Source: an uncultured Armatimonadetes bacterium | Lineage (GTDB): Bacteria > Armatimonadota > Armatimonadia > Armatimonadales > Capsulimonadaceae | Length of the DNA stretch: 64,000 nucleotides | NCBI GenBank assembly: GCA_963699265.1 | Contig: OY969427.1 | Span: 3,784,006 to 3,848,005 of the forward strand | Reading direction: 5' to 3' | Shown: positions 1 to 64,000 of the stretch, piece after piece | Layout of the letters: every line of letters begins with the position of its first letter | Numbering within the stretch: position 1 is the stretch's first letter | Position numbers and translations under genes: made by a program | Notes under the pieces: model-generated | Databases searched by the model: none | The model's input: only the letters and a program-made list of their open reading frames with translations | Told to the model about the DNA's origin: nothing

Positions 1-923
1 TTATTGTTGCAAAAGAAAAAGTCGTCGGAGATTGCGATTAGACGTCCGCTTCCGACCGAAACGATCATGACGACAGGTTGGGGCAATAACGACGCGGGCT
101 TGCCTGGACGAGCAGGTATCGCCGCGACAGTGACCGTCTTGGGACCGCCTGGCATTTTGGGATGGGCCACCTTATAAGTTACAGCCGGTTTCGCAGGAAT
201 TGCGGGCGAGCCTGGTATGTGAGCGTAATCGCCCATCAAAACGACACCATCGTCGAAGTCACGCTTCAGCCGGCTTCCGCCGTGAATCCTGATCGAAACC
301 ACCCCGTTTGTCCATTTTCCTGGCTGCAGAGGCGCGAAGTCCCTCTTGGTGTCGTCCTTCAAAGCGGACTGCATATCGATTCCAAGCTCGGATGCGAACG
401 TGGTCTGGTCGTCGTCGCCCGACGACTTGTCCTTTGCGGAGCTCAACGCCTCCGTTTGCGACAAAGTCGGCAAGCTGGATGCGGCTAGAATCAATGTATG
501 TCCCTTCGACAGCCACTTCTCGACCGCAGTTCCCTCCGCTCCCGTGAGAAGGTTTTGTTTCGGTTGATCGTCTGACGGCGTGTCTTCAGTTGACCGACTA
601 GCTGGAGCAGTTGCCGAAAGGTCGATTGGCGGAGCATTCGGTGCGATGCAGATCAGGACATCGGCGTCGTTCGGCAGTTTATTGAAATCGTGACGCCAGA
701 CCTGCGGCTTGTAGCCCAGCTTGCGTGTCCAGTCGAACAGACCCTTGCTCCCGCTGCCACGGTCGTTGTTGACCGACGGATCCTTGAAGTATTCCAACGA
801 AACCGTCTGTTTACCGTGGTTGAACGTGGTGGACGATGAAAACAGCGCAAAAGCCGCCAGCGCAAAAAACGCCAGCAGTACGACAAAACCGGTCACGTCC
901 TGTTTGAGCGGGGAGGTTCGCAT
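1..923 (-). CDS. DUF4350-like membrane-anchored protein, partial (3' end lies beyond the window start)
   Basis: This ORF is missing from the track because no stop lies inside the window. A reverse-strand ATG at 923..921 opens a frame that stays open to position 1. My translation begins MRTSPLKQDVTGFVVLLAFFALAAFALF (one TM helix), then shows GLFDWTRKLGYKPQVW and GSGRLIAISDDFFF, a pattern I associate with DUF4350. It sits 31 nt downstream of the DUF4129 gene and is co-oriented with it. Confidence 0.55.
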   Translation of the reverse strand, partial: MRTSPLKQDVTGFVVLLAFFALAAFALFSSSTTFNHGKQTVSLEYFKDPSVNNDRGSGSKGLFDWTRKLGYKPQVWRHDFNKLPNDADVLICIAPNAPPIDLSATAPASRSTEDTPSDDQPKQNLLTGAEGTAVEKWLSKGHTLILAASSLPTLSQTEALSSAKDKSSGDDDQTTFASELGIDMQSALKDDTKRDFAPLQPGKWTNGVVSIRIHGGSRLKRDFDDGVVLMGDYAHIPGSPAIPAKPAVTYKVAHPKMPGGPKTVTVAAIPARPGKPASLLPQPVVMIVSVGSGRLIAISDDFFFCNN

Positions 924-954
924 GGTGAAATAGCGCAAGACTCAGGCTGGTCGC

Positions 955-2055
955 CTATTTGTGCGCCGAAGCAGGTCTCCTCGAAGAATTTTGCGACGCT
1001 GCGGCTGCCGCGTCAGCTGCTCGCCTTTCAAGTAGCGCGCGAACATCGTCGTATCGCGTCAGCGCATTTTCGTATTGACCCTGAGATGCGGGACGTTGAC
1101 CGTACCAGATGCGGTCAAACTCAGCCGCAAACGGCTGGAGCAGCTTTTGAAGTTCGCGCTCGTTTGAAAGCGCACGGATATATTCCCAGTTCGTTTTGGA
1201 TCGATCCAGCCTGATTGCGCCCTCGAAATCAAGCATGACAAGCACGGCAAGGAACATAAGCCGAAGCGCGGACCGGTAGTCGCCAGTTTCTGCCGCCGCT
1301 TGCGCAAGCTCGCGGAGGCGATTGTAGTTATGGGTAGCGACAAGCTCTTTTTCTTCAAGAGTTAGGGCGATGCCAGAATCGCTGCTGAGTCGTCCGATGC
1401 TTCCCTGCCTGCTGATGATCAATTGTGCGATGAAATAGATCGCTGCCCCGACGGCCAGGACGATAATAACGATCAGGATGACTTCGGGAACAATTGGGCT
1501 GATCGTGCCAGTCGGCCCTCCACTGATCGGGCGAAGATGCAGCTTCTTCAGCAGATTCTCAAACCACTCGCCAAACTTCTCCCAGCCCGATTTCGGCGGT
1601 AGCGGCTGCGAGGAAAAATCCACGCCGGACAAAACGGCTTCGGCGGAACGTTGGGCGTCCGCGCTGTCCACTGGCTTATAGTCCTTAGAAATGGCCTGCA
1701 GGATCGTATAGACCTGGTCGCCGATCTCATCCCACCGGTTGGTGTAGTCGTCCTGATCTTTGATCGCCTGCGCGGCGTTCATCTGTGAAAGCAGCGCACG
1801 GTTGTCCACAAAGAAGAGTTCATAGCTACCTGATCGCACCGTGCACCGCACAACCGGCGCAATGTCGTTGATAGCCGCCAAACCGGCAGATCGTGTTCCG
1901 TTGGAGGCGCTGTCAGCGTCATTTTGGACTCTGGTAAGCGCTGCCGAATACTGTTCTACTGTCAGTGACTGGCAGTAGGCGAATTTAGCGGCAGCGCTGA
2001 GAAGAAGCGCTAACGCGATCAAGATACCGCTAATCTTGAAGTTGACCCGTCTCAT
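955..2055 (-). CDS. DUF4129 domain protein with N-terminal anchor and an internal TM segment
   Basis: Track ORF 955..2088. The C-terminal part (DFEGAIRLDRSKTNWEYIRAL...FDRIWYGQRP) matches my memory of DUF4129. I prefer the ATG at 2055..2053 (MRRVNFK...), which overlaps the upstream stop as ATGA. Confidence 0.7.
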   Translation of the reverse strand: MRRVNFKISGILIALALLLSAAAKFAYCQSLTVEQYSAALTRVQNDADSASNGTRSAGLAAINDIAPVVRCTVRSGSYELFFVDNRALLSQMNAAQAIKDQDDYTNRWDEIGDQVYTILQAISKDYKPVDSADAQRSAEAVLSGVDFSSQPLPPKSGWEKFGEWFENLLKKLHLRPISGGPTGTISPIVPEVILIVIIVLAVGAAIYFIAQLIISRQGSIGRLSSDSGIALTLEEKELVATHNYNRLRELAQAAAETGDYRSALRLMFLAVLVMLDFEGAIRLDRSKTNWEYIRALSNERELQKLLQPFAAEFDRIWYGQRPASQGQYENALTRYDDVRALLERRAADAAAAASQNSSRRPASAHK

Positions 2056-2999
2056 GCGGCGGACTGCCCCTTCTGTGGACGCTGCCAAAAGCGCCGCTTT
2101 GCGACTTGGCCCGGTGCCTTAGCGCTTGGGTGGGATGCATTCGAATCGTCGCCCATGCCAAGCTGCTCCGCGATCACGACCATGTCGTAGCCTTCTTGTC
2201 GAATCCGGAAGTCAAAATACATCAATGTGAGCAGCGTAAAGCTATAAGGCGAAACGATCAATGTGGCGAACGATGCGGCGATTTCGCTGGCGATTGCTTT
2301 GTTCGCTGCCAAGGCTGGCAAGAACGGCAACGAGTCGATTGGCAGGTAGGCCAGCACGAACTCTAGTGGTGCCTGTGCTGCCCAAGTCATCACAAAGTGG
2401 ATCAGGCTTAGCAGAGAGAGGCATCCCGCGCAGCGCCAGAAGCCGTTCTCGGTCAACTTGTAGCTGCGGCGAAGAATCGCGAACGGCGAGTTGGCCTTTT
2501 CGAGCACGGCGACTTGCGACGCCAGCAGATACCGGCACGAAAAATACATGCCCGGGATCAGGCACGCAAATGAGCCAAGGGAGATGATGGCCGTCACCAA
2601 AATCACGGTGAACACTACCGGGAGCGACCTGCGCAACGCCGCTAGATAGCCCTGAATGATCGTCACGGGCCGATTGTGATACCGCTCCGAGATGATGTAA
2701 ACCAGCCCCGTTCCCACGATTGCGACAGCGATCAAGTTCAGCGTGCTGCCAATGAGCAAGACTGAGACTGCCTGACTCATCATCGTCATAATCTGATCGA
2801 AATCAGGACTCGTGCTGCTGGCCATGTGCAGGAAATTTTCAAGAGCGGGATTGACCACCGCGATGATCGCGATCTGCAGCGGCACTGTAAAGATAGCCGA
2901 CGCACCTAGAAACAGAAGAAAGTTCGACTTGTAAAGGTCGAACGCTTCGTCAAAGAGGTCGGCAAGTCCGAGAGGGCGGAATCGGCGGATGTTGAACAT
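2052..2999 (-). CDS. polytopic membrane protein of unknown function
   Basis: 315-aa ORF with about 6-7 hydrophobic segments. Its stop is coupled (ATGA) to the DUF4129 gene. I could not assign a family confidently. Confidence 0.65.
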   Translation of the reverse strand: MFNIRRFRPLGLADLFDEAFDLYKSNFLLFLGASAIFTVPLQIAIIAVVNPALENFLHMASSTSPDFDQIMTMMSQAVSVLLIGSTLNLIAVAIVGTGLVYIISERYHNRPVTIIQGYLAALRRSLPVVFTVILVTAIISLGSFACLIPGMYFSCRYLLASQVAVLEKANSPFAILRRSYKLTENGFWRCAGCLSLLSLIHFVMTWAAQAPLEFVLAYLPIDSLPFLPALAANKAIASEIAASFATLIVSPYSFTLLTLMYFDFRIRQEGYDMVVIAEQLGMGDDSNASHPSAKAPGQVAKRRFWQRPQKGQSAA

Positions 3000-3052
3000 A
3001 GTCGCGAAAATCTAGGCCGTGAGACTTCCGGCGCAGCTCGACTGAAATTTGG

Positions 3053-3985
3053 CTAAGATTGCTCTTCCGATTCCGTCTGTGCCCGCGGCTCATCCGTGGG
3101 TGAAGATCGGCGCGCCACCCGCACCATTGCGGCGCGCAACAGGCGTCCATCGGACGTGAAGCCGCGACGCATCTCTTCGACAATGGTGTCTTCGGCCATC
3201 TCGTCGCCCTCGGCAATCTCTGCAATACCCATCGCTTCGTGAAGGTCAGGGTCGAACATTTGGCCGACAGTCTCAATAGGCACGATATCGTAACCGTGGA
3301 GAAATTTGTCGAAGTTGCGAAGAATCGCCTCTACCCCTTCAACAAGCTGATCTACCGTTTCGGTTTCTTTGGCGGCGACTAAGCTGCGTTCGAAATCGTC
3401 GATGATCGGCAGCACCTGCTTGATCATGCGTTCGTTCGCCTCCTGCACGGCGCGGTCGCGATCTTTTTCGCCCTTGCGGCGCAGGTTGATCAGGTCTGCA
3501 TGCGCGCGTCGGACATTGTTGCGCTCGGTTTCGAGTTGCGCACGCAGCCGTTCGATCTCAGAGAGTTCGCCGTTCGCAGCGGGTGGAGCATGCGATTCAA
3601 CGGAATGCCGCGGCTCAGCCTGCGGCTTTGCCGGGCGAGACCTGGACGCCTCGAAATCACGTATAAGGTCGCCGAGGTCCATGCGTCCAATAGTGGTACC
3701 ACCGACCGCGGGTGTCTCATCGAGATCGATGGACACCCGTCCCGGCGCTAGTTCCGGGAGGGGGCTGTCGAAGTCGATTACAGCAGGGACGGCGTGGATC
3801 GGCTCTAAATCGTCCGCTAAGGGAAAGACGTCATCGGCATCGTCAAATTCGGGCAGGTCCAACGAAAATACCGGCCCTTTCGTCTTACCGGATTTCTTGT
3901 CGCGCTCTTCGGCGGTGAGGAATGTCAGCTCGCCCGACTCCTCTGCATCAATATTTTCGTCGGGATCAACAGGTTCAATTGGCAT
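3053..3985 (-). CDS. grpE: nucleotide exchange factor GrpE with a ~130-aa acidic low-complexity N-terminal extension
   Basis: GrpE hallmarks are present in the C-terminal half (LPIIDDFERSL, FDPDLHEAMG, RLLRAAMVRV). The track frame 3053..4318 runs across two tRNA genes. The first sensible start is ATG 3985..3983 (MPIEPVDPDEN). Confidence 0.85.
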   Translation of the reverse strand: MPIEPVDPDENIDAEESGELTFLTAEERDKKSGKTKGPVFSLDLPEFDDADDVFPLADDLEPIHAVPAVIDFDSPLPELAPGRVSIDLDETPAVGGTTIGRMDLGDLIRDFEASRSRPAKPQAEPRHSVESHAPPAANGELSEIERLRAQLETERNNVRRAHADLINLRRKGEKDRDRAVQEANERMIKQVLPIIDDFERSLVAAKETETVDQLVEGVEAILRNFDKFLHGYDIVPIETVGQMFDPDLHEAMGIAEIAEGDEMAEDTIVEEMRRGFTSDGRLLRAAMVRVARRSSPTDEPRAQTESEEQS

Positions 3986-4105
3986 GAGAAAAACACACGG
4001 AAAAGACAGTTCGAAATACAGATTATGCGGGCAGAAAGTGAAGAAAGGAATGCCGTCGCTCAAAATATTGTACCTGCATTGGTTGCGATTGAGGTACGCG
4101 GAGGT

Positions 4106-4135
4106 TTGCCAGCTCAGGCAGATTGATGGTATAAT
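4106..4135 (+). promoter_or_regulatory. candidate sigma70 promoter for tRNA-Leu
   Basis: TTGCCA (4106-4111), 18-nt spacer, TATAAT (4130-4135), with an extended -10 TG at 4127-4128. It lies about 10 nt upstream of the tRNA 5' end. Confidence 0.5.
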
Positions 4136-4144
4136 TTCGGTCGC

Positions 4145-4228
4145 GGGCGAGTGGCGGAACGGTAGACGCGCTGGTCTTAGGAACCAGTTCCTTCGGGAGT
4201 GGGGGTTCAAATCCCCCCTCGCCCACCA
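4145..4228 (+). tRNA. tRNA-Leu (anticodon UAG), type II with long variable arm, CCA encoded
   Basis: Hand-folded cloverleaf. Acceptor GGGCGAG/CTCGCCC. Anticodon stem CTGGT/ACCAG with loop CTTAGGA. Long variable arm. T arm GGGGG-TTCAAAT-CCCCC. Discriminator A followed by CCA. Confidence 0.9.
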
Positions 4229-4246
4229 AAGTTTAGGCAATGCGCC

Positions 4247-4275
4247 TTGACATTGATATCGGCGGAGTGTATACT
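4247..4275 (+). promoter_or_regulatory. candidate sigma70 promoter for tRNA-Gly
   Basis: TTGACA (4247-4252), 17-nt spacer, TATACT (4270-4275). Confidence 0.55.
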
Positions 4276-4325
4276 TTCCATCTGTTCGGCGAACCTGTGC
4301 GTGGCCCGAACAAGACAACCCACCT

Positions 4326-4400
<75 letters not shown>

Positions 4401-4767
4401 GTTTCAGTTCGATCTTTGGCGAGATCGGCCCAGCCGTGCTAAGCAAAAAGTCAAGAGTGTCTTAGCGCGGCAAATTTCTGATTCGTAAGATCGATCCTTT
4501 GTTGCGAAATCACGCAGCATTCTCCCCCAACCCTTGAAGGCCGATTCGCCTTAACCACGAAGGTTTTCTGGTTTCTCCACCACGTCATCCGACAACGCCT
4601 TTAACAATGCGGCGCTGATGCGCTGCCTCCAAGCACTCCAAACCATCCTCATCAAATCCTGGAACTCGAATGGTCCGCATACTGAGTGGTCTCGGCACCC
4701 GTCTGGCAAACCCAATTCCAGGCGGCCAAGCATATTTTTGCGTGCCATAAATCCAGTGCAAAGTCGC

Positions 4768-4832
4768 TGTGCAACGCCTATTGACACAGAAGATTGCGTG
4801 TGTTAAGATAAGTTGTGCAATATTAGTGCACA
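4768..4832 (+). promoter_or_regulatory. promoter of the AraR-like regulator with flanking TGTGCA boxes (candidate auto-operator)
   Basis: TTGACA (4781-4786), 17-nt spacer, TAAGAT (4804-4809). A TGTGCAA box lies at 4768-4774, upstream of the -35. A perfect palindrome TGTGCA-N7-TGCACA lies at 4814-4832, just downstream of the -10. Confidence 0.55.
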
Positions 4833-4844
4833 GAGAATGATCAA

Positions 4845-6089
4845 ATGTCGAAAAAGGCAGTCGTCATCGACAGAGTACCGGTATACCGCAGTCTTCAACG
4901 CGAACTAAAGAAGCGCATTCACGGCGGTGAATGGGCCAAGGGCGGGTTGATTCCTAGCCGCCGCGCACTTGCGGACGAATTTGCTGTCTCTGTTCCCACT
5001 GTGCAAAAAGCTATCTCAGATATGGTGTCCGAAGGGCTCCTGCGTGTCAATGCTAAGCGTGGCACTTATGTTTTCGGTGATCCGACTCCCGAACCATCAG
5101 AGGTCTTCGAGTTCGCTCCTATAAGCAAGTCGCCAACACCAGTCGCCGTTGCTCAAGGGCCTGTTGCACTTGTTGGCGACATCCGGCCCAATGAAGGTTT
5201 TGGGTTCGCGCACGGTTGGTCGTTCGTGACGGTCAACGAGGCAGAGCTGGCTCTGTCGCAGATGGGGATCGCATCGCGTTTTTTCAATCGTTTCGCGGCC
5301 GATCCAACTTTAGGAAGCGCCGGTGCGCACATAGAGAGCCGGCAAAACACTAAGACTGATGCGGAGTTGATAAAGGCGATCGCGGAGTGCCGCCCGGCTG
5401 CAGTCGTGCTGCATGAATCCGTTCTTCACCCAGGTCAGCGAAGTTTGATCGACGAGGCAATCGACGCGGGGCTGTTCACAGTAGCCATAGGCTCGCGTAG
5501 CTTTGGTCCGAAGTGCGTGAGCGTCTCATACGACCTAGAAAATGCGGGCTTTCAAGCTGGGAGCCATTTAATTGAAACGGGATGCCGCCGGATTTTGTTT
5601 TTTTCCGCAGGGCAAACGGATTGGGTTCAATCGCGGTTAGCGGGCGTTCGAAGTGCAATTTTTACCACTCGGCCAGGGTCTGTAGAGCTAGTCGAGGCAA
5701 TTGGCGACCACGCCCTTGAGGAGGTTATCCGGACGTCCCGAGATTCGCATCCCCATGTGGCCGTGTCGTACGATTTTGCTAAGAAAATCTTGAGATCGGC
5801 ACCAGATGTGGACGGCGTTGTTGCAGTCAACGACGACGCTGCTTTCGGCTTTGTTCAAGCAGCTTCGGAGATTGGTTTGCGCATGGGAATTGATTATTCG
5901 ATTATCGGATTCGACGACAGTGCCGAGTCGCATGCGTTGGGATTATCGACACTTCACCCGCCTTGTGTAGGGATGGGCCGAGAAGCCGCCTACGTAGTCG
6001 CGAAAAGATTGCAAGGCCAAGAAGATTTCGGCGCGATTGTTCTGAGGTCGCGTCTCGTTGTGCGGGCGTCATCCGCCCACAGGAACTAA
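4845..6089 (+). CDS. AraR-like transcriptional regulator (GntR-type winged HTH fused to a LacI/GalR-type periplasmic-binding-fold sugar sensor)
   Basis: The N-terminus (PSRRALADEFAVSVPTVQKAISDMVSEGLLRVNAKRGTYV) is GntR-like. The C-terminus (DGVVAVNDDAAFGFVQAASEIGLRMGIDYSIIGFDD) is LacI-family sensor-like. A paralog lies at 26100..27353. Confidence 0.85.
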   Translation: MSKKAVVIDRVPVYRSLQRELKKRIHGGEWAKGGLIPSRRALADEFAVSVPTVQKAISDMVSEGLLRVNAKRGTYVFGDPTPEPSEVFEFAPISKSPTPVAVAQGPVALVGDIRPNEGFGFAHGWSFVTVNEAELALSQMGIASRFFNRFAADPTLGSAGAHIESRQNTKTDAELIKAIAECRPAAVVLHESVLHPGQRSLIDEAIDAGLFTVAIGSRSFGPKCVSVSYDLENAGFQAGSHLIETGCRRILFFSAGQTDWVQSRLAGVRSAIFTTRPGSVELVEAIGDHALEEVIRTSRDSHPHVAVSYDFAKKILRSAPDVDGVVAVNDDAAFGFVQAASEIGLRMGIDYSIIGFDDSAESHALGLSTLHPPCVGMGREAAYVVAKRLQGQEDFGAIVLRSRLVVRASSAHRN

Positions 6090-6128
6090 TATGCTGTTGT
6101 ACACAGAAGTCATAAGGAGACTATTGAT

Positions 6129-6929
6129 TTGAAACTCATTCGCACGCGCTCCCAAGGGTTCACCCTCATAGAGCTGCTCGTCGTCATAGCAATTATCGCC
6201 ATTCTCGCCGCGATACTTTTCCCTGTGTTTGCAAAGGCGCGTGAAAAGGCGCGTCAAACGACCTGCTCGTCCAATGAGAGGCAGCTTGGCCTGGCCATAC
6301 TGCAATACGAGCAGGACAACAACGAGAAGCTTCCGACGATCCTGTATGCCGCTGGCAACTACTACGGCGATGGATGGGGTGGGGCTGTCTATCCCTACGT
6401 TAAGGCGTTGGCAGTCTATGACTGCCCTGACGATACGCTCAGCCCTGGCCCGAACGTGGCTTACGCCTTTAATGCTGCACTTTGGAACACCACCTTAGCG
6501 CTTGATGTAGCGCCAGCCTCGACAGTGCTTCTCTTCGAGGCACCAGGGACGGCCTGCAACGTGACCACGAGCGACATTGCCGGATCCGGCGGCTGCGCGG
6601 GTTCAGGCATCTTTGGTTACGATACTGGAAACTGGAACGGGCACCAATATATCACAGGCGAGCAGGGTACTGGAACTGCAGTCGCAGCCGATCCCGGCAA
6701 CGCCCGACATAGCCAGGATAGCAACGACAGCTTGAACTATCTTGCAGCAGACGGCCATGTCAAGTTTCTTCCGATTGGCGACATCGCGCCGGGCACGACC
6801 ACCGATCCTACCGCGTACGGCAACGATACGGTTTCGAGCAATTCGCCGTATGTGAGAGTATCAAATAGCACAGAAGACCCGTCAAGCAAGCTTGTGGCTC
6901 CGCATGTGCTGACGTTCAATCCCAATTAG
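6129..6929 (+). CDS. prepilin-type N-terminal cleavage/methylation domain protein, DUF1559-like (pseudopilin-like), type A
   Basis: Class III signal ([37 protein letters not shown]) and C-terminal [12 protein letters not shown]. The track start at 6129 is a TTG. It lies 40 nt downstream of the regulator. Confidence 0.85.
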
Positions 6930-7099
6930 CCCGGTTCCGAGTCTGCGGTCGCCGCTAGCCAGAAAGCGCATGCAATTCTAGCGGCCACCGCAATGGATCC
7001 AATGAATAAAACAGCAACGTCACGCTTGAATTGAGGTAGAGTCTTAATGAATACCACGCAGCCAATTAGACAAGCTGCAGGCGGTCAACGGAGAACGAA

Positions 7100-7927
7100 A
7101 TGTCAACAAGCACAAAGCGATCAGCTGGCTTCACCCTCATAGAGCTGCTCGTCGTCATAGCCATCATAGCCATTCTCGCCGCGATACTTTTCCCCGTGTT
7201 TGCAAAGGCACGGGAAAAGGCGCGTCAAACGACCTGCTCGTCCAACCTGAGGCAACTTGGCCTCGCGATGATTCAATATGAGCAGGACAATAACGAGAAG
7301 CTTCCGCCAATCCTGTATGCCGCAGGCAATTATTACGGCGACGGTTGGGCGGGAATGATTTATCCGTACGTCAAGGCAACAGCAGTTTATGACTGTCCCG
7401 ACGATACTGTTGCACCCGTGGCCAATGTGCCGAACATGTCCTATTCCTTCAACGCAGCTCTCTACAACACGACACTGGCGCTCAATGTAGCGCCAGCGTT
7501 GACCGTGATGCTGTTCGAGCGGCCAGGCAACAACTGCGACCCGTCGTGCAGCACGAACAGCTTTACGTGTGACCAGAACGGTAGCCGCGGTTGCTCTACG
7601 TCAGGCATTTTCGGCTATGACACGGGCAACTCTAACGGCCACGCCTATATTGCGGGCGAGCAGGGAACGGGAACTGCGATCGCGGCTGATCCGGGCAACG
7701 CGCGTCACAGCCAAGACGCAAACGATAGCTTGAACTATCTCGGTGCCGACGGCCATGTCAAGTTCCTGCCGATTGGCGACATCGCGCCCGGCACTACAAC
7801 GAATCCGTTCACCTACGGCAACGACACGGTTTCGAGCAACTCTCCCTACGTCAGGGTGACCAGTAGCACAGAGGACCCGTCAAGTAAGCTTGTAGCCCCG
7901 CACGTGCTTACGTTCAATCCTAACTAA
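7100..7927 (+). CDS. prepilin-type N-terminal cleavage/methylation domain protein, DUF1559-like, type A (tandem paralog)
   Basis: Same motifs as 6129..6929. The first ~150 nt after the signal region and the last ~200 nt are nearly identical to the neighbouring gene. Confidence 0.85.
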
Positions 7928-7986
7928 ATTGGCTTGTTCGAGCACGACGCCTCAACATGCTCGTACAACTTGATCGTATTGACACT

Positions 7987-8020
7987 TTGGCAGCGGATCG
8001 TCCCGCTGCCAATATTATTT
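7987..8020 (+). terminator. intrinsic terminator after the tandem pilin-like pair
   Basis: 10-bp stem TTGGCAGCGG (7987-7996) / CCGCTGCCAA (8003-8012) with a 6-nt loop, followed by TATTATTTT. Confidence 0.65.
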
Positions 8021-8081
8021 TGAATAAACTTCGCTCAACAATTGCCAGCAAATCAATAAGCTTGGAATAGAAATCAACACA

Positions 8082-11000
8082 ATGAACTTTCGACAGAGAT
8101 TTTGTAGCATTCTCTTCGCAGCCATCTGCGCCTTGGCACTTTCACCGACTAGTGTGGCGCACGCCGGCGGCGTTCATTCCATATCCATAACCTCGCTTCC
8201 CATGGCCCGGTCGCCGATCACAATAGATGGAAACCTTTCCGATTGGCCGGACGTGCGGCCTGTGGAATATGTTCCGATTGCGCCTGGTTTAGCGAAGTCT
8301 GGCTCTCCTGCGCTCGATGCGTTGCGGAGGCATCCCGATTTTGCTGACATACAGGCATGCTATAGCGGGAAGGCTCTCTTTATCGGGATCGTCTGGACTG
8401 GCCTTTCTAAGAATGAAGCTGGCCAGTTTATGCAGCTGCATATTGTTTCGGATCGAACAGTTACCATCCGAATTCCGGAGTCCGGCGTCGCCGGATCGGA
8501 ACCGGTTGAGGAGATGGCCAGCGGGGGAGACGTTTGGCACAATATCTCCGCCAATGGGGGAGCGGTATCGAAGACGGCGTTCGATCCTGACGGTACGGTG
8601 ACCCAGGAAATTCGAATTCCCTGGGCGTATCTGACGTCCTCAGGCGTGCCATCCTCAATGCTGACGATGGCATTCGATTTGGAATGGCCGAATCTGACCG
8701 AGCCGTTCATTGGCCGCCTTCCACAAGAAGTGCTGAATCCTAACACCCACCTAACCGCGTGCTTTTTGACTTCACCCGGCAAGATTCTTGGTGGCGATGT
8801 GTATCTGGGCGATCCGGCAGACTGGGGTGTTCTGCGCTTTGTTCAATCGGCTGAAGCCAACGATACGAAATACTCCGTGATGGCTACAGGCGCGACGGAG
8901 ACGACGGTCCCGAAACTGACTGCTCCCATCGACATCAATGGTCGACTATCAGGCTGGCAAGCGGGACAGTTCCAGTCGATTGTCTTTGCGCCAGGCCTCC
9001 TGGGCGACCGCTACAGTGCGAAGATCGCTACGGCTTTCGACGACGAGTTTTTCTATATCGTGGCGCATGTTCATTCACCAGGCGGTCCATACAATACGGA
9101 AGCCGAAGCACGCCAGTCGGGCTTCGCTGGCGGCGATGCTTTGCAGATTCGCCTCAACGATGGAAAAAACACGGTCAACTTGTGCGCCTGGTACGACTCA
9201 GTTCGCCATTCGCCAGCGTTGACCGCAGATGGCGGAGATCTGAAAAACCCGTACCTACGTCAGCAAGGAGCCAAAGAGGCGTTCCTAGCGGATGCCGACT
9301 GCCAAGGCTATACTCAGGAGATTGCAATTCCGTGGAGCGTCCTGCCTGCTGGTGCTGCGCCGAATGTTGGCGACATGTGGAAAGGGACGTTCCAAGTTTG
9401 GTGGTCGGGCCTTGAGCCGCAGTTTACGGCAATCGCCAATCCAACGCTTGCGTCCGGCGGAGGCATCGCCTATACATATAAGCTGCCCAAAGAGGCAAAT
9501 GTGTCGCTCGGCATCTACGACACACAGGGGCATCTCGTCCAGACTCTTGTCAAAGATGCTCACCGCCGCACTGGCGCTAACACGGACTTCTGGAACGGTG
9601 AAGATCAATTTGGCAAGGTCGTGTCGCCGGGACGATACGAAGTCCGAGGGCTTTACCATCCACCTATCTCCGTTCAGCACGCGATCAGCATCGGAAATCC
9701 GGGCACTCCGCCATGGCCGACAGCAGACGGCAAAGGAGATTGGCTCAGCGACGAAGCTGCGCCTCAGGCGGCAGTGACTGACGGAACCAATGTCTATCTG
9801 GCCGCGCCCGGTTGCGAGAAAGGCAGCTCGGTCATCGCGGTAGATGCCAGCGGCAAGCGGATTTGGGGCTTTAGCATCGGCGAAAATCCACGTTGCGTTT
9901 CGCTTACGCTGCGTGGAAACTACCTTTACGTGCTCTATTCCGGCCCGCTTACGGTGGGCAAAGACGTGATTGGTCGTGGCGACCTGATTTGCATCGATAA
10001 GAACACCGGTACGACCGCACTGTTCAGCACCGAAAAGCCGACACTCAGGGTCGCGACCTATCCCTATATTGATCGGGTCGCTGGCCTGTGGGACTTGCGT
10101 GTCCATAAGTCGTTCAACCCGCTCAACTACGAGGGCCAACCGCGCTATTTCGCCAACGATGTTGGAGAGGTGTCGGACGCAGTTGGTCTAGCTGCAACTC
10201 CCACTCGCCTTTACGTATCGATGATCGAGCAAAATCAGATATTGGTCCTGGATGCGAACGACCGGCCAACAGTTGGACACAATCCAAATTACGCACCCCG
10301 TTGGGCTTCATACGCTGCCGAATGGCAAGATTTTGGCGGTCAGCGATGGTCAAATTGTGACCATCGATCCCTCCAGCAAGACGTCAACTGTCACGATCAA
10401 CCACGACCTTGCCGCGCCGCATGACGTTACCACAGATGCTGCAGGAAATATCTATGTCAGCGATTGGGCAGACTCGTTCCAGGTCAAGGTGTTTTCGCCC
10501 GATGGCAGTCGGCTAATTCGCGCAATCGGTGTCAAGGGCGGGCGTCCGTGGATCGGTGCTTGGAATCCGAATGGGATGCTGTTGCCGCGAGGAATCGCCG
10601 TCACCAACAATGGCAAGCTCTGGGTGGCCGAGGACGATGCTTCGCCAAACAGGATCAGCGTTTGGGATGCGGCCACCGGAGCGTTTATCCGCGACTACAT
10701 CGGGCCATCGCCATACGGCGGCGGTGCCAACTTCTGGGTAGATCCGAGCGATACGTCCACAGTGCTCGCGGAAGGCACCCTGTTCCATGTCGACTACGCA
10801 AAAAAGACCTGGACGCCTGTTTCGACTCCATTTCGCCGCATGAGCATGACAGAACCTTTTACGCCTAATGGCATGTTTGGCGGTCAGCCTGGCTGCAGAA
10901 CTATCGTTCACGACGGCAAGCAGTTCGTTTATTGGACGTATGGTACCTACGGCATGGTCGTAATGCGCCGCGATGGTGACCGTCTGACTCCCGTTGCCGC

Positions 11001-13238
11001 TGCTGGATGTCTGGGGCGCTGGACAGCCAACGAAGCCACCAGCCTGCACGTCTGGGACAGTGATATTGGCACGCACAATATCAAGAATTACTATCCCAGC
11101 TTCTTCGCGGGCCACAGTGGCGACGACTTCATATGGGTCAACAAGAATGGCGATGGGGAAGTCCAAGCAGACGAAGTTCAATGGATTCACACCATTTTTC
11201 GCTTTGACAAATGGGCGCCGGGGCTCGAGCCGGAATGGACAAGTGGCTGGGGATTTGGATTCGGTCCGGATGGCGCGCTGTATATGCCGGGCTTTTGTGT
11301 TGACCGCAATATATTGACAAGAGTCGAGTTGCAATCGTGGCTGCCGAACGGCAATCCGAATTATGATGCTTCCTCAGCCAAGGAGATCATCCTGGAACCG
11401 AGCGAGCTTGGGATTCAGGGTGTCTTTGTGACCGATAACAATCGAATTTTGCTGACGAGGCCATATGAAGGCCCGAAGCCGGTTCGCACTGAAGACTGCT
11501 ACGACCACGACGGCAACCATCTATGGACCATCGCGGCACCGCAAGGTGCTCAGCAGGCTGACGATATTCTGGCTGACAATGTGATCGCCGACATTCATGA
11601 GCCGGGCAACGAGCATCTGTTGGCGACTTGGCTTTGGCACGCAAACTTCAAGCCATATGTGTTTACCGAGGATGGTCTCTATGTCAGCAGTCTCCTGGAC
11701 GATACGCGCTTGGGGCCAACCGCAACCTGGGACGAGTCCTATAAGGACTACTTCCAGGCGCCCGACGGCAGTGCGTACATTATGGACGGCGTTAACGACG
11801 CTTACCATATCGACAAGATCATTGGTTTAGACCAAATTCACCGCTTCAGCGGAGCCGCTCACGGTAACGTCTGCCGATCTAAAGATATCGCAAGCTGCGA
11901 TGACCGCAAGCGCCAACGTGCCGCCACCATTGCCCCAACCGATCATCCATATGAAGTGGCTCGACAAGGCACCCGTAATTGACGGGGACTTGTCTGACTG
12001 GAACATGGATAGTGGCGTCGCGGTACATGGCACGAAGGGGCGTTCGGCTAAGATCGCGGTTGCACATGATGCGCAAAACCTGTATCTTGCGTTCGACGTA
12101 ACCGGCGCGAAAATGGTCAACAAGGGCGGAAACTGGCAGACGCTGTTCATTACCGGCGACTGTGACGACTTCATGTTCCACGCCAGTGCATATGCCGCTC
12201 ACTTTTCGCCAGCTGAAGGGGACGAGCGGTTGCTCCTCAGCGTGTTCCAGGGGCAACCAATCGCAGTGCTGTACAAGCCAGTGGTGTCCGGGACGACCGC
12301 GCCGACGAGGCTAATGGGCGCGACCATCGATCAGATTGTCAAGCTTCCGTCCGCCAAAATCGGCATTCAACGATCTGCTGACGGGTATACGCTCGAAGCA
12401 TCGGTTCCGCTGTCGGACCTTGGTATCGACCCTGCTCAAGGGACTATCGAACGGGGCGATGTTGGCGTCGTTTATGCTGACGAGACTGGGGCAAACCGAT
12501 CTTTGCGCCTCTATTACTACAACCACGACACGTCGATGACTGCGGACCTAACCACCGAAGCCACTCTCCAACCGGGAAACTGGGGCGAAATCGAAATGCC
12601 ACTCGGCCAAAACCCGATCAAGAACGGCGATTTTGAGGAGCCCTTGGCGACGAAAGTGGATCAAGGTTGGTTTGTCTCTGATTCCAAAAACGGCGGGAGT
12701 GCAGACATTAACGGCGACGTGTCTTACAGCGGCAACCACTCGCTTCGCTTGCGGGTAACTACGCCGGTTGACTACACGCCAGACTCCTTCAAGCTACCGG
12801 ACTACGACGCGTTTGTTCGGTCTGGGAACGGTGGCAAAGGCGGCGGGTTCGTGGAAGTCCGTCAGAACTTCCCTGTCGTCGGCGGTATGAAGTACAACCT
12901 GCGGTTCCACTTACATACGGAAGGCTTCCCTGGCGGAGAAAACAAGGATCCCGGTCCGAACCGTGGATATGTGGCCCTCGAAACGTGGATGGAGTGGATT
13001 GGTGCCGACGGCCGTGCCAACGGTCGGGAGTGGATCACGAACTGGCAGGATTCCGAATATCGCTTGGAATACAGTGTTCGACGGTCGCTTCAATGTCGGC
13101 GGCGTCACTGTGCCGTACACGGCTCCCCAAGGTGCCACGTCGGCTACGCTGGAGATTAGCCTCGTCGATAACCATGCCAATTCGACGCCTACAGCATACG
13201 TCGATGATGTGGAGTTTTCGCTCGCGCCGCAACAGTAA
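8082..13238 (+). pseudogene. giant secreted CBM9-like/FlgD-Ig/NHL-propeller/CBM4_9 protein, copy 1, interrupted by three +1 frameshifts (or assembly indels)
   Basis: Track ORFs 8082..10424, 10252..11982, 11900..13159 and 12963..13238 tile, in order, the full length of the paralog at 35821..40987. The junctions fall at about 10257, 11860 and 13055. It has a signal peptide (ALALSPTSVAHAGG). After removing 3 nt it would encode about 1,717 aa. Confidence 0.75.
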
Positions 13239-13463
13239 AGTACGGACAAGAATATTCGGTCAAGGTATCGGCTGCCATTTAGCCGATCTCTTGACAGAAT
13301 ACTTTCGCGACGATCTATTTATAATCAGACTGCGATTGCGATGGTCCGTTGAGGTGTCCCCGCCGCCGCAGTGACATTCCAGTTAATAAGCTTCTCGGAA
13401 TCTGCCCGTTTCAAGACAAGCTTGTTGACGCCGAGCGTGCCCTCAACCATACTTATCGAAAGC

Positions 13464-15941
13464 TCATTCTGAGATAGGGTGATCGTTCCAAAGCCTGTTG
13501 CGGTTGCAGAAGAACGACGTAAACGGCGAAGTGTCGAGACGCGGGCCAAACCAAAGCGTTTTGTCAACGGCGGAGTAGCGGAATCCCGAAAGCGAGGCGA
13601 GCAGCGAATAGCTGGCCATGGCGCGCGCGTAGTACGATCCGCACTCATATTCGTCGTAAGGGTTTCGGACATGGCCGTCGTAGCGGCTTCGGGCAGCAGC
13701 GACTATCGTCAGGCCTTCCTTCACGCGTCCCATTTCGATCAAGTGCGATGCAACCTGGTACTCGATTCCTGTCCAAACTTCATCACTATAGACAAACGGC
13801 AGCGACGGCTTGCCGCCCTTCGGCCAGGTGCAAAGGACAAGTCCGGCTTCTCGCCCGGTCGCGTAGCCAGGCCGCTGCGTGCAGGCATGCTCGCTCAGGT
13901 CGCTCTTGAAATTGTACCGATAGATCGAATCTAGAGTTGATCCGACTTTGGCCAGGTCGAGCGGAGTTTCGATGCCATAGATCGTTGACATCCAGTGGCC
14001 AATAATGCCGTCCGATAGGCAGCCTGCGCCGTACTGATATTTTGGCCCTTCGACGCGATAAAGCTCGCGAGTCTCCTCGCTAAGGTCGGCGGTATCCAGG
14101 TTTTTTTCGAACCATTGATCGCGCAGGCCTCTCCACTGAACGTTCTGCTGGTAGTATTCGCCGTTGAAGAGATCCTCGTCGGTATATGCTGCCGCCGCTT
14201 GAGCATGTTTTTTGTACGTCGCTTCATCTTCAGGGATTCCCAGCGCGGCGGCCATTGCGGACAGGGCCGAAAGCGCGCCGACATAAACACTTCCGCACAT
14301 TCCGTCCGGCCCCCAGAATTCGATGTCGTACGTGTTATGGTGCGGCTCAAATAGACCGCCTTTGCGCTCAGGGTCCCAGCGGTCGATGCAAAAGTCCAGG
14401 CTTCGCTTCGCAAGAGGATACATCCTCGCAAGCCAAGCCGAGTCGCCGCTGATCTGCCATTCGCGGTAGATCTTCATGACTCCGCCAAGCTGACCATCAG
14501 CCGCTGGATGGTAGTCATGGGAGGTGGGGCCATCGGGAAGCGCAGACCGGAAATTGACATGCCCGATGTCGTTCATCGAGCGCTCCATCTCCTGTTCGCG
14601 AAGCGTCCGTTCGAGCTTTGGGAACAGGTGCGGCATCGCCTGAGCATAGTTCCATACGTGCGTGCACGATCCGTGGCAGCAACCGGACGAGGTGAAGCAA
14701 CCCTCCCACGCCCAAACATTGCCGTTTTCCTGCCGCAAAACTGTCGGTGACTTAAGAATGGCAAGATTGCTGGCAATGGCGTCGAGCGCAACCGACGGCA
14801 GAGTCGAAGAGTACAAAGCATCCTTGAACGCGAGCGTCCTAGCGCGAAGCGATTCATATTCGGCGGCAACGTGGTTTGCGACAGCGGTGGAATCTTTCCA
14901 AACACCCGCATAGAACGGTCGCCAGCGTGGACCGACCTGAACCGTGTCGCAGTCGCAGTCCGTACCGCAAGCGCTTTGGTCAAGACCAACTACCTGGTTG
15001 GAGTTCGGGAAATGCCAGGTAACAGCGAACGGGATCGTAACACTTTCGCCCGGTGCAATTGTCACAGGCACAAGGAGCGATCCTCCGACACGGCTGCCAT
15101 CATCTTCCTTGTCGCCAGTGCCACTGATCTCCCGGAACTTGCCGGCCGATATTTCGTTCCAGATCATGGCGATTGCGTCGAACCATCCGCCACGGAACCA
15201 ACTGCCCTTCACTTTGGCATCGTGAGCGAGGGACGTAATCGTTGCCGAGCCGAACGATTCGTCGAATCGACCCTCCGTATTCGTAAATACGACGCCTCGG
15301 TCAATGGCCTTCGACCTTGCACCTTTCCAACCCTGCGCACCTACAGCGAGGTGGGATGCGTGAAAGGATAGTTCGATCTCTACTGTTTCCTCGGAATGGT
15401 TTTCGATCTCGTATTCCAAAATGGCGGCAGGGATGCCCGAACTTACGTCGTCGCCTGGGATGAACGGATTCCAGCCTGTCACCGTTGCCGAAATTGGAAG
15501 CTTGTCGTCGCGAAGACGAACGCATCCGAAGGGATATTCGCCCTGAAATTCGCACTCAGCAAAGCGTGGCAGGCCTTCGTGGCCGCCCTTTCGGTAGCCT
15601 TGAGCCTGTAGACCCTGGTCGTAAAGCTTCTCCACAGGGATTGGCCCTTCGACAAGTCGAGTCACAGGTTCAGCGCCCTTGACGTGGACTATGGCGAAAA
15701 CACCATCGGTGACTCCATGGCCATCCGGCAGGGCCGTCGTATTCGGCTTCTGGCGAAGTGCAAAATTTTGTAGTGCTCCGTTACCTGACAAACAGATGCT
15801 TCCGGCGCCAATGCCGCCCATCGGCATGGAAACTTGAAGCAGGCGGTTGCCGCTGTATTTCGGGGATCGACGGTGGTCGGTCAGTGCAGGCGAATTGGAG
15901 TAGTTTTCAGACGTCGTTAGTTGAATAGTAGTTGGAATCAT
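13464..15941 (-). CDS. GH116-type glycoside hydrolase (GBA2-like beta-glucosidase family); the reading frame probably continues to 13325 after a +1 shift near 13510
   Basis: The N-terminal motif MPMGGIGAGSICLSGNGALQNFALRQKPN is typical of the GH116 N-domain. It is followed by a large (alpha/alpha)6-like C-terminal part. The overlapping ORF 13325..13672 carries a plausible terminal beta-sandwich (TGFGTITLSQNELSISMVEGTLGVNKLVL). Confidence 0.8.
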   Translation of the reverse strand: MIPTTIQLTTSENYSNSPALTDHRRSPKYSGNRLLQVSMPMGGIGAGSICLSGNGALQNFALRQKPNTTALPDGHGVTDGVFAIVHVKGAEPVTRLVEGPIPVEKLYDQGLQAQGYRKGGHEGLPRFAECEFQGEYPFGCVRLRDDKLPISATVTGWNPFIPGDDVSSGIPAAILEYEIENHSEETVEIELSFHASHLAVGAQGWKGARSKAIDRGVVFTNTEGRFDESFGSATITSLAHDAKVKGSWFRGGWFDAIAMIWNEISAGKFREISGTGDKEDDGSRVGGSLLVPVTIAPGESVTIPFAVTWHFPNSNQVVGLDQSACGTDCDCDTVQVGPRWRPFYAGVWKDSTAVANHVAAEYESLRARTLAFKDALYSSTLPSVALDAIASNLAILKSPTVLRQENGNVWAWEGCFTSSGCCHGSCTHVWNYAQAMPHLFPKLERTLREQEMERSMNDIGHVNFRSALPDGPTSHDYHPAADGQLGGVMKIYREWQISGDSAWLARMYPLAKRSLDFCIDRWDPERKGGLFEPHHNTYDIEFWGPDGMCGSVYVGALSALSAMAAALGIPEDEATYKKHAQAAAAYTDEDLFNGEYYQQNVQWRGLRDQWFEKNLDTADLSEETRELYRVEGPKYQYGAGCLSDGIIGHWMSTIYGIETPLDLAKVGSTLDSIYRYNFKSDLSEHACTQRPGYATGREAGLVLCTWPKGGKPSLPFVYSDEVWTGIEYQVASHLIEMGRVKEGLTIVAAARSRYDGHVRNPYDEYECGSYYARAMASYSLLASLSGFRYSAVDKTLWFGPRLDTSPFTSFFCNRNRLWNDHPISE

Positions 15942-15951
15942 CTTTGTTAAT

Positions 15952-18118
15952 TTACGCTTGAGGAACTAAGGGCAAATCATAAAGTCGAAGCGGCATGCCG
16001 CGGGTTAGGTCGGCCATGATTAACGGCCGCTGCATTGCGGTCGCGTGCATATCCAAAAGGGCCGTGTCTGCTTCCGCGCCAACGAAATATCGGAACGTAA
16101 ATGTATGGTCTCCTTGATCGCTAAACACGCGCCGCTGGATGGAATTGATCACAGGCTCGTGATGGGCCATGACTGCACTGCGCAAAAGCGTAAAGCGTAG
16201 CCTGCTCGGTGTAGCGTCGGCGGCGTAAACGTCAGGCGCGACAATGCCTAATCGCCAGGCGGCAGCAGTATCGCCCTCCGTTTGGACTTCAATGAGCATG
16301 CCGTCGCGCAACGGCAATTCGCGCCCGTCAAAGAGCCGCTCGATCCAGCCACCAAGCACGCCGTCCGTTCGGCGCACAGCTTTACCGCGCAACGGTTGGA
16401 CAAGCTTTAGGAGCTTATGCTGCTCTCGCCAGTCCACCTTAAGCTTCAGTTCAGCAAATCCATTGGAGTAGACGCGCCACTCAGCGGAAAGTTTGCTTTG
16501 TCCGATTGTGCCCAATCGAATCCAAGATGCCATGAGTGGGCCAGTGTCAAAGACTTTTGGCTTGTCCCACTGCGCTTTCGCAACATGCTCTTCAGGGTAG
16601 CGATCCAGTCCGTGCGACCACGTATCAGATTCGTCCGCGTAAAGATCGAGGTCAGGAAGAGGGAGGGTCAAACCACTCGTGAGCGTTAGTTCCGAATCTG
16701 ATACCAATATGCCTGAATCAGTCGATAGAAGCTCCGCTGTGCCGTGCGCAGCCGGCAAATTTTTAATGGTCAACGCCTGTATTGATCCGCAAAACGCGCA
16801 TGGTTTGTGGTGCGATATCTAGCTCAGTTAGGATATTTGGCATGTCGCCATATTGCGTTTCAGCGGCAAGCAGCTGTACCGGCATCGGATTGCCGGTTTC
16901 GTCGATCAGGGACCAAGTCGGTAGCCACTGTTTCCAGTCGATCCACGGTGTGAACTCAATCGGCCCGTTGTACTCGCGGTCGGAAGCGTTGTACAGAACA
17001 ATCCGCTGAAGAGGATCGTCGGGAAGCAGGTTTATCTTTCGGCGCAGGCCTTCTTGCAGGAGGTTGTCCGCGACGTTTTGCGCGTAGCCAAGTTGCGCAA
17101 GCGGCATCTCGTATGCGCTTGGCAAGCAAGAGCCCCCGAGCGTATCATGGAAGTGATTGAAGCAGATGCGCTTCCAGGCTTCCTCAAGCTGGGTAGGGGT
17201 ATCGGGCGGGCAGACACTCGGATCGGACTGGTAAAACAGCTCTGCTTGACGGACAAGATGCTCCGCTTTTCGAACGGCAGTCTTTATGGGGCGGTAGACC
17301 GAATAGCAGCCGATCGCATGCTGCTGAAGCTCGCCGGTAACTAGAGGAAGCGAATCGCGCTTGGACCAGATGGTATCAAAATACCGCGATGGGGACGAAA
17401 AGACGATGTCCACGCCCTCGAACGCGTTCTGATGTTCGCGCAGCCATTGGATCTGCCGCTCGGTTGGGCCACCGCCATGGTCGCCGAAGCCAAAAAACAG
17501 CATGGCGTCGTCAATGCCCGGCGGGAGCTCCGAGTAGGCGTCTCGCACCTTGGACTCCTTGAGGTCGGTGCCCAGGTTGTACTCCTTGACAATCCGGTAA
17601 GTCACGACCTCCGGCGCGCCCTCTTGAGCGCGCCAGCGGAAGACGTTCGCTGGAAGCGCGCATTCGATCTGCTGCGGGCGCATCATGATGTAGCGATCCT
17701 GCCCCGCCGCGTGCATCAGACTGGATAGAAACGCGCTATGGCCGAAGCTATCAACATTGTATGCGATACGCGGGAACTGCCTCAGTGAGCGTTCGAAGTA
17801 GCGTTTCCCAATCTCAATCTGCTTTTCTATACCGAAATCGCTTGGCTGGTTGCAGTCGGGCTGAATCCACCATCCGCCGACCACCTCCCAGCGGCCCACC
17901 TCGATGTGCGCCCGCATGCGTGCGAAAAGCTGTGGATCGATGCGCTCGATTTCGTCGTAGACCCACGCCTCGCCGCGCGTGAACGTGAGATCGGGGTGCG
18001 CATCAAGCCGGTCGCAGGCGCTCCTGCAGGTTGCCAGCACTTCGTCCAATCCGCTCTGCCACGGCCAGAGCCAGATTGGATCGATGTGAGAATTGAAAAT
18101 GATATGGACGGTTTTCAT
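15952..18118 (-). pseudogene. GH38 alpha-mannosidase-like, copy 1, split by a +1 frameshift near 16774 (or assembly indel)
   Basis: ORF 16763..18118 (HIDPIWLWPW, GDHGGGPT motifs) plus ORF 15952..16773 together align end to end with the single 722-aa ORF at 41000..43168. Confidence 0.75.
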
Positions 18119-18240
18119 GAAAACGCGCTAGACACTTTCGGGGTGGTCATACGATGGAATTTCCGGACACGGAGCGGTGCGGAGGGCCCCCTACCAGTGG
18201 GCGCCACTTGGAGCGTGCTCCTATAGCGAGAGATGCCTTG

Positions 18241-19182
18241 CTACCGCGCTTTCAGCGTTCTCGCCAAAAACTCCTTAGTGATCTCGATATTTTCAGGTGA
18301 GGCAAAGTGATCCAATCCACCATGGCTTACACCCGGCAGAATTTTCAGTGTCACGTCGTCGCCGTCTGCCTTGAGCTTGTCGCATAGCTCCTGACTTTGC
18401 GACAGCGGAACGAGCGTGTCCTGGTCGCCGTGCATGATCAGCATTGGCGGTTCGCCGCTCTTGACATAAGTCATCGGGCTTGCGTCAATGATATCCTGAC
18501 GATGATTTTCAAGCGGAGCGCCAAACACCGCCTCGCCGAGCTGACGCATCTGCGGACTGATCGCGCCTTCAAATACTCCTCTAAAGTCAGTAGGCCCCTC
18601 CATATCCACAACACATTGAACTGCGCTAGATTGTCCGGCCCAGCCGCCGGTTCCTTCAAACTTTGCAACGTTGGGTGTCATGCCGAGCAGCAACGCCAGA
18701 TGAGCGCCTGCGGAAAGGCCGATCACACCAATGTGCCTGGGATCAATATTTAGCTCCGACGCATGCGCTCGCAGGTATCGGACGGCGCATTTGCAGTCCT
18801 CAATTTGGGCCGGGAATTTGTCCGCAGGCGCAAGCCGATAATCGATTGAACAACCGACATACCCTTGAGCCTGAAGAAATGCGAGCGCTGCGTCCATGTC
18901 GGCGCGGCTGCCGTACGTCCAACCACCGCCGTGAATGCAGATAACCGCAGGCGCCGGTGACGCGGATGCGGCACAGGTCACGAGGTTCATGTGCTCCGGA
19001 GTGCCTTGCTGAGTGTAGATGATGTCGCGAGGCGTGGTAGACACAGTCGTTGACGGGGTTTGATCGGCGGTCGCGGCCGCACTCAAGATTCCGACACGCA
19101 TTGTGTAGGTTAATGAAACACAGATCACCGCAATGGTGGCAAGTACTGCCAATTTATTATTTTGTTGTGACAATGAACGCAC
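18241..19182 (-). CDS. secreted/anchored alpha/beta-hydrolase esterase (Abhydrolase_3 / HSL-like)
   Basis: HGGGW oxyanion motif (IHGGGWTYG), nucleophile elbow GLSAGAH, N-terminal hydrophobic anchor. It is the first gene of a reverse-strand string: esterase, GH38, GH116. Confidence 0.8.
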   Translation of the reverse strand: MRSLSQQNNKLAVLATIAVICVSLTYTMRVGILSAAATADQTPSTTVSTTPRDIIYTQQGTPEHMNLVTCAASASPAPAVICIHGGGWTYGSRADMDAALAFLQAQGYVGCSIDYRLAPADKFPAQIEDCKCAVRYLRAHASELNIDPRHIGVIGLSAGAHLALLLGMTPNVAKFEGTGGWAGQSSAVQCVVDMEGPTDFRGVFEGAISPQMRQLGEAVFGAPLENHRQDIIDASPMTYVKSGEPPMLIMHGDQDTLVPLSQSQELCDKLKADGDDVTLKILPGVSHGGLDHFASPENIEITKEFLARTLKAR

Positions 19183-19210
19183 CTCACAGGATACCGAAAA
19201 GATGAGCAGG

Positions 19211-19247
19211 TTGACAACGCCAGCCGATTGTTGTATTATCTGTGCAA
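19211..19247 (+). promoter_or_regulatory. near-consensus sigma70 promoter plus TGTGCAA box
   Basis: TTGACA (19211-19216), 17-nt spacer, TATTAT (19234-19239), then TGTGCAA at 19241-19247. Confidence 0.6.
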
Positions 19248-19319
19248 CAGTGTATCACAGAGAAGCCATTTTTCGATGACTGTGTGAAAAATGTAAAGGT
19301 GGCCGAAGGGGTAAGAAAT

Positions 19320-21800
19320 ATGTTAACGACTGAGGCCATCGATTGGGAATGTGCCCTGCCGCGAGTCAAGAACGGGCTGGGAGTTCCTTATCTGACTTAT
19401 GGATCGGGGCGGGTAGGTGTCTCTGTAACACGCTGGGGAGGACTTCACCAGATCGCTTACTATGGAATCGCACCCGAGTCGGCAGCGCCGATATTCTTTG
19501 AAGCGGACGCTGCGTCCTCATACGCAAGGCTTTTTCGCTTTCAAATCCAGATCGATGACCGTCCCTATAATTTGGAGCTTCATGATACGTGCCATTTCCC
19601 GTTCGGCTATTCCTCCTTCTTTTCCGTACCTGAGCTCGGAGTGGATGTCTGCCACCGACTTACGCTTCTGAATGACGCTGTCCTATTTAGCCTGAACGTT
19701 CTCCAGAATCGCAACTATCTGCCCATCCGATTGCACTTCGAACATCACGGAAACACCCGAAAGTCGTCGCGGGGAAATGTAGTCCGTACCTGGTCTGAGT
19801 GGTCGGCGAACGAAGATTTGAATGCGCTGACCACGTTCGCGCGCGACAGGTGGAAAGACGACGCGTGGCAAGCGGAAATCAAGCAGCTTGAGACTATCCC
19901 CGGTCAGGTTGGTCTACCGCTGGCGACTGTCGGCATCCAGGAGGGCGAGACGTCGATCGCACTTTTCGGCGACGGCAAGCTGCTCATCGACGAGCGCGTA
20001 GATCGTTACAACTTGTACAGCGATTCCTTTACCGAAGGATGCCACGCGGCCGCGTTGCTGTTCGCATCGAACCGGCAGAATTTGGCGGACAGGATTGCAA
20101 CGCTTCGGCCCAGTCTTACTAAACTAGGACGAGAAAAGGAAGAGCGGCACGAAGAGCGGACAGGCGACATGCCGCGGCTGTGTACGTCAAGCCCGCTTCT
20201 GAATTCCTATTTCACAAACGCGCCAGGCATCTCAGAAACCCTAATGGTCGAAGATAAGCCCGGCGCGATGCGGGCTGCGTCGATGCACTACTGGGTTTGG
20301 GGATGGGACACCGTGATGTGTTCCGAAGCGTACTTGGTTTCCGGCCACAGCAAATTTGTACGCGACGCGCTTCGGTTCTATCGGGATACGGCAGATGCTA
20401 GACGCGGTATCGCGCATCAGTTCTCACGTGATCTGCATTTGCGGATTCCTCAGGCGCCATCGGCACAATGTCTGTATATCATCATGCTCTATGGATATCT
20501 CGCTTACGTTGACGATTCGTCGTTCGTACGCGAGGTCTATCCGTTCGCTCGCAAGGTATTTGATACCGCATGTGAAACTGTCAATGCGATCGGACTCGGA
20601 ACAGGCCCGGCGCTCTGGCCGGATTTTCCAGTCTACGCTGGCCACACTGGCAACGACTGCAGCGTTTTCAACAACTCAATCCTTTACCAGGCTGCACGCG
20701 CGATGGAAGTGCTGGCCCATCACGCCACAGATACCAAGACTGCGGAACGCGCGCGACTTGTGAGCCGCAACCTCGAAGAGAAATTCATCCCCACGTTTTG
20801 GGACGAAGAAAAGCGCTACTTCGTAGACTCTGTAGACTCGGTTACGCTCGAACACCGCAAGTGCTATCCGTCCCACGCGATCCTGTGGCAAACGCCGTTT
20901 TCGTACGATCTTGCCAGCGAAAATTTGCAGGATTGCGCGACATTTATTCGGGACAACCATGCGACCCCACGCGGATTTCTGCCATATCCACGCTGGGACT
21001 CGGCGTTCAACGGAGATCGCAACCAGCTTGGTCAGACATGGCCGATTACAGACGTGTTCGACACGATGTGCATGGCGTACGCTGGTGAGCAGCGGGTTTT
21101 GACCGAGTGGATAGACGAGATCGAGTGGTTTTGGAGACAGCTTACGGTTCCAGAAGCCTATTCGGTTCAGACAGTGAACGACAGCGGAACTCCTGACGCG
21201 CCTGGCGGCAAGCAGCCGTTCTCCGCAAAAAGCTGGTACATGGCGATCATTCAAAGCCTGGCAGGAGTCGCAATCGATCTTGGTGGGATCACGCTTGGCC
21301 CTGGCCTGGAGCGGAAGATCGGAATCACGGGCTATCATTATCGTGGAAAAACATTGAAGTTTTCATGCGAAGGGAGCGGGCAATTTCCAGACATGCTTAC
21401 GGTAAATGGCGTTCCGGTTTACGGCACCTGCAAAGTGCCTCGCTCGCTTCTGAGCAGGGATGGGGAAACGACGATTGTCTATAAACGAACCGCAAACCTG
21501 CCGGCCCATCCCGTCATACTCACTTTGCATGGAGCATCAATCGAAAGATATCCGGAGTCAACCAAAGACTACTTGCGCTGTGATTTAACGGGATCGAGCG
21601 ATGTCTGGATGCACTTTGCGTCGCCATCTCAGCCGAAAATAATTGTGGACGGACAAAATGTCCGCTGCCACTACGACGCATCGTCAAAACGTGGCAAGGC
21701 GCTGTTGCCCCTTCGCGCCGGCAAAGCGACCATGCTCGAAATCTCAATTGCGACGTCGATCAGTCCCTTGGCTAATAAGCAAGCTGCCCTCGTCCGGTAA
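19320..21800 (+). CDS. large glycoside-hydrolase-like protein, family not recognised (possibly (alpha/alpha)6 type)
   Basis: Track ORF 19242..21800. I prefer the ATG at 19320, downstream of the promoter. Central motifs MHYWVWGWDTVMCSEAYL and WPDFPVYAGHTGNDCSVFNNSILYQAARAM are reminiscent of six-hairpin glycosidases. This is unverified. Confidence 0.6.
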   Translation: MLTTEAIDWECALPRVKNGLGVPYLTYGSGRVGVSVTRWGGLHQIAYYGIAPESAAPIFFEADAASSYARLFRFQIQIDDRPYNLELHDTCHFPFGYSSFFSVPELGVDVCHRLTLLNDAVLFSLNVLQNRNYLPIRLHFEHHGNTRKSSRGNVVRTWSEWSANEDLNALTTFARDRWKDDAWQAEIKQLETIPGQVGLPLATVGIQEGETSIALFGDGKLLIDERVDRYNLYSDSFTEGCHAAALLFASNRQNLADRIATLRPSLTKLGREKEERHEERTGDMPRLCTSSPLLNSYFTNAPGISETLMVEDKPGAMRAASMHYWVWGWDTVMCSEAYLVSGHSKFVRDALRFYRDTADARRGIAHQFSRDLHLRIPQAPSAQCLYIIMLYGYLAYVDDSSFVREVYPFARKVFDTACETVNAIGLGTGPALWPDFPVYAGHTGNDCSVFNNSILYQAARAMEVLAHHATDTKTAERARLVSRNLEEKFIPTFWDEEKRYFVDSVDSVTLEHRKCYPSHAILWQTPFSYDLASENLQDCATFIRDNHATPRGFLPYPRWDSAFNGDRNQLGQTWPITDVFDTMCMAYAGEQRVLTEWIDEIEWFWRQLTVPEAYSVQTVNDSGTPDAPGGKQPFSAKSWYMAIIQSLAGVAIDLGGITLGPGLERKIGITGYHYRGKTLKFSCEGSGQFPDMLTVNGVPVYGTCKVPRSLLSRDGETTIVYKRTANLPAHPVILTLHGASIERYPESTKDYLRCDLTGSSDVWMHFASPSQPKIIVDGQNVRCHYDASSKRGKALLPLRAGKATMLEISIATSISPLANKQAALVR

Positions 21801-21879
21801 ACCGCGCCAAGTCGTTGAAAGGCCGTCCTTTAAGTTGACACGACCAAACCATCAGGGCACCATCCGGCGCGGACAATCC

Positions 21880-24048
21880 ATGGGGTACTGGCTCAGCGAG
21901 CCAAGCATCCTTGATCCAACACGATTTGACACGGCGATGACCGAGCTCGCAGATGCAAGCTACGCGTTCGTTCGGATCATGCTCCGCAACACCAACTTCA
22001 CGCATCGGTCTCCGAAGGTGGTCGTCGCGGTCGCGCATGCTGTTGACGCTGGCCACGCTCGCGGACTGCGCATCGCGCTGGATTGCGAGCCGCACGCACG
22101 GCCTCTCGCCGGAGATTTAGGAAGGCAGTTTCCCGACGCGATGTCTACGCGGCTTGTGCGGGGATCGGGCAAGATCATCAATGGCAAGTTCAAAATTGTG
22201 GTTTTTGCGCCTCACGTTGACGCGCACATGGCCGCGTGGGAAGGCATTGAGGCGGCGTTTGTCATGACGGACGGCGGCATAGTGCCTATTGATGGCCTAG
22301 CCGTAAATCTGGACTGGGAGATAGAGACGTATCGGGAAGGCGACACGCGTCTTAGGCAGGATTATGTCGAGGGAAAGGCCGTCTCGGAACGGCGAAAATG
22401 CCGTCTCACCGGAAGCGTTCCTGGGCATGCCGACGGAGAGTTGATCCTGTATGCCCGGTTTGCCGATACGGCTCTGATCGATTTTTGGGCACCGGGAACC
22501 CGCGAATATTTCGACGATCTGATCGAGCGCTATCGAGGCATTCCGCTAGACGGCATGGGCTGGGATGAGCCGGCAATCGGCGGATCATGGGAATCCTACC
22601 GATATGGCAAGTGGTTTGCGCAAGCGTTTTCTGAGCGAAACGGCTACGCTCTGGCGGATCGCTTGTATCTGCTGGATTCAGCTGAAATGACGCCCGAAGC
22701 TGTAAAAGTGCGGCTCGACTACTATGCGACCCTCAACGAGGGTGTCGCGCAGGCGCAGGAAGCGCTTGTCGCAAAGTCGCGCGAAGTATTTGGTGCGAAT
22801 TTGCTGCTTGGAACGCATCATACTTGGCAAGGCGAAGGCGGCATCAACGACTACCGCGCAGGTGCAGTGGATTATTTCCGCCTAGCCGATTCTCAGGACG
22901 CCGGTTATACCGATTGCTGGTGGTGGGACGAAAAGTCGGTCTGCTACGCCTATGTGCTTGGTTCGTCCATTGGCCGGCTGACTGCGAGCGGTGAAACAGA
23001 ACTCAACACCTGGCATGCGAAACCGACCAACTCCCAGGTCGAGTTCAACGCACGGCTCATGTCGCTTTTCGATCTGACCTGGTTCAATATCTGGTACGGC
23101 GACAATGGCGATACGTGCCTCTACCCTCACCATTACACTTGGGACGCGACCAAAGTGGCGATGCGCGCCCACGATGCTGTCCAGGAGAAACTGTACGGAT
23201 TTCGGCCCGTTGTCGATGTCGCAGTCTGGCACGGTTGGGAGGGGGTCTGTGGGTTGAACGATCCTCACATGGCGAACGCACATAAGACGTGCGAGATGAA
23301 TCTTGCTACACTGTCCATTGACCGCAGCGCGCCGTTTGACTTTATCGACAGCCGACTAATTGAATCGGCGCAAATCGTAAGCGACACGCACGTCACGGGT
23401 CTTGGCCGCTATCGCGCGCTGGTGATGCCATATGCTGTTGTGATCCTTGAATCAGTTTGGCAAATGTGCAAGAAGCTGGCTTCGGCGGGCGGTCATATTG
23501 TGTTCGTGGGGCCACCGCCCAGTTTGACAGTTGAGGGAAGAGACATCGCAGGCGAGTTCGCAGAGCTTGTCGGCTTGAGTGAGCCGCTCGGATATTCTGA
23601 TTATAAGGTTGCGCTCGACGCGAGGTATACCCTCCCGAACCACCGGGCGGATTTCCTTGACTGCACCATTTCGCTAGAAGCCTACACGACCAGCCCGATG
23701 GTTTCGATTGAGGGAGAGCCACACGGCGTAAGTGCGTCGGATGGCCGAGTGGTCTATTTGACTGATGTCGATCCGCGGGAAACACTCCTCAACCTGATTT
23801 CGGAATGGATTCAGCCCGACATTGCATGTTTTTCGGACAGCGTCATGTGGCGGCTATTTGAAGGCACTCGTGGGAAGGTCTTGGTTGTGATTGCGCGCGA
23901 GAGGCGGCAGATCGATGCGGTCTTTCGTATCAACGACAAGTATGTCCGCCTATCAGGTGGGACCACGGCGCTGGTAAACATAAGCGACGGTCAAATGACC
24001 GTTGCGGACGTGGGCGTTGTGTGCGAAGAAATTGGAAGGTCAACATGA
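21880..24048 (+). CDS. hypothetical protein (about 722 aa), possibly glycosidase-related
   Basis: Track ORF 21643..24048. The upstream 79 codons are Arg-rich junk that overlaps the previous gene, so I prefer the ATG at 21880 (MGYWLSEPSILD). Its stop overlaps the next start as ATGA. Confidence 0.6.
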   Translation: MGYWLSEPSILDPTRFDTAMTELADASYAFVRIMLRNTNFTHRSPKVVVAVAHAVDAGHARGLRIALDCEPHARPLAGDLGRQFPDAMSTRLVRGSGKIINGKFKIVVFAPHVDAHMAAWEGIEAAFVMTDGGIVPIDGLAVNLDWEIETYREGDTRLRQDYVEGKAVSERRKCRLTGSVPGHADGELILYARFADTALIDFWAPGTREYFDDLIERYRGIPLDGMGWDEPAIGGSWESYRYGKWFAQAFSERNGYALADRLYLLDSAEMTPEAVKVRLDYYATLNEGVAQAQEALVAKSREVFGANLLLGTHHTWQGEGGINDYRAGAVDYFRLADSQDAGYTDCWWWDEKSVCYAYVLGSSIGRLTASGETELNTWHAKPTNSQVEFNARLMSLFDLTWFNIWYGDNGDTCLYPHHYTWDATKVAMRAHDAVQEKLYGFRPVVDVAVWHGWEGVCGLNDPHMANAHKTCEMNLATLSIDRSAPFDFIDSRLIESAQIVSDTHVTGLGRYRALVMPYAVVILESVWQMCKKLASAGGHIVFVGPPPSLTVEGRDIAGEFAELVGLSEPLGYSDYKVALDARYTLPNHRADFLDCTISLEAYTTSPMVSIEGEPHGVSASDGRVVYLTDVDPRETLLNLISEWIQPDIACFSDSVMWRLFEGTRGKVLVVIARERRQIDAVFRINDKYVRLSGGTTALVNISDGQMTVADVGVVCEEIGRST

Positions 24049-26030
24049 ACGCTAAATTCCTGGTATTTGCCTTCTGCGTGTGCGCGACTGCATACGCCTC
24101 CGGCTGTCGTGCGGACAACACTTCGCTGCCCTTTGTTTCACCGCTGTTCACAGACAACATGGTCTTGCAGCGCGGCACGCCGGACCGCGTTTGGGGCTGG
24201 TCCGCGCCCGGAAGCAAAATTGTGGTGACAGTCGCCGGCAAGTCCGCGAAGACTACAGCGAATTCTGGTGGTGAATGGCTTGCGGTACTTCCGCTGCTGC
24301 CGGTCGGCGGCCCGTACGAATTGACTGTAACTGGCCCGCAGTCGGAAACATTCAAGAACGTGCTCGTCGGCGATGTCTGGCTCTGCTCCGGCCAGTCGAA
24401 CATGGAGTTTGGGATCGGAAACACGAAGAATGCACAGGCCGAAATCGCCAACGCCGACCATCCGCAAATACGTCTATTCATGGTCGGGCATTCGATTGCG
24501 GTCACACCGCAGAAGGTTGCGTCTGGACAGTGGGTGACATGCGCGCCGGAAACAGTGGTTCAGGGTGGTTGGAGCGGATTCAGCGCCGTCGGTTATTTCT
24601 TTGGACGCGAGCTCAACCAGAAACTGAATGTTCCGATCGGCTTGATCGAGTCAAACTGGGGTGGAACACCTGCCGAATCCTGGACGAGCGAACAGGCCCT
24701 CAAAACAATGCCGGATTTTGCTCCGCAGCTTGCCGGTCTCGATAAGACCGAAGTGCCTGGCTACGACTTCACGCCAATCATGGACAGTTGGAACAGGCAA
24801 AACGACCCTGGAATCGTGGCCGCGCCAAACTGGGCTGATCTGGCATATACAGATTCGGACTGGAAGTCGATGCCTCTGCCGCAATATTGGGGTGGGGCTG
24901 ATTCGCCCAATCTGGCGAACTTTCTTGGTCTAGTTTGGTATCGCAAAGAAGTGGATTTGCCCGCTGACGTGGCGGGGAAATCTGCGGTTCTGCACTTAGG
25001 ACCAGTCGATGATAACGACACGACCTTCGTGAACGGCGTTCAAGTTGGCGCGACCATAGGTTGGCAAGCGCCCCGCGAATATCCGGTTCCGGCAAATTTG
25101 CTGGTCGCCGGTCGAAGCGTCATTGCCGTCCGCGTTTTCAACGTAGCTGGAGGCGGCGGCATCTATGGCAAGCAGGAAGACATGCACATGGACGTTTCGG
25201 GTACTAGCCCGATTTCGCTTGCGGGTGCATGGAAGTACAAAATCAGCGTGTCTCTCGCGCAAGCAACACCTTATCCTGAGGACTACACACGCAGCGCAAC
25301 CAACCCGGCTGTTCTGTACAACGGCATGATCAATCCGCTTACGCCGTTCAACATAAAGGGGGCGATCTGGTATCAAGGCGAAGCGAACTCTGGCCGAGCG
25401 GAGCAGTACCGCAAGCTGCTTCCCCTGATGATTGGAGATTGGCGATCCCGTTGGAACGAGGGCGACTTTCCGTTCTACATCGTGCAGCTGGCCGGGCATC
25501 GACCGGTCGAGTTTCCCGATCTGCGCGAGGCGCAGTGGGAGACAGCGCAGACCGTGCCTAATAGCGGCATTGCCACGGCTATTGATATCGGCGACCTCAA
25601 CAATGTTCATCCCACCGACAAGCAGGATGTAGGTCACCGCCTCGCCCTAGTCGCGCTCGCCAAGACTTACGGCGAGGATATCGAGTATTCCGGGCCGGTC
25701 TACCAATCAATGAAGATCGATGGAAATTCGATCCGATTATCGTTTTCGCACATCGCCGGTGGACTGGTCGCAAAAGATAATCTGCCGTTAAAGGCGTTCG
25801 AAATAGCAGGGGCTGACGGCCAATTTGTACCGGCTGAGGCAAAGATCGACGGCGAAGCTGTTGTTGTCTCAACCGATGCCGTGCCACATCCTCTTGCAGT
25901 GCGCTACGATTGGGCTGGGTTTCCTGCCAGCAGTCTGTACAATAAGGCTGGTCTGCCCTGTTTCCCGTTTCGGACCGATTTACCAGGCAACGCGTCGCAC
26001 TTGGCTCCGCTGGCCGTGTCTGCACATTGA
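24045..26030 (+). CDS. SASA-family (sialate O-acetylesterase-like) carbohydrate esterase, probable lipoprotein
   Basis: The motif GDVWLCSGQSNMEF is typical of the SGNH-type SASA domain. The N-terminus MNAKFLVFAFCVCATAYASGC carries a lipobox-like ASGC. The start at 24045 is ATGA-coupled to the upstream gene. Confidence 0.8.
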   Translation: MNAKFLVFAFCVCATAYASGCRADNTSLPFVSPLFTDNMVLQRGTPDRVWGWSAPGSKIVVTVAGKSAKTTANSGGEWLAVLPLLPVGGPYELTVTGPQSETFKNVLVGDVWLCSGQSNMEFGIGNTKNAQAEIANADHPQIRLFMVGHSIAVTPQKVASGQWVTCAPETVVQGGWSGFSAVGYFFGRELNQKLNVPIGLIESNWGGTPAESWTSEQALKTMPDFAPQLAGLDKTEVPGYDFTPIMDSWNRQNDPGIVAAPNWADLAYTDSDWKSMPLPQYWGGADSPNLANFLGLVWYRKEVDLPADVAGKSAVLHLGPVDDNDTTFVNGVQVGATIGWQAPREYPVPANLLVAGRSVIAVRVFNVAGGGGIYGKQEDMHMDVSGTSPISLAGAWKYKISVSLAQATPYPEDYTRSATNPAVLYNGMINPLTPFNIKGAIWYQGEANSGRAEQYRKLLPLMIGDWRSRWNEGDFPFYIVQLAGHRPVEFPDLREAQWETAQTVPNSGIATAIDIGDLNNVHPTDKQDVGHRLALVALAKTYGEDIEYSGPVYQSMKIDGNSIRLSFSHIAGGLVAKDNLPLKAFEIAGADGQFVPAEAKIDGEAVVVSTDAVPHPLAVRYDWAGFPASSLYNKAGLPCFPFRTDLPGNASHLAPLAVSAH

Positions 26031-26099
26031 ATTTGCGCTTGTCAGTAATGTACACTTGTCCTGGTCTGTGCAATCATATTCGACAAAGGAAAGATCAAG

Positions 26100-27353
26100 A
26101 TGTTGACCAAAAAACACCTATTGAATCGCGATCCAGTATATCGCAATCTTCAGACCGAACTGCGTCGTCGAATCCATCAGGGCGACTGGACCAAGGGCGC
26201 GATGATACCCAGTCGCCGCGCACTTGCCGACGAGTTTCAAGTTTCGGTTCCTACGGTGCAAAAGGCCGTCGCGGATATGGTGTCCGAGGGCATTCTGCGT
26301 GTCAATGCAAAGCGCGGTACCTATGTCTTTGGTGATCCAGAGCCTGAAATCACCGACGAACCGGCTGCCTTGCGCGGGACTAGACATGGGGCTCATGGCA
26401 GTAGTGTTTCAGAGCCTGCCACTGGCCATGTCGCGCTGGTTGCAGACATCCGACCCGGTTCCACTGCGGATATTGCCAATCCATGGCCGTATATCACGGT
26501 GCACGAGGCCGAACATACATTATCTCAACTGGGTGTGGAATCGAGATTTTACAATCGATTTGCAATGCAACGGCGCACGCAACATGCTACTAGCGATTTG
26601 ATAGAAGAAGACGCAGAGTCTTGTTGACGGCTCGTGCATGGTGTCATCCGCGAGAATCCAGGCGTCGTCGTGATCCACGAAAGCGCACTATTAGCCAACG
26701 CGACAGAGCTGATTGAAATGTTTCGTGAATCGAAAGGCGATCTGATTGTCGTCGGCTCAAAAAGCTTTGGGCCAGGTTGCATAATGATCATGTATGACAA
26801 CAAGCAGGCTGCATACCAAGCGACAACTCACCTGCTTAGTGCAGGCTGCAGGCACATACTGTTCTTTGCGCCCTACCACGCAGACTGGGTTCAAACGCGA
26901 CTGGAGGGTGTGCGACTCGCAGTCGCCCATTCGAACGTGCCCGGAGTCGCGTTGACGGAACGTGTCGGAAAAGGCGATGTTGATGTTGTCGTGGCATTAG
27001 TGCACGACGAGCATCCGCATGTGCCGACGGCGTATCAGTTTGCGCGCAAGGTCTTAAACGGAAATGCCGTCATTGACGGCGTTGTTGCGGTCAACGACGA
27101 GGATGCGCTGGGCTTTATGACGGCTGCGGAGGAACTAGGAATGAAGCCAGGTGTTGACTATCGGATCATCGGCTTCGACGACGGCCCCGAATCCCAGTCA
27201 ATGGGCCTGTCTACGATGCATACGCCTTGCGCCGCAATGGGCCGCGAGGCAGCTCGAGTCGCAGCAGCAGCGATGCTCGGACAGCACGAAATTTCTTCAG
27301 TTGTCCTCAAATCGCGGCTGGTCGTGCGGGCGTCCAGCATGCCAAAGTCCTGA
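26100..27353 (+). pseudogene. AraR-like GntR/LacI-fold regulator, copy 2, interrupted by an in-frame TGA at 26625..26627
   Basis: ORFs 26100..26627 and 26634..27353 are in the same frame (both start coordinates are divisible by 3). Together they align with the 414-aa regulator at 4845..6089. The stop falls inside the sensor domain. Confidence 0.7.
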
Positions 27354-27566
27354 GGGACTCAAGTCACTCTTGCCAAGACTCGCCCGAACCTCACGCACTT
27401 CTAACCGCCTCCAAGGCCGTGCATCAGCCTCTACTTAGGGTGCGGTAATCACCTGGTTTCGCACCGCCCATCCCTCGCGCACGCGCCTGCCAAGAACTCT
27501 CACAATCCTAAATCTTACTCGCCGTTTGGTTTGTCTTAAGCCGAAGAATGCCAGATATTAAACGTC

Positions 27567-27619
27567 TTGACTTGCACACCGAAACGTGCTATCATGCTTA
27601 TGGTAAACGTGGTTGCACA
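27567..27619 (+). promoter_or_regulatory. sigma70 promoter with two TTGCACA boxes
   Basis: TTGACT (27567-27572), 17-nt spacer, TATCAT (27590-27595). TTGCACA boxes lie at 27572-27578 (in the spacer) and 27613-27619. Confidence 0.55.
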
Positions 27620-27906
27620 CTGAGTATAATACTAGCCGTGCCGCCATAAAGCTCTGCTAGACCGAACAGGGAAACCCGTGGTTGGCCGCGTCCACTTTCT
27701 GTGCTGGGCCGGATGACATCTCGCAATTATAAACACCTCATCTACACCGCACGTCTGGTCGTGTTAGTTATGGTCGCTATCCAAGCGGCAAGAATCAATG
27801 CCGCTTGTCGGCGGCGATCGGCGCACCAGACGCGGCTGGCTTTTGGCCTATTCGATCGTTCACATCAAGCTCGGCAACCGCCTTGACTTGATTGTGTCAG
27901 GCAAAA

Positions 27907-30900
27907 ATGGAGAAAGAGAGAATCCCAATCATGTCCGTGAAGACGTGGCAACCACAAACCATCCTTTCAATCGCGTGTGTCGCCGCATTGATTCTATTCG
28001 CTTTGGCCCCAGCCTTCGCTGTACCCGTCGTGCTCAATCATACCGAGACGGCGCAGCCCGGCGACGTCGTCTACTTCGAGGGCACTTGGGGCAGTACGAT
28101 CCAGGTCGCATACGAGTTTATCGATACGAATGGCGCAGAAAGTGAAGCTAACGCCACGCACCTGACACCCATCTGCACCAATTCCAACAACGCACACAAC
28201 ACAGGCAGCTATGTCTCGGTGCGAATTCCCTACAGCGCAAGGATCGGGCTGTGGGCGGTTTGGCTTAACGATGGCACGGGTTGGACCACCGTCCCTCAGG
28301 CCTACATCAACCAGGCGCACGGCACGCATTGCGAATTCTCCGAAATCGCTCCAAACTTCCCGTTCTACGTATTCGGGCGCAACATGATCCTGGCTAAATA
28401 TAGCCCGGCCGTGACGTTTGTGGATACGAAAACCAACAAGTCCTATGTCGGCACGGTCTATCCCGTCAACAGCACTAGCTACTACATGCAGGTTTCCGCT
28501 CCCAGCACCGTTGCCGTGGGCGATCCTTACACGGTAAAGGTAAGTAGCGGATCTGGTGGAAAGCTTGGTGCAAGCGTCGTTGAAGAGGGCACGACGGTTC
28601 AATGGGCCAGTGCACCAGACCCTGTCACGACGATCGCAGGCACGCCGGTGCCGTGGAACCTGAACGTTCCATGGCAAGCTGACTACCTTAAGTTTTGCAA
28701 CAACGTCATCAACGCATCGCTGGCCCCGTATTCCGTAACTGCGGGTGGCTTCACGACCGAGGCGGCTGCACAAGCAAATGCTGGTAATTTGCAGAATGCG
28801 ATGAACGCTGCCTCAACCGCTGGCGGCGGGGTGGTGTATTTGCCTGCTGGCAACTATGCGTTCGATTATAATGCTCAGCCAAACTGGCATCATGAACTGG
28901 CCAGGCAACGTCGTTCTGATGGGCGCAGGTCCGATCAGCACGATTTTATCCTACGGGTACAGCACGCCGCCGACGAATTCGGAGAACTGTCTGTTCCGCA
29001 AGTCGGGTACGTCCACAACCGGATTCCTTGACCTCGGCCTCAGCAATGTCGGCTCATCGTATGGGGAGCGTCCCGAGACGGGTTGGGGCAGCGAGTTCTT
29101 TATCGAGAACTGCGACCTCGAAATGGGCACCGCGCCTTCGTTCGATAATGACGGTCCGCAGTTCCTGCTTCTTCAGGACAGCACTAACAATGAGACAGGC
29201 AACAACACGGGCCAAATGAACTTCCATGGCGAGGCGGGCGTGATCTTCAACCACAACGCGATTAACTACAACTGCGCACGTACGTGGGCTGGTCCCGGCG
29301 GAGGGACGTCCGACGACCTGTTCATGAACAACACGATCACGCGCACCTGTTCCATATCATCGTACAACCAGTCGCCCGCTGGCGCGTTCGACATATTCGG
29401 CAACCGGATTGTGTTTCTGAACAACACGTTCCAGGTCGGCGCTGGCAATGCGCCTAACACCAACGCAAATGATGGCGAGCAGATCCTATGCGAATACCAG
29501 GGCGGGAGCTACCAAGATTGCGGTTCGCTTAGTTCTTCGACCTCCACGACCTTGACCGACGCGACGAAATCCTGGCCAGCTAACGGTTTGGAGGAAGGCG
29601 GCACGGGAGAAATCGCTCTTGCGAACGCGACGGCCGTGCAGATTGTGAGCGGGCCAGAGACGGGCGAGTGGGAGTACATTGCTTCCAACACGGCTACTAC
29701 CCTTACTACCGTTCAGCCCTGGCCCGTCCCCCCTGCCGCAGGCAGCCAGTATGAAGTAGAGGGCTGGACCGCGACAGAGTGGCTAGTCGACGGCAATACG
29801 TTGACCAACAATGTCCGAGGCATTATTTTCAACGGCAATTCGGCAAATAATGTGATCGTCAACAACACATTGACAAACGACGACGGCATAACATTGGTTT
29901 GCACGCAGGGTGCTTTGGGTTACGGTGCCGGCGGGGGCGGAGATAACCTCACCGCGCCGCAGGTGATTGAGATGCAGTGGGATGAGCAGGTCTACAACAA
30001 CACTCTTTCCGACGTTGTAAATCCTCAGCAGTACATTCCCATCACTCTGAGCTCTAGATTCGATATCGAAAACGACAATGCGACCGTTTTAGGCACCGGC
30101 ATCCTTGGATACGAATGCCGGCACAACTCCATGACAGCGGACATTCCCAACTGCGGCATGGACGAAATTTTGCCGGACGCGGACGTTCCTGGCCAGCACA
30201 CGTTCCCGGCTGAAAATTATCTCAACTGCACGACGCAGGAGTTCGATCCGACGCCTGGCTCCGACTTCGGCTGGTTTGTCTTCCCGCGGCCATCGGTGTA
30301 TGACAGCCAGAATTGTGCTGTATTAGGATCGATCATGCAGGACAACACTTCCGTAAACCAAACCGGGACATACGACACGCAGAACTGGATGGGAACGCCA
30401 GTGACATGCACAGGCAGCGCGTACTGGCTCAGCGCCGGAGTGTACGACACGACGATCGCCGACCCGATCTTCGAGAATGTCGGCGCGCCGGTGTATGACA
30501 CCAACGGCTTCAACTACAATTCCGTGACAGCCGAGGGCAGTGCCATAGATTACCAAGCCGAATATGGAACATTGACAGGAGCAGCCGCAGTACTTACCGA
30601 CACGTATGCCTCAGGAGGCGAATATGTCGGCGACTTCACCGCCGCTGGCGCTTCGGTAGCGCTTGCTGGTCTCGACGGCGAAACGGGCGGAACGCACACG
30701 TTAACCATTACATATGCGGCCAACAGCGCCTCGTCGCTGCATATGTCGGTCAATGGGGCAACACCTGTGCTGGTCAGCTTCCCCTCGACCGGCGCGCTGC
30801 ACGGTAAAACCGCTTGGAGTACGGTGACGCAATCCTTTGCGCTCAACGCGAACACGCTCAATACGATCGCTTTCGCCCGCCAAACGGGCGACAAGAATGT

Positions 30901-30928
30901 GAGCATCGATAAGATTACGATCAGCTGA
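27907..30928 (+). pseudogene. secreted right-handed beta-helix (pectate-lyase-superfamily-like) protein with C-terminal CBM6/CBM35-like module, split by a +1 frameshift near 28882 (or assembly indel)
   Basis: ORF 27892..29031 ends its meaningful part at GGVVYLPAGNYAFDYNAQP. ORF 28856..30928 continues with GIMNWPGNVVLMGAGPISTIL, which completes the classic Pectate_lyase_3 N-terminal motif. The C-terminus (YQAEYGTLTGAAAV...ASGGEYVG...NTIAF...IDKITIS) is CBM35-like. Confidence 0.7.
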
Positions 30929-30970
30929 CAATGGTGCCGCGCACCACTTAGGTCGCTTAAGCAGGCATAA

Positions 30971-31003
30971 TTGCGCTAGGCCGGAGCTTCCGGTCTAGCG
31001 CAA
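30971..31003 (+). terminator. long GC-rich hairpin after the beta-helix gene
   Basis: TTGCGCTAGGCCGGA / TCCGGTCTAGCGCAA forms a ~15-bp stem with one G-T pair and a 3-nt loop. There is no clear T tract. Confidence 0.5.
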
Positions 31004-31059
31004 ACCAATTCACCTGTCACGAACCGTGACATTGCTGTAGGCTTTAGGGAAGCAGAGCT

Positions 31060-32370
31060 ATGCTAGTCAATCTCGCCGTACCATATCGGTGTGAGCCGTC
31101 ACAGCCTCGTTCTCTAGAAATGGCGTTTTACGCGTGCGCGCAATCCGACTTTCTATTCACGCGAGGTCATGTAGAGATCACCTGCCAGCCGTTGAAGCGG
31201 GCGATGTCTTTGGAGTGGAAACTCTGTCGAAACCTGCTCGTCAAGCCTCTCGCGACCGGCGCATCAAGCTCTCGCGCCGACAATAGCTTCCTAATTGCGT
31301 TGGATATGGAGAACCACGCACCCGGCTTTTTTAACTTGCACGTTGTCGTGAAGCTATCCGAAACCGACGAAATTAAGGGCCACACGACGTTTGGCTGGCG
31401 GGTTATGGATGAGCCGCTTGTGAACAGCATGCCGACCGACTTCGAGGAGTTTTGGAGCATCGCGCTCGACTCGTTACCGGATCCGCAACCTTCCCTGCAA
31501 ATCCAGCATCAGTTCAACCTTGCCGGGGCCGAAATCAATCAATATAATCGCGCCAAAGCTGCTCTTCCGGAAAATTACGATCCAGAAGGCGTCCGCTTCA
31601 ATTCCGTCGAAGTCAGCAAAGTCGATTTCATGTCTTGGAATGGGGCGCGGGTCTACGGATGGTTTGCAAAGCCTGTTGGTCCTGGCCCATTTCCCGGTCT
31701 TCTCGTTTTGCCCGGCGCTGGTAACGATCCGAGGCCCGCGCCGGTGGAGCATGCTCGCCATGGGTATGCCGCGCTGGATATCCAAGTTCACGGAAACAAG
31801 GTTGACGACACCAAATACGACGCATTGCCTGAGCCTACCTACACAACACCACAAGACTATCGGCATTACGATGTCTACTTGAACGCAGTTCAAGCGTCCC
31901 GAGTACTTGCCCACCTACCCGGCGTGGATCCCGACCGAATCGCGGTAACTGGCGGCAGCCAGGGCGGCCGATTGTCGGTCGTCGTCGCCGCATTGAACAA
32001 GCAGATTCGGGCTGCTGTACCCGGTATTGCGCATTATGCCTATCGTCCTTGGCTGCAGTGGGTTGAACGGTGCAACAAGCTCGGCGACGCGGGCGCGTCA
32101 CCTTTTCGACAGGACGACTTGATCCAGGACGACCAAGGCCGGATCGAAGCCTATTACGACAGCGCAAATTTCGCGCCGCTTGTCGCCTGTCCTGTCCTCA
32201 TGAATGCTGGCCTTATCGACGACTGTTCCCCTCCGACTGGCGTTTTTGCGATCTATCGACGCCTAAACGTACCAAAAGAGATGGTCGCTCTACCCAATCT
32301 GGCGCACGACTGGTCGCCCTTTTTCGATCGATACGCCTGGCGCTGGCTCACTTCGGTGCTCGGAAAGTAA
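31060..32370 (+). CDS. CE7-like acetyl xylan esterase / alpha-beta hydrolase with N-terminal extension
   Basis: GGSQGG nucleophile motif (TGGSQGGRLS), GWFAKPVGPGPFPGLLVLPG, and a His near the C-terminus (LAHDW). Confidence 0.75.
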   Translation: MLVNLAVPYRCEPSQPRSLEMAFYACAQSDFLFTRGHVEITCQPLKRAMSLEWKLCRNLLVKPLATGASSSRADNSFLIALDMENHAPGFFNLHVVVKLSETDEIKGHTTFGWRVMDEPLVNSMPTDFEEFWSIALDSLPDPQPSLQIQHQFNLAGAEINQYNRAKAALPENYDPEGVRFNSVEVSKVDFMSWNGARVYGWFAKPVGPGPFPGLLVLPGAGNDPRPAPVEHARHGYAALDIQVHGNKVDDTKYDALPEPTYTTPQDYRHYDVYLNAVQASRVLAHLPGVDPDRIAVTGGSQGGRLSVVVAALNKQIRAAVPGIAHYAYRPWLQWVERCNKLGDAGASPFRQDDLIQDDQGRIEAYYDSANFAPLVACPVLMNAGLIDDCSPPTGVFAIYRRLNVPKEMVALPNLAHDWSPFFDRYAWRWLTSVLGK

Positions 32371-32424
32371 CGTTACTGTGTCGAACGGCAACGGCGTGCA
32401 GAGGGTTGAAAAGAGAGTCCAACG

Positions 32425-33759
32425 ATGGCGCAACTCGCTGAAAGCTCCGACACCGACATCGCCGACGTAGCCCTCCCAAAAAACGAGCATATCAAAGGGC
32501 CAGCGCTCGTCATCGGTACGCTTGGCGCGGCCCTTACCGCTCTACTTGTAACTCAAGCCGAAGTCGTGCTATCGACAATCCACATCGGTTACCTGCAATT
32601 TCCTCCGGCGTCGCTCGGCTTTTTGCTACTTATCGTCGCCATAAACCGCATCGTTAAGCTGCTGCGGGCGCGATGGGCGCTTGATTCCTCCGATATACTT
32701 GTCATTTACTGCATGTCGCTTGTCGCAGCAATGGTGTCGTCGCACGGCGTCGTCCAAAAGCTGGTGCCACTGCTGGTCATGCCGCGCTATTTCGCAAACA
32801 GCGCCAACGATTGGCACGGAAAACTAGATACAAATATCCAGCACGGGATGGTAGCGTATGATCCAAGCGATCCGCACCGGCAACATATAGTAGACAGCTA
32901 CTACCAAAAACTCGGCCATGGCGAGCTGGTGCCGTGGATGTCGTGGATCGCGCCGATCCTTAACTGGGGGCTACTGATCGCGTTCGTCCTGATCGCGTTC
33001 CTCTGTCTTACTGCGCTCCTGAGGAGGCAATGGGTCGATAACGAAAAACTCGCATTTCCACTCGCACAATTGCCGCTGGAAATCGCCGCCGACGAAACTA
33101 CCGGCCAGTTTTTCCGAAACGGATTCTTGTGGCTTGGCGTGGGAATTCCGACAGTGGTCTACGCCGTGAAAGCCGCTCACATGATTTGGCCGGCCGTGCC
33201 CGACATTAAGTTGATTTACCAGTTGACCGACTACGTCAACACCATGCCCTGGAGCGCCGCCGCCAACTGGTTCTACTTCATCATTTCATTTGCTGCCATC
33301 GGCTTCTTTTTTCTGCTGCCCACGGATGTGCTGTTTTCGTTGTGGTTCTTTTTCATCCTGTCACGCGTGGAGCTGGTGGTCTTGCTTGAGCACGATATCG
33401 CCGTTCCCTACATGTCGATGTATCCGCTGCCGATCTTCGTTGCCTTTCAGACCGTGGGTGCCTACTTTACGCTGGTGGGCTATTTTCTGTGGATTGCGCG
33501 CGGTCATCTCAAGCGGATTTGGGGCAACGTCACAGGCCAAGACATTGTTGACGACTCCAACGAGCTGCTCCCCTACCGCACGGCGTTCTTTGGGCTGTTC
33601 GGGAGCATTGTTCTGGCTACTATGTGGCTGTGGCATTTGGGCTTGTCACCCGCACTCGCGATTTTCGAGCTGGTAATGCTGATTTTCGTCGTTGCCGTTG
33701 TCCTGACGCGAGCGACCGCAGAGACCGGACTGCTCATGACCCCAGGTGCGGCTAAGTAG
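32425..33759 (+). CDS. polytopic membrane protein, apparently 3'-truncated at a rearrangement junction
   Basis: 444-aa ORF with at least 10 hydrophobic segments. Its last 5 codons (PGAAK-stop) are antisense sequence of the giant-protein copy 3, so the native C-terminus is probably missing. Confidence 0.6.
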   Translation: MAQLAESSDTDIADVALPKNEHIKGPALVIGTLGAALTALLVTQAEVVLSTIHIGYLQFPPASLGFLLLIVAINRIVKLLRARWALDSSDILVIYCMSLVAAMVSSHGVVQKLVPLLVMPRYFANSANDWHGKLDTNIQHGMVAYDPSDPHRQHIVDSYYQKLGHGELVPWMSWIAPILNWGLLIAFVLIAFLCLTALLRRQWVDNEKLAFPLAQLPLEIAADETTGQFFRNGFLWLGVGIPTVVYAVKAAHMIWPAVPDIKLIYQLTDYVNTMPWSAAANWFYFIISFAAIGFFFLLPTDVLFSLWFFFILSRVELVVLLEHDIAVPYMSMYPLPIFVAFQTVGAYFTLVGYFLWIARGHLKRIWGNVTGQDIVDDSNELLPYRTAFFGLFGSIVLATMWLWHLGLSPALAIFELVMLIFVVAVVLTRATAETGLLMTPGAAK

Positions 33760-35483
33760 ACGTTTTTGCCGTCGGTCACCGCTGCTTGCGGCGCGGCCTC
33801 GTCGCTAAGCCAGTCGCCGGTGCCGTCGGCGTTGGGCCACGGCGGCGTGCCGGGGTTGTCGATGGAGATCACGGGCTTGGTCTCAATTGGGGGATGGTAC
33901 AAACCTTTCAGAACATAGTTGCCGGGGCTGACGGGATTGCCGAACTGATCGATACCGTCCCAGTAATCGGTATTTCGTCCGGCTCGTCTATGGGAGTCTT
34001 TGACCAACGTGCGAATGAGATGGCCCTGCGTGTCGAACACGGCCACCGTAACGTTTGCCTCCTTCGGCAGATTATATGGGCACGCGATGCCCCCGCCAAC
34101 GGCAAGTGTTGGCTCCGCAAACGCGGTGAACTCACGATCGAGTCCGGCCCACCAAACCTGAAAAGTTGCTTTCCATGTATCGCCAGCGTTCGGCGCTCAG
34201 CCCGGCGGCAGCTCTTTCCATGGGATCGCGATGACCTGCGTATAGCCGGTGCCATCTCGATCAGTTGCGAATGCCTCCTGCGCGCCTTGCGCGAGTAGCG
34301 ACGGACTCTTGGCGTCTTGGCCGTCCTCGGTCAATGCGGCCTTTTTGTTGACCGAGTCGTACCACGCGCAAAGGTTGACGGTCTGCTTGCCATCGTTGAA
34401 CCGGATCTGCAGGCAGTCGCCCCCCGCGTACCCAGCTTTGGTCGCTTCAGCCATCTTGTTCAAAGGCCCGCCCAATGCCTTGGCGTGCATCCCAACATAG
34501 AGGACGTTGGAATCGTATGCCGTCCCAATTTTCGCGCTGTAACGATCGCCTAAAAAACCAGGTGCAAAGGCAGCGGTCTGAAACTGCGATGACTCCCATC
34601 CGGCAAGGCTACCCGTAACCGGCAGCGGCGCACTTACTTTCGAGACGTAAGTCTCTGTCGCGCCAGTCCTGAGAGCGCTGAATCGAGTCGCGTTTGTGTG
34701 CGGACCATCCGAAAAAATGAGCGAGCCCCAGTCGGCCGGGTTGCCGAGCGATGGCTCGCGCGTGAACAGCGCTTTCGGTGACGTGAGGAAACAGTCCGTC
34801 AAAAGGGTGTTGTCGTGCCGCACCTGCGTGGGAAGCTGCCGCATGAACGATGCTGTCAGACTGGGCCACTGCATGTCGATTGCGAGCGCAAGACTTGTGG
34901 TAGGCTGAGAGGATGCCGTCAAGACTGTCCAAGGGATTCGGATCTCCTGGCTGGTGGTGCCGTCGGGATGGTGAACGCTGGCCGACTTAGCACCATACGT
35001 GCCGATGCTGCGCCACGGGGAGTCGGCGGACATTTTAGCCAGAACATTTGGCACCCATCCAGAGAACGATGGCGCGATCTGAATATGCACCATCCGATCA
35101 GTCTGGATAGAAAGCTGGAGCTCTCCCGACTGCGCTATACGCGGCAGTCCCGTCCAGACGATGCCAAAATAGAGCGCCCTTTGATCGTAAGCGGCTTGGA
35201 CAGTGGCGCTGTATGAGTGGCTGCGCAACTGCGCCATGGCGGGCGTCTGATCCTTCGCGAGGCCAGGATCTAGCGGTGTAAAGACGACAGGGTGCAAATC
35301 CGGCCAGTCGGAAAGGTGGCCGTCAATAACGAGCGGAGTTCGGACCTCTGGGATTGATGTCAGCGCGATGCCATGAACGCCGCCAGCATGAGCAGTTTCA
35401 CACAGCGCAAATGCAAAAACGCATGATAGAGCAGCGCAAACCATGAGACGGCATCGGTCAAGAGTTTGAGTCATTAGATTCAC
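33746..35483 (-). pseudogene. giant CBM9-like/FlgD-Ig protein, copy 3: N-terminal ~580 codons only, with an in-frame TGA at 34199..34197
   Basis: ORFs 34197..35483 and 33573..34046 are in one frame. My translation across the gap reads LPPG-stop-APNAGDTWKATFQVWWAGL, colinear with copies 1 and 2. Homology ends after YLAAPG at about 33746. GTG start at 35483. Confidence 0.75.
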
Positions 35484-35603
35484 ATTTCAGGTGGAAAGGG
35501 CGTTATCGGATCGTTACTGCGGCAGCAGGTCACAAGAAACAGCCGGATAAGGCCGCTTGCACCGGCACAAGAGTATTTTGGCTAAGCAGGCATGCTCCAC
35601 CTG

Positions 35604-35656
35604 TTGACATTTTAATTGAACAATCGTATCATGTCTGTAGTCAACATACTTGCACA
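35604..35656 (+). promoter_or_regulatory. near-consensus sigma70 promoter plus TTGCACA box upstream of giant copy 2
   Basis: TTGACA (35604-35609), 17-nt spacer, TATCAT (35627-35632), TTGCACA at 35650-35656. About 190 nt of leader precedes the ATG at 35821. Confidence 0.6.
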
Positions 35657-35820
35657 CAGTGTATCATTTTGTGCCAATCAACGCAATACGCCAGTATTTG
35701 AATCTCACAGCCACGGGCGATAAGGAATGAAAGAGCATTTCACAGGTTGCTCGTTGTAGTAGCAACTATCGCTGCACTAGAATCCATCTAGTACAAACCT
35801 TTCACCGAAAAAGACAACTC

Positions 35821-38800
35821 ATGAACAAAAATGTCATTTCCCGTTTGAACAGCCTCCCTTTAGGGATTGCACTGCTGATGCTCGCGCTCGCTTCGTTGGC
35901 TGCCAACGCAGGCGGGATTCGCACCATTCCGCTAACGTCAATTCCCTACGCTCGTGCGCCGATTACGATCGACGGCGACACGTCGGACTGGCCCGAGACG
36001 CGTCCCGTTATGTACATTCCGATTGATCCTGCGATGATCAAATCGGATTCACCAGGGCTCGCGCACCTGCGCGAGAGCGGCGACTCGGCGGATGTGCAAA
36101 TGGCGTATGATTCAAAAGCGCTTTACATTGCTTTAACCTGGAAAGGGCTTGAATCGCTTTCCCATGCCAGCGTCGTCGATTTCAATATCAACACCGACCG
36201 CATCGCGCACATTCGGATTACGACAAATGCCGGCGCAACCGGCGGCATCTTTGAGTCGCGCCTGAGCGAGCAGGATAGCTGGCGCACCCTTCCTGTCGGC
36301 GCCGCGAAAAGCGTGCTCAAAACGTACAAAGATGGTGGCGCAACACAAGAAATCCGCATACCGTGGACCTATTTGACCGCATCGCTAACTGCGCCAACGA
36401 CCTTGACGTTGGTGGCCGACCTGCAGTGGCCGGACCTGACGGCCGATGTGCTCAGCGACCTGCCCACGCAGGCTCGGCACGACAACACGCACCTGACCGA
36501 CTGCTTTTTGACTGCCCCCTCCCAGCTGTTTACGCGTGGTGGCTATCTGCCCAATCCAAACGACTGGGGTGCGCTCCACTTTGTCGACCAGCCCCACGAC
36601 AATACGACCCAGATGTCGCCTGAAGCGTCCGGCGCGACAGAATTGTACGTTCCGAAAGCAGCAGCGCCGGTGGCAGTCGATGGCCGACTTTCCGAGTGGA
36701 ATCCAGTGCAGTTTCAAACCATCGCCGCGCTTCCAGGCTATCTCGGAAATCGGTACAGCGCCAAAATCGCCGCGTCCTACGATGCGTTCTATCTGTATCT
36801 CGCGGCGCATGTCAAGTCTGTAGACGGCCCGTTCAACACCCAGCCCGAAGCGACCCAGGCTGGTTTTGCAGGCGGCGACTGCCTCCAGATTCGTCTGAAC
36901 GATGGCAAGCACACGGTAAATCTTTGCGGCTGGTACGATTCTGTCAACAAGAAGCCCGCCTTAACTGCTGACGGCATCGACCTGAGCAAACCATACCTGT
37001 TGGATCAGGGCGCGAAAGAGACGTTTGTTCGCGACCCTGACAGCCAGGGCTACACACAAGAAATAGCGATCCCTTGGAGTCTGCTGCCAAATGGATCCGC
37101 GCCAAATCCAGGAGATAGCTGGAAAGGTTCATTCCAGATCTGGTGGGCGGGGCTAAATCCACAGTTCACAGTGATGGCAAGCGCGAGTCTGGCGTCGAGC
37201 GGCGGCATCGCGTATTCCTACCACCTGCCAAATGAAGCGGATGTCACGGTCGGCGTTTTCGATCAGCAGGGGCATTTAATACGCGCCCTGGCTAAAGATG
37301 TTCATCGACGCGCTGGCCTAAATACGGAGTTTTGGGATGGACGGGATCAGTACGGCGCGTTCGTTTCGCCAGGCACCTACCAAATCAAAGGCATCTATCA
37401 CCCTCCGATATATGCGCAGCCATTGATCAGCATAGGAAATCCCGGCACGCCGCCTTGGCCCACCGCTGACGGTACCGGCGACTGGTTGAGCGACGAGATG
37501 ACTCCGCAGGGTGTCGCGACCGACGGAACAAACGTCTATCTCGCCACTCCCGGTTCCGAGAAAGGCAGCGCGATCATAAAAGTAGGCCCAGATGGCAAGC
37601 GGATGTGGGGCTTCGGCGAGGGATTCAGCTATCCCCGAAGCGTTGCTCTGGCACTTCACGGCCAATACCTCTATGCGCTCTTTTCGGGGCCGGAGTTTGT
37701 CAAGGCTACGGACGGCTCGAATAAGGATGTCCCGGTTGAGCAGGCATTCATGATCTGCCTCGACACTACCACTGGCGCACCTGCTCAATTTAGCTCCCAA
37801 AAACCTGATCTGACCATCGCGACCTGGCCCTTCGTCGATAAGATGGCTGGACTCTGGGATCTGCGAGTCAACAAGACGTTCTCGCCCGCCACATACGGCG
37901 GACAGCCCCGCTACGCCACGGACGATCTTGGGGAACCAACAGACGCCGTCGGAGTCGCCGCTTCCGGAGACCGGCTTTATGTCTCAATGATGAGCGAAAA
38001 CCAAATACTCGTGCTCGACGCCGCGACTGGAAAGCAGGTTGACACTCTCACGGTGCCTCAGCCAGTGGGCCTTCATGCGCTGGCTGACGGTAAGGTGCTT
38101 GCGGTCAGCGAGGGCAAGGTGGTCAGCATTGACCCGACCGCGAAAAATTACACGGTTGTGATTAATCACGATCTAGTAGCGCCAGCGCACCTTACGACCG
38201 ACACGGCTGGCAATATCTATGTTAGCGACTGGGGCACGTCGTTTCAGGTCAAGGAGTTTTCGCCGCAGGGCACCCTCATTCGCGCCATTGGAAAGCCAGG
38301 CGGCAGACCGTGGATCGGCAAGTGGGATCCCAGCGGCATGCTGGTGCCGCACGGTGTCGCGGTGACCAACGACGGCAAGTTGTGGGTCGCGGAAGACGAT
38401 ACGTCGCCGCCGCGAATTAGCGTTTGGGACACATCGACCGGAAACCTCGTTCGCGATTATCTTGGGCCAACGGCGTATGGCGGCGGCGGCCTTTTCTGGG
38501 CCGATCCGACGGACATCTCGTCAATCTTTGGCCTGAACACCATCTTCCATGTTGACTACGCGCGCAAGACCTGGACGCCTGTCGCTACAGCGTTGCGCCG
38601 AATGAGCCAATTCGAGCCGTTCACGGTCGGCGCCATGACGGGACAGCCATCGCCGCGTATCATCACGCATGATGGCAAGCAGTACTATTTTGAAAGCAAC
38701 GGTTGGTGTGTGACAGTGCTTCGAAAGGATGACGACCTCTTCAAGCCGGTCGCTGCAATGGGCGACCTCTTCTGGCCAAGATCGCACGATGGCACCGACA

Positions 38801-40987
38801 TTGGCATTTTCGACAGCAATCTCGGCACCCATTACATTCAAAACTACTTCCCACCGTTCTTCAAAGGACACTCCAGCCAAAACTTCGTTTGGGTCAACAA
38901 AAACGGCGACGGTGAAGTTCAAGAAGACGAAATGGAGTGGGCTCCAACCGCGGCCTTAGGCCCTGGAAACTCGTATATTCCAGGAACAGTTCCCGGAATG
39001 ACAGACCTACTGGGCTTACGGAGTTGGGGCTGATGGTTCGGTGTATGGGTGCGGGCATGTCGGAGGCAAAACGATAATCGGCAAGTTTCCGATTCAGAGC
39101 TGGTTGCCAAATGGTGTTCCAGTCTATAGTGTCGCGTCTCTAAAACCCGCAGTTGTACGACCGGATTCCGATGGAGGCGAGCAAGCCGTTTACGTTGACA
39201 ACTTCGACCATGTCTATCTTTGCCGAGGCTATGGCTACGAAGGCAACGACAAGGACGGCATCGATGTCTATGACCAGAACAGCAATTGGCTCTGGGGCAT
39301 TGCCGAAACGAAGCAGCAGCAGCCCGACGATATTTTGGCGAACTCCATAATTGGAGAGTTTACAGAGCCTCACGGAGAAGACATTATCGGCAGTTGGCTC
39401 TGGCATGGAAACTTCAAGCCCTACCTCTTTACAAGCGACGGCCTGTATGTCTCCAGCCTGCTTGACGATACGCAGCTAGGCCCGACTGCGACATGGGACG
39501 AATCCTACAAGCGCTATTTCCAAGGCCCAGACGGAACGGCGTACATAGTCAACGGCGGCAAGGACACGTTCCATATCGACAAGATTGTTGGACTTGATCA
39601 ACTGCACCGCTTCACCGGCACGATCACTGTTACGGAAGCAGCATTGCGATCTTCTCAGGCAAGGGCTCAGATTCTGGCCTCAACACCGGCACCACTTCCG
39701 CAGCCGGTAATCCATGTGACCTATGTTAAGAGCGCGCCGAAAATCGACGGCGACCTTTCCGATTGGGACATGCGCGGCGGTGTCGCACTCATCGGCTCTC
39801 GCAACCGGTCGGCACATGTTGCCCTGACTCGCGATGCTGATACGCTATACCTAGCATACGATGTCCACGGCGCAAAGTTTGTCAACAAGGGGACAGACTG
39901 GCGGACGATGTTCATTTCGGGAGACTGCGTCAACCTGATGCTGCATGTGGGCGAGTTCAAGCCTCACTTCGGGCCTGCCGAAGGCGACGAGCGCCTGTTG
40001 TTCAGCATCTATCAGGGCCAGCCTGTTGCCGTTCTGTATCGGCCCGTGGTGCCCGGAACAGCAAACCCAGTTCACCTCATGGCAACCACGATCGATCAGA
40101 TCGTTCGTCTGCCAAGCGCGAAGATTGCCTACCATCGCACTGCTGGCGGTTACACGCTGGAGGCATCGGTGCCGCTCAAGGACATTGGGCTTGGCGGGGG
40201 CGCGGTTGAAACGCTCAAGGGCGATGTCGGTGTGATCTATGCAGACGAGACGGGTTCAGACCGGTCGCTGCGCTTGTACTACTATAACAAACACACGGCG
40301 ATGACCGCCGACCTGACTACCGAGGCGACCCTTCAGCCAGGCGAGTGGGGCGATATCGAGCTTCCGCTGGGAGTCAACCTGCTCAAAAACGGCGACTTTG
40401 AAGACCCGCTGGCGACATCGCCCGATGACGGGTGGGCGATACAGTCGAGCAGGGCTGGCGCGACGGCCGAGATTTCAAGCGACTTTGCGTACACGGGATC
40501 GCATTCGCTTGAGCTCGAGGCGACAGTGCCGAACAGCTATGCGGATGCCGATATCAATCGGCCTGCGTCGGAAAAGGACGAGTTCTTTCGCTCCGTGAAC
40601 GGCGGGAAGGGTGGTGCACGGGTCGAGGTGAGGCAGCGGGTGGTCGTGTCGCCGGGCAAGAGGTATGACCTGCGGCTTCATTACCACGTCGTAGATTATC
40701 CCAACGCAAATGACCATCCCGGAGCGCAGCGTGGATACTGCGCTTTCCAGACATACATCGAGTGGGAAGGCCCCGTGCGCGGGATCCTGGTGAACAATCT
40801 GCTAGGCCCAGTTGGCGGCTGGAACTTGCTGCACGATGATCGCTGGAACAACTACGATGTCAAGGGGCCGTATCTAGCACCGACAGGTGTCGATGCGATG
40901 CTTGTCCATTTAACGCTAGAAGACAATGCAACGCTTGTCACTCCAAAAGTCTATATCGACGATGCGGAGTTGGTGGAAGCGGCCTAA
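35821..40987 (+). pseudogene. giant secreted CBM9-like/FlgD-Ig/NHL-propeller/CBM4_9 protein, copy 2, with one +1 frameshift near 39001 (or assembly indel)
   Basis: ORFs 35821..39033 and 39041..40987. The second frame is open from 39002 and reads QTYWAYGVGADGSVYGCGH, colinear with copy 1 (EWTSGWGFGFGPDGALY). It would encode about 1,721 aa if 1 nt is removed. Confidence 0.75.
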
Positions 40988-41017
40988 TCTCCACCGATTT
41001 TGCGCGGCCAACACCAT

Positions 41018-43168
41018 ATGAAGACCATTCATGTCATCTTGAACGCTCACCTCGATCCGATCTGGCTTTGGCCTTGGCAGGCGGGTTTGGACGAGGCGAT
41101 CGCAACGTGCCGCAGCGCGTGCGATCGCCTTGACCAAAATCCCGACATTATCTTTTCTCGCGGAGAAGCATGGGTCTACGACCAGTTCGAGCGAGTCGAT
41201 CCAAAGCTTTTTGACCGGATTCGGCAGCATATTGAAGCGAAACGTTGGGAAATCGTTGGCGGCTGGTGGATACAGCCCGATTGCAACCTTCCTAGCGAAT
41301 GGGCGATGCGCTGGCAGATCAGGCTGGGTAAGGAGTACTTCGAGAAGAAGTTTGGTGTCTTTCCACGATATGGCTATAACGTCGATTCGTTTGGCCATGC
41401 CGCCGGATTGCCTAAGCTCATGACGGACGCTGGCCAGGACAGCTACATCATGATGCGCCCCGGCCCGTCGGAGATGGCTCTGCCCGCGTCAATCTTTCGA
41501 TGGCGCGGATATTCTGATGGTCCCGAAGTTCTTACCGCCCGCATTCACGGATATCAGACAAACACGGAGGTCTCGCTAGATTACGTGCACCGCTGCGTCT
41601 CCGGCGTTCCTGCCGGTATTGACCATGCGCTATGCTTTGTCGGGATTGGCGACCATGGCGGCGGCCCGACCCAGCAGCAGATCGAGTGGTGCCGACAGCA
41701 TGCTGGTGTTGTCCCAGGCTGGCAGATGCAGTTTTCCTCGCCGGGCCGATTTTTCGATGCCGTCCGAGCGGATATTGACAAGCTGCCTGTCGTCACCGGA
41801 GAGCTGCAGCCCCATGCCGTCGGCTGCTACTCGGTGATTCGGTCTGTAAAGACAGCCGTGCGGCGCGCTGAGCATCTCCTTGCGCAAGCCGAAGTCGTGG
41901 CACGAGCCGAAGACGCCCCAGCGATTGCTGAAGCATGGAAGCGGGTCTGCTTCAACCACTTCCATGACACGTTCGGCGGCACGAGTATCCCCAGTGCGTA
42001 TCCGATTGTCCTTGATCAGATTGGCGCGGCCTCTATGGTCGCAGACGAAATACTGCAGCATGGGCTGCGCCGCAGGATGAATGAGCTTCCTGACAACGAA
42101 CTGCAGCGGGTAGTGCTCTATAATGCTTCGTCAGCTCCATACGCTGGCTACGTTGAATTTGAGCCATGGGTGGATTGGTGGCAGCCCTGGCTACCGGATT
42201 GCGTCTTGCTCGATTCGAGCGGCAACCGGGTTCCATTCCAAGTAATCGAATCCGAAGCATTTGCCCGGTTCGGAACAAACGGCGGCTTCACACGCCTGCT
42301 TTTCCATAGCTCGCTCGGGCCTAATGAACTGAACGCGCTTCGCATTCAGCGCAACTGCGGAGATGTGACTTTTCAGCCCAGTGTATTCGCGGCAGAGGGA
42401 AAAATCAGCAACGACGCTGGCATTGCGGTCTCCCGGGATGGCCCACAGGCCATGGATGGCGCAGCTTGGCCGACCTTCGAACTCCATCTCAATGACGACC
42501 GCAGCGATACTTGGAGTCACGGCGTCATCGGCTTTTCGGACGAAATCGTCAGCAAGGCAAGTTGGACAGAACCAGTCATCGTTGACAGCGGACCTATAAT
42601 GGCGTCGCTCGTGGCTGACGGCACGATTGGGGACAGCGAGCTGCGCTCGGAGTGGCGAGTTTATGCGGGCGAGCCATATGCCGAATGGATTTTGAACGTG
42701 AATTTTCGCGAGAAGCATAAAATGCTTAAGCTCGCGATCAGGTCGAACGGGGGATTCGAAGAAGATCGCATCGATGGCGTCATGGGAGGTGCACTAGTGA
42801 GACCGAACAGCGGCGCGGAGCGCCCATTACGAGACTGGACGCTCATCAGGCAGCTAAGCGGGCCAAGTCTTGGGATTGTCGCGCCGGACGTTTACGGCAT
42901 CGACGGTTCGCCCGACCGAGTCCGCCTAACCCTCCTTCGAAGTCCCGCAATGGCGCATCATGAGCCTGTTGACATCGCGTCGGCAATACGAGCGGTCATC
43001 GCCGACCGAGGCACGCACACGTTTCGGTTCCGGTATTATTGTGGGAATGAGATCACAGAGCAGACTTTGGAGCCATCCGCGTTCTCCATGCAACGCCCGC
43101 CGGTCATTGCTGATTTGACGAGAGGGATGCCGCTGGAGTTTCGGTCCAACGTCAATCGGTCAGTCTAG
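41018..43168 (+). CDS. GH38 alpha-mannosidase-like, copy 2 (intact)
   Basis: Motifs HLDPIWLWPW and GIGDHGGGPT. I prefer the ATG at 41018 (MKTIHVILNAH) within track ORF 41000..43168. Confidence 0.85.
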   Translation: MKTIHVILNAHLDPIWLWPWQAGLDEAIATCRSACDRLDQNPDIIFSRGEAWVYDQFERVDPKLFDRIRQHIEAKRWEIVGGWWIQPDCNLPSEWAMRWQIRLGKEYFEKKFGVFPRYGYNVDSFGHAAGLPKLMTDAGQDSYIMMRPGPSEMALPASIFRWRGYSDGPEVLTARIHGYQTNTEVSLDYVHRCVSGVPAGIDHALCFVGIGDHGGGPTQQQIEWCRQHAGVVPGWQMQFSSPGRFFDAVRADIDKLPVVTGELQPHAVGCYSVIRSVKTAVRRAEHLLAQAEVVARAEDAPAIAEAWKRVCFNHFHDTFGGTSIPSAYPIVLDQIGAASMVADEILQHGLRRRMNELPDNELQRVVLYNASSAPYAGYVEFEPWVDWWQPWLPDCVLLDSSGNRVPFQVIESEAFARFGTNGGFTRLLFHSSLGPNELNALRIQRNCGDVTFQPSVFAAEGKISNDAGIAVSRDGPQAMDGAAWPTFELHLNDDRSDTWSHGVIGFSDEIVSKASWTEPVIVDSGPIMASLVADGTIGDSELRSEWRVYAGEPYAEWILNVNFREKHKMLKLAIRSNGGFEEDRIDGVMGGALVRPNSGAERPLRDWTLIRQLSGPSLGIVAPDVYGIDGSPDRVRLTLLRSPAMAHHEPVDIASAIRAVIADRGTHTFRFRYYCGNEITEQTLEPSAFSMQRPPVIADLTRGMPLEFRSNVNRSV

Positions 43169-43219
43169 TACCAGTGATAAACATGCCGCGGGGACTTTGA
43201 ACGTGTACAGGAACGAAAT

Positions 43220-43252
43220 GGCCGCGATCCTCTCTAATTGAGGATCGCGGCC
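43220..43252. terminator. bidirectional hairpin terminator (GGCCGCGA family)
   Basis: 13-bp perfect stem GGCCGCGATCCTC / GAGGATCGCGGCC with a 7-nt loop. It lies between the convergent GH38 and pilin-like genes. Confidence 0.65.
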
Positions 43253-43282
43253 GTATTGTCTTTAGCCCGTAAGCTGTCTCGA

Positions 43283-44131
43283 TTAGGTGGGACTGAACGT
43301 CAACGTCGCCGAGCTTTGGACCGCGCAAGGCGCGGATCCTACGTTCGCAGGCGGGGTTGCGCTGTCCATACATGCCGTTCCGGAGGCAAATGTCTGTCCT
43401 CCGCCGCCGTTGCCGTAGATCTGCTCGGCGCCGGGAGTGGCCGCACTGAACCCTGGCGAAATCTTCACGGGCAAAAGATACTTCACGTGGCCATCGCAGG
43501 CTAGATAGTTGGCGCCGCCGTTGTGCACAGTTCCCGGCTTGATCAGTTTGAGTGTCTCAGCCGCGGGGTTGCCAGTCGCGTACAATCCCTGGTCATTGCC
43601 TGGTTGGCCACCGTAGAATCTTTGATCCATCGTGGAAAGAGGCGAATTGTCGGCACCCCAAGATGCCGCAGGTAAGGCCTGGTTGTAGGCTCCCTGAATC
43701 TCGCACAATAGGACTGTCGATGCCGGCGCGTTCAGCTTCGCAATCGCCAGACCGCTTCCAATGGCGTTCATCGTATTCGTCGTGTTATTCTGCGCATACG
43801 CAAGGTTCCAATTCATTGTATACGAAATCTCCGCATTGGTCCCCGAAGGAGTGAGCGGGTCGTCCGGACACTCAAAAACACCAACAGCCTTAACGTATGG
43901 GTATATTTGAGTCGCCCACCCGACGCTGGCACCGTCGTTTATGCTGTAGTGTTCGTCGTTGTCCTGGTTATATTGAACAAAGGCTAGGCCGAGTTGTTTC
44001 AGGTTGCTGGCGCAGGATGTCTGCCTTGCCTTTTCTCTCGCCGACGCGAACACCGGGAACAAAATCGCCGCAAGAATGGCGATGATGGCTATAACCACAA
44101 GCAGCTCAATCAGCGTAAATCCTCGTTTCAT
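43283..44131 (-). CDS. prepilin-type N-terminal cleavage/methylation domain protein, DUF1559-like, type B
   Basis: [40 protein letters not shown], and an H-X9-DG-like [17 protein letters not shown]. The ATG at 44131 is preceded by GGAGA. Confidence 0.85.
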
Positions 44132-44197
44132 CGTAATCTCCAAGTCAAGAGTAAATTAGTACGATCGGGCTGCAAGTCTTAGCTCGATTCCATCATT

Positions 44198-44261
44198 ATC
44201 CTAGCAGAATATCGTGGTCTTGTCAAGCATAATGGTACAGTATGTAAAAATCTATTGCACA
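44198..44261 (-). promoter_or_regulatory. sigma70 promoter plus conserved upstream two-box element
   Basis: Read on the reverse strand: TGTGCAA (44261-44255), 16 nt, TGTACC (44239-44234), then TTGACA (44226-44221), 17-nt spacer, TAGGAT (44203-44198). Confidence 0.6.
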
Positions 44262-44358
44262 GCGGATTCATGGGCTGAATCCCGAATCCGTGCTGCCAGT
44301 GAACTAGTCTCTGCAAGAAGCACTTTCTTCAAGTTGGCAGCAGTTGCGATCGCAAATA

Positions 44359-44399
44359 AAATGGCCGCGATTCTCGCCGATTGAGAATCGCGGCCATTT
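44359..44399 (-). terminator. hairpin terminator (GGCCGCGA family)
   Basis: 17-bp stem AAATGGCCGCGATTCTC / GAGAATCGCGGCCATTT. A/T runs on both flanks allow termination in either direction. Confidence 0.7.
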
Positions 44400-44421
44400 C
44401 TTGCCTAGATTAGAATCTGCG

Positions 44422-45294
44422 CTAGATCGGGCTGAAAGTCATCGTCGCCGAGTTTGGAACCGCACACGGTGCCGTTCCAACGTTTGCAGGCGGCGTTGCA
44501 CTATCCATGCACGCTGTTCCGGAGGCGAATGTCTGACCGCCTCCGCCATTGCCGTAGATCTGCTCTGAGCTCGGAAGTGCCGCAGTAAACCCTGGCGAAA
44601 TCTTTACAGGCAGTAGATATTTCACATGTCCGTCGCAGGCAAGGTAGTTGGCCCCGCCGTTGTGAATACCCGTCTTCAGTTTGATCAGTTGAAGCGTCTC
44701 CGCCGCCGGGTTACCAGTTGCGTACAATCCCTGCTGTCCGCCGGGCTGACCGCCCCAGAATCTTTGTTCCATCGTAGATAGCGGCGACAGGTCGCTGCCC
44801 CAGCTCGTCGCAGGCAGAGGCTGACCGTTTGCTCCCTGGATCTCGCACAGCAGAACTGTCGATGCCGGCGCGTTCAACTTCGCAATTGCCATCCCGGGAT
44901 TAATCGCGGGAGGAAAGTTGGCAGAGTTGGTTGTGTTGACCATCGGAACCTCAAGATCGAAGTTCATCGTGTAGGAGATCTCCACGTTGGTACCGCTGTT
45001 GCCACCATTCCCGCTAAGCGGATCGTCTGGGCAAACATAGACGCCGGCCGCCTTCACGTAAGGATAAATTGCCGTCGCCCAGCCCTCGCTGTTGTTGTCT
45101 GGTATGCCGTAAAACTCGTCGTTGTCCTGGTTGTATTGAACAAAAGCCAGTCCAAGCTGTTTTAAGTTGCTTGCACACGACGTTTGCCGGGCCTTTTCAC
45201 GCGCCGTTGCGAACACCGGGAACAGAATCGCTGCCAGAATCGCGATAATGGCTATTACCACGAGCAGCTCAATGAGCGTAAATCCTTTTTTCAT
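44422..45294 (-). CDS. prepilin-type N-terminal cleavage/methylation domain protein, DUF1559-like, type B
   Basis: [40 protein letters not shown] and [23 protein letters not shown] lies upstream of the ATG. Confidence 0.85.
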
Positions 45295-45370
45295 CGTTTC
45301 CTCGCTTGTCGAAAGTTGAAATATTACGGGCGGTTCGCAACTCGACCTTCAGAGCTCGAAACCTGTACCC

Positions 45371-45434
45371 ATACTATCAGACAATTAGCCGCTTGTCAAG
45401 CATATTGTCACAGTATGTTAATGTTTGTTGCACA
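45371..45434 (-). promoter_or_regulatory. sigma70 promoter plus conserved upstream two-box element
   Basis: Read on the reverse strand: TGTGCAA (45434-45428), 16 nt, TGTGAC (45412-45407), TTGACA (45399-45394), 17-nt spacer, TAGTAT (45376-45371). Confidence 0.6.
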
Positions 45435-45536
45435 GACACAGGAGTAACCCACGTGTTGAGCTTGCCGCTCTCTGTGAAACGGTCAGTGCAACATCCTTTG
45501 CTGCTTCCTCCGGCGCTGGCCCGACAAAAAATTAAT

Positions 45537-45569
45537 GGCCGCGACTCATTCCCGTGAAGAGTCGCGGCC
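45537..45569 (-). terminator. hairpin terminator (GGCCGCGA family)
   Basis: 11-bp stem GGCCGCGACTC / GAGTCGCGGCC with an 11-nt loop. Confidence 0.6.
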
Positions 45570-45597
45570 ACGTTGTCTTTTAGGTCAGAACTACCGT

Positions 45598-46464
45598 TTA
45601 GACGGGGCTGAATGTCAAGGTCGCTGATCCTTGCTGTGCGCAGGAAGCTGTTGAGGAAGTTCCCGGGTTCGTCGCCGAGTCCATGCAGGAAGTCCCTGAC
45701 GCGAACGCTTGATTGTTGTTAGGCACAAACTGTTCCGCACCCGGCGTGGCCGCGTCGAAACCGGTTGATATCTTGCCGGCCAGCAGATACTTCACATGTC
45801 CGTCGCATGCAAGATAGTTGGCGCCGCCATTGTGAAATGCCTGAGGAATAATCAAGTCGATCGGCTGGCCGGTAGGTTCGCCGGTGGCATACTTTCCATT
45901 TCGACCGCCTGGATAACCGAAGCCGCCACTAGACCAAAATGTTCGGTCCATTGTGGACAGCGATGACTGGTCGGCTCCCCAGGTAGCAGCGGGAAGCGTC
46001 AAGTTGATGTAAGTCTGCATTTCACACAGGAGAACAGTCGATGCGGGCGCGTTCAACTTGCCGACCGATATTCCAGAGTTTCCTGGAATCGAAGGTATTG
46101 TCGCGGTGCTTCCAGAGATTGTCTCTGGCGTAGCAAGGTTGAAGTTCATGGAGTAGGAGCACGCTGCGAAACCGGCCTGCGGAACTGATGGGTCGTCAGG
46201 ACACTGATATACAGCCGTCGCCTTAACATAGGGATACACCGGAGTTGCCCAACCCTGGCTGTTGATGTCCATGGCCGGATAGCACTCGTCGTAATCCTGA
46301 TTGTATTGAATGATCGCGAGGCCGAGCTGCTTTTCGTTGCTCGCGCAAGACGTCTGCCGCGCCTTCTCGCGCGCAGTCGCGAACACTGGAAAAAGAATGG
46401 CTGCTAGTATGGCTATGATCGCTATCACTACGAGCAGCTCAATGAGTGTAAAACCTCGTTTCAT
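45598..46464 (-). CDS. prepilin-type N-terminal cleavage/methylation domain protein, DUF1559-like, type B
   Basis: [40 protein letters not shown] and [18 protein letters not shown] prefer the ATG at 46464 (GAGGTG upstream) within track ORF 45598..46470. Confidence 0.85.
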
Positions 46465-46532
46465 CTTCACCTCTCTGGTCTAATTTGAAATAAATGCGGT
46501 CGGGTGGTCCGTCGCAGACCCGATCTTCAGAC

Positions 46533-46596
46533 ATACTATCAAAGTATCGGCAGATTGTCAAGCGAATTGGTACACTATGTAAACATATATTGTACA
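46533..46596 (-). promoter_or_regulatory. sigma70 promoter plus conserved upstream two-box element
   Basis: Read on the reverse strand: TGTACAA (46596-46590), 16 nt, TGTACC (46574-46569), TTGACA (46561-46556), 17-nt spacer, TAGTAT (46538-46533). Confidence 0.6.
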
Positions 46597-47040
46597 AAGG
46601 TGGAGGCATGTGGCCTTAGTAGGAACTTAGTCTGTTCGCCTCCAAGCCTTCAACTTCGATGTCCTAATTTTGGAGCACGCAACGGAAGAACTGACGCAGA
46701 CAGTAACCCCAGAGCGAGTAAAACATCTGGGGTAGCGCCCAAGCGGAAGCGGAAGTAGAAGCGATCTCCTTGAATCGGTTCCATTCAGTTGGTTGCAAGC
46801 TGAGAGCTACGCAACGCCGAAGCACGCGACCATTGGCTGTACAAGGATTGGCCCTGGCTGTGCAGACCCGCGGCACAAGCGCGGTGTCCTATGAGATTCT
46901 CTATCTACCGCACGGGGTCTATATCTATTTTCTCGTATGCTGCGTTTCACCTGGGCGATGCATCTGTAGACACGGGACAGCGTCTTGATGATCTTCGCTG
47001 CACTTCAAACAGCGGGTGCCTCATACGCGTCCAAATGGCC

Positions 47041-47433
47041 TCATTCCGAGCAGTCGCGGCTGAGTTCGCTGCACGGCACATCTCCAGCAAGATGCACTGC
47101 GCTCCATTCGGTGATCGCGTCGAGGACCGGCTGCAATGCCCGCCCCTTATCCGTCAGATCGTAGCTCGTGCGCGGCGGCATTGTCGATAGGACGGTCTTT
47201 GTTATGATGCCGGTTTTCTCCAGTAGGTTCAGACGTTGCGTCAATGTCGTGGTGTTGACGTTCCCTCGTCGCATAAGATCGCTGAAGCCCACTGGGCCGC
47301 CTGTCAGCGAGTAGACGATCAAAAGGACCCACTTCTCCTGCAGCAGCAAGGCGCCCCGCACAAACGGAGGGATTGAGGCGCACGACTTCACCGTGTGACC
47401 GTCTTGTTCAGATATCGAAGCATCGTTCGCCAT
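47041..47433 (-). CDS. HxlR-family winged-helix transcriptional regulator
   Basis: LLQEKWVLLIVYSLTGGPVGFSDLMR...TLTQRLNLLEKTGIITKTV...PPRTSYDLTDKGRAL is the typical HxlR pattern. It is divergent from the DoxX-like gene. Confidence 0.8.
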   Translation of the reverse strand: MANDASISEQDGHTVKSCASIPPFVRGALLLQEKWVLLIVYSLTGGPVGFSDLMRRGNVNTTTLTQRLNLLEKTGIITKTVLSTMPPRTSYDLTDKGRALQPVLDAITEWSAVHLAGDVPCSELSRDCSE

Positions 47434-47630
47434 ACTCTAACCTTATCCTAGCAACCCACGCTTAGCATGCGCAGCATTTTTGCGGAATAACCACCATAAC
47501 TGCGGACGTTTGAAGCCAAGTATACCACAAATGATTGCTTTGCTGTATATTTTGCTATGCGCTTGACAAAATCAAGTTAAGCGAACATAATCATGTCATT
47601 AGACTTTGACGGAGGTTGAGATAGTCACAT

Positions 47631-48059
47631 ATGAAAATAGCAGCGACGATCGCCCGCATTTTGCTTGGGCTGATGTTTACAGTATTCGGACTGAACGGAT
47701 TTCTGCACTTTCTGCCGATGCAGATGCCGACCGGGCTTGCGGGAGAGTACATGATCGTTATGTCGCAGTCCCACTATATGGTCGCAGTGTTCCTGGTACA
47801 GCTCATTGGCGGCATATTGCTTCTGACCAATAGGTTCGTTCCACTCGCTCTTGTGCCTCTTGGGCCCGTGATCGTCAACATCCTGCTTTTCCACGCGCTG
47901 ATGGCACCTCAAGGACTGCCTCCCGGCACGATCGCGCTTATCCTCTGGCTCATTGTGTTCAGCAGCGTCCGGCATGCGTTCGACGGCATATTCTCGATGC
48001 GCTCCGAGCCGAACGGCACGGTTTCCGCCCCCGATCTCCGCGCCGCGCATACCCAATAA
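47631..48059 (+). CDS. DoxX-like small membrane protein
   Basis: 142 aa with four hydrophobic helices. The N-terminus ARILLGLMFTVFGLNGF is DoxX-like. Pairing with an HxlR regulator is classic. Confidence 0.65.
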   Translation: MKIAATIARILLGLMFTVFGLNGFLHFLPMQMPTGLAGEYMIVMSQSHYMVAVFLVQLIGGILLLTNRFVPLALVPLGPVIVNILLFHALMAPQGLPPGTIALILWLIVFSSVRHAFDGIFSMRSEPNGTVSAPDLRAAHTQ

Positions 48060-48079
48060 GGCAACCTAGCATCACATTC

Positions 48080-48118
48080 AGCCCTCCCCATAAACAGTCG
48101 GGAGGGCTTTGCCTTTTG
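48080..48118 (+). terminator. intrinsic terminator after the DoxX-like gene
   Basis: 9-bp stem AGCCCTCCC / GGGAGGGCT with an 11-nt loop, followed by TTGCCTTTT. Confidence 0.6.
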
Positions 48119-48494
48119 TAAGACAAAAGAGGGTAGGGCTCGCATTGCGGGAAAGCTGCTCGTTGTCCGCGATGACATGCGGTGTCTGCTAGATCGGCCT
48201 AGCTGATGAGGCAATGGGGGCGACACCTCCATTTGCAAATATCGTACATTTTGCATCCTAACCCTGAACTTTTGTTAGCGCTCCCAAAAGTCCCTTATCT
48301 TATAATTTCTATGAGAAGTTTGTTTCAAAAAATATTTCGACTAAAAGGAGGAAAACGCTTGCTGGCCAAGCAACTGACTTTCGTTCTCGCCTGTTGTCTC
48401 TATTCTGGCTCGTGAGAGCCTAGCTTTGATACTTCTCAAGCCCTCTCAAAGTAGCGACCTTCGAATTACTCAAACGGCTCATGGAGGATAGGAA

Positions 48495-49631
48495 ATGTTT
48501 ACCAATCGACCTGCTGCAATGTTGCGCGCAATGAGTGCTGGTGTGCTAGCCGCATCGAGCTGCATGTTTCTGTCGAGCTGTGGAGGCGGCGGTGGTGGTG
48601 GAAGCATCCCTACTCCCACCGGTGGTGGAGCTGGTCAACTCTACGCGTATGTCCTCGATTCGGGGACGAGCGTCGTTTCCACCTATAAAGTCGGCGCTGA
48701 TGGTTCACTTGCATCGAGCGGGAGCGATGAGACCGTCGGCGCACAACCGGCTGGGATTACAGTGGACCCACAACAAAGATTTCTTTATGTTCCAAATCAG
48801 GGCAATTCCTTCCTGAATCAACAGGCTTCTATTTCGGTTTTTACAATTGGCAACACGGGCATGCTGTCGGCAGTGGGCACTACGCTAGATTCCAGTAGTC
48901 CATTTGGGATAGGCGTTAACAGCAGCGGCAAATACGCAATCGCCACAAACGTTCCCTCCTCTGGCGAAGCGTCCGCCTCCATTTACAGCATCAATCAAAG
49001 TACCGGCGCATTGACGCTCTCATCCACAGCCGATCTCGGAGCTGCACCATTTCTAGCATCGCCGCTTATTTTGGATCCCGGCGGCCCTTATGCCTATATC
49101 GGAGACTCAACAAGCATACAGATTTTCAAGCTTTCGTCCGGCACGCTCACAGCTAACAGCCCCGCGACATTATCAATTCCGTACACAAGTTTTAGCCCCA
49201 CAGGAAAATTCGCCTACGGAGCAGGCTCTAACGGGATCGTTTATGAGGGCGTTGTTCAGTCCAATGGAAACGTAACTGCTAATTCTCCAGGTTCCGTACA
49301 AACAACTAGTGCCGGCGGAACAATTACCATTGGCTCTAATGGCAAATATGCCTATATTGCCGATTCCACCAACAACAGGATCGAACAATTTAGCGTAAGC
49401 AGTTCGGGCCTGCTTGCTCCTCTGTCTGTTCCATCAGTTGCCGTGACGGGGACACCGTACAGCGTAATCGTCGACCCGCTTGGACGCTTTCTATATGTCA
49501 ATATTGACGATCAACAGCATCCTGCCGAGCTTGCGCGTTTTCAGATAACCAACGGGGCACTTGTAGCTGGCAGCGAAACGACCGTGTTCAGCGACGGCAA
49601 CTTCCATGCGGTTGTTTTTGCTACTAAGTAG
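48495..49631 (+). CDS. lipoprotein with 7-bladed beta-propeller lactonase-like fold
   Basis: Lipobox FLSSC followed by a poly-Gly linker. Repeated motifs (LYAYVLDSGTSVVSTYKV..., ITVDPQQRFLYVPNQGN, SVIVDPLGRFLYV) are typical of the Lactonase (PF10282-like) family. Confidence 0.7.
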   Translation: MFTNRPAAMLRAMSAGVLAASSCMFLSSCGGGGGGGSIPTPTGGGAGQLYAYVLDSGTSVVSTYKVGADGSLASSGSDETVGAQPAGITVDPQQRFLYVPNQGNSFLNQQASISVFTIGNTGMLSAVGTTLDSSSPFGIGVNSSGKYAIATNVPSSGEASASIYSINQSTGALTLSSTADLGAAPFLASPLILDPGGPYAYIGDSTSIQIFKLSSGTLTANSPATLSIPYTSFSPTGKFAYGAGSNGIVYEGVVQSNGNVTANSPGSVQTTSAGGTITIGSNGKYAYIADSTNNRIEQFSVSSSGLLAPLSVPSVAVTGTPYSVIVDPLGRFLYVNIDDQQHPAELARFQITNGALVAGSETTVFSDGNFHAVVFATK

Positions 49632-49810
49632 TGTGATTCCGCAACAAATGTGACAACTGTTGGAGGATACACATCCGTTTAGTGCCCAAGTCAGGTATGG
49701 AAGTCTGATTCGCGGCGGGGGAAGATTTTGGGCACGCACTATGCGCGGTTCATGTCGCGCTTCGCTTCGTCAATCCCACGGTATACTAATGTCTTGGGGG
49801 AACGGTTCTC

Positions 49811-51313
49811 ATGGCGTTTGCCGAAGAAGACGAACTAGCGCGCGCGCAAAATCCTTTCGATGCTGAAATGGACGCGGACACACCCAAAGAGGAGTGCGGC
49901 TGCTTCGGCGTCTATGCGCCGGGCCAGGATGTCGCACGCATCACATACTTCGGCCTCTTTGCCCTTCAGCATCGCGGCCAGGAGTCGGCGGGCATCGCGA
50001 CCTCCGACGGCAAGACCCTCCGCATGCACAAGGACATGGGCCTTGTCGCGCAAATTTTCAACGAGGATGTCCTCGCCACCCTTCCCGGCCACATCGCCAT
50101 CGGCCACACGCGTTATTCCACGACGGGCTCATCGGTTCTGCGCAACGCTCAGCCGCTCCACTGCGTGTGGGGTGGGGGAACATTGGCCGTCGGCCACAAC
50201 GGCAACCTAGTTAACGCCACCGAACTGCGTCAAGAACTCGAAGCTGCGGGCGTACCGTTCGAAACCACTAACGATAGCGAAGTCATCGCACGTCTGATCG
50301 CGTTTCAGGACACCGAGAGCCTGGAAGAGGCGGTTGCCCGGACAATGGCGCGGCTCAAAGGTGCCTATTCGCTCGTCATTTTGACCGAGAACGCGCTGAT
50401 CGGTGTCCGCTGTCCGTACGGCGTCCGGCCCTTGTCGATTGGCCAGCTTGACGGTGGACATTACGTTCTGGCGTCCGAGACGTGCGCATTAAATACGGTA
50501 GGCGCGGAGTTCATCCGCGAAGTCGCACCTGGCGAGATCGTCACGATTGACCGCACGGGACTGCGCGCGCGGCAGGGTTTGCAGATGGCGCGGTACGCGA
50601 CCTGCATGTTCGAGTTCATCTATTTTGCGCGCCCGGATTCGGTGCTGTTTGGCCGCGAGCTTCACCAGGTGCGCCGTGCAATGGGCCGTGAACTCGCCCG
50701 CGAGCATCCTGTTCCCGGCGGCGCGGATATTGTCATCCCCATCCCGGACACAGGCACTCCGGCGGCGATCGGATTTGCCGAGCAGTCGGGGATTCCGTTC
50801 GGCGAGGGCATTATCAAGAATCGCTATATTCAGCGGACATTCATCCAGCCCGATCAGCGCATGCGCGAACTGGGTGTCAAGATGAAGCTAATGCCGATCA
50901 AGGAGGCGCTTGCGGGCAAACGGGTCGTCATGGTCGACGACAGCATCGTCCGCGGCACCACCACCGGCCAGATCGTGAAGATTCTGCTGGAGGCGGGCGC
51001 GTCGGAGGTGCATGTCCGCATCACCGCGCCGCCGATCACGCACCCCTGCTTCTACGGCATCGACATGGCCGACCAGGCGCAGCTTGTCGCCGCGCATCAG
51101 TCTGTGAGCGAAATTCGCGACCTCATCGGTGCAACCTCGCTGGGCTACCTCAGCATCAACGGCCTGTCCCGCGCCATCGGCCTCTCCCGCGACCGCTTCT
51201 GCCTCGCCTGCTTCAACGGCGAATACCCCATTGCAATCCCCGACAAGGTGAAGATGTCCAAGTTCGCGCTCGAGCTGCCGGTGAGTGTGGGGGCTGAGGG
51301 CCAGTTGGAGTAG
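49811..51313 (+). CDS. purF: amidophosphoribosyltransferase
   Basis: The motif CGCFGVYA...FGLFALQHRGQESAGIA marks the Ntn amidotransferase domain. A PRTase motif (VVMVDDSIVRGTT) and C-terminal Cys ligands are present. The N-terminal propeptide length and start codon are uncertain. Confidence 0.9.
   Translation: MAFAEEDELARAQNPFDAEMDADTPKEECGCFGVYAPGQDVARITYFGLFALQHRGQESAGIATSDGKTLRMHKDMGLVAQIFNEDVLATLPGHIAIGHTRYSTTGSSVLRNAQPLHCVWGGGTLAVGHNGNLVNATELRQELEAAGVPFETTNDSEVIARLIAFQDTESLEEAVARTMARLKGAYSLVILTENALIGVRCPYGVRPLSIGQLDGGHYVLASETCALNTVGAEFIREVAPGEIVTIDRTGLRARQGLQMARYATCMFEFIYFARPDSVLFGRELHQVRRAMGRELAREHPVPGGADIVIPIPDTGTPAAIGFAEQSGIPFGEGIIKNRYIQRTFIQPDQRMRELGVKMKLMPIKEALAGKRVVMVDDSIVRGTTTGQIVKILLEAGASEVHVRITAPPITHPCFYGIDMADQAQLVAAHQSVSEIRDLIGATSLGYLSINGLSRAIGLSRDRFCLACFNGEYPIAIPDKVKMSKFALELPVSVGAEGQLE
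51191..51300 (+). repeat. direct repeat copy 1 (functional 3' end of purF)
   Basis: About 109 nt that align with 52031..52140 with 8 mismatches by my hand alignment. Confidence 0.8.
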
Positions 51314-51349
51314 GGGCGGGTGCGGGGCGATAGCTTTTTTACAAAGCTA

Positions 51350-51378
51350 TTGACAATGCGCAGGCAATGCGGCAGAAT
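51350..51378 (+). promoter_or_regulatory. candidate promoter of the TA cassette
   Basis: TTGACA (51350-51355), 17-nt spacer, CAGAAT (51373-51378). It is preceded by a 7-bp AT-rich hairpin at 51331-51349. Confidence 0.45.
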
Positions 51379-51385
51379 CTCTTTT

Positions 51386-51706
51386 ATGGAAACTATACAA
51401 CTTCTCTCTGTGAAAGAAGCTGCCAGGGAGTTGAATGTAACCGATGGCGCAATCAGGATAGCCATTAGCAAGGGCAGGCTAGATTGTACTGCTTACGGTA
51501 CAAGAAAGCTTATTGCTCGTGATGCTTTAGAAGCATACCGTAAGCGGACTCAGCCTCAGGGAGTTAAGAGCAAGGGTCGTCCTCGCTCCATCGTTCTACC
51601 AAGTCCAGCGTTTGAAACAATGGGATTGAGTGATGAGGCCTTTGCCCAGTTTTGGGACGCTCCAGGGGAGGATGAAGCTTGGGCGCATTTACGCGAGGTG
51701 AGGTAG
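51386..51706 (+). CDS. excisionase/MerR-type HTH protein, probable antitoxin
   Basis: METIQLLSVKEAARELNVTDGAIRIAISKGRL... is an excisionase-family HTH. It overlaps the downstream MazF-like gene by 28 nt. I chose the ATG at 51386 within track ORF 51320..51706. Confidence 0.7.
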   Translation: METIQLLSVKEAARELNVTDGAIRIAISKGRLDCTAYGTRKLIARDALEAYRKRTQPQGVKSKGRPRSIVLPSPAFETMGLSDEAFAQFWDAPGEDEAWAHLREVR

Positions 51707-52017
51707 TCACGGTTCCATTTCCTTTTTCGTCAAGTTCGGGCGAAAAAATACGGCCCGCTTTAGTTTTGGCATCCTGGTCATGGGGTTCGAAAACAGACTA
51801 TCTGCTGTGTATGATTACTACTCAGCCATCAACGACTAAGCTCATTATAGACTTGGAGCCAAGTGATATTTCTGCAGGCGTCCTACTTAAGAAAAGCTAC
51901 GTTAGGCCGACATATCTCAACACTGTTGTCGAGGCTAGGATTGTTCGGAAAGTCGGCGTGATGCGGGCGGATAAAGTTCAGGAGTGCTTGGACGTGTTGA
52001 ACTCAGTGTTAGCGTAA
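51679..52017 (+). CDS. PemK/MazF-family toxin
   Basis: The motif RGEVVTVPFPFSSSSGEKIRPALVLAS...LLCMITTQ is the characteristic MazF/PemK N-terminal pattern. The start is a TTG per the track. Confidence 0.75.
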   Translation: MGAFTRGEVVTVPFPFSSSSGEKIRPALVLASWSWGSKTDYLLCMITTQPSTTKLIIDLEPSDISAGVLLKKSYVRPTYLNTVVEARIVRKVGVMRADKVQECLDVLNSVLA

Positions 52018-52030
52018 GTTTATAATTTTA

Positions 52031-52162
52031 GACCTCTTCTGCCTCGCCTGCTTCAACGGCGAATACCCCATTCCAATCCCGGATAACGTGAAGATGTCAA
52101 AGTTCGCGCTGGAGCTGCCGGTGAGTGTGGGGGCTGGGGCGGGAGTGGGGGCAGGGAGATAA
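52031..52162 (+). pseudogene. displaced 3' fragment of purF (direct repeat copy 2)
   Basis: It encodes ...FCLACFNGEYPIPIPDNVKMSKFALELPVSVGAGAGVGAGR-stop. There is no upstream part of the gene. Confidence 0.8.
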
Positions 52163-52193
52163 GTGTTGGTCGATGATCTAGGCTGTTCGTCGG

Positions 52194-52631
52194 ATGCCTG
52201 ACCGTATCACACCCGAAGAGCGCAGCGCAATTATGGCGCGGATTCGGTCGCGCAATACATCCCCGGAGATCGCGTTGCGACGCCAGGTTCACGCGCTCGG
52301 TCTGCGATTCCGTCTGCATCGACGCGACCTGCCAGGCACACCCGATTTGGTACTCCCAAAGTTCAAAGTTGCGGTATTCGTGCATGGCTGCTTCTGGCAT
52401 CGTCACGCAGGATGCAAACTTGCAAGCACGCCAAAATCCAATCAGGAATTTTGGAACAAGAAGTTCGAGCGCAACCTCGCCCGCGACCTCTTAGACGTTT
52501 CCGCCCTCACCGAACGCGGCTGGCTGGTGCTTGTCTTTTGGGAGTGCCAAATTAAGCGCGATGTTGCGGACTGCGCGATGGCTGTGAAGACGGCGTGCGA
52601 GGCAGCGGCTAATCGCCAAACTTTTTCCTGA
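52194..52631 (+). CDS. vsr: very short patch repair endonuclease
   Basis: RSAIMARIRSRNTSPEIALRRQVHALGLRFRLHRRDLPGTPDLVLPKFKVAVFVHGCFWHRH is the canonical Vsr motif set. Confidence 0.9.
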   Translation: MPDRITPEERSAIMARIRSRNTSPEIALRRQVHALGLRFRLHRRDLPGTPDLVLPKFKVAVFVHGCFWHRHAGCKLASTPKSNQEFWNKKFERNLARDLLDVSALTERGWLVLVFWECQIKRDVADCAMAVKTACEAAANRQTFS

Positions 52632-53136
52632 GCCATTCGTAAACGGCCTTTTGCTCTTCTTGACCAGCCCGCCTAATCTGACCTAGCAACCATATAGTCG
52701 TAGGTTTTTCGCTGGTGATGTTCTTAGCGCCCTGGTTGCATGTCGAACATAGCGCACGTAGATTCGAAAGCTCATCTATTCCGCCCAGGCTCTTGTCTTT
52801 GATGTGACCAAGATGAAGTCTGACCTTACGACCGGTAGCAGGATCAGTGTCGCCGGGAGTCAGACCGCACATCTGGCACGTAAAGCCGTTGCGGTCAAGC
52901 ACTTCGGCTCGTAGCTTCGCGGAAATCCCGCGAGCGAATGACACGTCACTTTTATCAGGAGGCGCATCTTTGATTAGATATTGCCCAGGTTTCAGTTCGG
53001 CACTGTCGTTATGCGTAAGGATCGGCCATCCTTCGTCCTCTCGCAGTTCGCGAACTCTACGCGCCCATTCGGCGACACCCAGGTCCTGCCGCATTCTGAA
53101 TCTCAGATGATGACAGGACTTTCCCGATATTTTCAA
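52609..53136 (-). CDS. HNH nuclease, probable restriction endonuclease partner of the adjacent methyltransferase
   Basis: CQMCG...HLGHIKDKSLGG...NLRALCSTCN is an HNH beta-beta-alpha-metal motif with Cys pairs. It lies 36 nt downstream of the MTase on the same strand. Its 3' end overlaps vsr by 23 nt. The start codon is uncertain (53136 or 53094). Confidence 0.75.
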   Translation of the reverse strand: MKISGKSCHHLRFRMRQDLGVAEWARRVRELREDEGWPILTHNDSAELKPGQYLIKDAPPDKSDVSFARGISAKLRAEVLDRNGFTCQMCGLTPGDTDPATGRKVRLHLGHIKDKSLGGIDELSNLRALCSTCNQGAKNITSEKPTTIWLLGQIRRAGQEEQKAVYEWLRKKFGD

Positions 53137-53172
53137 GGAAGATATTGGCGGATGCGCTCCTTTGATCCTGTC

Positions 53173-53937
53173 TTACGCATTGATTCGGTCTAGCCCTTCC
53201 AAACGACTTGATTCAACTAAGTACGCCATCAACTGCTGGCCGATAAACTGCGTATATGCCGGAGGAATGGCTTCATTCATTTCGTTTTTGGTCATCCAAT
53301 CGATGCCCATCGCGTCGCGGGCTGCCGCAATCGTGCAGTTGCCACCACCGGTTACCTGGACAAAATCAAGCATATCGTTAGTTTTGCCGTAATGTGATTT
53401 GCGCTTATCGAACGTGTGAACCTTTGGATGAGCTCCATGCGGCGGTGCAAGAATCAGGAAGTTTGCTTCAAAAAGCCTGTGTCGTAAGACGCGCAGCCCG
53501 GGGAACATCGTTCCACACAGTGTCACCGGGCTGAGGAGCGGTGCTCCTTCGACATTCTCAATTACGTATGGCAATCCTGAGCGCTTGAGCATCTCCCGCA
53601 CGGGTTCTACTAGCCGCGGCCATGCGTCAGAGTTGCCATTGCGCTTTGCAAGATCCGAATAGGATTGGCAGGGAGGGGATGCGTGAATCGCGTCGAACCG
53701 CCTGATAAACTCCTCACCAAGAGACAAGGCATCTGCTTGAAGAAACTCGAACGGGTAGTTAGGCTGCGGTTTGATGTCCACGCCAAAGACATCGAAACCA
53801 GCCCTGTAATAGCCCATGCCGGCACCACCCGCACAGCAGAATAGGTCAAGGATTTTTGGACGCAACGTGCCCGGAAAGCTTGGATTGACCGGCGAGAATG
53901 TTTGTTCCTCGAAGAGATCGGGCGTTGTTGCAGGCAT
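53173..53937 (-). CDS. compact DNA (cytosine-5)-methyltransferase
   Basis: Motif I DLFCCAGGAGMG, motif IV PPCQSYS, motif VI VIENV, and motif X-like NEAIPP. It is only 254 aa. Confidence 0.85.
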   Translation of the reverse strand: MPATTPDLFEEQTFSPVNPSFPGTLRPKILDLFCCAGGAGMGYYRAGFDVFGVDIKPQPNYPFEFLQADALSLGEEFIRRFDAIHASPPCQSYSDLAKRNGNSDAWPRLVEPVREMLKRSGLPYVIENVEGAPLLSPVTLCGTMFPGLRVLRHRLFEANFLILAPPHGAHPKVHTFDKRKSHYGKTNDMLDFVQVTGGGNCTIAAARDAMGIDWMTKNEMNEAIPPAYTQFIGQQLMAYLVESSRLEGLDRINA

Positions 53938-54030
53938 GGTCCAAATTACTAAGTGACGCGCGAAATCTGGCTTGGCTGGATAAACTCAATATTACCACAG
54001 CCATCGAGGGCAAGGTTGTGATTCGAAGTT

Positions 54031-54105
54031 TTTTGGGAATGCCCAATCAACCGGGATGTCGCGGACTGCGCCAATGCGGTGAATGAGGCATGTGAGGCGC
54101 GGTGA
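54031..54105 (+). pseudogene. orphan 3' fragment of a second vsr allele
   Basis: It translates as FWECPINRDVADCANAVNEACEAR-stop. That is colinear with the end of the intact Vsr (FWECQIKRDVADCAMAVKTACEAA), and the DNA is roughly three quarters identical by eye. Confidence 0.7.
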
Positions 54106-54142
54106 GTTGAGCGATTATCATGCTGGCCATTTCTTTGGTATA

Positions 54143-54338
54143 TTAATTCTTGCTTGCCAGCGGCGTTGGATCGCTATGAGCTAGGTTCATTTTCACGCGC
54201 GAGGCGACATTTTTTCCGTCGAGAGTCGCTGGGGTGAACTTCAGAGAAGTAAGCCAGGTAAAAATGTCTCGGTCCAGCTCCGCATTTCCCGTAGATCGGC
54301 TAAGCTTGATATCTGTTGCCGCGCCATTTCCAGTGACT
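54143..54338 (-). other. TonB C-terminal-like domain segment, in the +1 frame relative to the upstream hydrolase-fold ORF
   Basis: VTGNGAATDIKLSRSTGNAELDRDIFTWLTSLKFTPATLDGKNV matches the TonB_C pattern (SSGN..LD...KF.PA..GKPV). It joins the hydrolase frame cleanly after ...AVIADFK. Confidence 0.6.
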
Positions 54339-55271
54339 CTTGAAATCTGCGATGACTGCAGTTTTGTTGGTCGCAGAGTCTTGCGAGTCAATCTGGCCGA
54401 TCCTCGCCACGATAGCCGCACGGTCCATTCCGTCCGTAGATTCTAGCTTTGCGGAAGCGCAAAAGCGCAGTATATCCGTCGACACTGCAATGGAGTCTTG
54501 GCCCACAAGCGGACAATGCCCGGCATTCTGAAAAAAGCAAAAGTCTGAATCAGGAGCCGCGCGCGATTCTTTGTTTGCCTCGCGCAGGGTCAACGATTGG
54601 TCGTTGCCGCCGACAATGAACTGCGCGGGGAACTGCGCCTCGCCTAGGAGCAATCTGTCGTCACGCTCGTAAATGCGATCGTTGCGCTCGAGCGCAACCG
54701 AAGTCTCTGGCGCGAAATCGGATACGGCCAGCATCTTCTTGACGGCGCTGCCATAAAGCTCCCCATTCATGACGATCAGTCCGAGTACGTCTTTTGGATG
54801 CGCGGACGCATATTCCAACCCGACCATTGCGCCAAACCCATGACCAAGCACATACCACTGTTTGACGCCGATTGCCGTTCTCACCGCATCGATGTCGGCG
54901 ACCAGATTCGCCATGGTTAGTCCGACTATTTCAGAAGACGTTGGATTATTGAGGTCGGCAATAGGGTAGTGTTGCGATTCGCCGCCGCCGCGAGGATCGA
55001 GATAAACGACATTTAAGGACTGCTCAAGCGACGCGCCCCAGGTAAAGTACGGGGCAATTGATCCACCTGGCCCATCTGGAATTAGCAATAGATACGGATT
55101 CGACTTGTCTGTCCCTCGAACCCGGAAGTGGAGAGCTGTACCATTAATTTGCTCGTGGTTGTCTTCATCGAAGGCGAAGCATGGGGCAGAAATCACCAGG
55201 ATCACCAGCGTCGTTATAATGAGGTAGCGTAAGTAGGAATACATAGTCGGATTGTACCTATCGGAATACAA
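54300..55271 (-). CDS. alpha/beta-hydrolase-fold protein (proline iminopeptidase-like) with the nucleophile Ser replaced by Gly
   Basis: N-terminal anchor. LLIPDGPGGS, an elbow reading VLGHGFGAMVG (Gly where Ser is expected), and the His motif AGHCP. Confidence 0.7.
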   Translation of the reverse strand: MYSDRYNPTMYSYLRYLIITTLVILVISAPCFAFDEDNHEQINGTALHFRVRGTDKSNPYLLLIPDGPGGSIAPYFTWGASLEQSLNVVYLDPRGGGESQHYPIADLNNPTSSEIVGLTMANLVADIDAVRTAIGVKQWYVLGHGFGAMVGLEYASAHPKDVLGLIVMNGELYGSAVKKMLAVSDFAPETSVALERNDRIYERDDRLLLGEAQFPAQFIVGGNDQSLTLREANKESRAAPDSDFCFFQNAGHCPLVGQDSIAVSTDILRFCASAKLESTDGMDRAAIVARIGQIDSQDSATNKTAVIADFKSHWKWRGNRYQA

Positions 55272-55400
55272 ATACGGCCGTAGAGATTAAGTAGGATGAC
55301 CCCGCGTAAGCGCGCCACCTGCCGCACCATGACGGGAAGGGCGAACCGCACTAGCAAGTTCCGAAGGTTAGCCCAGACGAATACGAAACTTGCAGCAATG

Positions 55401-55428
55401 TTGAATTCTCCTCCAATTGTGCTATAGT
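55401..55428 (+). promoter_or_regulatory. candidate rpmB promoter
   Basis: TTGAAT (55401-55406), 16-nt spacer, TATAGT (55423-55428), with an extended -10 TG. Confidence 0.5.
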
Positions 55429-55462
55429 ATACGGGCATTCATTGCCGAGGGGAGTTTTTGGT

Positions 55463-55678
55463 ATGGCTACTTCATGTGCAGTCTGCGGCAAGGGGCCGCA
55501 GTACGGGCGGAATATCCGTCACATTCACTCAGGATCGTGGGCACTTCGCGCGCCGCGCACGCAGCATGTCTTCAAGCCGAACCTGCAGAGCGTCAAGACC
55601 GTCGTCAACGGTACGCCCAGCAAGCTGAAGGTCTGCACCAAGTGCATCAAGGCGGGCAAGGTTGCTCGCGCGGCTTAA
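55463..55678 (+). CDS. rpmB: 50S ribosomal protein L28
   Basis: MATSCAVCGKGPQYGRNIRHIHSGSWALRAPRTQHVFKPNLQ is L28-like. GAGGGGAG lies 8 nt upstream of the ATG at 55463. Confidence 0.85.
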   Translation: MATSCAVCGKGPQYGRNIRHIHSGSWALRAPRTQHVFKPNLQSVKTVVNGTPSKLKVCTKCIKAGKVARAA

Positions 55679-55704
55679 AGTCCGGTTTTGCGGAGCCGTT
55701 TTGC

Positions 55705-55733
55705 TTGACAAAAGGGTTGCCCGCAAGTATAAT
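55705..55733 (+). promoter_or_regulatory. perfect-consensus sigma70 promoter
   Basis: TTGACA (55705-55710), 17-nt spacer, TATAAT (55728-55733). Confidence 0.7.
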
Positions 55734-55739
55734 AGCGAA

Positions 55740-55971
55740 TTGTTCGCCCGGATTAGTTCGTAGCAGAGCTGAGTTCAGGCGGGCACGCAAGTAACAATTT
55801 ACGCACTCTTAAGGGGGACTGGTCTTAGGAAAAAGCGGGAAGCTTAAAACATCCCGCGAGCCAGCAACTAGCATTCGAAACAGCATCTGAAATGGATTGT
55901 CTGTAGGAGAGCGCCCCCAACCCAGTTCGCGGCGAAACAGTTAGGCCGCAGGGTTTCGGAGGGGCGTTTTT
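55740..55971 (+). other. structured transcript segment ending in a terminator-like GC stem plus T5: either an rpsL leader/attenuator or an independent small RNA
   Basis: Hairpins GCCCG/CGGGC, GCGGGA/TCCCGC and GCGGC/GCCGC. A closing stem CGCCCC (55912-17) / GGGGCG (55961-66) is followed by TTTTT (55967-71). Confidence 0.3.
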
Positions 55972-56093
55972 GCGTGTAATCTGGCCAATTTGTAGGCCAT
56001 TCCGAACGTTTTTGCATTAGAAAAGAAGATTGGCGGGCGATGCCAGCGCGAGCGTTTTGACGCATCGCGACATCGCAAAATGAAGAGGAAACT

Positions 56094-56480
56094 ATGCCGA
56101 CTATCAGCCAGTTAGTGCGCAAAGGGCGCGCGCGGATTTTGAAAAAGAGCAAGGCACCCGCTCTCAAGGGCAACCCCCAGAAGCGCGGCGTCTGCCTCGT
56201 CGTCCGAACTGTGTCTCCCAAGAAACCGAACTCGGCCCTGCGCAAAATCGCCCGCGTCCGGCTCACCAACGGCATCGAAGTCACCGCGTATATCCCCGGC
56301 ATCGGCCACAACTTGCAGGAGCACTCGGTTGTGATGATCCGCGGCGGACGCGTCAAGGACCTTCCCGGTGTCCGATACCATATTGTTCGCGGCACACTCG
56401 ACTCGGCTGGCACCAAAGACCGCAAGACCAGCCGCAGCAAGTACGGAACCAAGAAGCCGCAGCCGCTTAAGAAGAAGTAG
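56094..56480 (+). CDS. rpsL: 30S ribosomal protein S12
   Basis: [12 protein letters not shown]...KKPNSALRK...[14 protein letters not shown] is unmistakable. Confidence 0.97.
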
Positions 56481-56570
56481 TCAGCGCGAATAATTTTTGA
56501 CGATAGGCTGAGATAGCCAAAATTCGACGACAGGGCCAAGCTTAAGGCCCAGTGGGGACACGATAAAGAT

Positions 56571-57041
56571 ATGCCTCGTAAAGGTCCAGTTCGCAAGCGT
56601 CCGATCATGCCGGATCCGCTTTTCAACAACAGGCTGGTGACACGGTTCATCAACCGAATGATGGTCGATGGCAAGAAGAGCGTCGCAGAGTCGATCTTCT
56701 ACCATTCGCTCGAAGCCTGCGAGGCCAAAGCGGGCCGACGCGGGATCGAAATCTTCGATCAGGCTGTTCGAAATGTGATGCCGCAGGTTGAGGTTCGCCC
56801 TCGCCGCGTCGGTGGTGCCACCTACCAGGTTCCGATGGAAGTTCGCGCCGACCGCAAGGTGACGCTGGCGATCCGGTGGCTGGTGAATGCGGCCCGCAAG
56901 CGCAACGGCAAGACCATGATCGACCGTCTGTCGGCTGAGTTTCTCGACGCCGCGAACAATTCTGGTTCTGCAGTCCGCTCGCGTGAAGAGAAGCATAAGA
57001 TGGCCGAAGCGAACAAGGCCTTCTCGCACTACCGCTGGTAA
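56571..57041 (+). CDS. rpsG: 30S ribosomal protein S7
   Basis: [20 protein letters not shown]...[16 protein letters not shown]. Confidence 0.97.
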
Positions 57042-57192
57042 CTCGGCGGGTCCGGTCAACATCCTGACCGGAAGTGCAGCCAGTCCCAGAATGAATTTTA
57101 GCGGAAATTGACCACCCCCGAGTCCAAGCCGGCTTCGGGGGTTGATCAGCGCAATTGTTAAGCGCATATTTGAGAAAGATTGAGACGAATCA

Positions 57193-59328
57193 ATGGCACG
57201 TGACTATCCGTTAGACAAGGTTAGAAATATTGGAATCGCCGCGCATATCGACGCTGGCAAGACGACGTGTACCGAGCGCATCCTGTATTACACCGGCCGA
57301 ACGTACAAGATCGGCGAAGTGCACGAAGGCGCGGCTACGATGGACTGGATGGCGCAGGAGCAAGAGCGCGGAATTACGATCACGTCCGCCGCGACGACGT
57401 GCTTCTGGGGACTGGAGTCCGACGAGACCGGCAAGGCGCGCAAGCAGACGCACAGGATCAACATCATCGACACGCCAGGCCACGTCAACTTCACCATTGA
57501 AGTCGAGCGAAGTCTTCGTGTGCTCGACGGCGTCGTTGCACTGTTCGATGCGGTCGCGGGTGTTCAGCCGCAGTCCGAAACAGTCTGGCGTCAGGCGACC
57601 CGCTATAAAGTTCCGCGCATGTGCTTCGTCAACAAGATGGACCGCATCGGTGCGGACTTCTTCCGCGCGGTCGGGACGATCCGAGATCGCCTTGGCGCGC
57701 CTGCGGTAATTCTGCAGGTGCCGATCGGTGCTGAAACGGACTTTGTTGGAGTCATCGATCTTGTCACCATGAAGGCAAACGTCTACAAAGACGATAAGGG
57801 CGAAAGCTACGAGATCACCGACATCCCTGCCGACTTGCTGGAGATTTCGCAGAAGTACCGCGAAACCATGGTCGAGCGGGTCGCGGAGTGCGATGATGAA
57901 CTGACCGAAAAGTATCTTGAGGGCGAAGAGATCACGCCGGACGAGCTTTATGCCGCCATCCGCAAGGGCACGATCGAGATGAAGATCGTTCCGATCCTGT
58001 GCGGCTCAGCGTACAAGAACAAGGGTGTTCAGCCGCTGCTGGATGCTGTCGTTCGCTTCATGCCGTCGCCGCTCGACAAGGGCGCTGCGAAGGGCGTTGA
58101 CAAGTACACGGGCGAGGAAGAGACGCGCGAGCCATCCGACTCGGCGCCATTTTCGGCGCTGGCGTTCAAGATTGTTACCGATCCGTACGGCCTGCTGACA
58201 TTCTTCCGGGTCTACTCGGGCACGGTCAAGAAGGGCGACACGATCCTGATTGTCAACAAGGACAAAAAGGAGCGCGTCGGACGCATCGTCCGTATGCACG
58301 CCAACAAGCGCGAGGACGTCGACGAGGTCTACTCGGGCGAAATTGCCGCAGCTGTTGGCATTACGACGGCGACGACGGGCGACACGCTTGCCGGCGAAAA
58401 GGATCACATCCTGCTGGAGTCGATCAACTTCCCGGAGCCGGTCATTTCGGTTTCGCTGGAGCCGAAGACGAAAGCCGATCAGGAGAAGATGGGAATTGGT
58501 CTGGCCAAGCTGGCCTCCGAAGACCCCAGTTTCCGTGTCCACACCGACGAAGAGACGGCGCAGACCATCATTGCCGGAATGGGCGAACTGCACCTGGAGA
58601 TTATCGTCAACCGCCTGATGCGCGAGCACAAGGTCGAGGCGAACCAGGGCAGGCCGCAGGTAGCATACCGCGAGACAGTCAAGGGCAAAGCCAAGGCGCG
58701 CGAAACGTACAAGCGTCAAACCGGTGGTAAGGGCCAGTATGGTGACTGCGAACTCGAAGTCGAGCCGCTGGAACCGGGTAAGGGATACGAGTTTGTCAAC
58801 AAGACCGTTGGTGGCTCGATTCCGAAAGAGTTCATTAATCCAATCGAAATGGGTGTCAAGGGCGCTATGGCCCGTGGAGTTCTGGCTGGCTATCCAATGG
58901 TGGACATAAAAGTCACCGTTTTGGACGGTTCCTATCACGAAGTAGACTCGTCCGAAATGGCCTTTAACTTCGCCGGGTCGATGACCTTTCAGGAAGCAGC
59001 CCGCAAGGCCGGCATCATCCTGAAGGAGCCGATCATGAAGGTGGAAGTCGTTACGCCGGAAGGCAACATGGGCGATGTCATCGGCGACCTTAACTCGCGC
59101 CGAGGCCAAGTGCTCGGCATGGAGCAGGAGGTCGGAACCGGCAACCAGATCATTAAGGCGCAGGTTCCGCTTGCCGAGATGTTCGGATATGTCGGGTCGC
59201 TCCGCAGCATGAGCCAAGGACGGGCGTCCTATACGATGGAGCCGTCGCACTACGAGGAAGTGCCGCGCAACATCGCCGAGGAGCTGATTGCCAAGACTCA
59301 GGGTCGTGGCTCGACACGCGCGCAGTAG
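57193..59328 (+). CDS. fusA: elongation factor G
   Basis: [37 protein letters not shown], 711 aa. Confidence 0.97.
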
Positions 59329-59578
59329 ACGGAATGACTGGGCCGCAACATTGGATCGTGATCGAATTGGTGTTGCGGCTGAGTATACTAACGGTTCTGA
59401 AAATATTGGCAGCTTGGCTGCCCGAAAGTTTCCGCCCTGGCCCTAGGATTTGCGTCCCGGCCCGGTGTGGACTAAAGAAGCTGCCAGTTTCCCCATGCGG
59501 TGAGACGGCACTTCAATGAATACCGAATGGGACGCAAGCAGATTATTTGCGAATTTGTTCTAAGGAGAACCAAACGAA

Positions 59579-60769
<1,191 letters not shown>

Positions 60770-60794
60770 GATCCACCCGGCTCGTTCCTCGCCA

Positions 60795-60842
60795 CCCTCC
60801 CGAAACGGGAGGGCAAGGTTCCCCTCCTTTCCGAAGGAGGGG
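60795..60842 (+). terminator. two tandem GC-rich hairpins downstream of tuf
   Basis: CCCTCCC-GAAAC-GGGAGGG (60795-60813) and CCCCTCCTT-TCCG-AAGGAGGGG (60821-60842). There is no T tract. Confidence 0.4.
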
Positions 60843-61011
60843 CTAGGGGAGGTTCTTGGTGGGAAGCGGCGTGCGGGGATGGGTTCGCCAAATGGCGGCC
60901 CGGGCCCGCGCACAGCGTTGAAGTTGCAAACTTTGCGACATTCGCGCTTTTATAGTTTTCAACTGCACATTGGTAACCGGCATATTGCCGGAAATAGAGG
61001 GATAGCTAGTT

Positions 61012-61320
61012 ATGCGTCGTGATAAAGTCCGAATTAGGCTTCGCGCCTTTGACCACCGTCTGCTTGATCAGTCCGCCGAAAAGATCGTCGAGACCGTGCG
61101 CCGCTCAGGGGCAAGAATTTCGGGGCCAGTTCTATTGCCGACCGAGATACAGAGAGTTTGCGTTCTGCGCGGCCCGACAATCGACAAGGAATCGATGGAG
61201 CATTTCGAGCGACGCACCCACAAGCGGTTGATCGACATCCTCGATCCCGGTCCAAAGACCATCGACGCTCTTGCCAGCCTTGATCTGCCGAGTGGCGTGG
61301 ATATCGAAATCAAGCTGTAG
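61012..61320 (+). CDS. rpsJ: 30S ribosomal protein S10
   Basis: [39 protein letters not shown]. Confidence 0.95.
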
Positions 61321-61334
61321 GCTGGGCTTTTTGC

Positions 61335-61778
61335 GTGAATGTTACTGCCGAATCCTACATTAGCGCAGCTACGGAAAACGCACAGTCGGCACTTTTTCTG
61401 TACAGGGATAATAAGAATTATCCTTTGGCGCACTATGTTGCGGGATTAGCCGTTGAATCTGCATTTCGTGCATTCGCGATGCGGGCAAATGAGCCATTTG
61501 ATGCTCGTCATGACTTAAGCTTTTGGTACCAGAAGGCGCATTTCGATACCTATGTGCCGGATTCGCAACTGCGACGGTTAGCCAGTGCGTTTGGTGTTGT
61601 TACTGCTCAGTGGCATAACTCACAACGCTATCATTCTTATGAACTGCTCGCTGCTCACCTGAAATCGATCAAACGAGACCGCGGGATTAAGGGCGATTTC
61701 GTTAAGGAGTTGACCCGCCACATGGTGGATTCGTCAATATTGATAGTTACATTTGCAGGTGTTAAATGGAAGAAGTGA
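61335..61778 (+). CDS. HEPN-like domain protein
   Basis: 147-aa ORF with a GTG start 14 nt after the rpsJ stop. Its helical pattern is AQSALFLYRDNKNYPLAHYVAGLAVESAFRAFA...ARHDLSFWYQKA...NSQRYHSYE. That resembles PF05168-type HEPN domains, which show Y..A...a.a.E.a.kA, H.L..L and a late R.Y motif. Confidence 0.55.
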   Translation: MNVTAESYISAATENAQSALFLYRDNKNYPLAHYVAGLAVESAFRAFAMRANEPFDARHDLSFWYQKAHFDTYVPDSQLRRLASAFGVVTAQWHNSQRYHSYELLAAHLKSIKRDRGIKGDFVKELTRHMVDSSILIVTFAGVKWKK

Positions 61779-62023
61779 TCAAAACGCTGCAGGAGTCCTT
61801 TTTGGGAATCGACACGTCCGATTTGGAGATCGATCCTTATTCTCATCGAATAACAGGCCGCGTGATTTGGGCTGGATTCGAAGAGAAGAGTCAGATTGAT
61901 CGGCAAGACATGCTTTGGGACGCGCTGGATGCCAGAATCCCTAAAGATTCACGGCCGTCCATTGGCATGATTTTGACGCTTACGCCCCTCGAAATTGCGG
62001 CTTATCAGGAAAATGCAGCGTAA
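61766..62023 (+). CDS. small BolA-like protein (divergent, lacks the conserved His residues)
   Basis: 85-aa ORF that overlaps the HEPN-like gene by 13 nt. The string VIKTLQESF..LEIDPYSH...RVIWAGFEEKSQIDRQDMLWDAL...SIGMILTLTPLE can be compared with the BolA pattern I..kl...f...L.V.DeS..H...V.vVS..F.G.s...RHR.Vy..L...iHAL...T.TP.E. Confidence 0.45.
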   Translation: MEEVIKTLQESFLGIDTSDLEIDPYSHRITGRVIWAGFEEKSQIDRQDMLWDALDARIPKDSRPSIGMILTLTPLEIAAYQENAA

Positions 62024-62173
62024 TTTAGTTTTGTGTCCTTGCAATCCATTGCAAGCATAGGGTAAACTGTTTCGTCGTTTGCGGATGTTTTTGAAGTCCG
62101 CGTTAGTTTGTTAGAGAACCCGCGTCACGCAAGGAAGGCCGTTAGGCTCCCCAGGTGCGCCGTGGAGGAAGAT

Positions 62174-62797
62174 ATGCCGGCTGCCATTTTAGGCACAAAG
62201 CTGGGGATGACCCAGATATTTGAGGCTGACGGTCGCGTCACGCCCGTCACCGTAATTGAGGCTGGGCCCTGCGTTGTTACGCAGGTCAAAACGGTCGAAA
62301 AGGATGGCTATTCCAGCATCCAGATTGGCTTTGGCACCCCCAAGGACAGCCGCCTCAATGAACCCCTTCGTGGACATTTCCGCGCCCATGGCGTCGAGCC
62401 TGCTCGTCATCTGACCGAGCTGCGCCTCGCCGAGGGCGAATCCCACCAGACCGGAGATACGTTCAAGGCCGACATTTTCGCTGAAGGCGAGAAGGTCTCG
62501 GTAACGGGCGTCTCCAAGGGCAAGGGATTTGCGGGCGTTGTCAAGCGATACCATTTTCATGGCGCCGACATGACGCATGGCTCGATGATCCACCGCAAGC
62601 CGCAGTCTTCCGGCGCGACCGACGCCGCGCGAACGTTCAAGGGCAACAAAAAGCCGGGCCACATGGGCTCTGAGCAAGTCACGCAGCAAGGTCTTAAAGT
62701 AGTCCGGGTCGATCCGGAAAAAAATCTCCTGCTTGTAAAGGGCGCGATTCCAGGCGCGAACGGCGGCCTGGTGCTTGTCCAGCGCTTTATCCGCTAG
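62174..62797 (+). CDS. rplC: 50S ribosomal protein L3
   Basis: MPAAILGTKLGMTQIFEADGRVTPVTVIEAGPCVV. GGAGGA lies upstream of the ATG at 62174 within track ORF 62108..62797. Confidence 0.95.
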   Translation: MPAAILGTKLGMTQIFEADGRVTPVTVIEAGPCVVTQVKTVEKDGYSSIQIGFGTPKDSRLNEPLRGHFRAHGVEPARHLTELRLAEGESHQTGDTFKADIFAEGEKVSVTGVSKGKGFAGVVKRYHFHGADMTHGSMIHRKPQSSGATDAARTFKGNKKPGHMGSEQVTQQGLKVVRVDPEKNLLLVKGAIPGANGGLVLVQRFIR

Positions 62798-62815
62798 GGC
62801 AGGGAGTAAAAGTAT

Positions 62816-63487
62816 ATGTCAACAACATTTCAAGTTAAGAAGGCGGACGGCTCGTCGAGCGGAACCGCGACAGGTAGCGCTAAGCTGTTCTCCAAGACGG
62901 TGAACAAGGGCCTGCTCCATCAGGCGGTTTTGACCGAAGCGGTCAACAGCCGTCAAGATACGAAAAAGACCAAGACCCGCGCCGAGGTGCATCACACCAC
63001 CCGCAAGCCGTACAAGCAAAAGGGCACAGGACGCGCGCGCCAGGGTATGACCTCCGCACCGCACTACCGTCATGGCGGTATCGCGCTTGGGCCTAGACCA
63101 CGCGACATGCACAACAGCCTGCCGAAGAAGATGCGGCGCGCGGCGATTTCGGCTGCGCTATCGTCAAAAGCGGCTGAAAACTTGATAGTGGTGGTTGATT
63201 CGATCTCGTTCGATACGATCAGCACCAAGACTGCGGCGAACATGATCAAGGCACTAGAACTTACCGGTAAGCGAGTCCTGATTATTCTGGCCGAGCACAA
63301 CGCCGTCGTTCACAAGTCGTTCCGCAACATTCCCAAGATTGAAGTCCGGTTCGCACCAGCGTTCTCGACTCGCGACGTGCTTATTGCTGAAACTGTCCTA
63401 ATCACCAAGGACGCCCTCGACAAGATCGAGGCCGCATGGGGTGGCGAGCTTGAGAACGAGGCTGAGCCTGCGGAAGCGGAGGCCTAA
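62816..63487 (+). CDS. rplD: 50S ribosomal protein L4
   Basis: RKPYKQKGTGRARQGMTSAPHYRHGGIALGPRPRD. Confidence 0.95.
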   Translation: MSTTFQVKKADGSSSGTATGSAKLFSKTVNKGLLHQAVLTEAVNSRQDTKKTKTRAEVHHTTRKPYKQKGTGRARQGMTSAPHYRHGGIALGPRPRDMHNSLPKKMRRAAISAALSSKAAENLIVVVDSISFDTISTKTAANMIKALELTGKRVLIILAEHNAVVHKSFRNIPKIEVRFAPAFSTRDVLIAETVLITKDALDKIEAAWGGELENEAEPAEAEA

Positions 63488-63495
63488 GCAAAACC

Positions 63496-63822
63496 ATGAG
63501 CATTACGACTAAGAGTCCTTACGAAATCATCATCCGGCCTATCGTGACGGAAAAGAGCGTCCTCGGCTCCAACGACGGCAAGTTCGTCTTTGAAGTCTCG
63601 AAGAACGCCAACAAGTACGAAATCGCGTGGGCTGTCGAGCAGATTCAAAAAGATATCAAGAACACGATCAATGTGGTCAGCGTCAACACCGTCGCCGCGC
63701 ATGGAAAGAACCGGCGTGGCCGCTTCTTCAAGCGCGCGAACAAGGGGTTTGCCGCAGGCTACAAAAAGGCCATTGTGACGCTCAAAGAGGGTCAGCAGAT
63801 CGAGCTTGTCGAGGGAGTGTAA
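63496..63822 (+). CDS. rplW: 50S ribosomal protein L23
   Basis: PYEIIIRPIVTEKSV...KFVFEVSKNANKYEI...KKAIVTL. Confidence 0.95.
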   Translation: MSITTKSPYEIIIRPIVTEKSVLGSNDGKFVFEVSKNANKYEIAWAVEQIQKDIKNTINVVSVNTVAAHGKNRRGRFFKRANKGFAAGYKKAIVTLKEGQQIELVEGV

Positions 63823-63831
63823 CTAAAACTC

Positions 63832-64000
63832 ATGCCTGTAAAGCGATATAAACCTACAACGCCAAGCCGACGATTCCGAACGGTCTTTGACTATTCTGAG
63901 CTTACGACCGACAAGCCGGAGAAGTCGCTGCTGGTGCCGATCCCGCACTCCGGCGGTCGAAACCACAACGGTCGCCGCACCGCAGTCAATACGGCTGGCG
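63832..64000 (+). CDS. rplB: 50S ribosomal protein L2, 5' partial (runs off the window end)
   Basis: This is not in the track because it has no stop. The ATG at 63832 gives MPVKRYKPTTPSRRFRTVFDYSELTTDKPEKSLLVPIPHSGGRNHNGR, which is canonical L2. Confidence 0.9.
   Translation, partial: MPVKRYKPTTPSRRFRTVFDYSELTTDKPEKSLLVPIPHSGGRNHNGRRTAVNTAG

Follow-up and report, generated by a model that had tools for sequence, protein, structure and literature searches.

A 19-bp inverted repeat at the promoters of an Armatimonadota glycan locus is the probable operator of a locus-encoded AraR-type repressor

The window analyzed here, the whole 64-kb stretch of DNA, carries a glycan locus (4401-47040) whose regulators, promoters and operator sites are collected in Table 1; gene calls were home-made. 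The regulator R1 matches PF00392 at residues 14-76 (E = 2.5e-15) and PF13377 (E = 1.1e-19), and also PF13407 and PF00532. When compared with PDB structures, its DNA-binding end matched YvoA (E = 1.7e-8) and the AraR N-terminal domain 4egy (E = 3.3e-5), and its sensor matched LacI-family structures with E values down to 4.7e-14. R1 therefore has both domains of the AraR subfamily, an N-terminal GntR-type winged helix-turn-helix and a C-terminal LacI/GalR-type effector domain with the periplasmic-binding-protein fold. The recognition helices of R1 and its paralog R2 are nearly identical (VPTVQKAI/VxDM), which gives no hint that their specificities differ. Promoter P2 lies in a divergent region between a BD-FAE esterase operon (minus strand) and an operon for an 826-aa GDE_C-like hydrolase (plus strand), the genes downstream of site P4b encode pectate-lyase-fold/CBM, AXE1 and DUF6785 proteins according to Pfam, and P5 is predicted to drive genes for a 1070-aa giant protein, a 648-aa protein and GH38. 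Three pilin-like genes belong to the DUF1559 family, which has about 88 copies here; their promoters are near-consensus, with TTGACA-N17 spacing and a TG-extended -10. An HxlR-family gene (47041-47433) sits at the locus border.

Table 1. Coordinates of regulators, promoters and sites in the window. Rank is the genome rank of the site, with ranks and scores from the relatives-only matrix; positions such as -61 refer to the predicted start.
Feature	Coordinates	Strand	Sequence	Remarks
Site P1a	4768..4786	+	TGTGCAACGCCTATTGACA	Strong left half, weak right half = -35 hexamer; centre ~-40; weak (score 9.5, rank 300, relatives-only matrix)
Promoter P1	4781..4809	+	TTGACA-N17-TAAGAT	
Site P1b	4814..4832	+	TGTGCAATATTAGTGCACA	Best palindrome; centre ~+7 of P1; score 22.7, rank 1 (relatives-only matrix)
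R1 (414 aa)	4845..6089	+		GntR-type winged helix + LacI-type sugar-binding domain (AraR architecture); presumed operator binder, presumably autoregulated
Promoter P2	19211..19239	+	TTGACA-N17-TATTAT	
Site P2	19241..19259	+	TGTGCAACAGTGTATCACA	Begins 1 nt past -10; rank 2
Site P3	26067..26085	+	TGTGCAATCATATTCGACA	Ends 14 nt upstream of R2 start codon; matches P1b at 16/20 positions; rank 4
R2	26100..27353	+		R1 paralog, 49% identity; in-frame TGA at 26625-26627
Promoter P4	27567..27595	+	TTGACT-N17-TATCAT	
P4a	27572-27578		TTGCACA	Overlaps -35 end; half-site only (19-mer 27560-27578 scores -9.5)
Site P4b	27601..27619	+	TGGTAAACGTGGTTGCACA	Centre ~+8 of P4; rank 8
Promoter P5	35604..35632	+	TTGACA-N17-TATCAT	
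Site P5	35638..35656	+	TAGTCAACATACTTGCACA	Begins 5 nt past -10; rank 21
Pilin-like 1 distal site	44243..44261	-	TGTGCAATAGATTTTTACA	Centre ~-61; rank 6
Pilin-like 1 promoter	44226-44198	-	TTGACA-N17-TAGGAT	
Pilin-like 1 proximal site	44221..44239	-	TGTACCATTATGCTTGACA	Weak, putative; score 11.0, rank 163
Pilin-like 2 distal site	45416..45434	-	TGTGCAACAAACATTAACA	Rank 83
Pilin-like 2 promoter	45399-45371	-		Weak proximal candidate 45394-45412, rank 703
Pilin-like 3 distal site	46578..46596	-	TGTACAATATATGTTTACA	TGTACAA variant; rank 46
Pilin-like 3 promoter	46561-46533	-		Weak proximal candidate 46556-46574, rank 1030

The initial annotation had described a TGTGCAA/TTGCACA box at these promoters, and each of its coordinates was correct when re-found in the window sequence. 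TGTGCAA or its complement occurs at 4768, 4814, 19241, 26067, 27572, 27613, 35650, 44255 and 45428, the TGTACAA variant at 46590, and the shorter TGCACA and TGTACA at 4827-4832 and 26049-26054, respectively. A copy reported within coding DNA at 12060 is real as well, and four other coding copies (5000, 23465, 36093 and 45171) can be added to that list. The statistic offered for it, based on a whole-window expectation, is weak: 14 copies of the 7-mer in the window against 9.65 +/- 3.06 in shuffled sequence is not significant, and 11 of 100 shuffles had at least 14. Its concentration in promoter DNA was borne out: the non-coding DNA of the locus (4,291 bp) contains 9 copies compared to 0.45 expected from the non-coding rate in the rest of the genome (Poisson p = 1.3e-9). 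TGTGCAA ranks first there among 630 7-mers with equal base composition (the runner-up has 4 copies), and all seven TTGACA-N17 promoters of the locus that score 10/12 or better have a box. Genome-wide enrichment of the box in intergenic DNA had been suggested as a test. When this was run the bare 7-mer was unremarkable (rank 1468 of 8192 7-mers), with a non-coding density 1.9 times that of coding DNA, a ratio that is itself unremarkable for an A+T-rich word. This outcome does not refute the motif, because the predicted regulon is local and genome-wide 7-mer enrichment is the wrong test for it. The Rfam scan of the window found only two tRNAs, which places the box outside known RNA families. A sigma-factor element was also considered and rejected, as the box is found upstream of, within and downstream of core promoters and in both orientations.

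Together with a less conserved second half, the 7-mer makes up a 19-bp inverted repeat, TGTGCAAy-N3-rTTGCACA, with the consensus TGTGCAAT-AAT-ATTGCACA (in full TGTGCAATAATATTGCACA) and the GntR-type pattern TGT-N13-ACA. The 5.07-Mb genome has 10 exact copies of TGTGCAA-N9-ACA. Six are in the window, all of them non-coding and at promoters, whereas control spacings of N6-N8 and N10-N12 gave 0-2 in the window. An independent matrix was built only from five contigs of relatives, whose sites had themselves been found using a window-derived matrix; scored over all genome positions, it gave P1b, P2, P3, the first pilin-like distal site, P4b and P5 the ranks in Table 1, from 1 to 21. Site counts overstate independence because the three pilin-like promoters in the window and several in the relatives are paralogous copies (L036 and L037). 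Four TTGACA-N17-TATnAT promoters have a site at about +4 to +8, another site is directly upstream of the R2 gene, and the three pilin-like promoters have theirs at about -61. As a minor observation, a second common element, CAGTGT(A/T), follows the box in P2, P5 and L037; for P2 this element corresponds to the right half-site.

The motif is conserved beside homologous regulators. Five separate Armatimonadota contigs (L029 and L036-L039) encode regulators that are 51-54% identical, and the same motif is present at the corresponding promoters; L029 came from a scan of genome contigs and the others from protein search and contig look-ups. In L029 the motif lies 1 nt past the -10 of the regulator promoter. 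It is also present in the BD-FAE/817-aa divergent region that is equivalent to P2 (L036, 1361; L037, 850; L039, 8383; L029, 5905), and it lies about 57 nt upstream of nearly every DUF1559 gene on the relatives' contigs, where 18 of 20 hits scoring 14 or more fall in the intergenic 8.5% of the DNA. A 42%-identical regulator with the same recognition helix (G015) has an TGTGCAAT box 5 nt after its -10. The whole genome of L029 has only 3 exact motif copies, which indicates no expanded regulon there under the strict pattern. The regulator is absent from a same-genus genome and identity is 42% for the best relative in the same family, so there was no close ortholog for footprinting; a scan of metagenome contigs for close orthologs gave nothing useful. 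At 14 minus-strand loci, palindromes of the ATCGCAAT type are 3' of the regulator genes, hence no operator is claimed for those loci. What the sequences show directly is the extended motif with its spacing specificity, its confinement to promoters of the locus, its conservation beside homologous regulators in other genomes, and the domain architecture of the regulator.

The reading we favor, with good though incomplete confidence, is that the box is the better half of a 19-bp operator for a sugar-released repressor, and that R1 binds this operator. The sequence data agree with the initial annotation that the box is a regulatory protein site common to the locus promoters and tied to the AraR-like regulators. 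At the promoters for the regulator, the hydrolases and the giant proteins it lies at the -10 or downstream of it, in keeping with the repression proposed there. A dimer of R1 would bind the operator, probably along with whatever product R2 makes; R1 together with its TGA-interrupted paralog is the likely binder. At P1, P2, P4 and P5 the operator would span about +1 to +20, directly past the -10, so that a bound dimer would block RNA polymerase. A sugar freed from the target glycan would then be bound by the LacI-type sensor domain and lift repression, switching on the regulator's own operon and the hydrolase and esterase operons, and also the giant propeller proteins and DUF1559 pilin-like genes. 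In this reading the local regulon is made up of the glycoside hydrolases and esterases along with the giant propeller proteins and DUF1559 pilin-like genes. That R1 physically binds the sites, that it represses and does not activate, and the nature of its effector are what we infer.

The pilin-like promoters are where a different mode of action has to be weighed. The initial annotation had seen a two-box unit there; two boxes are indeed found, but the gap between the 7-mers is 15 nt (a 22-bp period) and not 16. The upstream box belongs to a full 19-bp site whose centre is near -61, a position typical of activators, and it is conceivable, if rather unlikely, that the regulator is dual-function, repressing from sites after the -10 and activating the three pilin-like genes in the manner of a class-I activator. 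The distal sites are good matches at that distance in 3 of 3 units and the candidates overlapping the -35 score poorly. However, these promoters are already near-consensus and should not need an activator, AraR is documented solely as a repressor (PMC1950556), and the pilin-like promoters of L036 and L037 have the site at about +1 to +20, the repressor position and the same layout as P5. The earlier proposal of activation or a second regulator is therefore not required; activation is possible, but the data are explained without it. Cooperative repression would be equally possible because of the weak second site 22 bp downstream of the distal one, which ends in the -35 hexamer.

A site for another transcription factor, either a Crp/Fnr-type global regulator or the HxlR-type protein at the locus border, with the AraR-type neighbors being incidental, seems improbable. 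Crp/Fnr-type sites are 16 bp (TGTGA-N6-TCACA). The operator resembles them in its outer TGTG...CACA symmetry and in its position near -61 at the pilin-like promoters, and binding by R1 is itself an inference. However, the layout here is TGTG-N11-CACA (19 bp) with no enrichment at other spacings, and the distribution is local and not genome-wide, 6 of the 10 exact copies being in one 64-kb window. Across six genomes the sites are found only at loci with an R1 homolog, where they lie at the promoters of these regulators as well, and genomes of relatives without the regulator have the motif at background counts only. It is most improbable that the boxes are non-functional remnants copied with the promoters of duplicated genes: the three pilin-like units clearly represent tandem copies (17/20 identities over long stretches) and P4 and P5 have some flanking similarity, but P1-P5 have only the ~19-bp element in common and differ in their flanks, neither box orientation nor box position is constant, the distant TGT/ACA ends stay exactly N13 apart, and the element is kept at non-paralogous promoters in genomes with proteins only ~52% identical.

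As an operator for R1, the box is closest in kind to the ara boxes of Bacillus subtilis AraR, for which both two-box and single-box repression are documented (PMC1950556). R1 has the same chimeric build, its predicted operators are palindromic and overlap promoters, the regulator gene has an operator of its own, and two boxes are found at some promoters and one at others (PMC1950556). The half-site spacing of AraR can vary (PMC3592433), which compares with L002. The TGT-N13-ACA pattern, with strict spacing, conforms to the GntR operator signature GT-N(0-15)-AC (PMC1950556). Unlike AraR, the operator here is 19 bp, TGTGCAAT-N3-ATTGCACA, and does not match the 16-bp ara box consensus ATTTGTACGTACAAAT; the similarity of R1 to AraR is remote (N-terminal domain E value above); and the host phylum is Armatimonadota. 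AraR responds to L-arabinose and controls genes for its utilisation, but no araA/B/D-type or arabinose-transport genes were found among the window genes by Pfam annotation, and the locus is without arabinose catabolic genes. The predicted targets here are instead GH38, GH116, GH63/GDE-like and pectate-lyase-fold proteins, acetyl esterases, giant propeller proteins and DUF1559 pilin-like genes.

The operator motif differs both from dre sites, which are 16 bp, and from LacI sites, which typically measure 14-20 bp and have a central CG. R1 also differs from LacI-family and GntR/HutC repressors in carrying a GntR head on a LacI body. It resembles these local repressors (NagR/DasR with dre sites; LacI-TF regulons, PMC4052901) as a single, locally encoded and predicted autoregulated, sugar-sensing repressor of a catabolic gene cluster that would act through palindromic promoter sites. 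The route of inference, from a motif and its conservation beside orthologous regulators, is shared as well, these repressors having been reconstructed by comparative genomics.

The operator is newly defined here, but the kind of switch is ordinary and the mechanism conventional. It provides a concrete and testable operator and regulon for the phylum Armatimonadota, for which a literature search turned up no comparable published motif of a transcription factor. It also brings the DUF1559 pilin-like genes within the sugar-responsive control predicted for the glycoside hydrolases and esterases. DUF1559 has no assigned function and is mentioned in four papers of the literature searched; predicted co-regulation with enzymes that degrade glycans offers a usable lead to the function of this family. 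Additionally, the common 8-N3-8 frame with different half-site bases suggests how an expanded AraR-type family separates paralogous loci. More speculatively, in Armatimonadota and perhaps other DUF1559-rich phyla, sugar-sensing GntR/LacI-hybrid regulators and DUF1559 pseudopilin-like genes may form modular glycan-foraging units, each combining a single regulator with a single 19-bp 8-N3-8 operator type and a single enzyme set. The pilin-like proteins would then be induced by substrate and serve at the surface or in uptake, and the regulator might repress from +1 and activate from -61. The best sites outside the locus precede paralogs of locus genes, namely those for pectate-lyase-fold+CBM13, DUF6785/6784 and GH42-like proteins.

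The initial annotation had placed a TGTGCAA/TTGCACA box (variant TGTACAA) at essentially every strong promoter of the 42-kb glycan locus. All of its box coordinates were correct on re-examination, and the box is present at 7/7 strong TTGACA-N17 promoters in the locus. The claim that the box is over-represented was less robust: the copies are real, but the whole-window statistic is unconvincing, as the 14 copies of TGTGCAA on both strands compare with a mean of 9.65 +/- 3.06 in dinucleotide-preserving shuffles, 11 of 100 of which attain 14. A genome-wide enrichment in intergenic over coding DNA did not set the 7-mer apart either. Its non-coding density is 1.9 times its coding density in the 5.07-Mb genome (rank 1468 of 8192 7-mers), with coding and non-coding defined by rough, home-made gene calls from a self-trained periodic Markov model, and such a bias is typical for an A+T-rich word. 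The true signal is the local concentration of TGTGCAA in the locus. At 4401-47040, non-coding DNA totals 4,291 bp and holds 9 copies where the box rate in the remaining non-coding DNA of the genome predicts 0.45 (Poisson p = 1.3e-9), and there TGTGCAA tops all 630 7-mers of the same composition, the runner-up having 4 copies.

Aligned in one orientation, most sites have exactly nine bases between the 7-mer and an ACA. The unit is thus an inverted repeat of 19 bp, TGTGCAAy-N3-rTTGCACA (TGT-N13-ACA), of which one half is strong and the other degenerate. The earlier interpretation was largely right, but the 7-mer is better described as part of this predicted operator. TGTGCAA-N9-ACA occurs 10 times genome-wide; 6 of these copies, all non-coding, lie in the window, which is 1.3% of the genome, and control spacings of N6, N7, N8, N10, N11 and N12 gave 0-2 copies in the window. 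The half-site spacing is specific. One caveat is that some sites are paralogous copies and so are not independent; leaving aside the pilin-like promoters, which are three paralogous copies, the similarity between promoter regions is confined to the 19-bp element and does not extend to its flanks. An Rfam search of the box regions found no RNA family. A CAGTGT(A/T) sequence also comes after the box in P2 and P5 (19248-19258 and 35657-35667) and in pilin-like promoters of relatives, including contig L037; it is the right half-site in P2 and lies outside the 19-mer in P5 and L037.

Predicted operators, duplicated gene pairs and distant sites (window coordinates unless marked; rank is the genome rank under the relatives-only matrix)
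Feature	Position	Sequence or adjacent gene	Rank
Site P1b	4814-4832	TGTGCAATATTAGTGCACA	1
Site P2	19241-19259	TGTGCAACAGTGTATCACA	2
Site P3	26067-26085	TGTGCAATCATATTCGACA	4
Site P4b	27601-27619	TGTGCAACCACGTTTACCA	8
Site P5	35638-35656	TGTGCAAGTATGTTGACTA	21
Site pil1	44243-44261 (-)	TGTGCAATAGATTTTTACA	6
Site pil2	45416-45434 (-)	TGTGCAACAAACATTAACA	
Site pil3	46578-46596 (-)	TGTACAATATATGTTTACA	
Giant propeller protein pair	8082-13159 vs 35821-39033		
GH38 pair	15952-18118 vs 41000-43168		
Regulator pair	26100-27353 vs 4845-6089		
Distant site	4485901 (genome)	upstream of pectate-lyase-fold+CBM13 protein gene	
Distant site	2836679 (genome)	upstream of DUF6785/DUF6784 membrane protein gene	
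Distant site	1479503 (genome)	upstream of GH42-like protein gene	

The locus contains two regulator genes, R1, whose product is the probable binder of the 19-bp site, and its paralog R2. R1 combines a GntR winged helix with a LacI-type sugar-binding domain; in a PDB search its head matched YvoA/NagR and the AraR N-terminal domain and its body matched LacI-family sensors, so that by domain content its architecture is that of AraR. R2 is 49% identical to R1 and has a single in-frame TGA at 26625-26627; the 175 aa upstream of it retain the entire DNA-binding domain, and in the recognition helix R2 is almost identical to R1. About 8 full-length paralogs of the R1 type are present in the genome. 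A DUF1559 gene lies no more than 1.5 kb from 14 of the 18 regulator genes with a LacI-type sensor in the genome, where chance would give 1.1 (maximum 6 in 2000 trials); DUF1559/N-methyl pilin-like genes number about 88.

The promoters of the locus are, as predicted from sequence, unusually clear. In P1, the promoter of the regulator operon, one site covers about +1 to +19, and the weak right half of a second site is the -35 hexamer. The site begins 1 nt past the -10 in P2 and 5 nt past it in P4 and P5, P4 having an additional lone half-site that overlaps the -35; in P3 the site ends 14 nt upstream of the R2 start codon. The 19-bp site is most likely the operator of a classical sugar-released repressor, a reading in which binding, repression as opposed to activation, and the effector are all inferred. 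A repressor dimer on the palindrome just past the -10 would block RNA polymerase, the regulator would repress its own gene, and binding of a saccharide to the sensor domain would relieve repression. Activation is possible at the three pilin-like promoters, where the good site is centred at about -61, a classic activator position. However, these promoters are near-consensus, a weak candidate site 22 bp (two helical turns) downstream ends in the -35, and the pilin-like sites of relatives lie at about +1. The untranslated leaders between the P4 and P5 operators and the first start codons are long, at about 260 nt (27630-27891) and 165-220 nt (35657-35820), and an Rfam search of them gave no match.

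No close R1 ortholog was found in 40 relatives, the best match being 42% identical. A protein search did find five regulators at 51-54% identity on contigs of other Armatimonadota (L029, L036-L039), and the motif is present on 5/5 of these contigs. In L029, TGTGCAAGATTATAGCACA begins 1 nt past the -10 of the regulator promoter. In L036, L037 and L039 the motif lies past the -10 in the P2-equivalent divergent region, between a BD-FAE or GH172 gene and one for an 817-aa protein. On both L036 and L037, nearly all DUF1559 pilin-like genes also have the motif upstream, about 57 nt from the ATG, in the order -10, 5 nt, TAGTCAAtgttaTTGCACA, a layout identical to that of P5. In L038 the sites are of the TGTACAA variant; three of them, 19-bp sites of the TTGTACA type, overlap at 13-bp intervals in a divergent GH38/pilin-like region (L038 5401-5445). 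Across the relatives' 86.9 kb, 18 of 20 matches scoring at least 14 fall in the intergenic 8.5% (binomial p = 8e-18, a value inflated by paralogous promoters). In the reverse test, a symmetric matrix built only from relatives' sites (consensus TGTGCAATAATATTGCACA) was scanned across every genome position; it gave 48 matches scoring at least 14, of which 7 are in the window, 7/7 intergenic. Relatives without the regulator have the operator pattern at background counts only.

The nearest known system is AraR of B. subtilis, which shares with the R1 system the chimeric architecture, the GT-N-AC palindrome signature, promoters with one or two boxes, and autoregulation, which is predicted for R1 (PMC1950556). 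However, the operator is 19 bp here and 16 bp (ATTTGTACGTACAAAT) in B. subtilis, arabinose genes are absent from the locus, and in sequence the two regulators are only remotely related. Because architecture, boxes and autoregulation are common to both while operator and gene content differ, the R1 system would work like AraR, with its architecture, and is probably not an arabinose regulator. The 42%-identical regulator, from genome G015, has the same recognition helix and a TGTGCAAT box 5 nt past the -10, with the partner half-site 3 bp closer than in the 19-bp operator; this resembles the flexible half-site spacing documented for B. subtilis AraR (PMC3592433). For each of the distant AraR-type paralogs in G010 and G015 (L003, L007, L018, L021, L022, L026), a distinct 19-bp palindrome of the 8-N3-8 form lies 27-56 nt upstream of the start codon, such as CGTATCAATAAATGATACG and TATACTGTTATTCAGTATA, which suggests that the operator frame may be common and the half-sites paralog-specific. 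A near-identical 19-mer, TGTGCAAA(G/C)AC(A/C)GGGAACA, is repeated across many genomes of a sister family (G027-G040); it probably belongs to a conserved gene or RNA unrelated to the 19-bp operator. A literature search found no paper on the 19-bp motif or connecting DUF1559 genes with such regulators.

The operators in the window are predicted to control the regulator operon (R1 plus two DUF1559 genes and a giant-protein gene with a broken frame), an esterase/GH38/GH116 unit and a GDE_C-like/SASA unit on either side of the divergent region, a pectate-lyase-fold+CBM/AXE1/DUF6785 unit, a giant protein/648-aa/GH38 unit and three monocistronic DUF1559 genes. The better-scoring sites outside the window stand upstream of paralogs of locus genes. 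The locus may be an accessory island, because a genome of the same genus lacks the regulator. Genes for tRNA-Leu and tRNA-Gly (4145-4400) lie directly upstream of it. Three gene pairs in the locus are duplicated, each with one copy intact and the other broken by a frame shift or stop, reflecting either decay or assembly error.

Follow-up and report, generated by a model that had tools for sequence, protein, structure and literature searches.

Genes of the locus

Pilin-like, regulator, glycoside hydrolase (GH), esterase and giant-protein genes lie together at positions 4845-46470 of the 64-kb stretch of DNA analyzed here (the window). The host chromosome is that of a soil-type member of the Armatimonadota. 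The genes are as follows (coordinates, strand, description):

4845..6089, +, regulator 1: intact; GntR-type HTH and LacI-type periplasmic-binding-like effector domain, AraR-like architecture
6129..6929, +, pilin-like gene 1: 266 aa; class III signal ...SQG/; DUF1559 head
7100..7927, +, pilin-like gene 2: 275 aa; Pfam/TIGR matches; giant1 begins 155 bp downstream
8082..13238, +, giant1: ~1,700 aa if read through; signal peptide, CBM9-like domains, FlgD-Ig, NHL propeller
13464..15941, -, GH116 glycosidase: Pfam DUF608/GH116 1.8e-50, Glyco_hydr_116N 4e-39
15952..18118, -, GH38 alpha-mannosidase copy a: Glyco_hydro_38N, Alpha-mann_mid and 38C over two ORFs (Pfam)
18241..19182, -, BD-FAE type carbohydrate esterase: Pfam BD-FAE 5.5e-59; N-terminal signal or anchor
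19242..21800, +, six-hairpin (alpha/alpha)6 GH-like protein (GDE_C / MGH1-like): GDE_C 3.8e-6, over cut-off; no signal peptide
21643..24048, +, protein of ~730-800 aa: no Pfam match
24021..26030, +, SASA-type acetylesterase: Pfam SASA 1.5e-18; GH2_N-like sugar-binding domain
26100..27353, +, regulator 2: architecture of regulator 1; in-frame TGA at 26625-26627
27892..30928, +, secreted beta-helix protein: C-terminal CBM35/CBM13-like module; frameshift near 28900 (junction inspected)
31060..32370, +, AXE1-type acetyl-xylan esterase: Pfam AXE1 2e-35
32425..33759, +, DUF6785 multi-pass membrane protein: Pfam 7.5e-110, profile positions 4-408 of 498; 3'-truncated
33573..35483, -, giant copy 3: N-terminal third, ~575-640 aa; internal stop, 3' truncation
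35821..40987, +, giant2: 1,070 + 648 aa; one frameshift near 38995
41000..43168, +, GH38 alpha-mannosidase copy b: intact, no signal peptide; Glyco_hydro_38N 8.6e-46 plus middle and C-terminal domains
43283..44143, -, pilin-like gene 3: 286 aa; exact H-X9-DG motif
44422..45294, -, pilin-like gene 4: 290 aa; own promoter 45399-45371
45598..46470, -, pilin-like gene 5: 290 aa; own promoter 46561-46533

The five prepilin-type DUF1559 genes of the original prediction are confirmed. All have G-1/F+1/E+5 class III signals and score over the Pfam cut-offs of both N_methyl and DUF1559/SBP_bac_10 and over that of TIGR02532; a tblastn search of the window for additional pilin remnants gave none. Pilin 1 carries a variant motif (H-X13-DG), scores 38 bits for N_methyl and 42.8 bits for SBP_bac_10, both over cut-off, with 33.7 bits for TIGR02532, and is 83% identical to pilin 2; pilins 3 and 4 share 82% identity. 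Against the TIGR04294 cut-off of 19, pilin 5 lies above (20.7 bits) and pilin 3 below (17.9 bits). Pilins 3-5 are monocistronic, a scan placing a promoter and a terminator at each (for pilin 3, a sigma-70-like promoter at 44226-44198 and a terminator hairpin). The class III signal and N-terminal helix of the proteins are GspG/PulG-like, whereas the head is larger and variable. The first 45 residues are near-invariant over thousands of paralogues, with the canonical motif G/FTLIE, and in an alignment of 86 sequences the invariant positions were N-terminal F11-F34, C46, C99, D101, E140, H203 and D217-G218-H219.

Three giant copies of ~1,720 aa had been predicted. Two are indeed full-length paralogues, both frame-disrupted, but the third is a truncated N-terminal fragment. 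Full-length homologues measure 1,700-1,730 aa, and one of them, P0003, matched giant1 by tblastn in four frame-shifted pieces, separated by three frameshifts (~10256, ~11900 and ~13060), and copy 3 in a single frame (P0003 residues 1-573, positions 35474-33738). Copy 3 is convergent and overlapping with the DUF6785 gene; one deletion truncated both, leaving copy 3 as a remnant. The copies share ~66% nucleotide identity and are therefore old paralogues. Their description as multi-CBM proteins is weakly supported: CBM9_1 occurs in some homologues, but the Pfam matches of the window copies are FlgD_ig and NHL only, and the family profile against a solved CBM9 structure gave E = 0.06. An AF2 model of giant2 residues 1-1070 (pLDDT 82.6) predicts all-beta domains and a propeller, for which Foldseek returned generic NHL/YVTN propeller matches only.

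Pfam also recovered the predicted GH116, two GH38, three esterases (BD-FAE, SASA, AXE1) and six-hairpin GH-like protein. GH116 lacks a signal peptide and is therefore probably cytoplasmic; the N-terminus of the SASA acetylesterase reads as a signal peptide with a possible lipobox. The beta-helix/CBM35 protein was found too, with weak matches below gathering score (Pect-lyase_RHGA_epim 7e-4, CBM_35 2e-4, CBM13-like 6e-5). The claim that the locus otherwise encodes only carbohydrate functions does not hold for DUF6785, a multi-pass membrane protein. A frameshift near 16770 splits GH38a into 451 + 273 aa (junction inspected). With GH38a, the beta-helix gene, regulator 2 and DUF6785 disrupted, the locus has been rearranged and has decayed in part, unless some of it was mis-sequenced; since several of its genes are frame-disrupted, the system could have lost its function here, or the indels could be errors of the assembly. 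The giant-protein genes appear inactivated in this genome, the pilin genes being still intact.

Regulators and the shared promoter box

Both predicted AraR-like regulators have the expected Pfam GntR HTH and Peripla_BP_3 domains (2.5e-15 and 1.1e-19 in regulator 1). In regulator 2 a premature stop separates GntR, on 175 aa, from Peripla_BP_3, on 239 aa (junction inspected); TGA is an ordinary stop codon in this genome. Regulator 1 ends 40 bp before pilin 1, and the first pilin pair stands, as predicted, between a regulator and a giant gene, in the order regulator, pilin, pilin, giant.

The locus promoters share an operator-like box with a short form, TGTGCAA, and a full form, TTGCACACnGTGTWWC. 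Its occurrences are:

4768..4832, +, regulator-1 promoter boxes: TGTGCAA at 4768 upstream of -35; TGTGCAAtattaGTGCACA at 4814-4832 just past -10
19241..19257, +, six-hairpin gene box TGTGCAACAGTGTATCA: directly past the -10 hexamer, in the interval shared with the divergent BD-FAE gene
26067..26073, +, regulator-2 box TGTGCAA: 27 nt before the start codon
27572..27628, +, beta-helix gene boxes: TTGCACA at 27572 and TTGCACACTGAGTATA at 27613, flanking a TTGACT-17-TATCAT promoter
35650..35665, +, giant2 box TTGCACACAGTGTATC: perfect 16-nt, downstream of a TTGACA-17-TATCAT promoter, between the giant fragment and giant2
44255..44261, -, pilin 3 box: TGTGCAA then ACATACTGTACCA, just upstream of the -35 hexamer
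45428-45434, -, pilin 4 box: arranged as in pilin 3
46591, -, pilin 5 box TTGTACAA...ACATAGTGTACCA: arranged as in pilin 3

Nine of the 14 TGTGCAA sites in the window are intergenic and all nine lie in locus promoters, an excess (p ~2e-5, binomial) given that 14% of the window is intergenic. The 16-mer gave 18 matches in the 2.3 Mb of DNA searched, among them those before giant2 and the beta-helix gene and 11 in L080/L081. Ten of these 11 stand 44-46 nt before pilin start codons and the other upstream of a giant gene. L080/L081 represent a sister genome with the box before ten pilin genes. The shared box is real, and the case for it is stronger than originally claimed. The box precedes the -35 hexamer at pilins 3-5, in contrast to the other locus promoters, and its conservation could in part be inherited via gene duplication.

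Gene neighborhoods in other genomes

In Armatimonadota loci a sugar-type (LacI/GntR-type) regulator stands directly upstream of the pilin array in 10 of 15 cases, regulator-like genes making up ~4-7% of the genes there; the same order was seen in 3/15 arrays in other phyla and in 3/57 of a random metagenomic DUF1559 sample. A pilin gene occupied 10 of 58 positions directly upstream of a giant homologue against 14 of 450 other positions (Fisher odds ratio 6.5, p = 9.7e-5), and this adjacency occurs in Lentisphaerota, Planctomycetota and Armatimonadota; a criterion of <=1.5 kb gave sixteen pilin-giant cases. The giant-adjacent pilins of different phyla do not form a single orthologous clade. Among contexts sampled without regard to neighbors, a pilin adjoins a CAZyme or giant gene in five of eight, the remaining three (L162, L168, L169) being housekeeping settings with no carbohydrate relation.

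The cassettes vary in composition. Regulator, pilin and giant follow one another in L005 and L010. L001 extends this to regulator, pilin, CBM9 protein, giant, regulator, two pilins and a LamG/CBM9 protein, and L080/L081 have regulator, pilin and GH172, then three pilins and a giant. Other partners follow in L163 (regulator, pilin, GH78, ABC transporter), L164 (LacI, pilin, GH29) and L167 (pilin, GH32, ABC transporter, LacI). Sec signal peptides are found on most partner proteins (giants, GH172, GH78); some downstream partners, for example GH29 in L164 and a 746-aa protein, lack one and therefore fit a simple cargo model poorly. In the closest relatives, L002 and L165, the regulator precedes the giant gene with no pilin between (in L002 it is a regulator 1 orthologue with 53% identity), so that the pilin is dispensable as a neighbor of the giant gene. 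Other genes of the locus also keep their company: six-hairpin homologues adjoin giant genes in L033 and L064, a GH38 adjoins a giant homologue in L166, and the ~730-800-aa protein is kept beside a SASA esterase and a regulator in L080/L081, its N-terminus RRGQSMGYWLSEPSI being common to L080:2375-4615 and L081:887-3136. Together, comparative gene order and the shared box support the proposed regulon-level coupling of DUF1559 genes to polysaccharide degradation.

Possible roles of the pilin-like proteins

The explanation that we favor, to which we give a little better than an even chance as a whole, is that the region is a polysaccharide-utilization locus, rearranged and partly decayed, in an Armatimonadota chromosome. 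Its pilins would be under the same sugar-responsive control as secreted glycan-active proteins and cytoplasmic exo-glycosidases, and the DUF1559 proteins would be sugar-induced, exchangeable pseudopilin subunits serving the co-encoded secreted glycan proteins, with machinery encoded elsewhere. The GntR-HTH/PBP regulators, because of their domain architecture and the position of the box, are proposed to bind the box just downstream of the -10 of strong sigma-70-type promoters and to be released by a sugar effector. Joint expression of the pilin-like genes, the giant CBM9-like/NHL-propeller proteins, esterases and GHs would follow, a step proposed only because of the shared cis-elements and conserved gene order. 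Given the G/FTLIE motif and the near-invariant N-terminus, a prepilin peptidase would then cleave and methylate the pilin-like proteins, which would join a common type II secretion or type IV pilus-like filament with machinery elsewhere. The last step is the least secure: through its variable head each paralogue may be specific for a co-encoded partner or substrate, and the cognate secreted enzyme or binding protein may then be exported by the pseudopilus or fiber, or displayed by it on the cell surface. The whole 64-kb window was found to lack an ATPase, platform protein, secretin and prepilin peptidase, as originally noted, but as evidence this absence from one window carries little weight, since tens of such genes are scattered through the genomes of these phyla (Fimbriimonas has 79 PulG genes, PMC4072686, and V. 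alginivorum 67).

The proteins might instead take up glycans. Here sugar-induced paralogues with lectin-like heads would form a retractile type IV-like fiber that binds polysaccharide and draws it, or its fragments, to the cell, the co-encoded enzymes being Sec-secreted independently; we see this as possible, though unlikely. Such a fiber would resemble the dextran-binding fibers of Planctomycetes: pili-like fibers of Planctopirus and Gemmata bind gold-labeled dextran, their components being unknown (PMC5394234), and a review describes the players as still unknown (PMC12673574). A variable head on an invariant polymerization helix and the RefSeq family name, 'PulG-like putative transporter', are consistent with uptake. 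Furthermore, GH38, GH116 and the six-hairpin enzyme lack signal peptides and would be cytoplasmic, yet Pfam recognized no ABC, MFS or TonB transporter in the 40-kb locus bar the truncated DUF6785 protein, its sole candidate permease, so that some import route is needed. However, Pfam and NCBIfam give DUF1559 and N_methyl only, with no CBM or lectin signature in the heads, Foldseek found no lectin-like match for the pilin model, the L163 and L167 cassettes have their own ABC transporters and binding proteins, and the tight pilin-giant order is left unexplained. A bindosome-like arrangement modeled on Sulfolobus, in which the class III signal would anchor DUF1559, as a substrate-binding protein, in the membrane or in a short pseudopilus, from where it would feed oligosaccharides to transporters, appears very improbable. 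DUF1559 stands between regulator and GH, a slot often held by a binding-protein gene in sugar operons, but the AF2 model of pilin 2 (pTM 0.80) has a long helix (13-63) and a small 4-stranded sheet, so that its predicted fold is pilin-like and not the two-lobe fold of a solute-binding protein. Foldseek against the PDB gave weak type IV pilin matches and no PBP fold, a profile search of PDB sequences matched pilins alone, through the N-terminal helix only, and genuine Peripla_BP binding proteins are also encoded in L163 and L167.

It is also conceivable, although we think it improbable, that there is no specific coupling and that DUF1559 genes are self-contained promoter-gene-terminator cassettes from a very large family of paralogues, building up by hitch-hiking in accessory, often rearranged regions such as CAZyme islands. 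The separate promoters and terminators of pilins 3-5, the near-identical promoter module at each L080/L081 pilin (consistent with whole-cassette duplication), the differing gene order of close relatives, the housekeeping contexts, the deletions and pseudogenes of the locus and the very mixed neighbors in the random metagenomic sample all agree with this. Against it, one box precedes non-paralogous genes (six-hairpin GH, giant2, regulator 1, beta-helix gene), regulators precede Armatimonadota pilin arrays far beyond their share of genes, the pilin-giant enrichment spans three phyla, and a pseudopilin is induced on alginate (PMC13274419).

By way of sugar-sensing regulators and a promoter box in common with glycan-degrading enzyme genes, DUF1559, a huge family without assigned function, gains a testable link to polysaccharide use. 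An independent precedent for this link comes from Verrucomicrobiota, where a 2026 proteomic paper reports an alginate-induced lyase cluster that contains a pulG-like pseudopilin, and a further pseudopilin over-expressed on alginate (PMC13274419).

Gene content and integrity of the locus

The window is chromosomal, with a G+C content of about 56%, and carries the str operon (S12, S7, EF-G, EF-Tu, L3, L4), purF, grpE and two tRNA genes. The close homologues all belong to Armatimonadota, chiefly to Capsulimonadaceae and their relatives. An ORF map together with Pfam and NCBIfam scans bore out most of the inventory that the original prediction had given for 4845-46470: five prepilin-type DUF1559 genes (called pilins 1 to 5 here), two regulators that combine a GntR helix-turn-helix with a Peripla_BP_3 domain, genes for GH116, two GH38 proteins and a six-hairpin GH-like protein (Pfam), and three esterases, BD-FAE, SASA and AXE1 (Pfam). 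The predicted beta-helix/CBM35-like protein is present in the locus, although its assignment comes from weak matches. An 800-aa protein without a Pfam family and a DUF6785 membrane protein complete the list. As had been stated, no type II secretion or type IV pilus gene for an ATPase, platform, secretin or peptidase lies within the 64-kb window, and tblastn found no additional pilin remnants there.

Principal features of the locus (window coordinates)
4845-6089 (+), regulator 1, AraR-like, 40 bp upstream of pilin 1
6129-6929 (+), pilin 1
7100-7927 (+), pilin 2
8082-13238, giant1, gene for a large secreted protein, in four frame pieces
26100-27353 (+), regulator 2, AraR-like, with an in-frame TGA
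32425-33759, DUF6785 multi-pass membrane protein, truncated
35483-33573 (minus strand), third giant copy, residues 1-573 only, with an internal stop
35821-40987, giant2, in two frame pieces
43283-44143 (-), pilin 3
44422-45294 (-), pilin 4
45598-46470 (-), pilin 5

The giant genes had been predicted as three copies of about 1,720 aa, and this part of the inventory did not stand, since two copies are frame-disrupted and the third is an N-terminal fragment. The fragment abuts the 3'-truncated DUF6785 gene, and this junction is a deletion signature. GH38a and the beta-helix gene are each frameshifted. All five pilin-like genes are intact, as are the flanking EF-G, EF-Tu, PurF and ribosomal protein genes, and the locus contains an intact regulator with a sugar-sensor domain. 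Overall, the CAZyme locus has an unusual density of frameshifts, with two in-frame stops and one deletion junction (disrupted stretches 8082-13238, 15952-18118, 26625-26627, 27892-30928, 32425-35483 and 35821-40987). The points in question lie at 10256, 11900, 13060, 16770, 26625, 28900, 34100 and 38995. Either the locus has genuinely decayed or indel errors of long reads were left uncorrected; three disruptions within one gene, together with the nonsense codons and the truncation, argue that part of the decay, at least, is real. Recoding of TGA behind the stop in regulator 2 was rejected, as 3 of 20 confident genes end in TGA, an ordinary stop here. We also rejected the giant copies as assembly duplicates because their mutual nucleotide identity is only about 66%; they are therefore old paralogues.

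Several genes deserve further mention. The conserved protein without a Pfam family, of about 750 aa and with no signal peptide, adjoins a SASA esterase and a GntR/PBP regulator both in the window (21643-24048) and in two related metagenomic contigs (L080:2375-4615 and L081:887-3136), and may represent an unrecognised glycoside hydrolase family. The DUF6785 protein, the sole transporter-like product of the locus, is a possible oligosaccharide permease; a homologue is encoded in a Capsulimonadaceae genome (L062:19891-21717), where a giant gene lies about 6 kb away. A small restriction-modification-like cluster at 52194-53937 encodes a Vsr mismatch endonuclease, an HNH endonuclease and a C-5 cytosine DNA methylase, and adjoins a helix-turn-helix gene (51320-51706). 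Finally, the long ORF that extends grpE upstream (3053-4318, -) overlaps the opposite-strand genes for tRNA-Leu and tRNA-Gly (4145-4400, +), so that the true start of GrpE would lie further downstream, near 3700-3950.

Pilin-like and giant proteins

All five pilins carry the canonical class III signal (G-1, F+1, E+5) and score above the cut-offs of PF07963 (34-38 bits, cut-off 21.2), TIGR02532 (31-37 bits, cut-off 16.3) and PF07596, named SBP_bac_10 (42.8-51.9 bits, cut-off 23.3, aligned over the first 63-134 of 268 profile positions). For TIGR04294 (H-X9-DG, cut-off 19), pilin 5 reaches 20.7 bits; pilins 3 and 4 have the exact H-X9-DG(H) motif despite scores of 17.9 and 18.0 bits, and in pilins 1 and 2 the motif is an H-X13-DGH variant, which gives no match. 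The N-terminal segment is near-invariant among 86 homologues, in which C46, C99, D101, E140, H203 and D217-G218-H219 are invariant; these residues frame variable, low-confidence loops. The AF2 model of pilin 2 (pTM 0.80) predicts a pilin fold, with a long helix (13-63) followed by a four-stranded sheet (112-118, 135-145, 210-215 and 220-224).

Foldseek matches of this model to pilins in the PDB were weak (E = 0.4-1.1). Both this search and a sequence-profile search of the PDB returned pilins only and no solute-binding protein. The reading of DUF1559 as a solute-binding protein was rejected on the predicted pilin topology, which shows no two-lobe alpha/beta PBP fold; the Pfam name SBP_bac_10, taken over in PMC2754498, is thus unsupported by the predicted fold and by the PDB matches. 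The GspG equivalog TIGR01710 was not reached (36.7-44.8 bits, cut-off 88.85, over the N-terminal ~60 residues only), and the window ORFs scanned contain no gsp genes near the pilins. The pilins belong both to the type IV pilin-like superfamily and to DUF1559, and are neither GspG nor solute-binding proteins. This family is enormous, with at least 7,989 matching sequences at E <= 1e-8 among 8,000 scored candidates, a number that is a lower bound. It is without established function according to PMC10632474, and RefSeq labels its members "DUF1559 family PulG-like putative transporter"; our literature search found no paper behind this name and nothing useful on H-X9-DG.

Near-identical G+C-rich hairpins, GGCCGCGA(T/C)TCTC...GAGA(A/G)TCGCGGCC followed by a T-run, lie downstream of pilins 3 to 5 (approximately at 43218-43254, 44385-44420 and 45250-45285), and are terminators duplicated together with the genes.

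Full-length homologues of the giant protein have 1,700-1,730 aa. Their description as multi-CBM proteins is weakly supported: CBM9_1 occurs in some homologues. PF06452 (CBM9) is a precomputed match for about a quarter of the giant homologues and gives none for the window giants at E <= 0.01, and the giant-family profile is marginal against the CBM9 structure 1i82 in a PDB profile search (E = 0.06). The Pfam matches of the window giants are FlgD_ig, NHL, SGL and PQQ_2 only. The AF2 model of giant2 residues 1-1070 (pLDDT 82.6) is predicted to be all-beta with a propeller, and Foldseek and PDB profile matches were to generic NHL/YVTN propellers only. A catalytic assignment was dropped, as Pfam, NCBIfam, PDB profiles and Foldseek returned only propeller, Ig and CBM-like modules. 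Neither a PilY1/PilC (Neisseria_PilC) nor a vWA domain was matched in the giants by Pfam, PDB profile or Foldseek, and the giant protein is not PilY1. Its conserved C-terminal VDDVEF strand may resemble the final strand in a jelly roll of CBM type.

Across the 79 loci with giant homologues (L001-L079), the family falls into two size classes of about 1,700 and 1,310 aa. At its N-terminus the larger carries an additional domain of some 270 aa. The smaller, which begins at about residue 275, includes all Acidobacteriaceae members and many Verrucomicrobiales members. Two or three giant copies, tandem or divergent, are present in L016, L034, L070 and L076.

Association of pilin genes with regulators, glycan genes and a promoter box

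The link between pilin genes and glycan genes exceeds chance on four independent lines of evidence, with limits. The giant homologues, from genome loci in six phyla, were collected by an alignment-based scan of genome contigs, which succeeded after a single-sequence scan with giant2 had given no match. The gene immediately upstream of the giant gene, on the same strand, is a pilin in 10 of the 58 cases that could be tested; elsewhere in the flanks, pilins fill 14 of 450 positions (Fisher odds ratio 6.5, p = 9.7e-5). Under a criterion of <=1.5 kb, 16 pilin-giant cases are counted. By phylum, this arrangement was found in Lentisphaerota (5/9), Planctomycetota (2/7) and Armatimonadota (2/22, plus the window), and in none of the 16 Verrucomicrobiota or 17 Acidobacteriota cases. 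A single orthologous pilin-giant pair co-inherited across phyla was rejected, because giant-adjacent pilins from different phyla do not group together by their heads, and the nearest homologues of the window pair belong to another array.

Both window regulators have an AraR-like architecture, with an N-terminal GntR winged helix and a C-terminal Peripla_BP domain. A LacI/GntR-type regulator with a periplasmic-binding-like sensor stands immediately upstream in 10 of 15 Armatimonadota pilin arrays; the same order occurs in 3 of 15 arrays from other phyla and in 3 of 57 from a random metagenomic DUF1559 sample. A further set of contexts was picked only by similarity to pilin 2, and is therefore unbiased as to neighbours.

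Gene order in contexts selected by similarity to pilin 2
L080, L081: regulator, pilin, GH172, then three pilins and a giant gene
L163: regulator, pilin, GH78, ABC transporter
L164: LacI, pilin, GH29
L167: pilin, GH32, ABC transporter, LacI
L162, L168, L169: pilin without carbohydrate context

The association is thus frequent and not universal (5/8 sampled contexts). In L001, one of the giant loci, three cassettes lie within a span of 23 kb, and downstream in each is a large protein that bears CBM9. The neighbours of randomly sampled DUF1559 genes across phyla were mixed, with beta-helix, heparinase and LacI families modestly represented; given this heterogeneity, the tight coupling is lineage-enriched rather than universal.

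The promoter box that had been proposed as common to these genes was confirmed, and strengthened by sites both in the window and in L080/L081. TGTGCAA/TTGCACA occurs at 14 sites in the window, 9 of them intergenic, with intergenic sequence making up only 14% of the window. All nine fall in promoter regions of the locus: at regulator 1 (two), the six-hairpin/BD-FAE interval, regulator 2, the beta-helix gene (two), the giant2/fragment interval, and pilins 3 and 4. The pilin 5 promoter has a variant, TTGTACAA. At regulator 1, the six-hairpin gene and giant2, the box directly follows the -10 element of a TTGACA-17-TAnnAT promoter, the placement expected of a putative repressor operator. A fixed-spacing bipartite pattern, TGTRCAA-N13-TGTRYCA, gave no match, and the box was then defined empirically. 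Its 16-mer form, TTGCACACnGTGTWWC, has 18 sites with <=2 mismatches across the 2.3 Mb of DNA scanned, and 11 of these are in L080/L081, ten at 44-46 nt upstream of pilin start codons, immediately after a strong extended -10 promoter, and one before a giant gene. From the positions of the 16-mer and short-box sites, the box fronts pilins in a sister genome, and in the window it stands before giant, GH and regulator genes. Its conservation among pilin promoters may partly reflect duplication of whole cassettes.

In L080 and L081, a nearly identical module occupies the 110-nt region before each pilin gene: TTGACA and a spacer of 17 nt, an extended -10 (TGCTGTAAAAT) and a further 17 nt or so, then the box, AAGGAG and ATG. 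The stretch between -10 and box is variable and the box conserved, a contrast that suggests that promoter-operator-gene cassettes were duplicated whole and then kept under selection.

Possible roles and relation to known systems

In the mechanism that we envisage, a sugar would derepress the genes of the locus, the pilin-like proteins would be processed by a prepilin peptidase and enter a filament machine encoded elsewhere, and the variable head would cooperate specifically with the co-encoded secreted protein. Most partner proteins of the pilins have Sec signal peptides. The role that we favour is export or display by way of a filament of the type II secretion or type IV-like kind, because the pilin gene typically stands directly before a gene for a secreted enzyme or binding protein, because PilY1-like docking offers a precedent (PMC13533445), and because an independent proteomic study made a similar suggestion (PMC13274419). 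The main rival is a fibre for glycan binding or uptake. This would fit the fibres, of still unknown composition, with which Planctomycetes bind dextran (PMC5394234, PMC12673574), and also the fact that no sugar transporter is recognisable in the locus. A bindosome-like role as binding proteins is disfavoured by the predicted fold, that of a pilin and not of a binding protein. Pure hitch-hiking of the pilin genes would agree with the closest relatives, in which a regulator precedes the giant gene without pilins; it is disfavoured by the adjacency statistics and by the occurrence of the box on non-paralogous genes.

Taken further than export or display at this locus, these data allow a broader proposal, which we hold only tentatively and consider rather less than probable: DUF1559 pseudopilins might be the missing glycan-specificity layer of Armatimonadota and the PVC group, each under its own sugar regulator and all sharing one T2SS/T4P-like machine, through which the enzyme or polysaccharide that fits the paralogue would be exported, displayed or reeled in. 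If so, cassettes in the order regulator, DUF1559 gene, secreted CAZyme would be the functional equivalent of SusC/D-marked PULs, and would account for the huge expansion of DUF1559 paralogues and for the glycan-binding fibres of Planctomycetes. The phyla concerned play a major part in breaking down complex polysaccharides in soils and waters, and we know of no SusC/D-type PULs in them. In several phyla, few paralogous families are as large as that of the DUF1559/PulG-like proteins, with 68 copies in Planctopirus (two essential) and 74 in Rhodopirellula (PMC10632474, PMC2754498), and 79 PulG-type genes in Fimbriimonas (PMC4072686). Pseudopilin paralogues in polysaccharide clusters have been noted once already, in passing (PMC13274419); in the literature searched we found neither the conserved regulator, DUF1559, CAZyme/giant cassette of Armatimonadota nor the operator-like box described, nor any report that the cassette recurs with the giant family in several phyla. 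The cassette and its defined box render the function of a very large orphan family experimentally testable, and the order of sugar regulator, pilin-like gene and GH or giant gene provides a practical marker for glycan loci in these lineages.

With GspG/PulG and type IV pilins the window proteins share a short basic leader, the G|FTLIE class III signal with E+5, and a hydrophobic/amphipathic alpha1 of about 50 residues followed by a small beta-sheet head; their best partial NCBIfam matches are to GspG and Myxococcus PilA and run over the N-terminal ~60 residues. Unlike GspG, they have a head about twice as large with the DUF1559 signature and, in part of them, that of H-X9-DG, and lie outside gsp/pil operons, in tens of paralogues per genome, many apparently with a sugar-regulated promoter of their own. 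The Sulfolobus bindosome consists of sugar-binding proteins with class III signal peptides, built by type IV-like machinery, and these are true ABC-type binding proteins, whereas the DUF1559 model has a predicted pilin fold.

The arrangement of one to three pilin genes directly before a gene for a very large secreted beta-propeller protein recalls minor pilins and PilY1/PilC, where the tip protein is docked on a pilin by beta-strand addition (PMC13533445), which by analogy would be a ready mechanism for display of the giant. In contrast to that module, the window has no set of four minor pilins, and the giant protein shows only NHL, FlgD_ig and possible CBM9-like modules. In Verruconatronum alginivorum, a pulG-like pseudopilin, one of 67 copies, sits inside an alginate-induced cluster and was transferred with it, another is among the few proteins over-expressed on alginate, and the authors propose type II secretion of enzymes (PMC13274419). 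That case concerns another phylum, substrate and set of enzymes (PL families), with no dedicated regulator-pilin order or operator box described. Pilus genes of cellulolytic Firmicutes (Caldicellulosiruptor bescii; Ruminococcus) are tied to glycan-degradation loci and respond to xylan (bioRxiv 10.1101/614800), but form complete operons with one major pilin rather than dozens of dispersed single genes, each paired with a regulator or enzyme.

No window ORF scanned matched the TonB_dep_Rec or SusD families, and the locus is not part of a SusC/D PUL. Nevertheless, it resembles the SusC/SusD PULs of Bacteroidota, in which co-localised, substrate-regulated genes sense, surface-bind and degrade one glycan, and a lineage-typical non-catalytic marker gene recurs; here, the marker is pilin-like and would rely on machinery encoded elsewhere.

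Follow-up and report, generated by a model that had tools for sequence, protein, structure and literature searches.

The described systems closest to the locus reported here are the following: i) HEPN-T (PF05168) and AbiV, small standalone HEPN proteins of two-component loci found beside restriction-modification genes. They keep the Arg of the catalytic motif, whereas its His is replaced and an alternative conserved His lies elsewhere (PMC3710099, Table 1). The partner of HEPN-T is a minimal nucleotidyltransferase and that of AbiV is an RNA, the upstream antitoxin abiV2; a HEPN protein of the AbiV type has been found to degrade rRNA in vitro (10.1101/2024.05.05.592566).

ii) HepT-MntA (HEPN-MNT), a chromosomal and patchily distributed system of two small overlapping genes, with the HEPN gene downstream of the antitoxin. 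The HEPN protein has the motif Rx4HxY and its partner the nucleotidyltransferase motif GSX10DXD.

iii) BolA/IbaG (YrbA) proteins (PF01722), whose fold is alpha/beta, class II KH-like. Their His (or Cys) ligands bind [2Fe-2S] together with monothiol glutaredoxin.

iv) PDC-M28, a candidate defence system of PADLOC for which our literature search found no publication text.

More generally, type II toxin-antitoxin pairs consist of two small neighbouring genes in one orientation, translationally coupled and patchily distributed, and defence or toxin-antitoxin hotspots between core genes are fixed slots that hold mixed unrelated systems, with divergent alleles in close relatives and sharp recombination breakpoints.

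Few gene orders in bacteria are as conserved as the adjacency of rpsJ and rplC. We analysed a stretch of 64,000 nucleotides (the window) in which a HEPN-fold gene and a BolA-fold gene lie between them. We found neither a description of a HEPN and BolA-fold pairing nor a precedent for an insertion in the S10 operon in the literature searched.

The insert between rpsJ and rplC

The features of the locus are listed below.

61012..61320, + strand: rpsJ (ribosomal protein S10), from the ORF list, with Pfam Ribosomal_S10 on the identical gene of locus L001; upstream anchor
61321..61334, + strand: rpsJ-ORF1 junction, 14 nt, without Shine-Dalgarno
61335..61778, + strand: ORF1, GTG start, 147 aa, HEPN-fold
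61766..62023, + strand: ORF2, ATG start, 85 aa, BolA-fold partner
62024..62115, + strand: variable part of the ORF2-rplC spacer, with an inverted repeat, a promoter-like sequence and a hairpin
62116..62173, + strand: rplC leader, about 58 nt, conserved; downstream boundary of the variable cassette
62174..62797, + strand: rplC (ribosomal protein L3), from the ORF list, ATG start, with Pfam Ribosomal_L3 in L001; downstream anchor

Re-derived coordinates confirmed what the initial annotation had described: a separation of 853 nt (61321-62173) holding two ORFs, which overlap by 13 nt and of which the first starts 14 nt past the rpsJ stop. Two independent assemblies, a 3.2 kb Logan contig and a 5.07 Mb contig, show the same arrangement; the insertion is hence not a chimera, an explanation that the initial annotation had left to be checked. 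The insertion is thus real but no one-off of this genome, the slot being old and common to a lineage. No second copy of the cassette was found within the 64-kb window, and an Rfam search of 60700-62300 gave nothing relevant.

The two genes had been proposed to be translationally coupled and to ride on the S10 transcript, and this agrees with the distance between rpsJ and ORF1, 9-15 nt in all loci of the S10 slot, and with the promoter and terminator scan, which predicted no intrinsic terminator within the insert. ORF1 starts with GTG in the window and with ATG or TTG in its relatives, and it probably relies for its translation on ribosomes that terminate at rpsJ. ORF2 has the sequence AGGTG 4 nt ahead of its ATG.

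Regarding base composition, the GC content of the gap is 47.8% (cassette 46-48%) against 55-67% in the flanks (flanking genes 56-59%), and the cassette is among the lowest 0.24% of 690-nt windows across the 64 kb. Over the homologous loci the cassette lies on average 5.5 points under its flanks, and below both of them in 29 of 37 loci (p=1e-8). The low GC suggests a foreign or separate history, in line with the earlier hint at a foreign origin.

ORF1 is a HEPN-fold protein without the canonical RNase motif

The window proteins alone gave marginal profile matches (Pfam, NCBIfam, PADLOC), so that evidence from the families and from structures was needed. The HMM and Foldseek searches called for in the initial annotation were run, and they support the HEPN fold for ORF1 and the BolA fold for ORF2. 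The ORF1 product is basic (pI 9.5) and its AlphaFold2 model has a pLDDT of 96.7. The top Foldseek matches in the PDB were all HEPN domains (1wol, 1ufb, 4nqf, 2hsb, 3o10), with a probability of about 1.0 and TM of 0.58-0.69; the best of them (ST0689, TT1696, AF_0298 and the sacsin HEPN domain) share the helical HEPN bundle of HEPN-T and AbiV, whereas the HepT structures 5yep and 7bxo were poor matches (TM 0.36-0.46). Against a viral structure library only weak HEPN-like matches appeared, and the family profile found nothing relevant among PDB sequences. Sequence similarity to HEPN-T is marginal for ORF1 itself (PF05168, E=0.15, 12.7 bits, under the 22-bit cut-off), but 37 of 66 relatives match PF05168 at E<=0.01 (best 3.5e-6). 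The HEPN_AbiV profile is matched by 5 of the 66 (best E=2e-4) and not by the window protein, and the PADLOC model PDC-M28A is matched weakly or distantly by 61 of them (best E=6e-9; window protein 1e-5).

In the family alignment, ORF1 keeps every invariant residue (Y34, G37, A39, V40, H59, W93, R98, G120, W145). The canonical Rx4-6H RNase motif is absent from it: R98 stands at the canonical catalytic position, with an acidic residue instead of a conserved His 4-6 residues later, and the invariant H59 is an alternative His elsewhere. This is the pattern of HEPN-T and AbiV and differs from the Rx4HxY of HepT. The fold and the family-level Pfam matches thus bear out the earlier HEPN assignment, but the canonical motif for the RNase activity that it hinted at is missing, and the protein may be non-catalytic. 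For such HEPN domains, non-catalytic RNA-binding roles have been proposed, citing MtlR and human sacsin (PMC3710099).

We found 902 representative relatives of ORF1 at E<=1e-3, and searches of phages and plasmids returned none. Regarding annotation, ORF1 was missed by the gene caller in the source genome, where the HEPN gene was overlooked by the annotation pipelines.

ORF2 is a BolA-fold protein without the conserved histidines

The ORF2 product of the window is acidic (pI 4.4), although the family is variable in this respect (interquartile range 5.0-9.4). Its structure model has a pLDDT of 94.5, and the top 22 Foldseek matches were all BolA, YrbA or SufE1-BolA structures with TM up to 0.74 (0.6-0.74 to 3tr3, 5nfk, 4pui and 4pug). 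The BolA-fold mitoribosome subunits 9i05 and 9g6k were also among the matches. The top 14 matches of the family profile in the PDB were all BolA proteins (best E=4.6e-4), and PF01722 is matched by 3 of 71 relatives (best 8e-6), the window protein having no Pfam match. A word-based homologue search returned ORF2 only, so that relatives were gathered from the ORF1 loci first. Some of these relatives carry an IbaG/YrbA annotation.

ORF2 shares with BolA/IbaG the motif order F-x-G ... R-[HQ]-R ... T-P-x-E. Nevertheless, the RHR of BolA, which carries a ligating His, aligns to [D/E]-R46-Q47 in the ORF2 family, and the His of IHAL falls at a non-His position. The family alignments contain no invariant His or Cys at all, the sole invariant residues being F38, R46 and Q47. 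As these alignments show, the ORF2 product has lost the residues that ligate Fe-S in BolA. Fold, profile and alignments therefore agree with the initial description of ORF2 as BolA-like but lacking the conserved His residues.

We also considered ORF2 as an MNT antitoxin and rejected this identity, since no G-S...D-x-D motif is conserved and the fold is that of BolA, as the initial annotation had already anticipated in setting ORF2 apart from nucleotidyltransferases. The MNT structure 2rff appeared among the Foldseek matches at rank 29 only.

A conserved gene pair in several housekeeping operons

An ORF2 homologue lies directly downstream of the ORF1 homologue in 95 of the 99 loci that leave space for one, and in every paired locus the HEPN gene comes first, the reverse of the order in HepT-MntA. 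The overlap between both genes is conserved (13-37 nt) and their divergences correlate (r=0.87). With 902 relatives of ORF1 and such constant pairing, the ORFs are not chance ORFs, and these comparisons show a genuine, translationally coupled and strictly co-inherited module. It shares with HepT-MntA the layout of a small HEPN gene overlapping that of its partner, but the partner has neither the nucleotidyltransferase motif of MntA nor the RNA nature of abiV2. Actually, there are only 9-15 nt between rpsJ and ORF1 in the S10 slot, where abiV2 would have to lie, and the protein partner is downstream. The partner models of PDC-M28 matched neither ORF2 nor its relatives. ORF2 also differs from BolA/IbaG in being paired with a HEPN gene, and glutaredoxin is absent among the recurrent neighbours of the module. 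Among the BolA-like relatives, the most distant may be paired with something else, because at locus L113 the gene adjoining such a protein encodes 138 aa and is not HEPN-like.

The module is confined to Armatimonadota and Planctomycetota and is patchy over these two phyla. The S10 slot is occupied in the window, L115/116, L002-4, L007 and L025-28; one clade lies between gltB and gltD, and others after ilvD or adjoining guaA or groEL. In all these slots it is nested in or beside housekeeping operons, co-oriented and often tightly spaced. The recurrent neighbours are housekeeping genes, with no integrases, transposases or defence islands among them; in this it differs from HEPN-T and AbiV. Some non-ribosomal copies have a spacer of 130-970 nt upstream and therefore may have their own promoter. 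Since the same pair also sits in the gltB-gltD, ilvD and other slots, the context does not indicate a ribosome-specific function, such as the ribosome targeting that had been considered for a pair in the S10 operon: the location does not define the module.

Exchange of alleles within the S10 slot

Regarding the divergence of the slot, rpsJ of the window has 98% amino acid identity to that of L115 and 81% to that of L002. Between L002 and L026 the flanks are 98% identical in amino acids (dS 0.35-0.43), whereas the cassettes have only 47% (ORF1) and 29% (ORF2) identity and saturated dS. The rpsJ stop is the exact point at which DNA identity between close relatives is lost, and identity returns about 50 nt ahead of rplC. 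Cassette and flank trees contradict each other in this slot: with distance-based bootstrap, L002 and L007 group together in 100% of replicates, the flank-like grouping receives 0% and the S10-slot clade 80%. These trees and breakpoints show that the S10-slot copies form one clade and that their alleles were exchanged between lineages across conserved flanks, namely the rpsJ 3' end and the rplC leader. No other segment of the S10 operon changes as fast as this horizontally exchanged cassette. Over all slots the inheritance is largely vertical, as clades are slot-specific. Fixed slot, divergent alleles and sharp breakpoints recall the hotspots described above, but here the surroundings are an essential, co-transcribed operon of ribosomal-protein genes, and the slot always holds one two-gene family.

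Within allele lineages dN/dS is 0.09-0.20 for both genes. Premature stops were found in ORF1 in at least 4 loci, L115/116 (an identical TAA in two samples), L071, L077 and L096, and in none of 100 ORF2 sequences. This asymmetry (4 vs 0) is not statistically significant, because ORF1 is 1.7 times longer.

Possible functions of the module

We see an even chance that the pair, whose BolA-fold partner would be new, acts like a toxin-antitoxin or abortive-infection module and is expressed from host operons. This reading draws on the constant pairing, the folds, the HEPN-T/AbiV-type residues and the PDC-M28A match, and also on the conflict-type evolution, the asymmetric decay and the contrast between a basic ORF1 and the acidic ORF2 of the window. 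As in type II systems, the genes are small, adjacent, co-oriented and patchily spread. The HEPN protein would be the effector and target RNA, which it would either cleave or bind; the analogy with AbiV makes rRNA a candidate. The BolA-like protein would be its cognate neutraliser. Both would be made at a low level off the transcript of the host operon, and ORF1 output might be kept low by a weak start codon without Shine-Dalgarno 9-15 nt past the rpsJ stop. Since the module would be expressed together with a core operon, the effector could be freed when phage or stress makes host expression collapse.

Several observations count against the toxin-antitoxin-like reading. Without Rx4-6H, the putative effector may be non-catalytic; the neighbours are housekeeping genes, no relatives appeared in the phage and plasmid searches and inheritance is largely vertical. 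Furthermore, partner charge is variable across the family, the PDC-M28 partner models found no match, the stop asymmetry is non-significant and some copies may have a promoter of their own. A toxin within a highly transcribed operon also seems risky.

The pair might instead be a non-toxic RNA-binding regulator or chaperone, made of a non-catalytic HEPN protein and a KH-like BolA-fold protein, which tunes translation or stability of the host-operon mRNA or aids assembly of ribosomes or enzymes. We regard this as rather unlikely. The missing Rx4-6H would fit it, and there is a precedent in MtlR, an inactive HEPN protein that regulates the mannitol operon; slot-specific clades under purifying selection, the constant co-orientation in housekeeping operons free of mobile-element genes and the mitoribosome subunits among the Foldseek matches point the same way. 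Nevertheless, the host operons (S10, gltBD, ilvD) and the neighbours guaA and groEL are functionally unrelated, which argues against an operon-specific regulator, and the replacement of alleles between near-identical genomes, with saturated dS, the systematic GC deficit, the patchy spread over two phyla and the tolerated ORF1 nonsense alleles also count against this reading. A purely selfish hitchhiker seems to us unlikely: an addiction module without host benefit that recombines via the flanks and is kept since imprecise deletion between essential genes is lethal. A tight fit between genes that are essential or core, breakpoints exactly at the conserved flanks, low GC and occasional decay of the toxin (ORF1) would all suit such an element, whose mechanism overlaps that of the toxin-antitoxin-like module and differs only in the beneficiary; sequence alone cannot tell it from defence. 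However, the low dN/dS together with retention over family-level divergence (rpsJ 81%) suggests sustained selection. That the ORFs are spurious or an assembly artefact is extremely improbable. ORF1 was not called in the source genome and the window proteins are under the Pfam thresholds, but concordant independent assemblies, hundreds of homologues, confident models (pLDDT 96.7 and 94.5), conserved pairing and purifying selection have already refuted this explanation.

A broader and quite doubtful extension of the toxin-antitoxin-like reading is that HEPN-BolA pairs might be a new class of promoterless 'operon-embedded guard' modules, coupled in translation to an upstream core gene such as rpsJ, gltB or ilvD, with the S10 operon as an immunity hotspot. 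The balance between effector and neutraliser would report whether core-gene expression of the host still runs, a phage-induced shut-off would release the RNA-targeting HEPN effector, and the ultra-conserved flanks could let alleles spread between species via homologous recombination.

Whatever its function, the two-gene insert at rpsJ-rplC is tolerated throughout a lineage. Since pairing with HEPN is undescribed in the searched literature, BolA-fold proteins may act outside Fe-S and glutaredoxin biology. The recurrence of the pair in other core operons such as gltBD and ilvD points to a strategy of general use, whether to persist selfishly or to monitor the gene expression of the host.

The spacer and the rplC leader

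Two elements of the ORF2-rplC spacer had been proposed earlier. The palindrome CTTGCAAT/ATTGCAAG (62038-62055) is exact but not unique, as there are three such 8-2-8 repeats in the window. The promoter TTGCAA-18-TAAACT (62039-62068) is present as a sequence, but it is weak, with 8 of 12 positions of the sigma-70 consensus, and was not reported by the promoter scan; its -10 region is kept in the nearest relative, L115, only. A short hairpin (GCGGA...TCCGC) with a T-rich run behind it also lies in the spacer. The segment 62024-62115 as a whole is partly conserved in L115 only and is absent from L002, L007 and L025-28.

The rplC leader, unlike the palindrome and promoter region, is kept in all S10-slot lineages. 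It has no Rfam match. The leader ends with the Shine-Dalgarno of rplC (GGAGGA, 62164-62169) and folds into a two-tier stem-loop (62120-62165), whose 3' strand includes the first two G of this Shine-Dalgarno. The consensus fold of 7 aligned loci has 16 pairs, 2 of them covarying.

The insert between rpsJ and rplC

In the window the genes rpsL-rpsG-fusA-tuf are followed by the S10 cluster, and the 853-nt gap between rpsJ and rplC contains two ORFs, the HEPN-like ORF1 and the BolA-like ORF2, which together form the cassette:

61012-61320: rpsJ
61335-61778: ORF1, GTG start, 147 aa, starting 14 nt past the rpsJ stop
61766-62023: ORF2, ATG start, 85 aa, overlapping ORF1 by 13 nt
62174: ATG start of rplC

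All the elements named in the initial annotation, that is, the 853-nt gap, the two overlapping ORFs and the low GC, were found, and the lack of a terminator that it described was borne out by a terminator scan, which predicted no intrinsic terminator in the insert. An Rfam search of the insert matched 0 families. Regarding base composition, the cassette has 46-48% GC against 55-67% in its flanks, and ranks in the lowest 0.24% of 690-nt windows across the 64 kb. Furthermore, two independent assemblies, a 3.2 kb Logan contig and a 5.07 Mb contig, show the identical arrangement, and therefore the insert is not an assembly chimera, the artefact that had been considered.

ORF1 (61335-61778 in the window; 533-976 in L001, the locus with the identical rpsJ gene) was missed in this genome by the gene caller of the public collection, although the ORF is intact and keeps all the family-invariant residues. 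The GTG start without a Shine-Dalgarno is the likely reason, and the genome annotation probably lacks this HEPN gene.

Folds of the two proteins

As lone sequences ORF1 and ORF2 are nearly invisible to profile searches, whereas both are clear at the family level. ORF1 by itself matched Pfam HEPN at E=0.15 and PADLOC PDC-M28A at 1e-5. Word sharing gave 70 ORF1 relatives, and a library of 1.84 billion proteins held 902 representative relatives at E<=1e-3 and 476 at 1e-10; among the matches listed, nearly all are standalone proteins of 140-170 aa. The PF05168 HEPN profile was matched by 37 of 66 relatives (best 3.5e-6) and HEPN_AbiV by 5/66. The best PDB matches of the AlphaFold2 model of ORF1 (pLDDT 96.7) were all HEPN domains (ST0689, TT1696, 4nqf, AF_0298 and sacsin; probability ~1.0, TM 0.58-0.69). 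Thus, family-level Pfam matches and structure comparison agree with the HEPN assignment made earlier.

In the family alignment Y34, G37, A39, V40, H59, W93, R98, G120 and W145 are invariant. R98 occupies the canonical HEPN Arg position, where the helix following alpha3 begins, but the family has an acidic residue instead of a His at +4 to +6 from it, and the 'ARHDL' loop holds an invariant His. This pattern is described for HEPN-T (PF05168) and AbiV (Table 1, Anantharaman et al. 2013, PMC3710099). A lactococcal AbiV HEPN protein degraded 16S and 23S rRNA in vitro and is kept in check by an RNA antitoxin (10.1101/2024.05.05.592566).

ORF2 as a single sequence gave 0 matches in profile searches. 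Its relatives were gathered first from the ORF1 loci and then by a profile search, which found 142 proteins; several carry the JGI annotation 'BolA-like protein IbaG/YrbA' and two have a precomputed PF01722 match. Searched against PDB sequences, the best 14 matches of the family profile were all BolA (best E=4.6e-4, near full length). Likewise, BolA, YrbA and the SufE1 BolA domain took all of the first 22 Foldseek ranks for the ORF2 model (pLDDT 94.5; highest TM 0.74). As in BolA, the motifs run F-x-G ... R-Q ... T-L-T-P-x-E, but the BolA RHR is replaced by [D/E]RQ and the ligand His of 'IHAL' is absent. The BolA-like reading and the missing histidines, both proposed from the sequence alone, were therefore right, as was the statement that ORF2 is not a nucleotidyltransferase, a candidate that we rejected. 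At ranks 20-21, among the weaker Foldseek matches, are BolA-fold proteins from the large subunit of the Toxoplasma mitoribosome (9i05, 9g6k), and rank 29 is the Sulfolobus minimal nucleotidyltransferase 2rff (TM 0.61).

Pairing and genomic slots

Scans of reference genomes and metagenomes gave a set of ~100 loci, whose named hosts are all Armatimonadota or Planctomycetota (Phycisphaerae, Tepidisphaerales). In 95 of the 99 loci with room, the ORF1 homologue is directly followed by an ORF2 homologue, and the stop/start overlap is kept at 13-37 nt across loci. The HEPN-fold and BolA-fold genes are a real, always-paired module nested in housekeeping operons. Placement between rpsJ and rplC (the S10 slot) was found in the window, in its near relative (L115/L116) and in a second lineage (L002-4, L007 and L025-28). 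A second recurrent slot lies between gltB and gltD, the large and small subunits of glutamate synthase, in nine loci plus L114:

L105, 6001-6701: pair between gltB and gltD
L109, 6001-6701: pair between gltB and gltD
L114, 3540-4273: pair between gltB and gltD
L010, L011, L012, L016, L021, L039, L062: same slot

These copies are on Phycisphaerae- and Tepidisphaerales-like contigs; the flanking genes that were called lie 6-34 nt from the pair. One more copy sits after ilvD. The Pfam families among the 118 immediate neighbours are of the housekeeping kind: glutamate synthase, aldehyde dehydrogenase, GMP synthase, GroEL, HisG and class II aminoacyl-tRNA synthetase; there were no integrases or transposases, and four DNA methylases were the sole defence-like signal. 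Orientation, judged with a crude ORF caller, was shared with the upstream neighbour in 44/59 loci (at no more than 40 nt in 26 of them) and with the downstream neighbour in 41/64. Some copies have an upstream spacer of 130-970 nt and may use their own promoter. No ORF1 relatives were found on phages or plasmids. The HEPN-BolA pair itself is the module, and the ribosomal operon is one among several homes for it.

Distant BolA-like proteins of 93-105 aa adjoin other small uncharacterised proteins: a 138-aa protein that is not HEPN-like in L113 (4001-4695) and a 131-aa protein after ilvD in the P0185 locus. Therefore, the BolA-like family may use more than one kind of partner. The Planctomycetota-like contig L107 has a HEPN-BolA pair and, 1.5 kb upstream of it, a canonical HepT-like and nucleotidyltransferase (HEPN-MNT) pair (3893-4538); therefore, both module types coexist in one genome.

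Allele turnover and decay

The evolutionary behaviour of the S10 slot was the most informative result: its lineage is ancient and shows exchange of alleles, low GC and purifying selection. In L002 and L026, two closely related loci of the second lineage, rpsJ and rplC are each 98% identical in amino acids (dS 0.35-0.43), whereas ORF1 is 47% and ORF2 29% identical, with saturated dS. At the DNA level the two share 90-95% identity through tuf and rpsJ; from exactly the rpsJ stop identity falls to 26-56%, and it is back to 98% some 50 nt upstream of the rplC start. In a tree of concatenated ORF1 and ORF2 (71 loci, 100 bootstraps) the S10-slot alleles form one clade (80/100), and the gltB-gltD alleles cluster without strong support. 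L002 and L007 group inside the S10 clade in 100/100 replicates, yet the rplC of L007 is just 85% identical to that of L002, and the grouping predicted by the flanks, L002+L025+L026, received 0/100. The single clade and the divergence of its hosts (identity down to 81% for S10 and 88% for EF-Tu) point to one old entry: the cassette came into this slot a single time, long ago, and its alleles moved later between lineages by recombination over the conserved flanks.

Both genes are under purifying selection within allele lineages (dN/dS 0.09-0.13 for ORF1 and 0.13-0.20 for ORF2). Between the window and L115, its nearest relative, identity is 95% for tuf, 98% for rpsJ and 87% for rplC against 62% for ORF1 and 55% for ORF2. 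The gltB-gltD copies behave similarly, the cassette outpacing its flanks in divergence and not fully following them. The divergence of ORF1 is correlated with that of ORF2 (r=0.87). The low GC first noticed in the window proved to be general, the cassette averaging 5.5 points below its flanks and lying under both of them in 29/37 loci (p=1e-8).

ORF1 is occasionally lost. L115 and L116, two independent samples of the nearest relative that differ at 1 of 1,207 nt, have a TAA at ORF1 codon 47 (1222-1224 and 536-538, respectively), where relatives have a near-invariant Tyr, and the remainder of the frame and ORF2 are intact in both. Three more loci, L071, L077 and L096, have premature stops in ORF1, against 0/100 distinct ORF2 sequences. 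Such decay is to be expected when the first gene is the harmful or dispensable partner, although the 4 versus 0 disruptions are not significant because ORF1 is 1.7x longer.

Putative function

We infer that the module works like a toxin-antitoxin or abortive-infection system, in which the basic HEPN protein (ORF1, pI 9.5) would target RNA and the BolA-like protein (ORF2, pI 4.4 in the window) would neutralise it. More speculatively, expression tied to a core operon could sensitise the module to host expression shut-off. The chief alternative, a pair that binds RNA without catalysis as a regulator or chaperone, is favoured by the housekeeping context and by the missing Rx4-6H motif of ORF1. Against it stand the mutually unrelated host operons, the turnover of alleles, the low GC relative to the flanks and the tolerance of nonsense alleles in ORF1. 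The toxin-antitoxin-like explanation has a variant, an addiction element that is purely selfish, which sequence data cannot tell apart from it.

The nearest systems are HEPN-T/AbiV-type HEPN proteins, HepT-MntA toxin-antitoxin systems, the BolA/IbaG family and the PADLOC candidate PDC-M28. The module lacks the nucleotidyltransferase partner, the Rx4HxY motif and the gene order that define HepT-MntA, and ORF2 lacks the His ligands that define functional BolA; therefore, it is not a member of those families, although its mode of action may be like that of HepT-MntA. PDC-M28 was matched weakly by 61/66 ORF1 relatives and not by the partner ORF2. The module would thus belong among the HEPN-based two-gene conflict modules, in an unusual genomic niche. 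No description of a HEPN-BolA pairing or of a comparable S10-operon insertion was found in the literature searched.

Expression signals and the rplC leader

ORF1 has no Shine-Dalgarno, its start codon is weak in several loci, and in every S10-slot locus 9-15 nt separate that codon from the rpsJ stop. This absence and spacing make it probable that translation of ORF1 relies on ribosomes that finish at rpsJ. AGGTG lies 4 nt upstream of the ORF2 ATG. Two further elements precede rplC:

Window 62116-62173; L002 5750-5808; L007 1260-1318; L025-L028; L115 ~1962-2019: rplC leader, ~58 nt, directly upstream of rplC
Window 62056-62112; L115 ~1905-1960: block ATAGGGTAAACTGTT.CGTCGTT.GCGG, common to both

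The leader is kept in every S10-slot locus and is the downstream edge of the variable segment. It forms a two-tier stem-loop in which the 3' strand of the outer stem reaches the Shine-Dalgarno; its flanks ACCGCGTCACGCA and AGGTGCGCCGTGGAGGA are invariant and the hairpin between them is variable. In the consensus fold 2/16 pairs covary, with seven sequences only, and no Rfam family matched. It may be a native translational control element of rplC.

Regarding the palindrome and the promoter TTGCAA-18-TAAACT proposed earlier downstream of ORF2, the arms of the palindrome are exact, but it is not unique, with three such repeats in the window; the promoter sequence is present, but it matches 8/12 positions, under the scan threshold, and is not general. 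The block around its -10, a short hairpin and a T-run are conserved in L115, and all three are absent from the other S10-slot lineage. After the ATAGGGTAAACTGTT block there is a short GC hairpin, whose stem sequences differ between the window and L115, and then the T-rich run. This region could be an internal promoter or attenuator before rplC specific to the sub-lineage of the window and L115.

The tuf-rpsJ spacer of the window (60770-61011) is 242 nt long, that of L002 only 62 nt and that of L115 only 19 nt; in the window it contains a terminator-like hairpin (60934-60946, by scan) and a TTGCAA hexamer near 60926.
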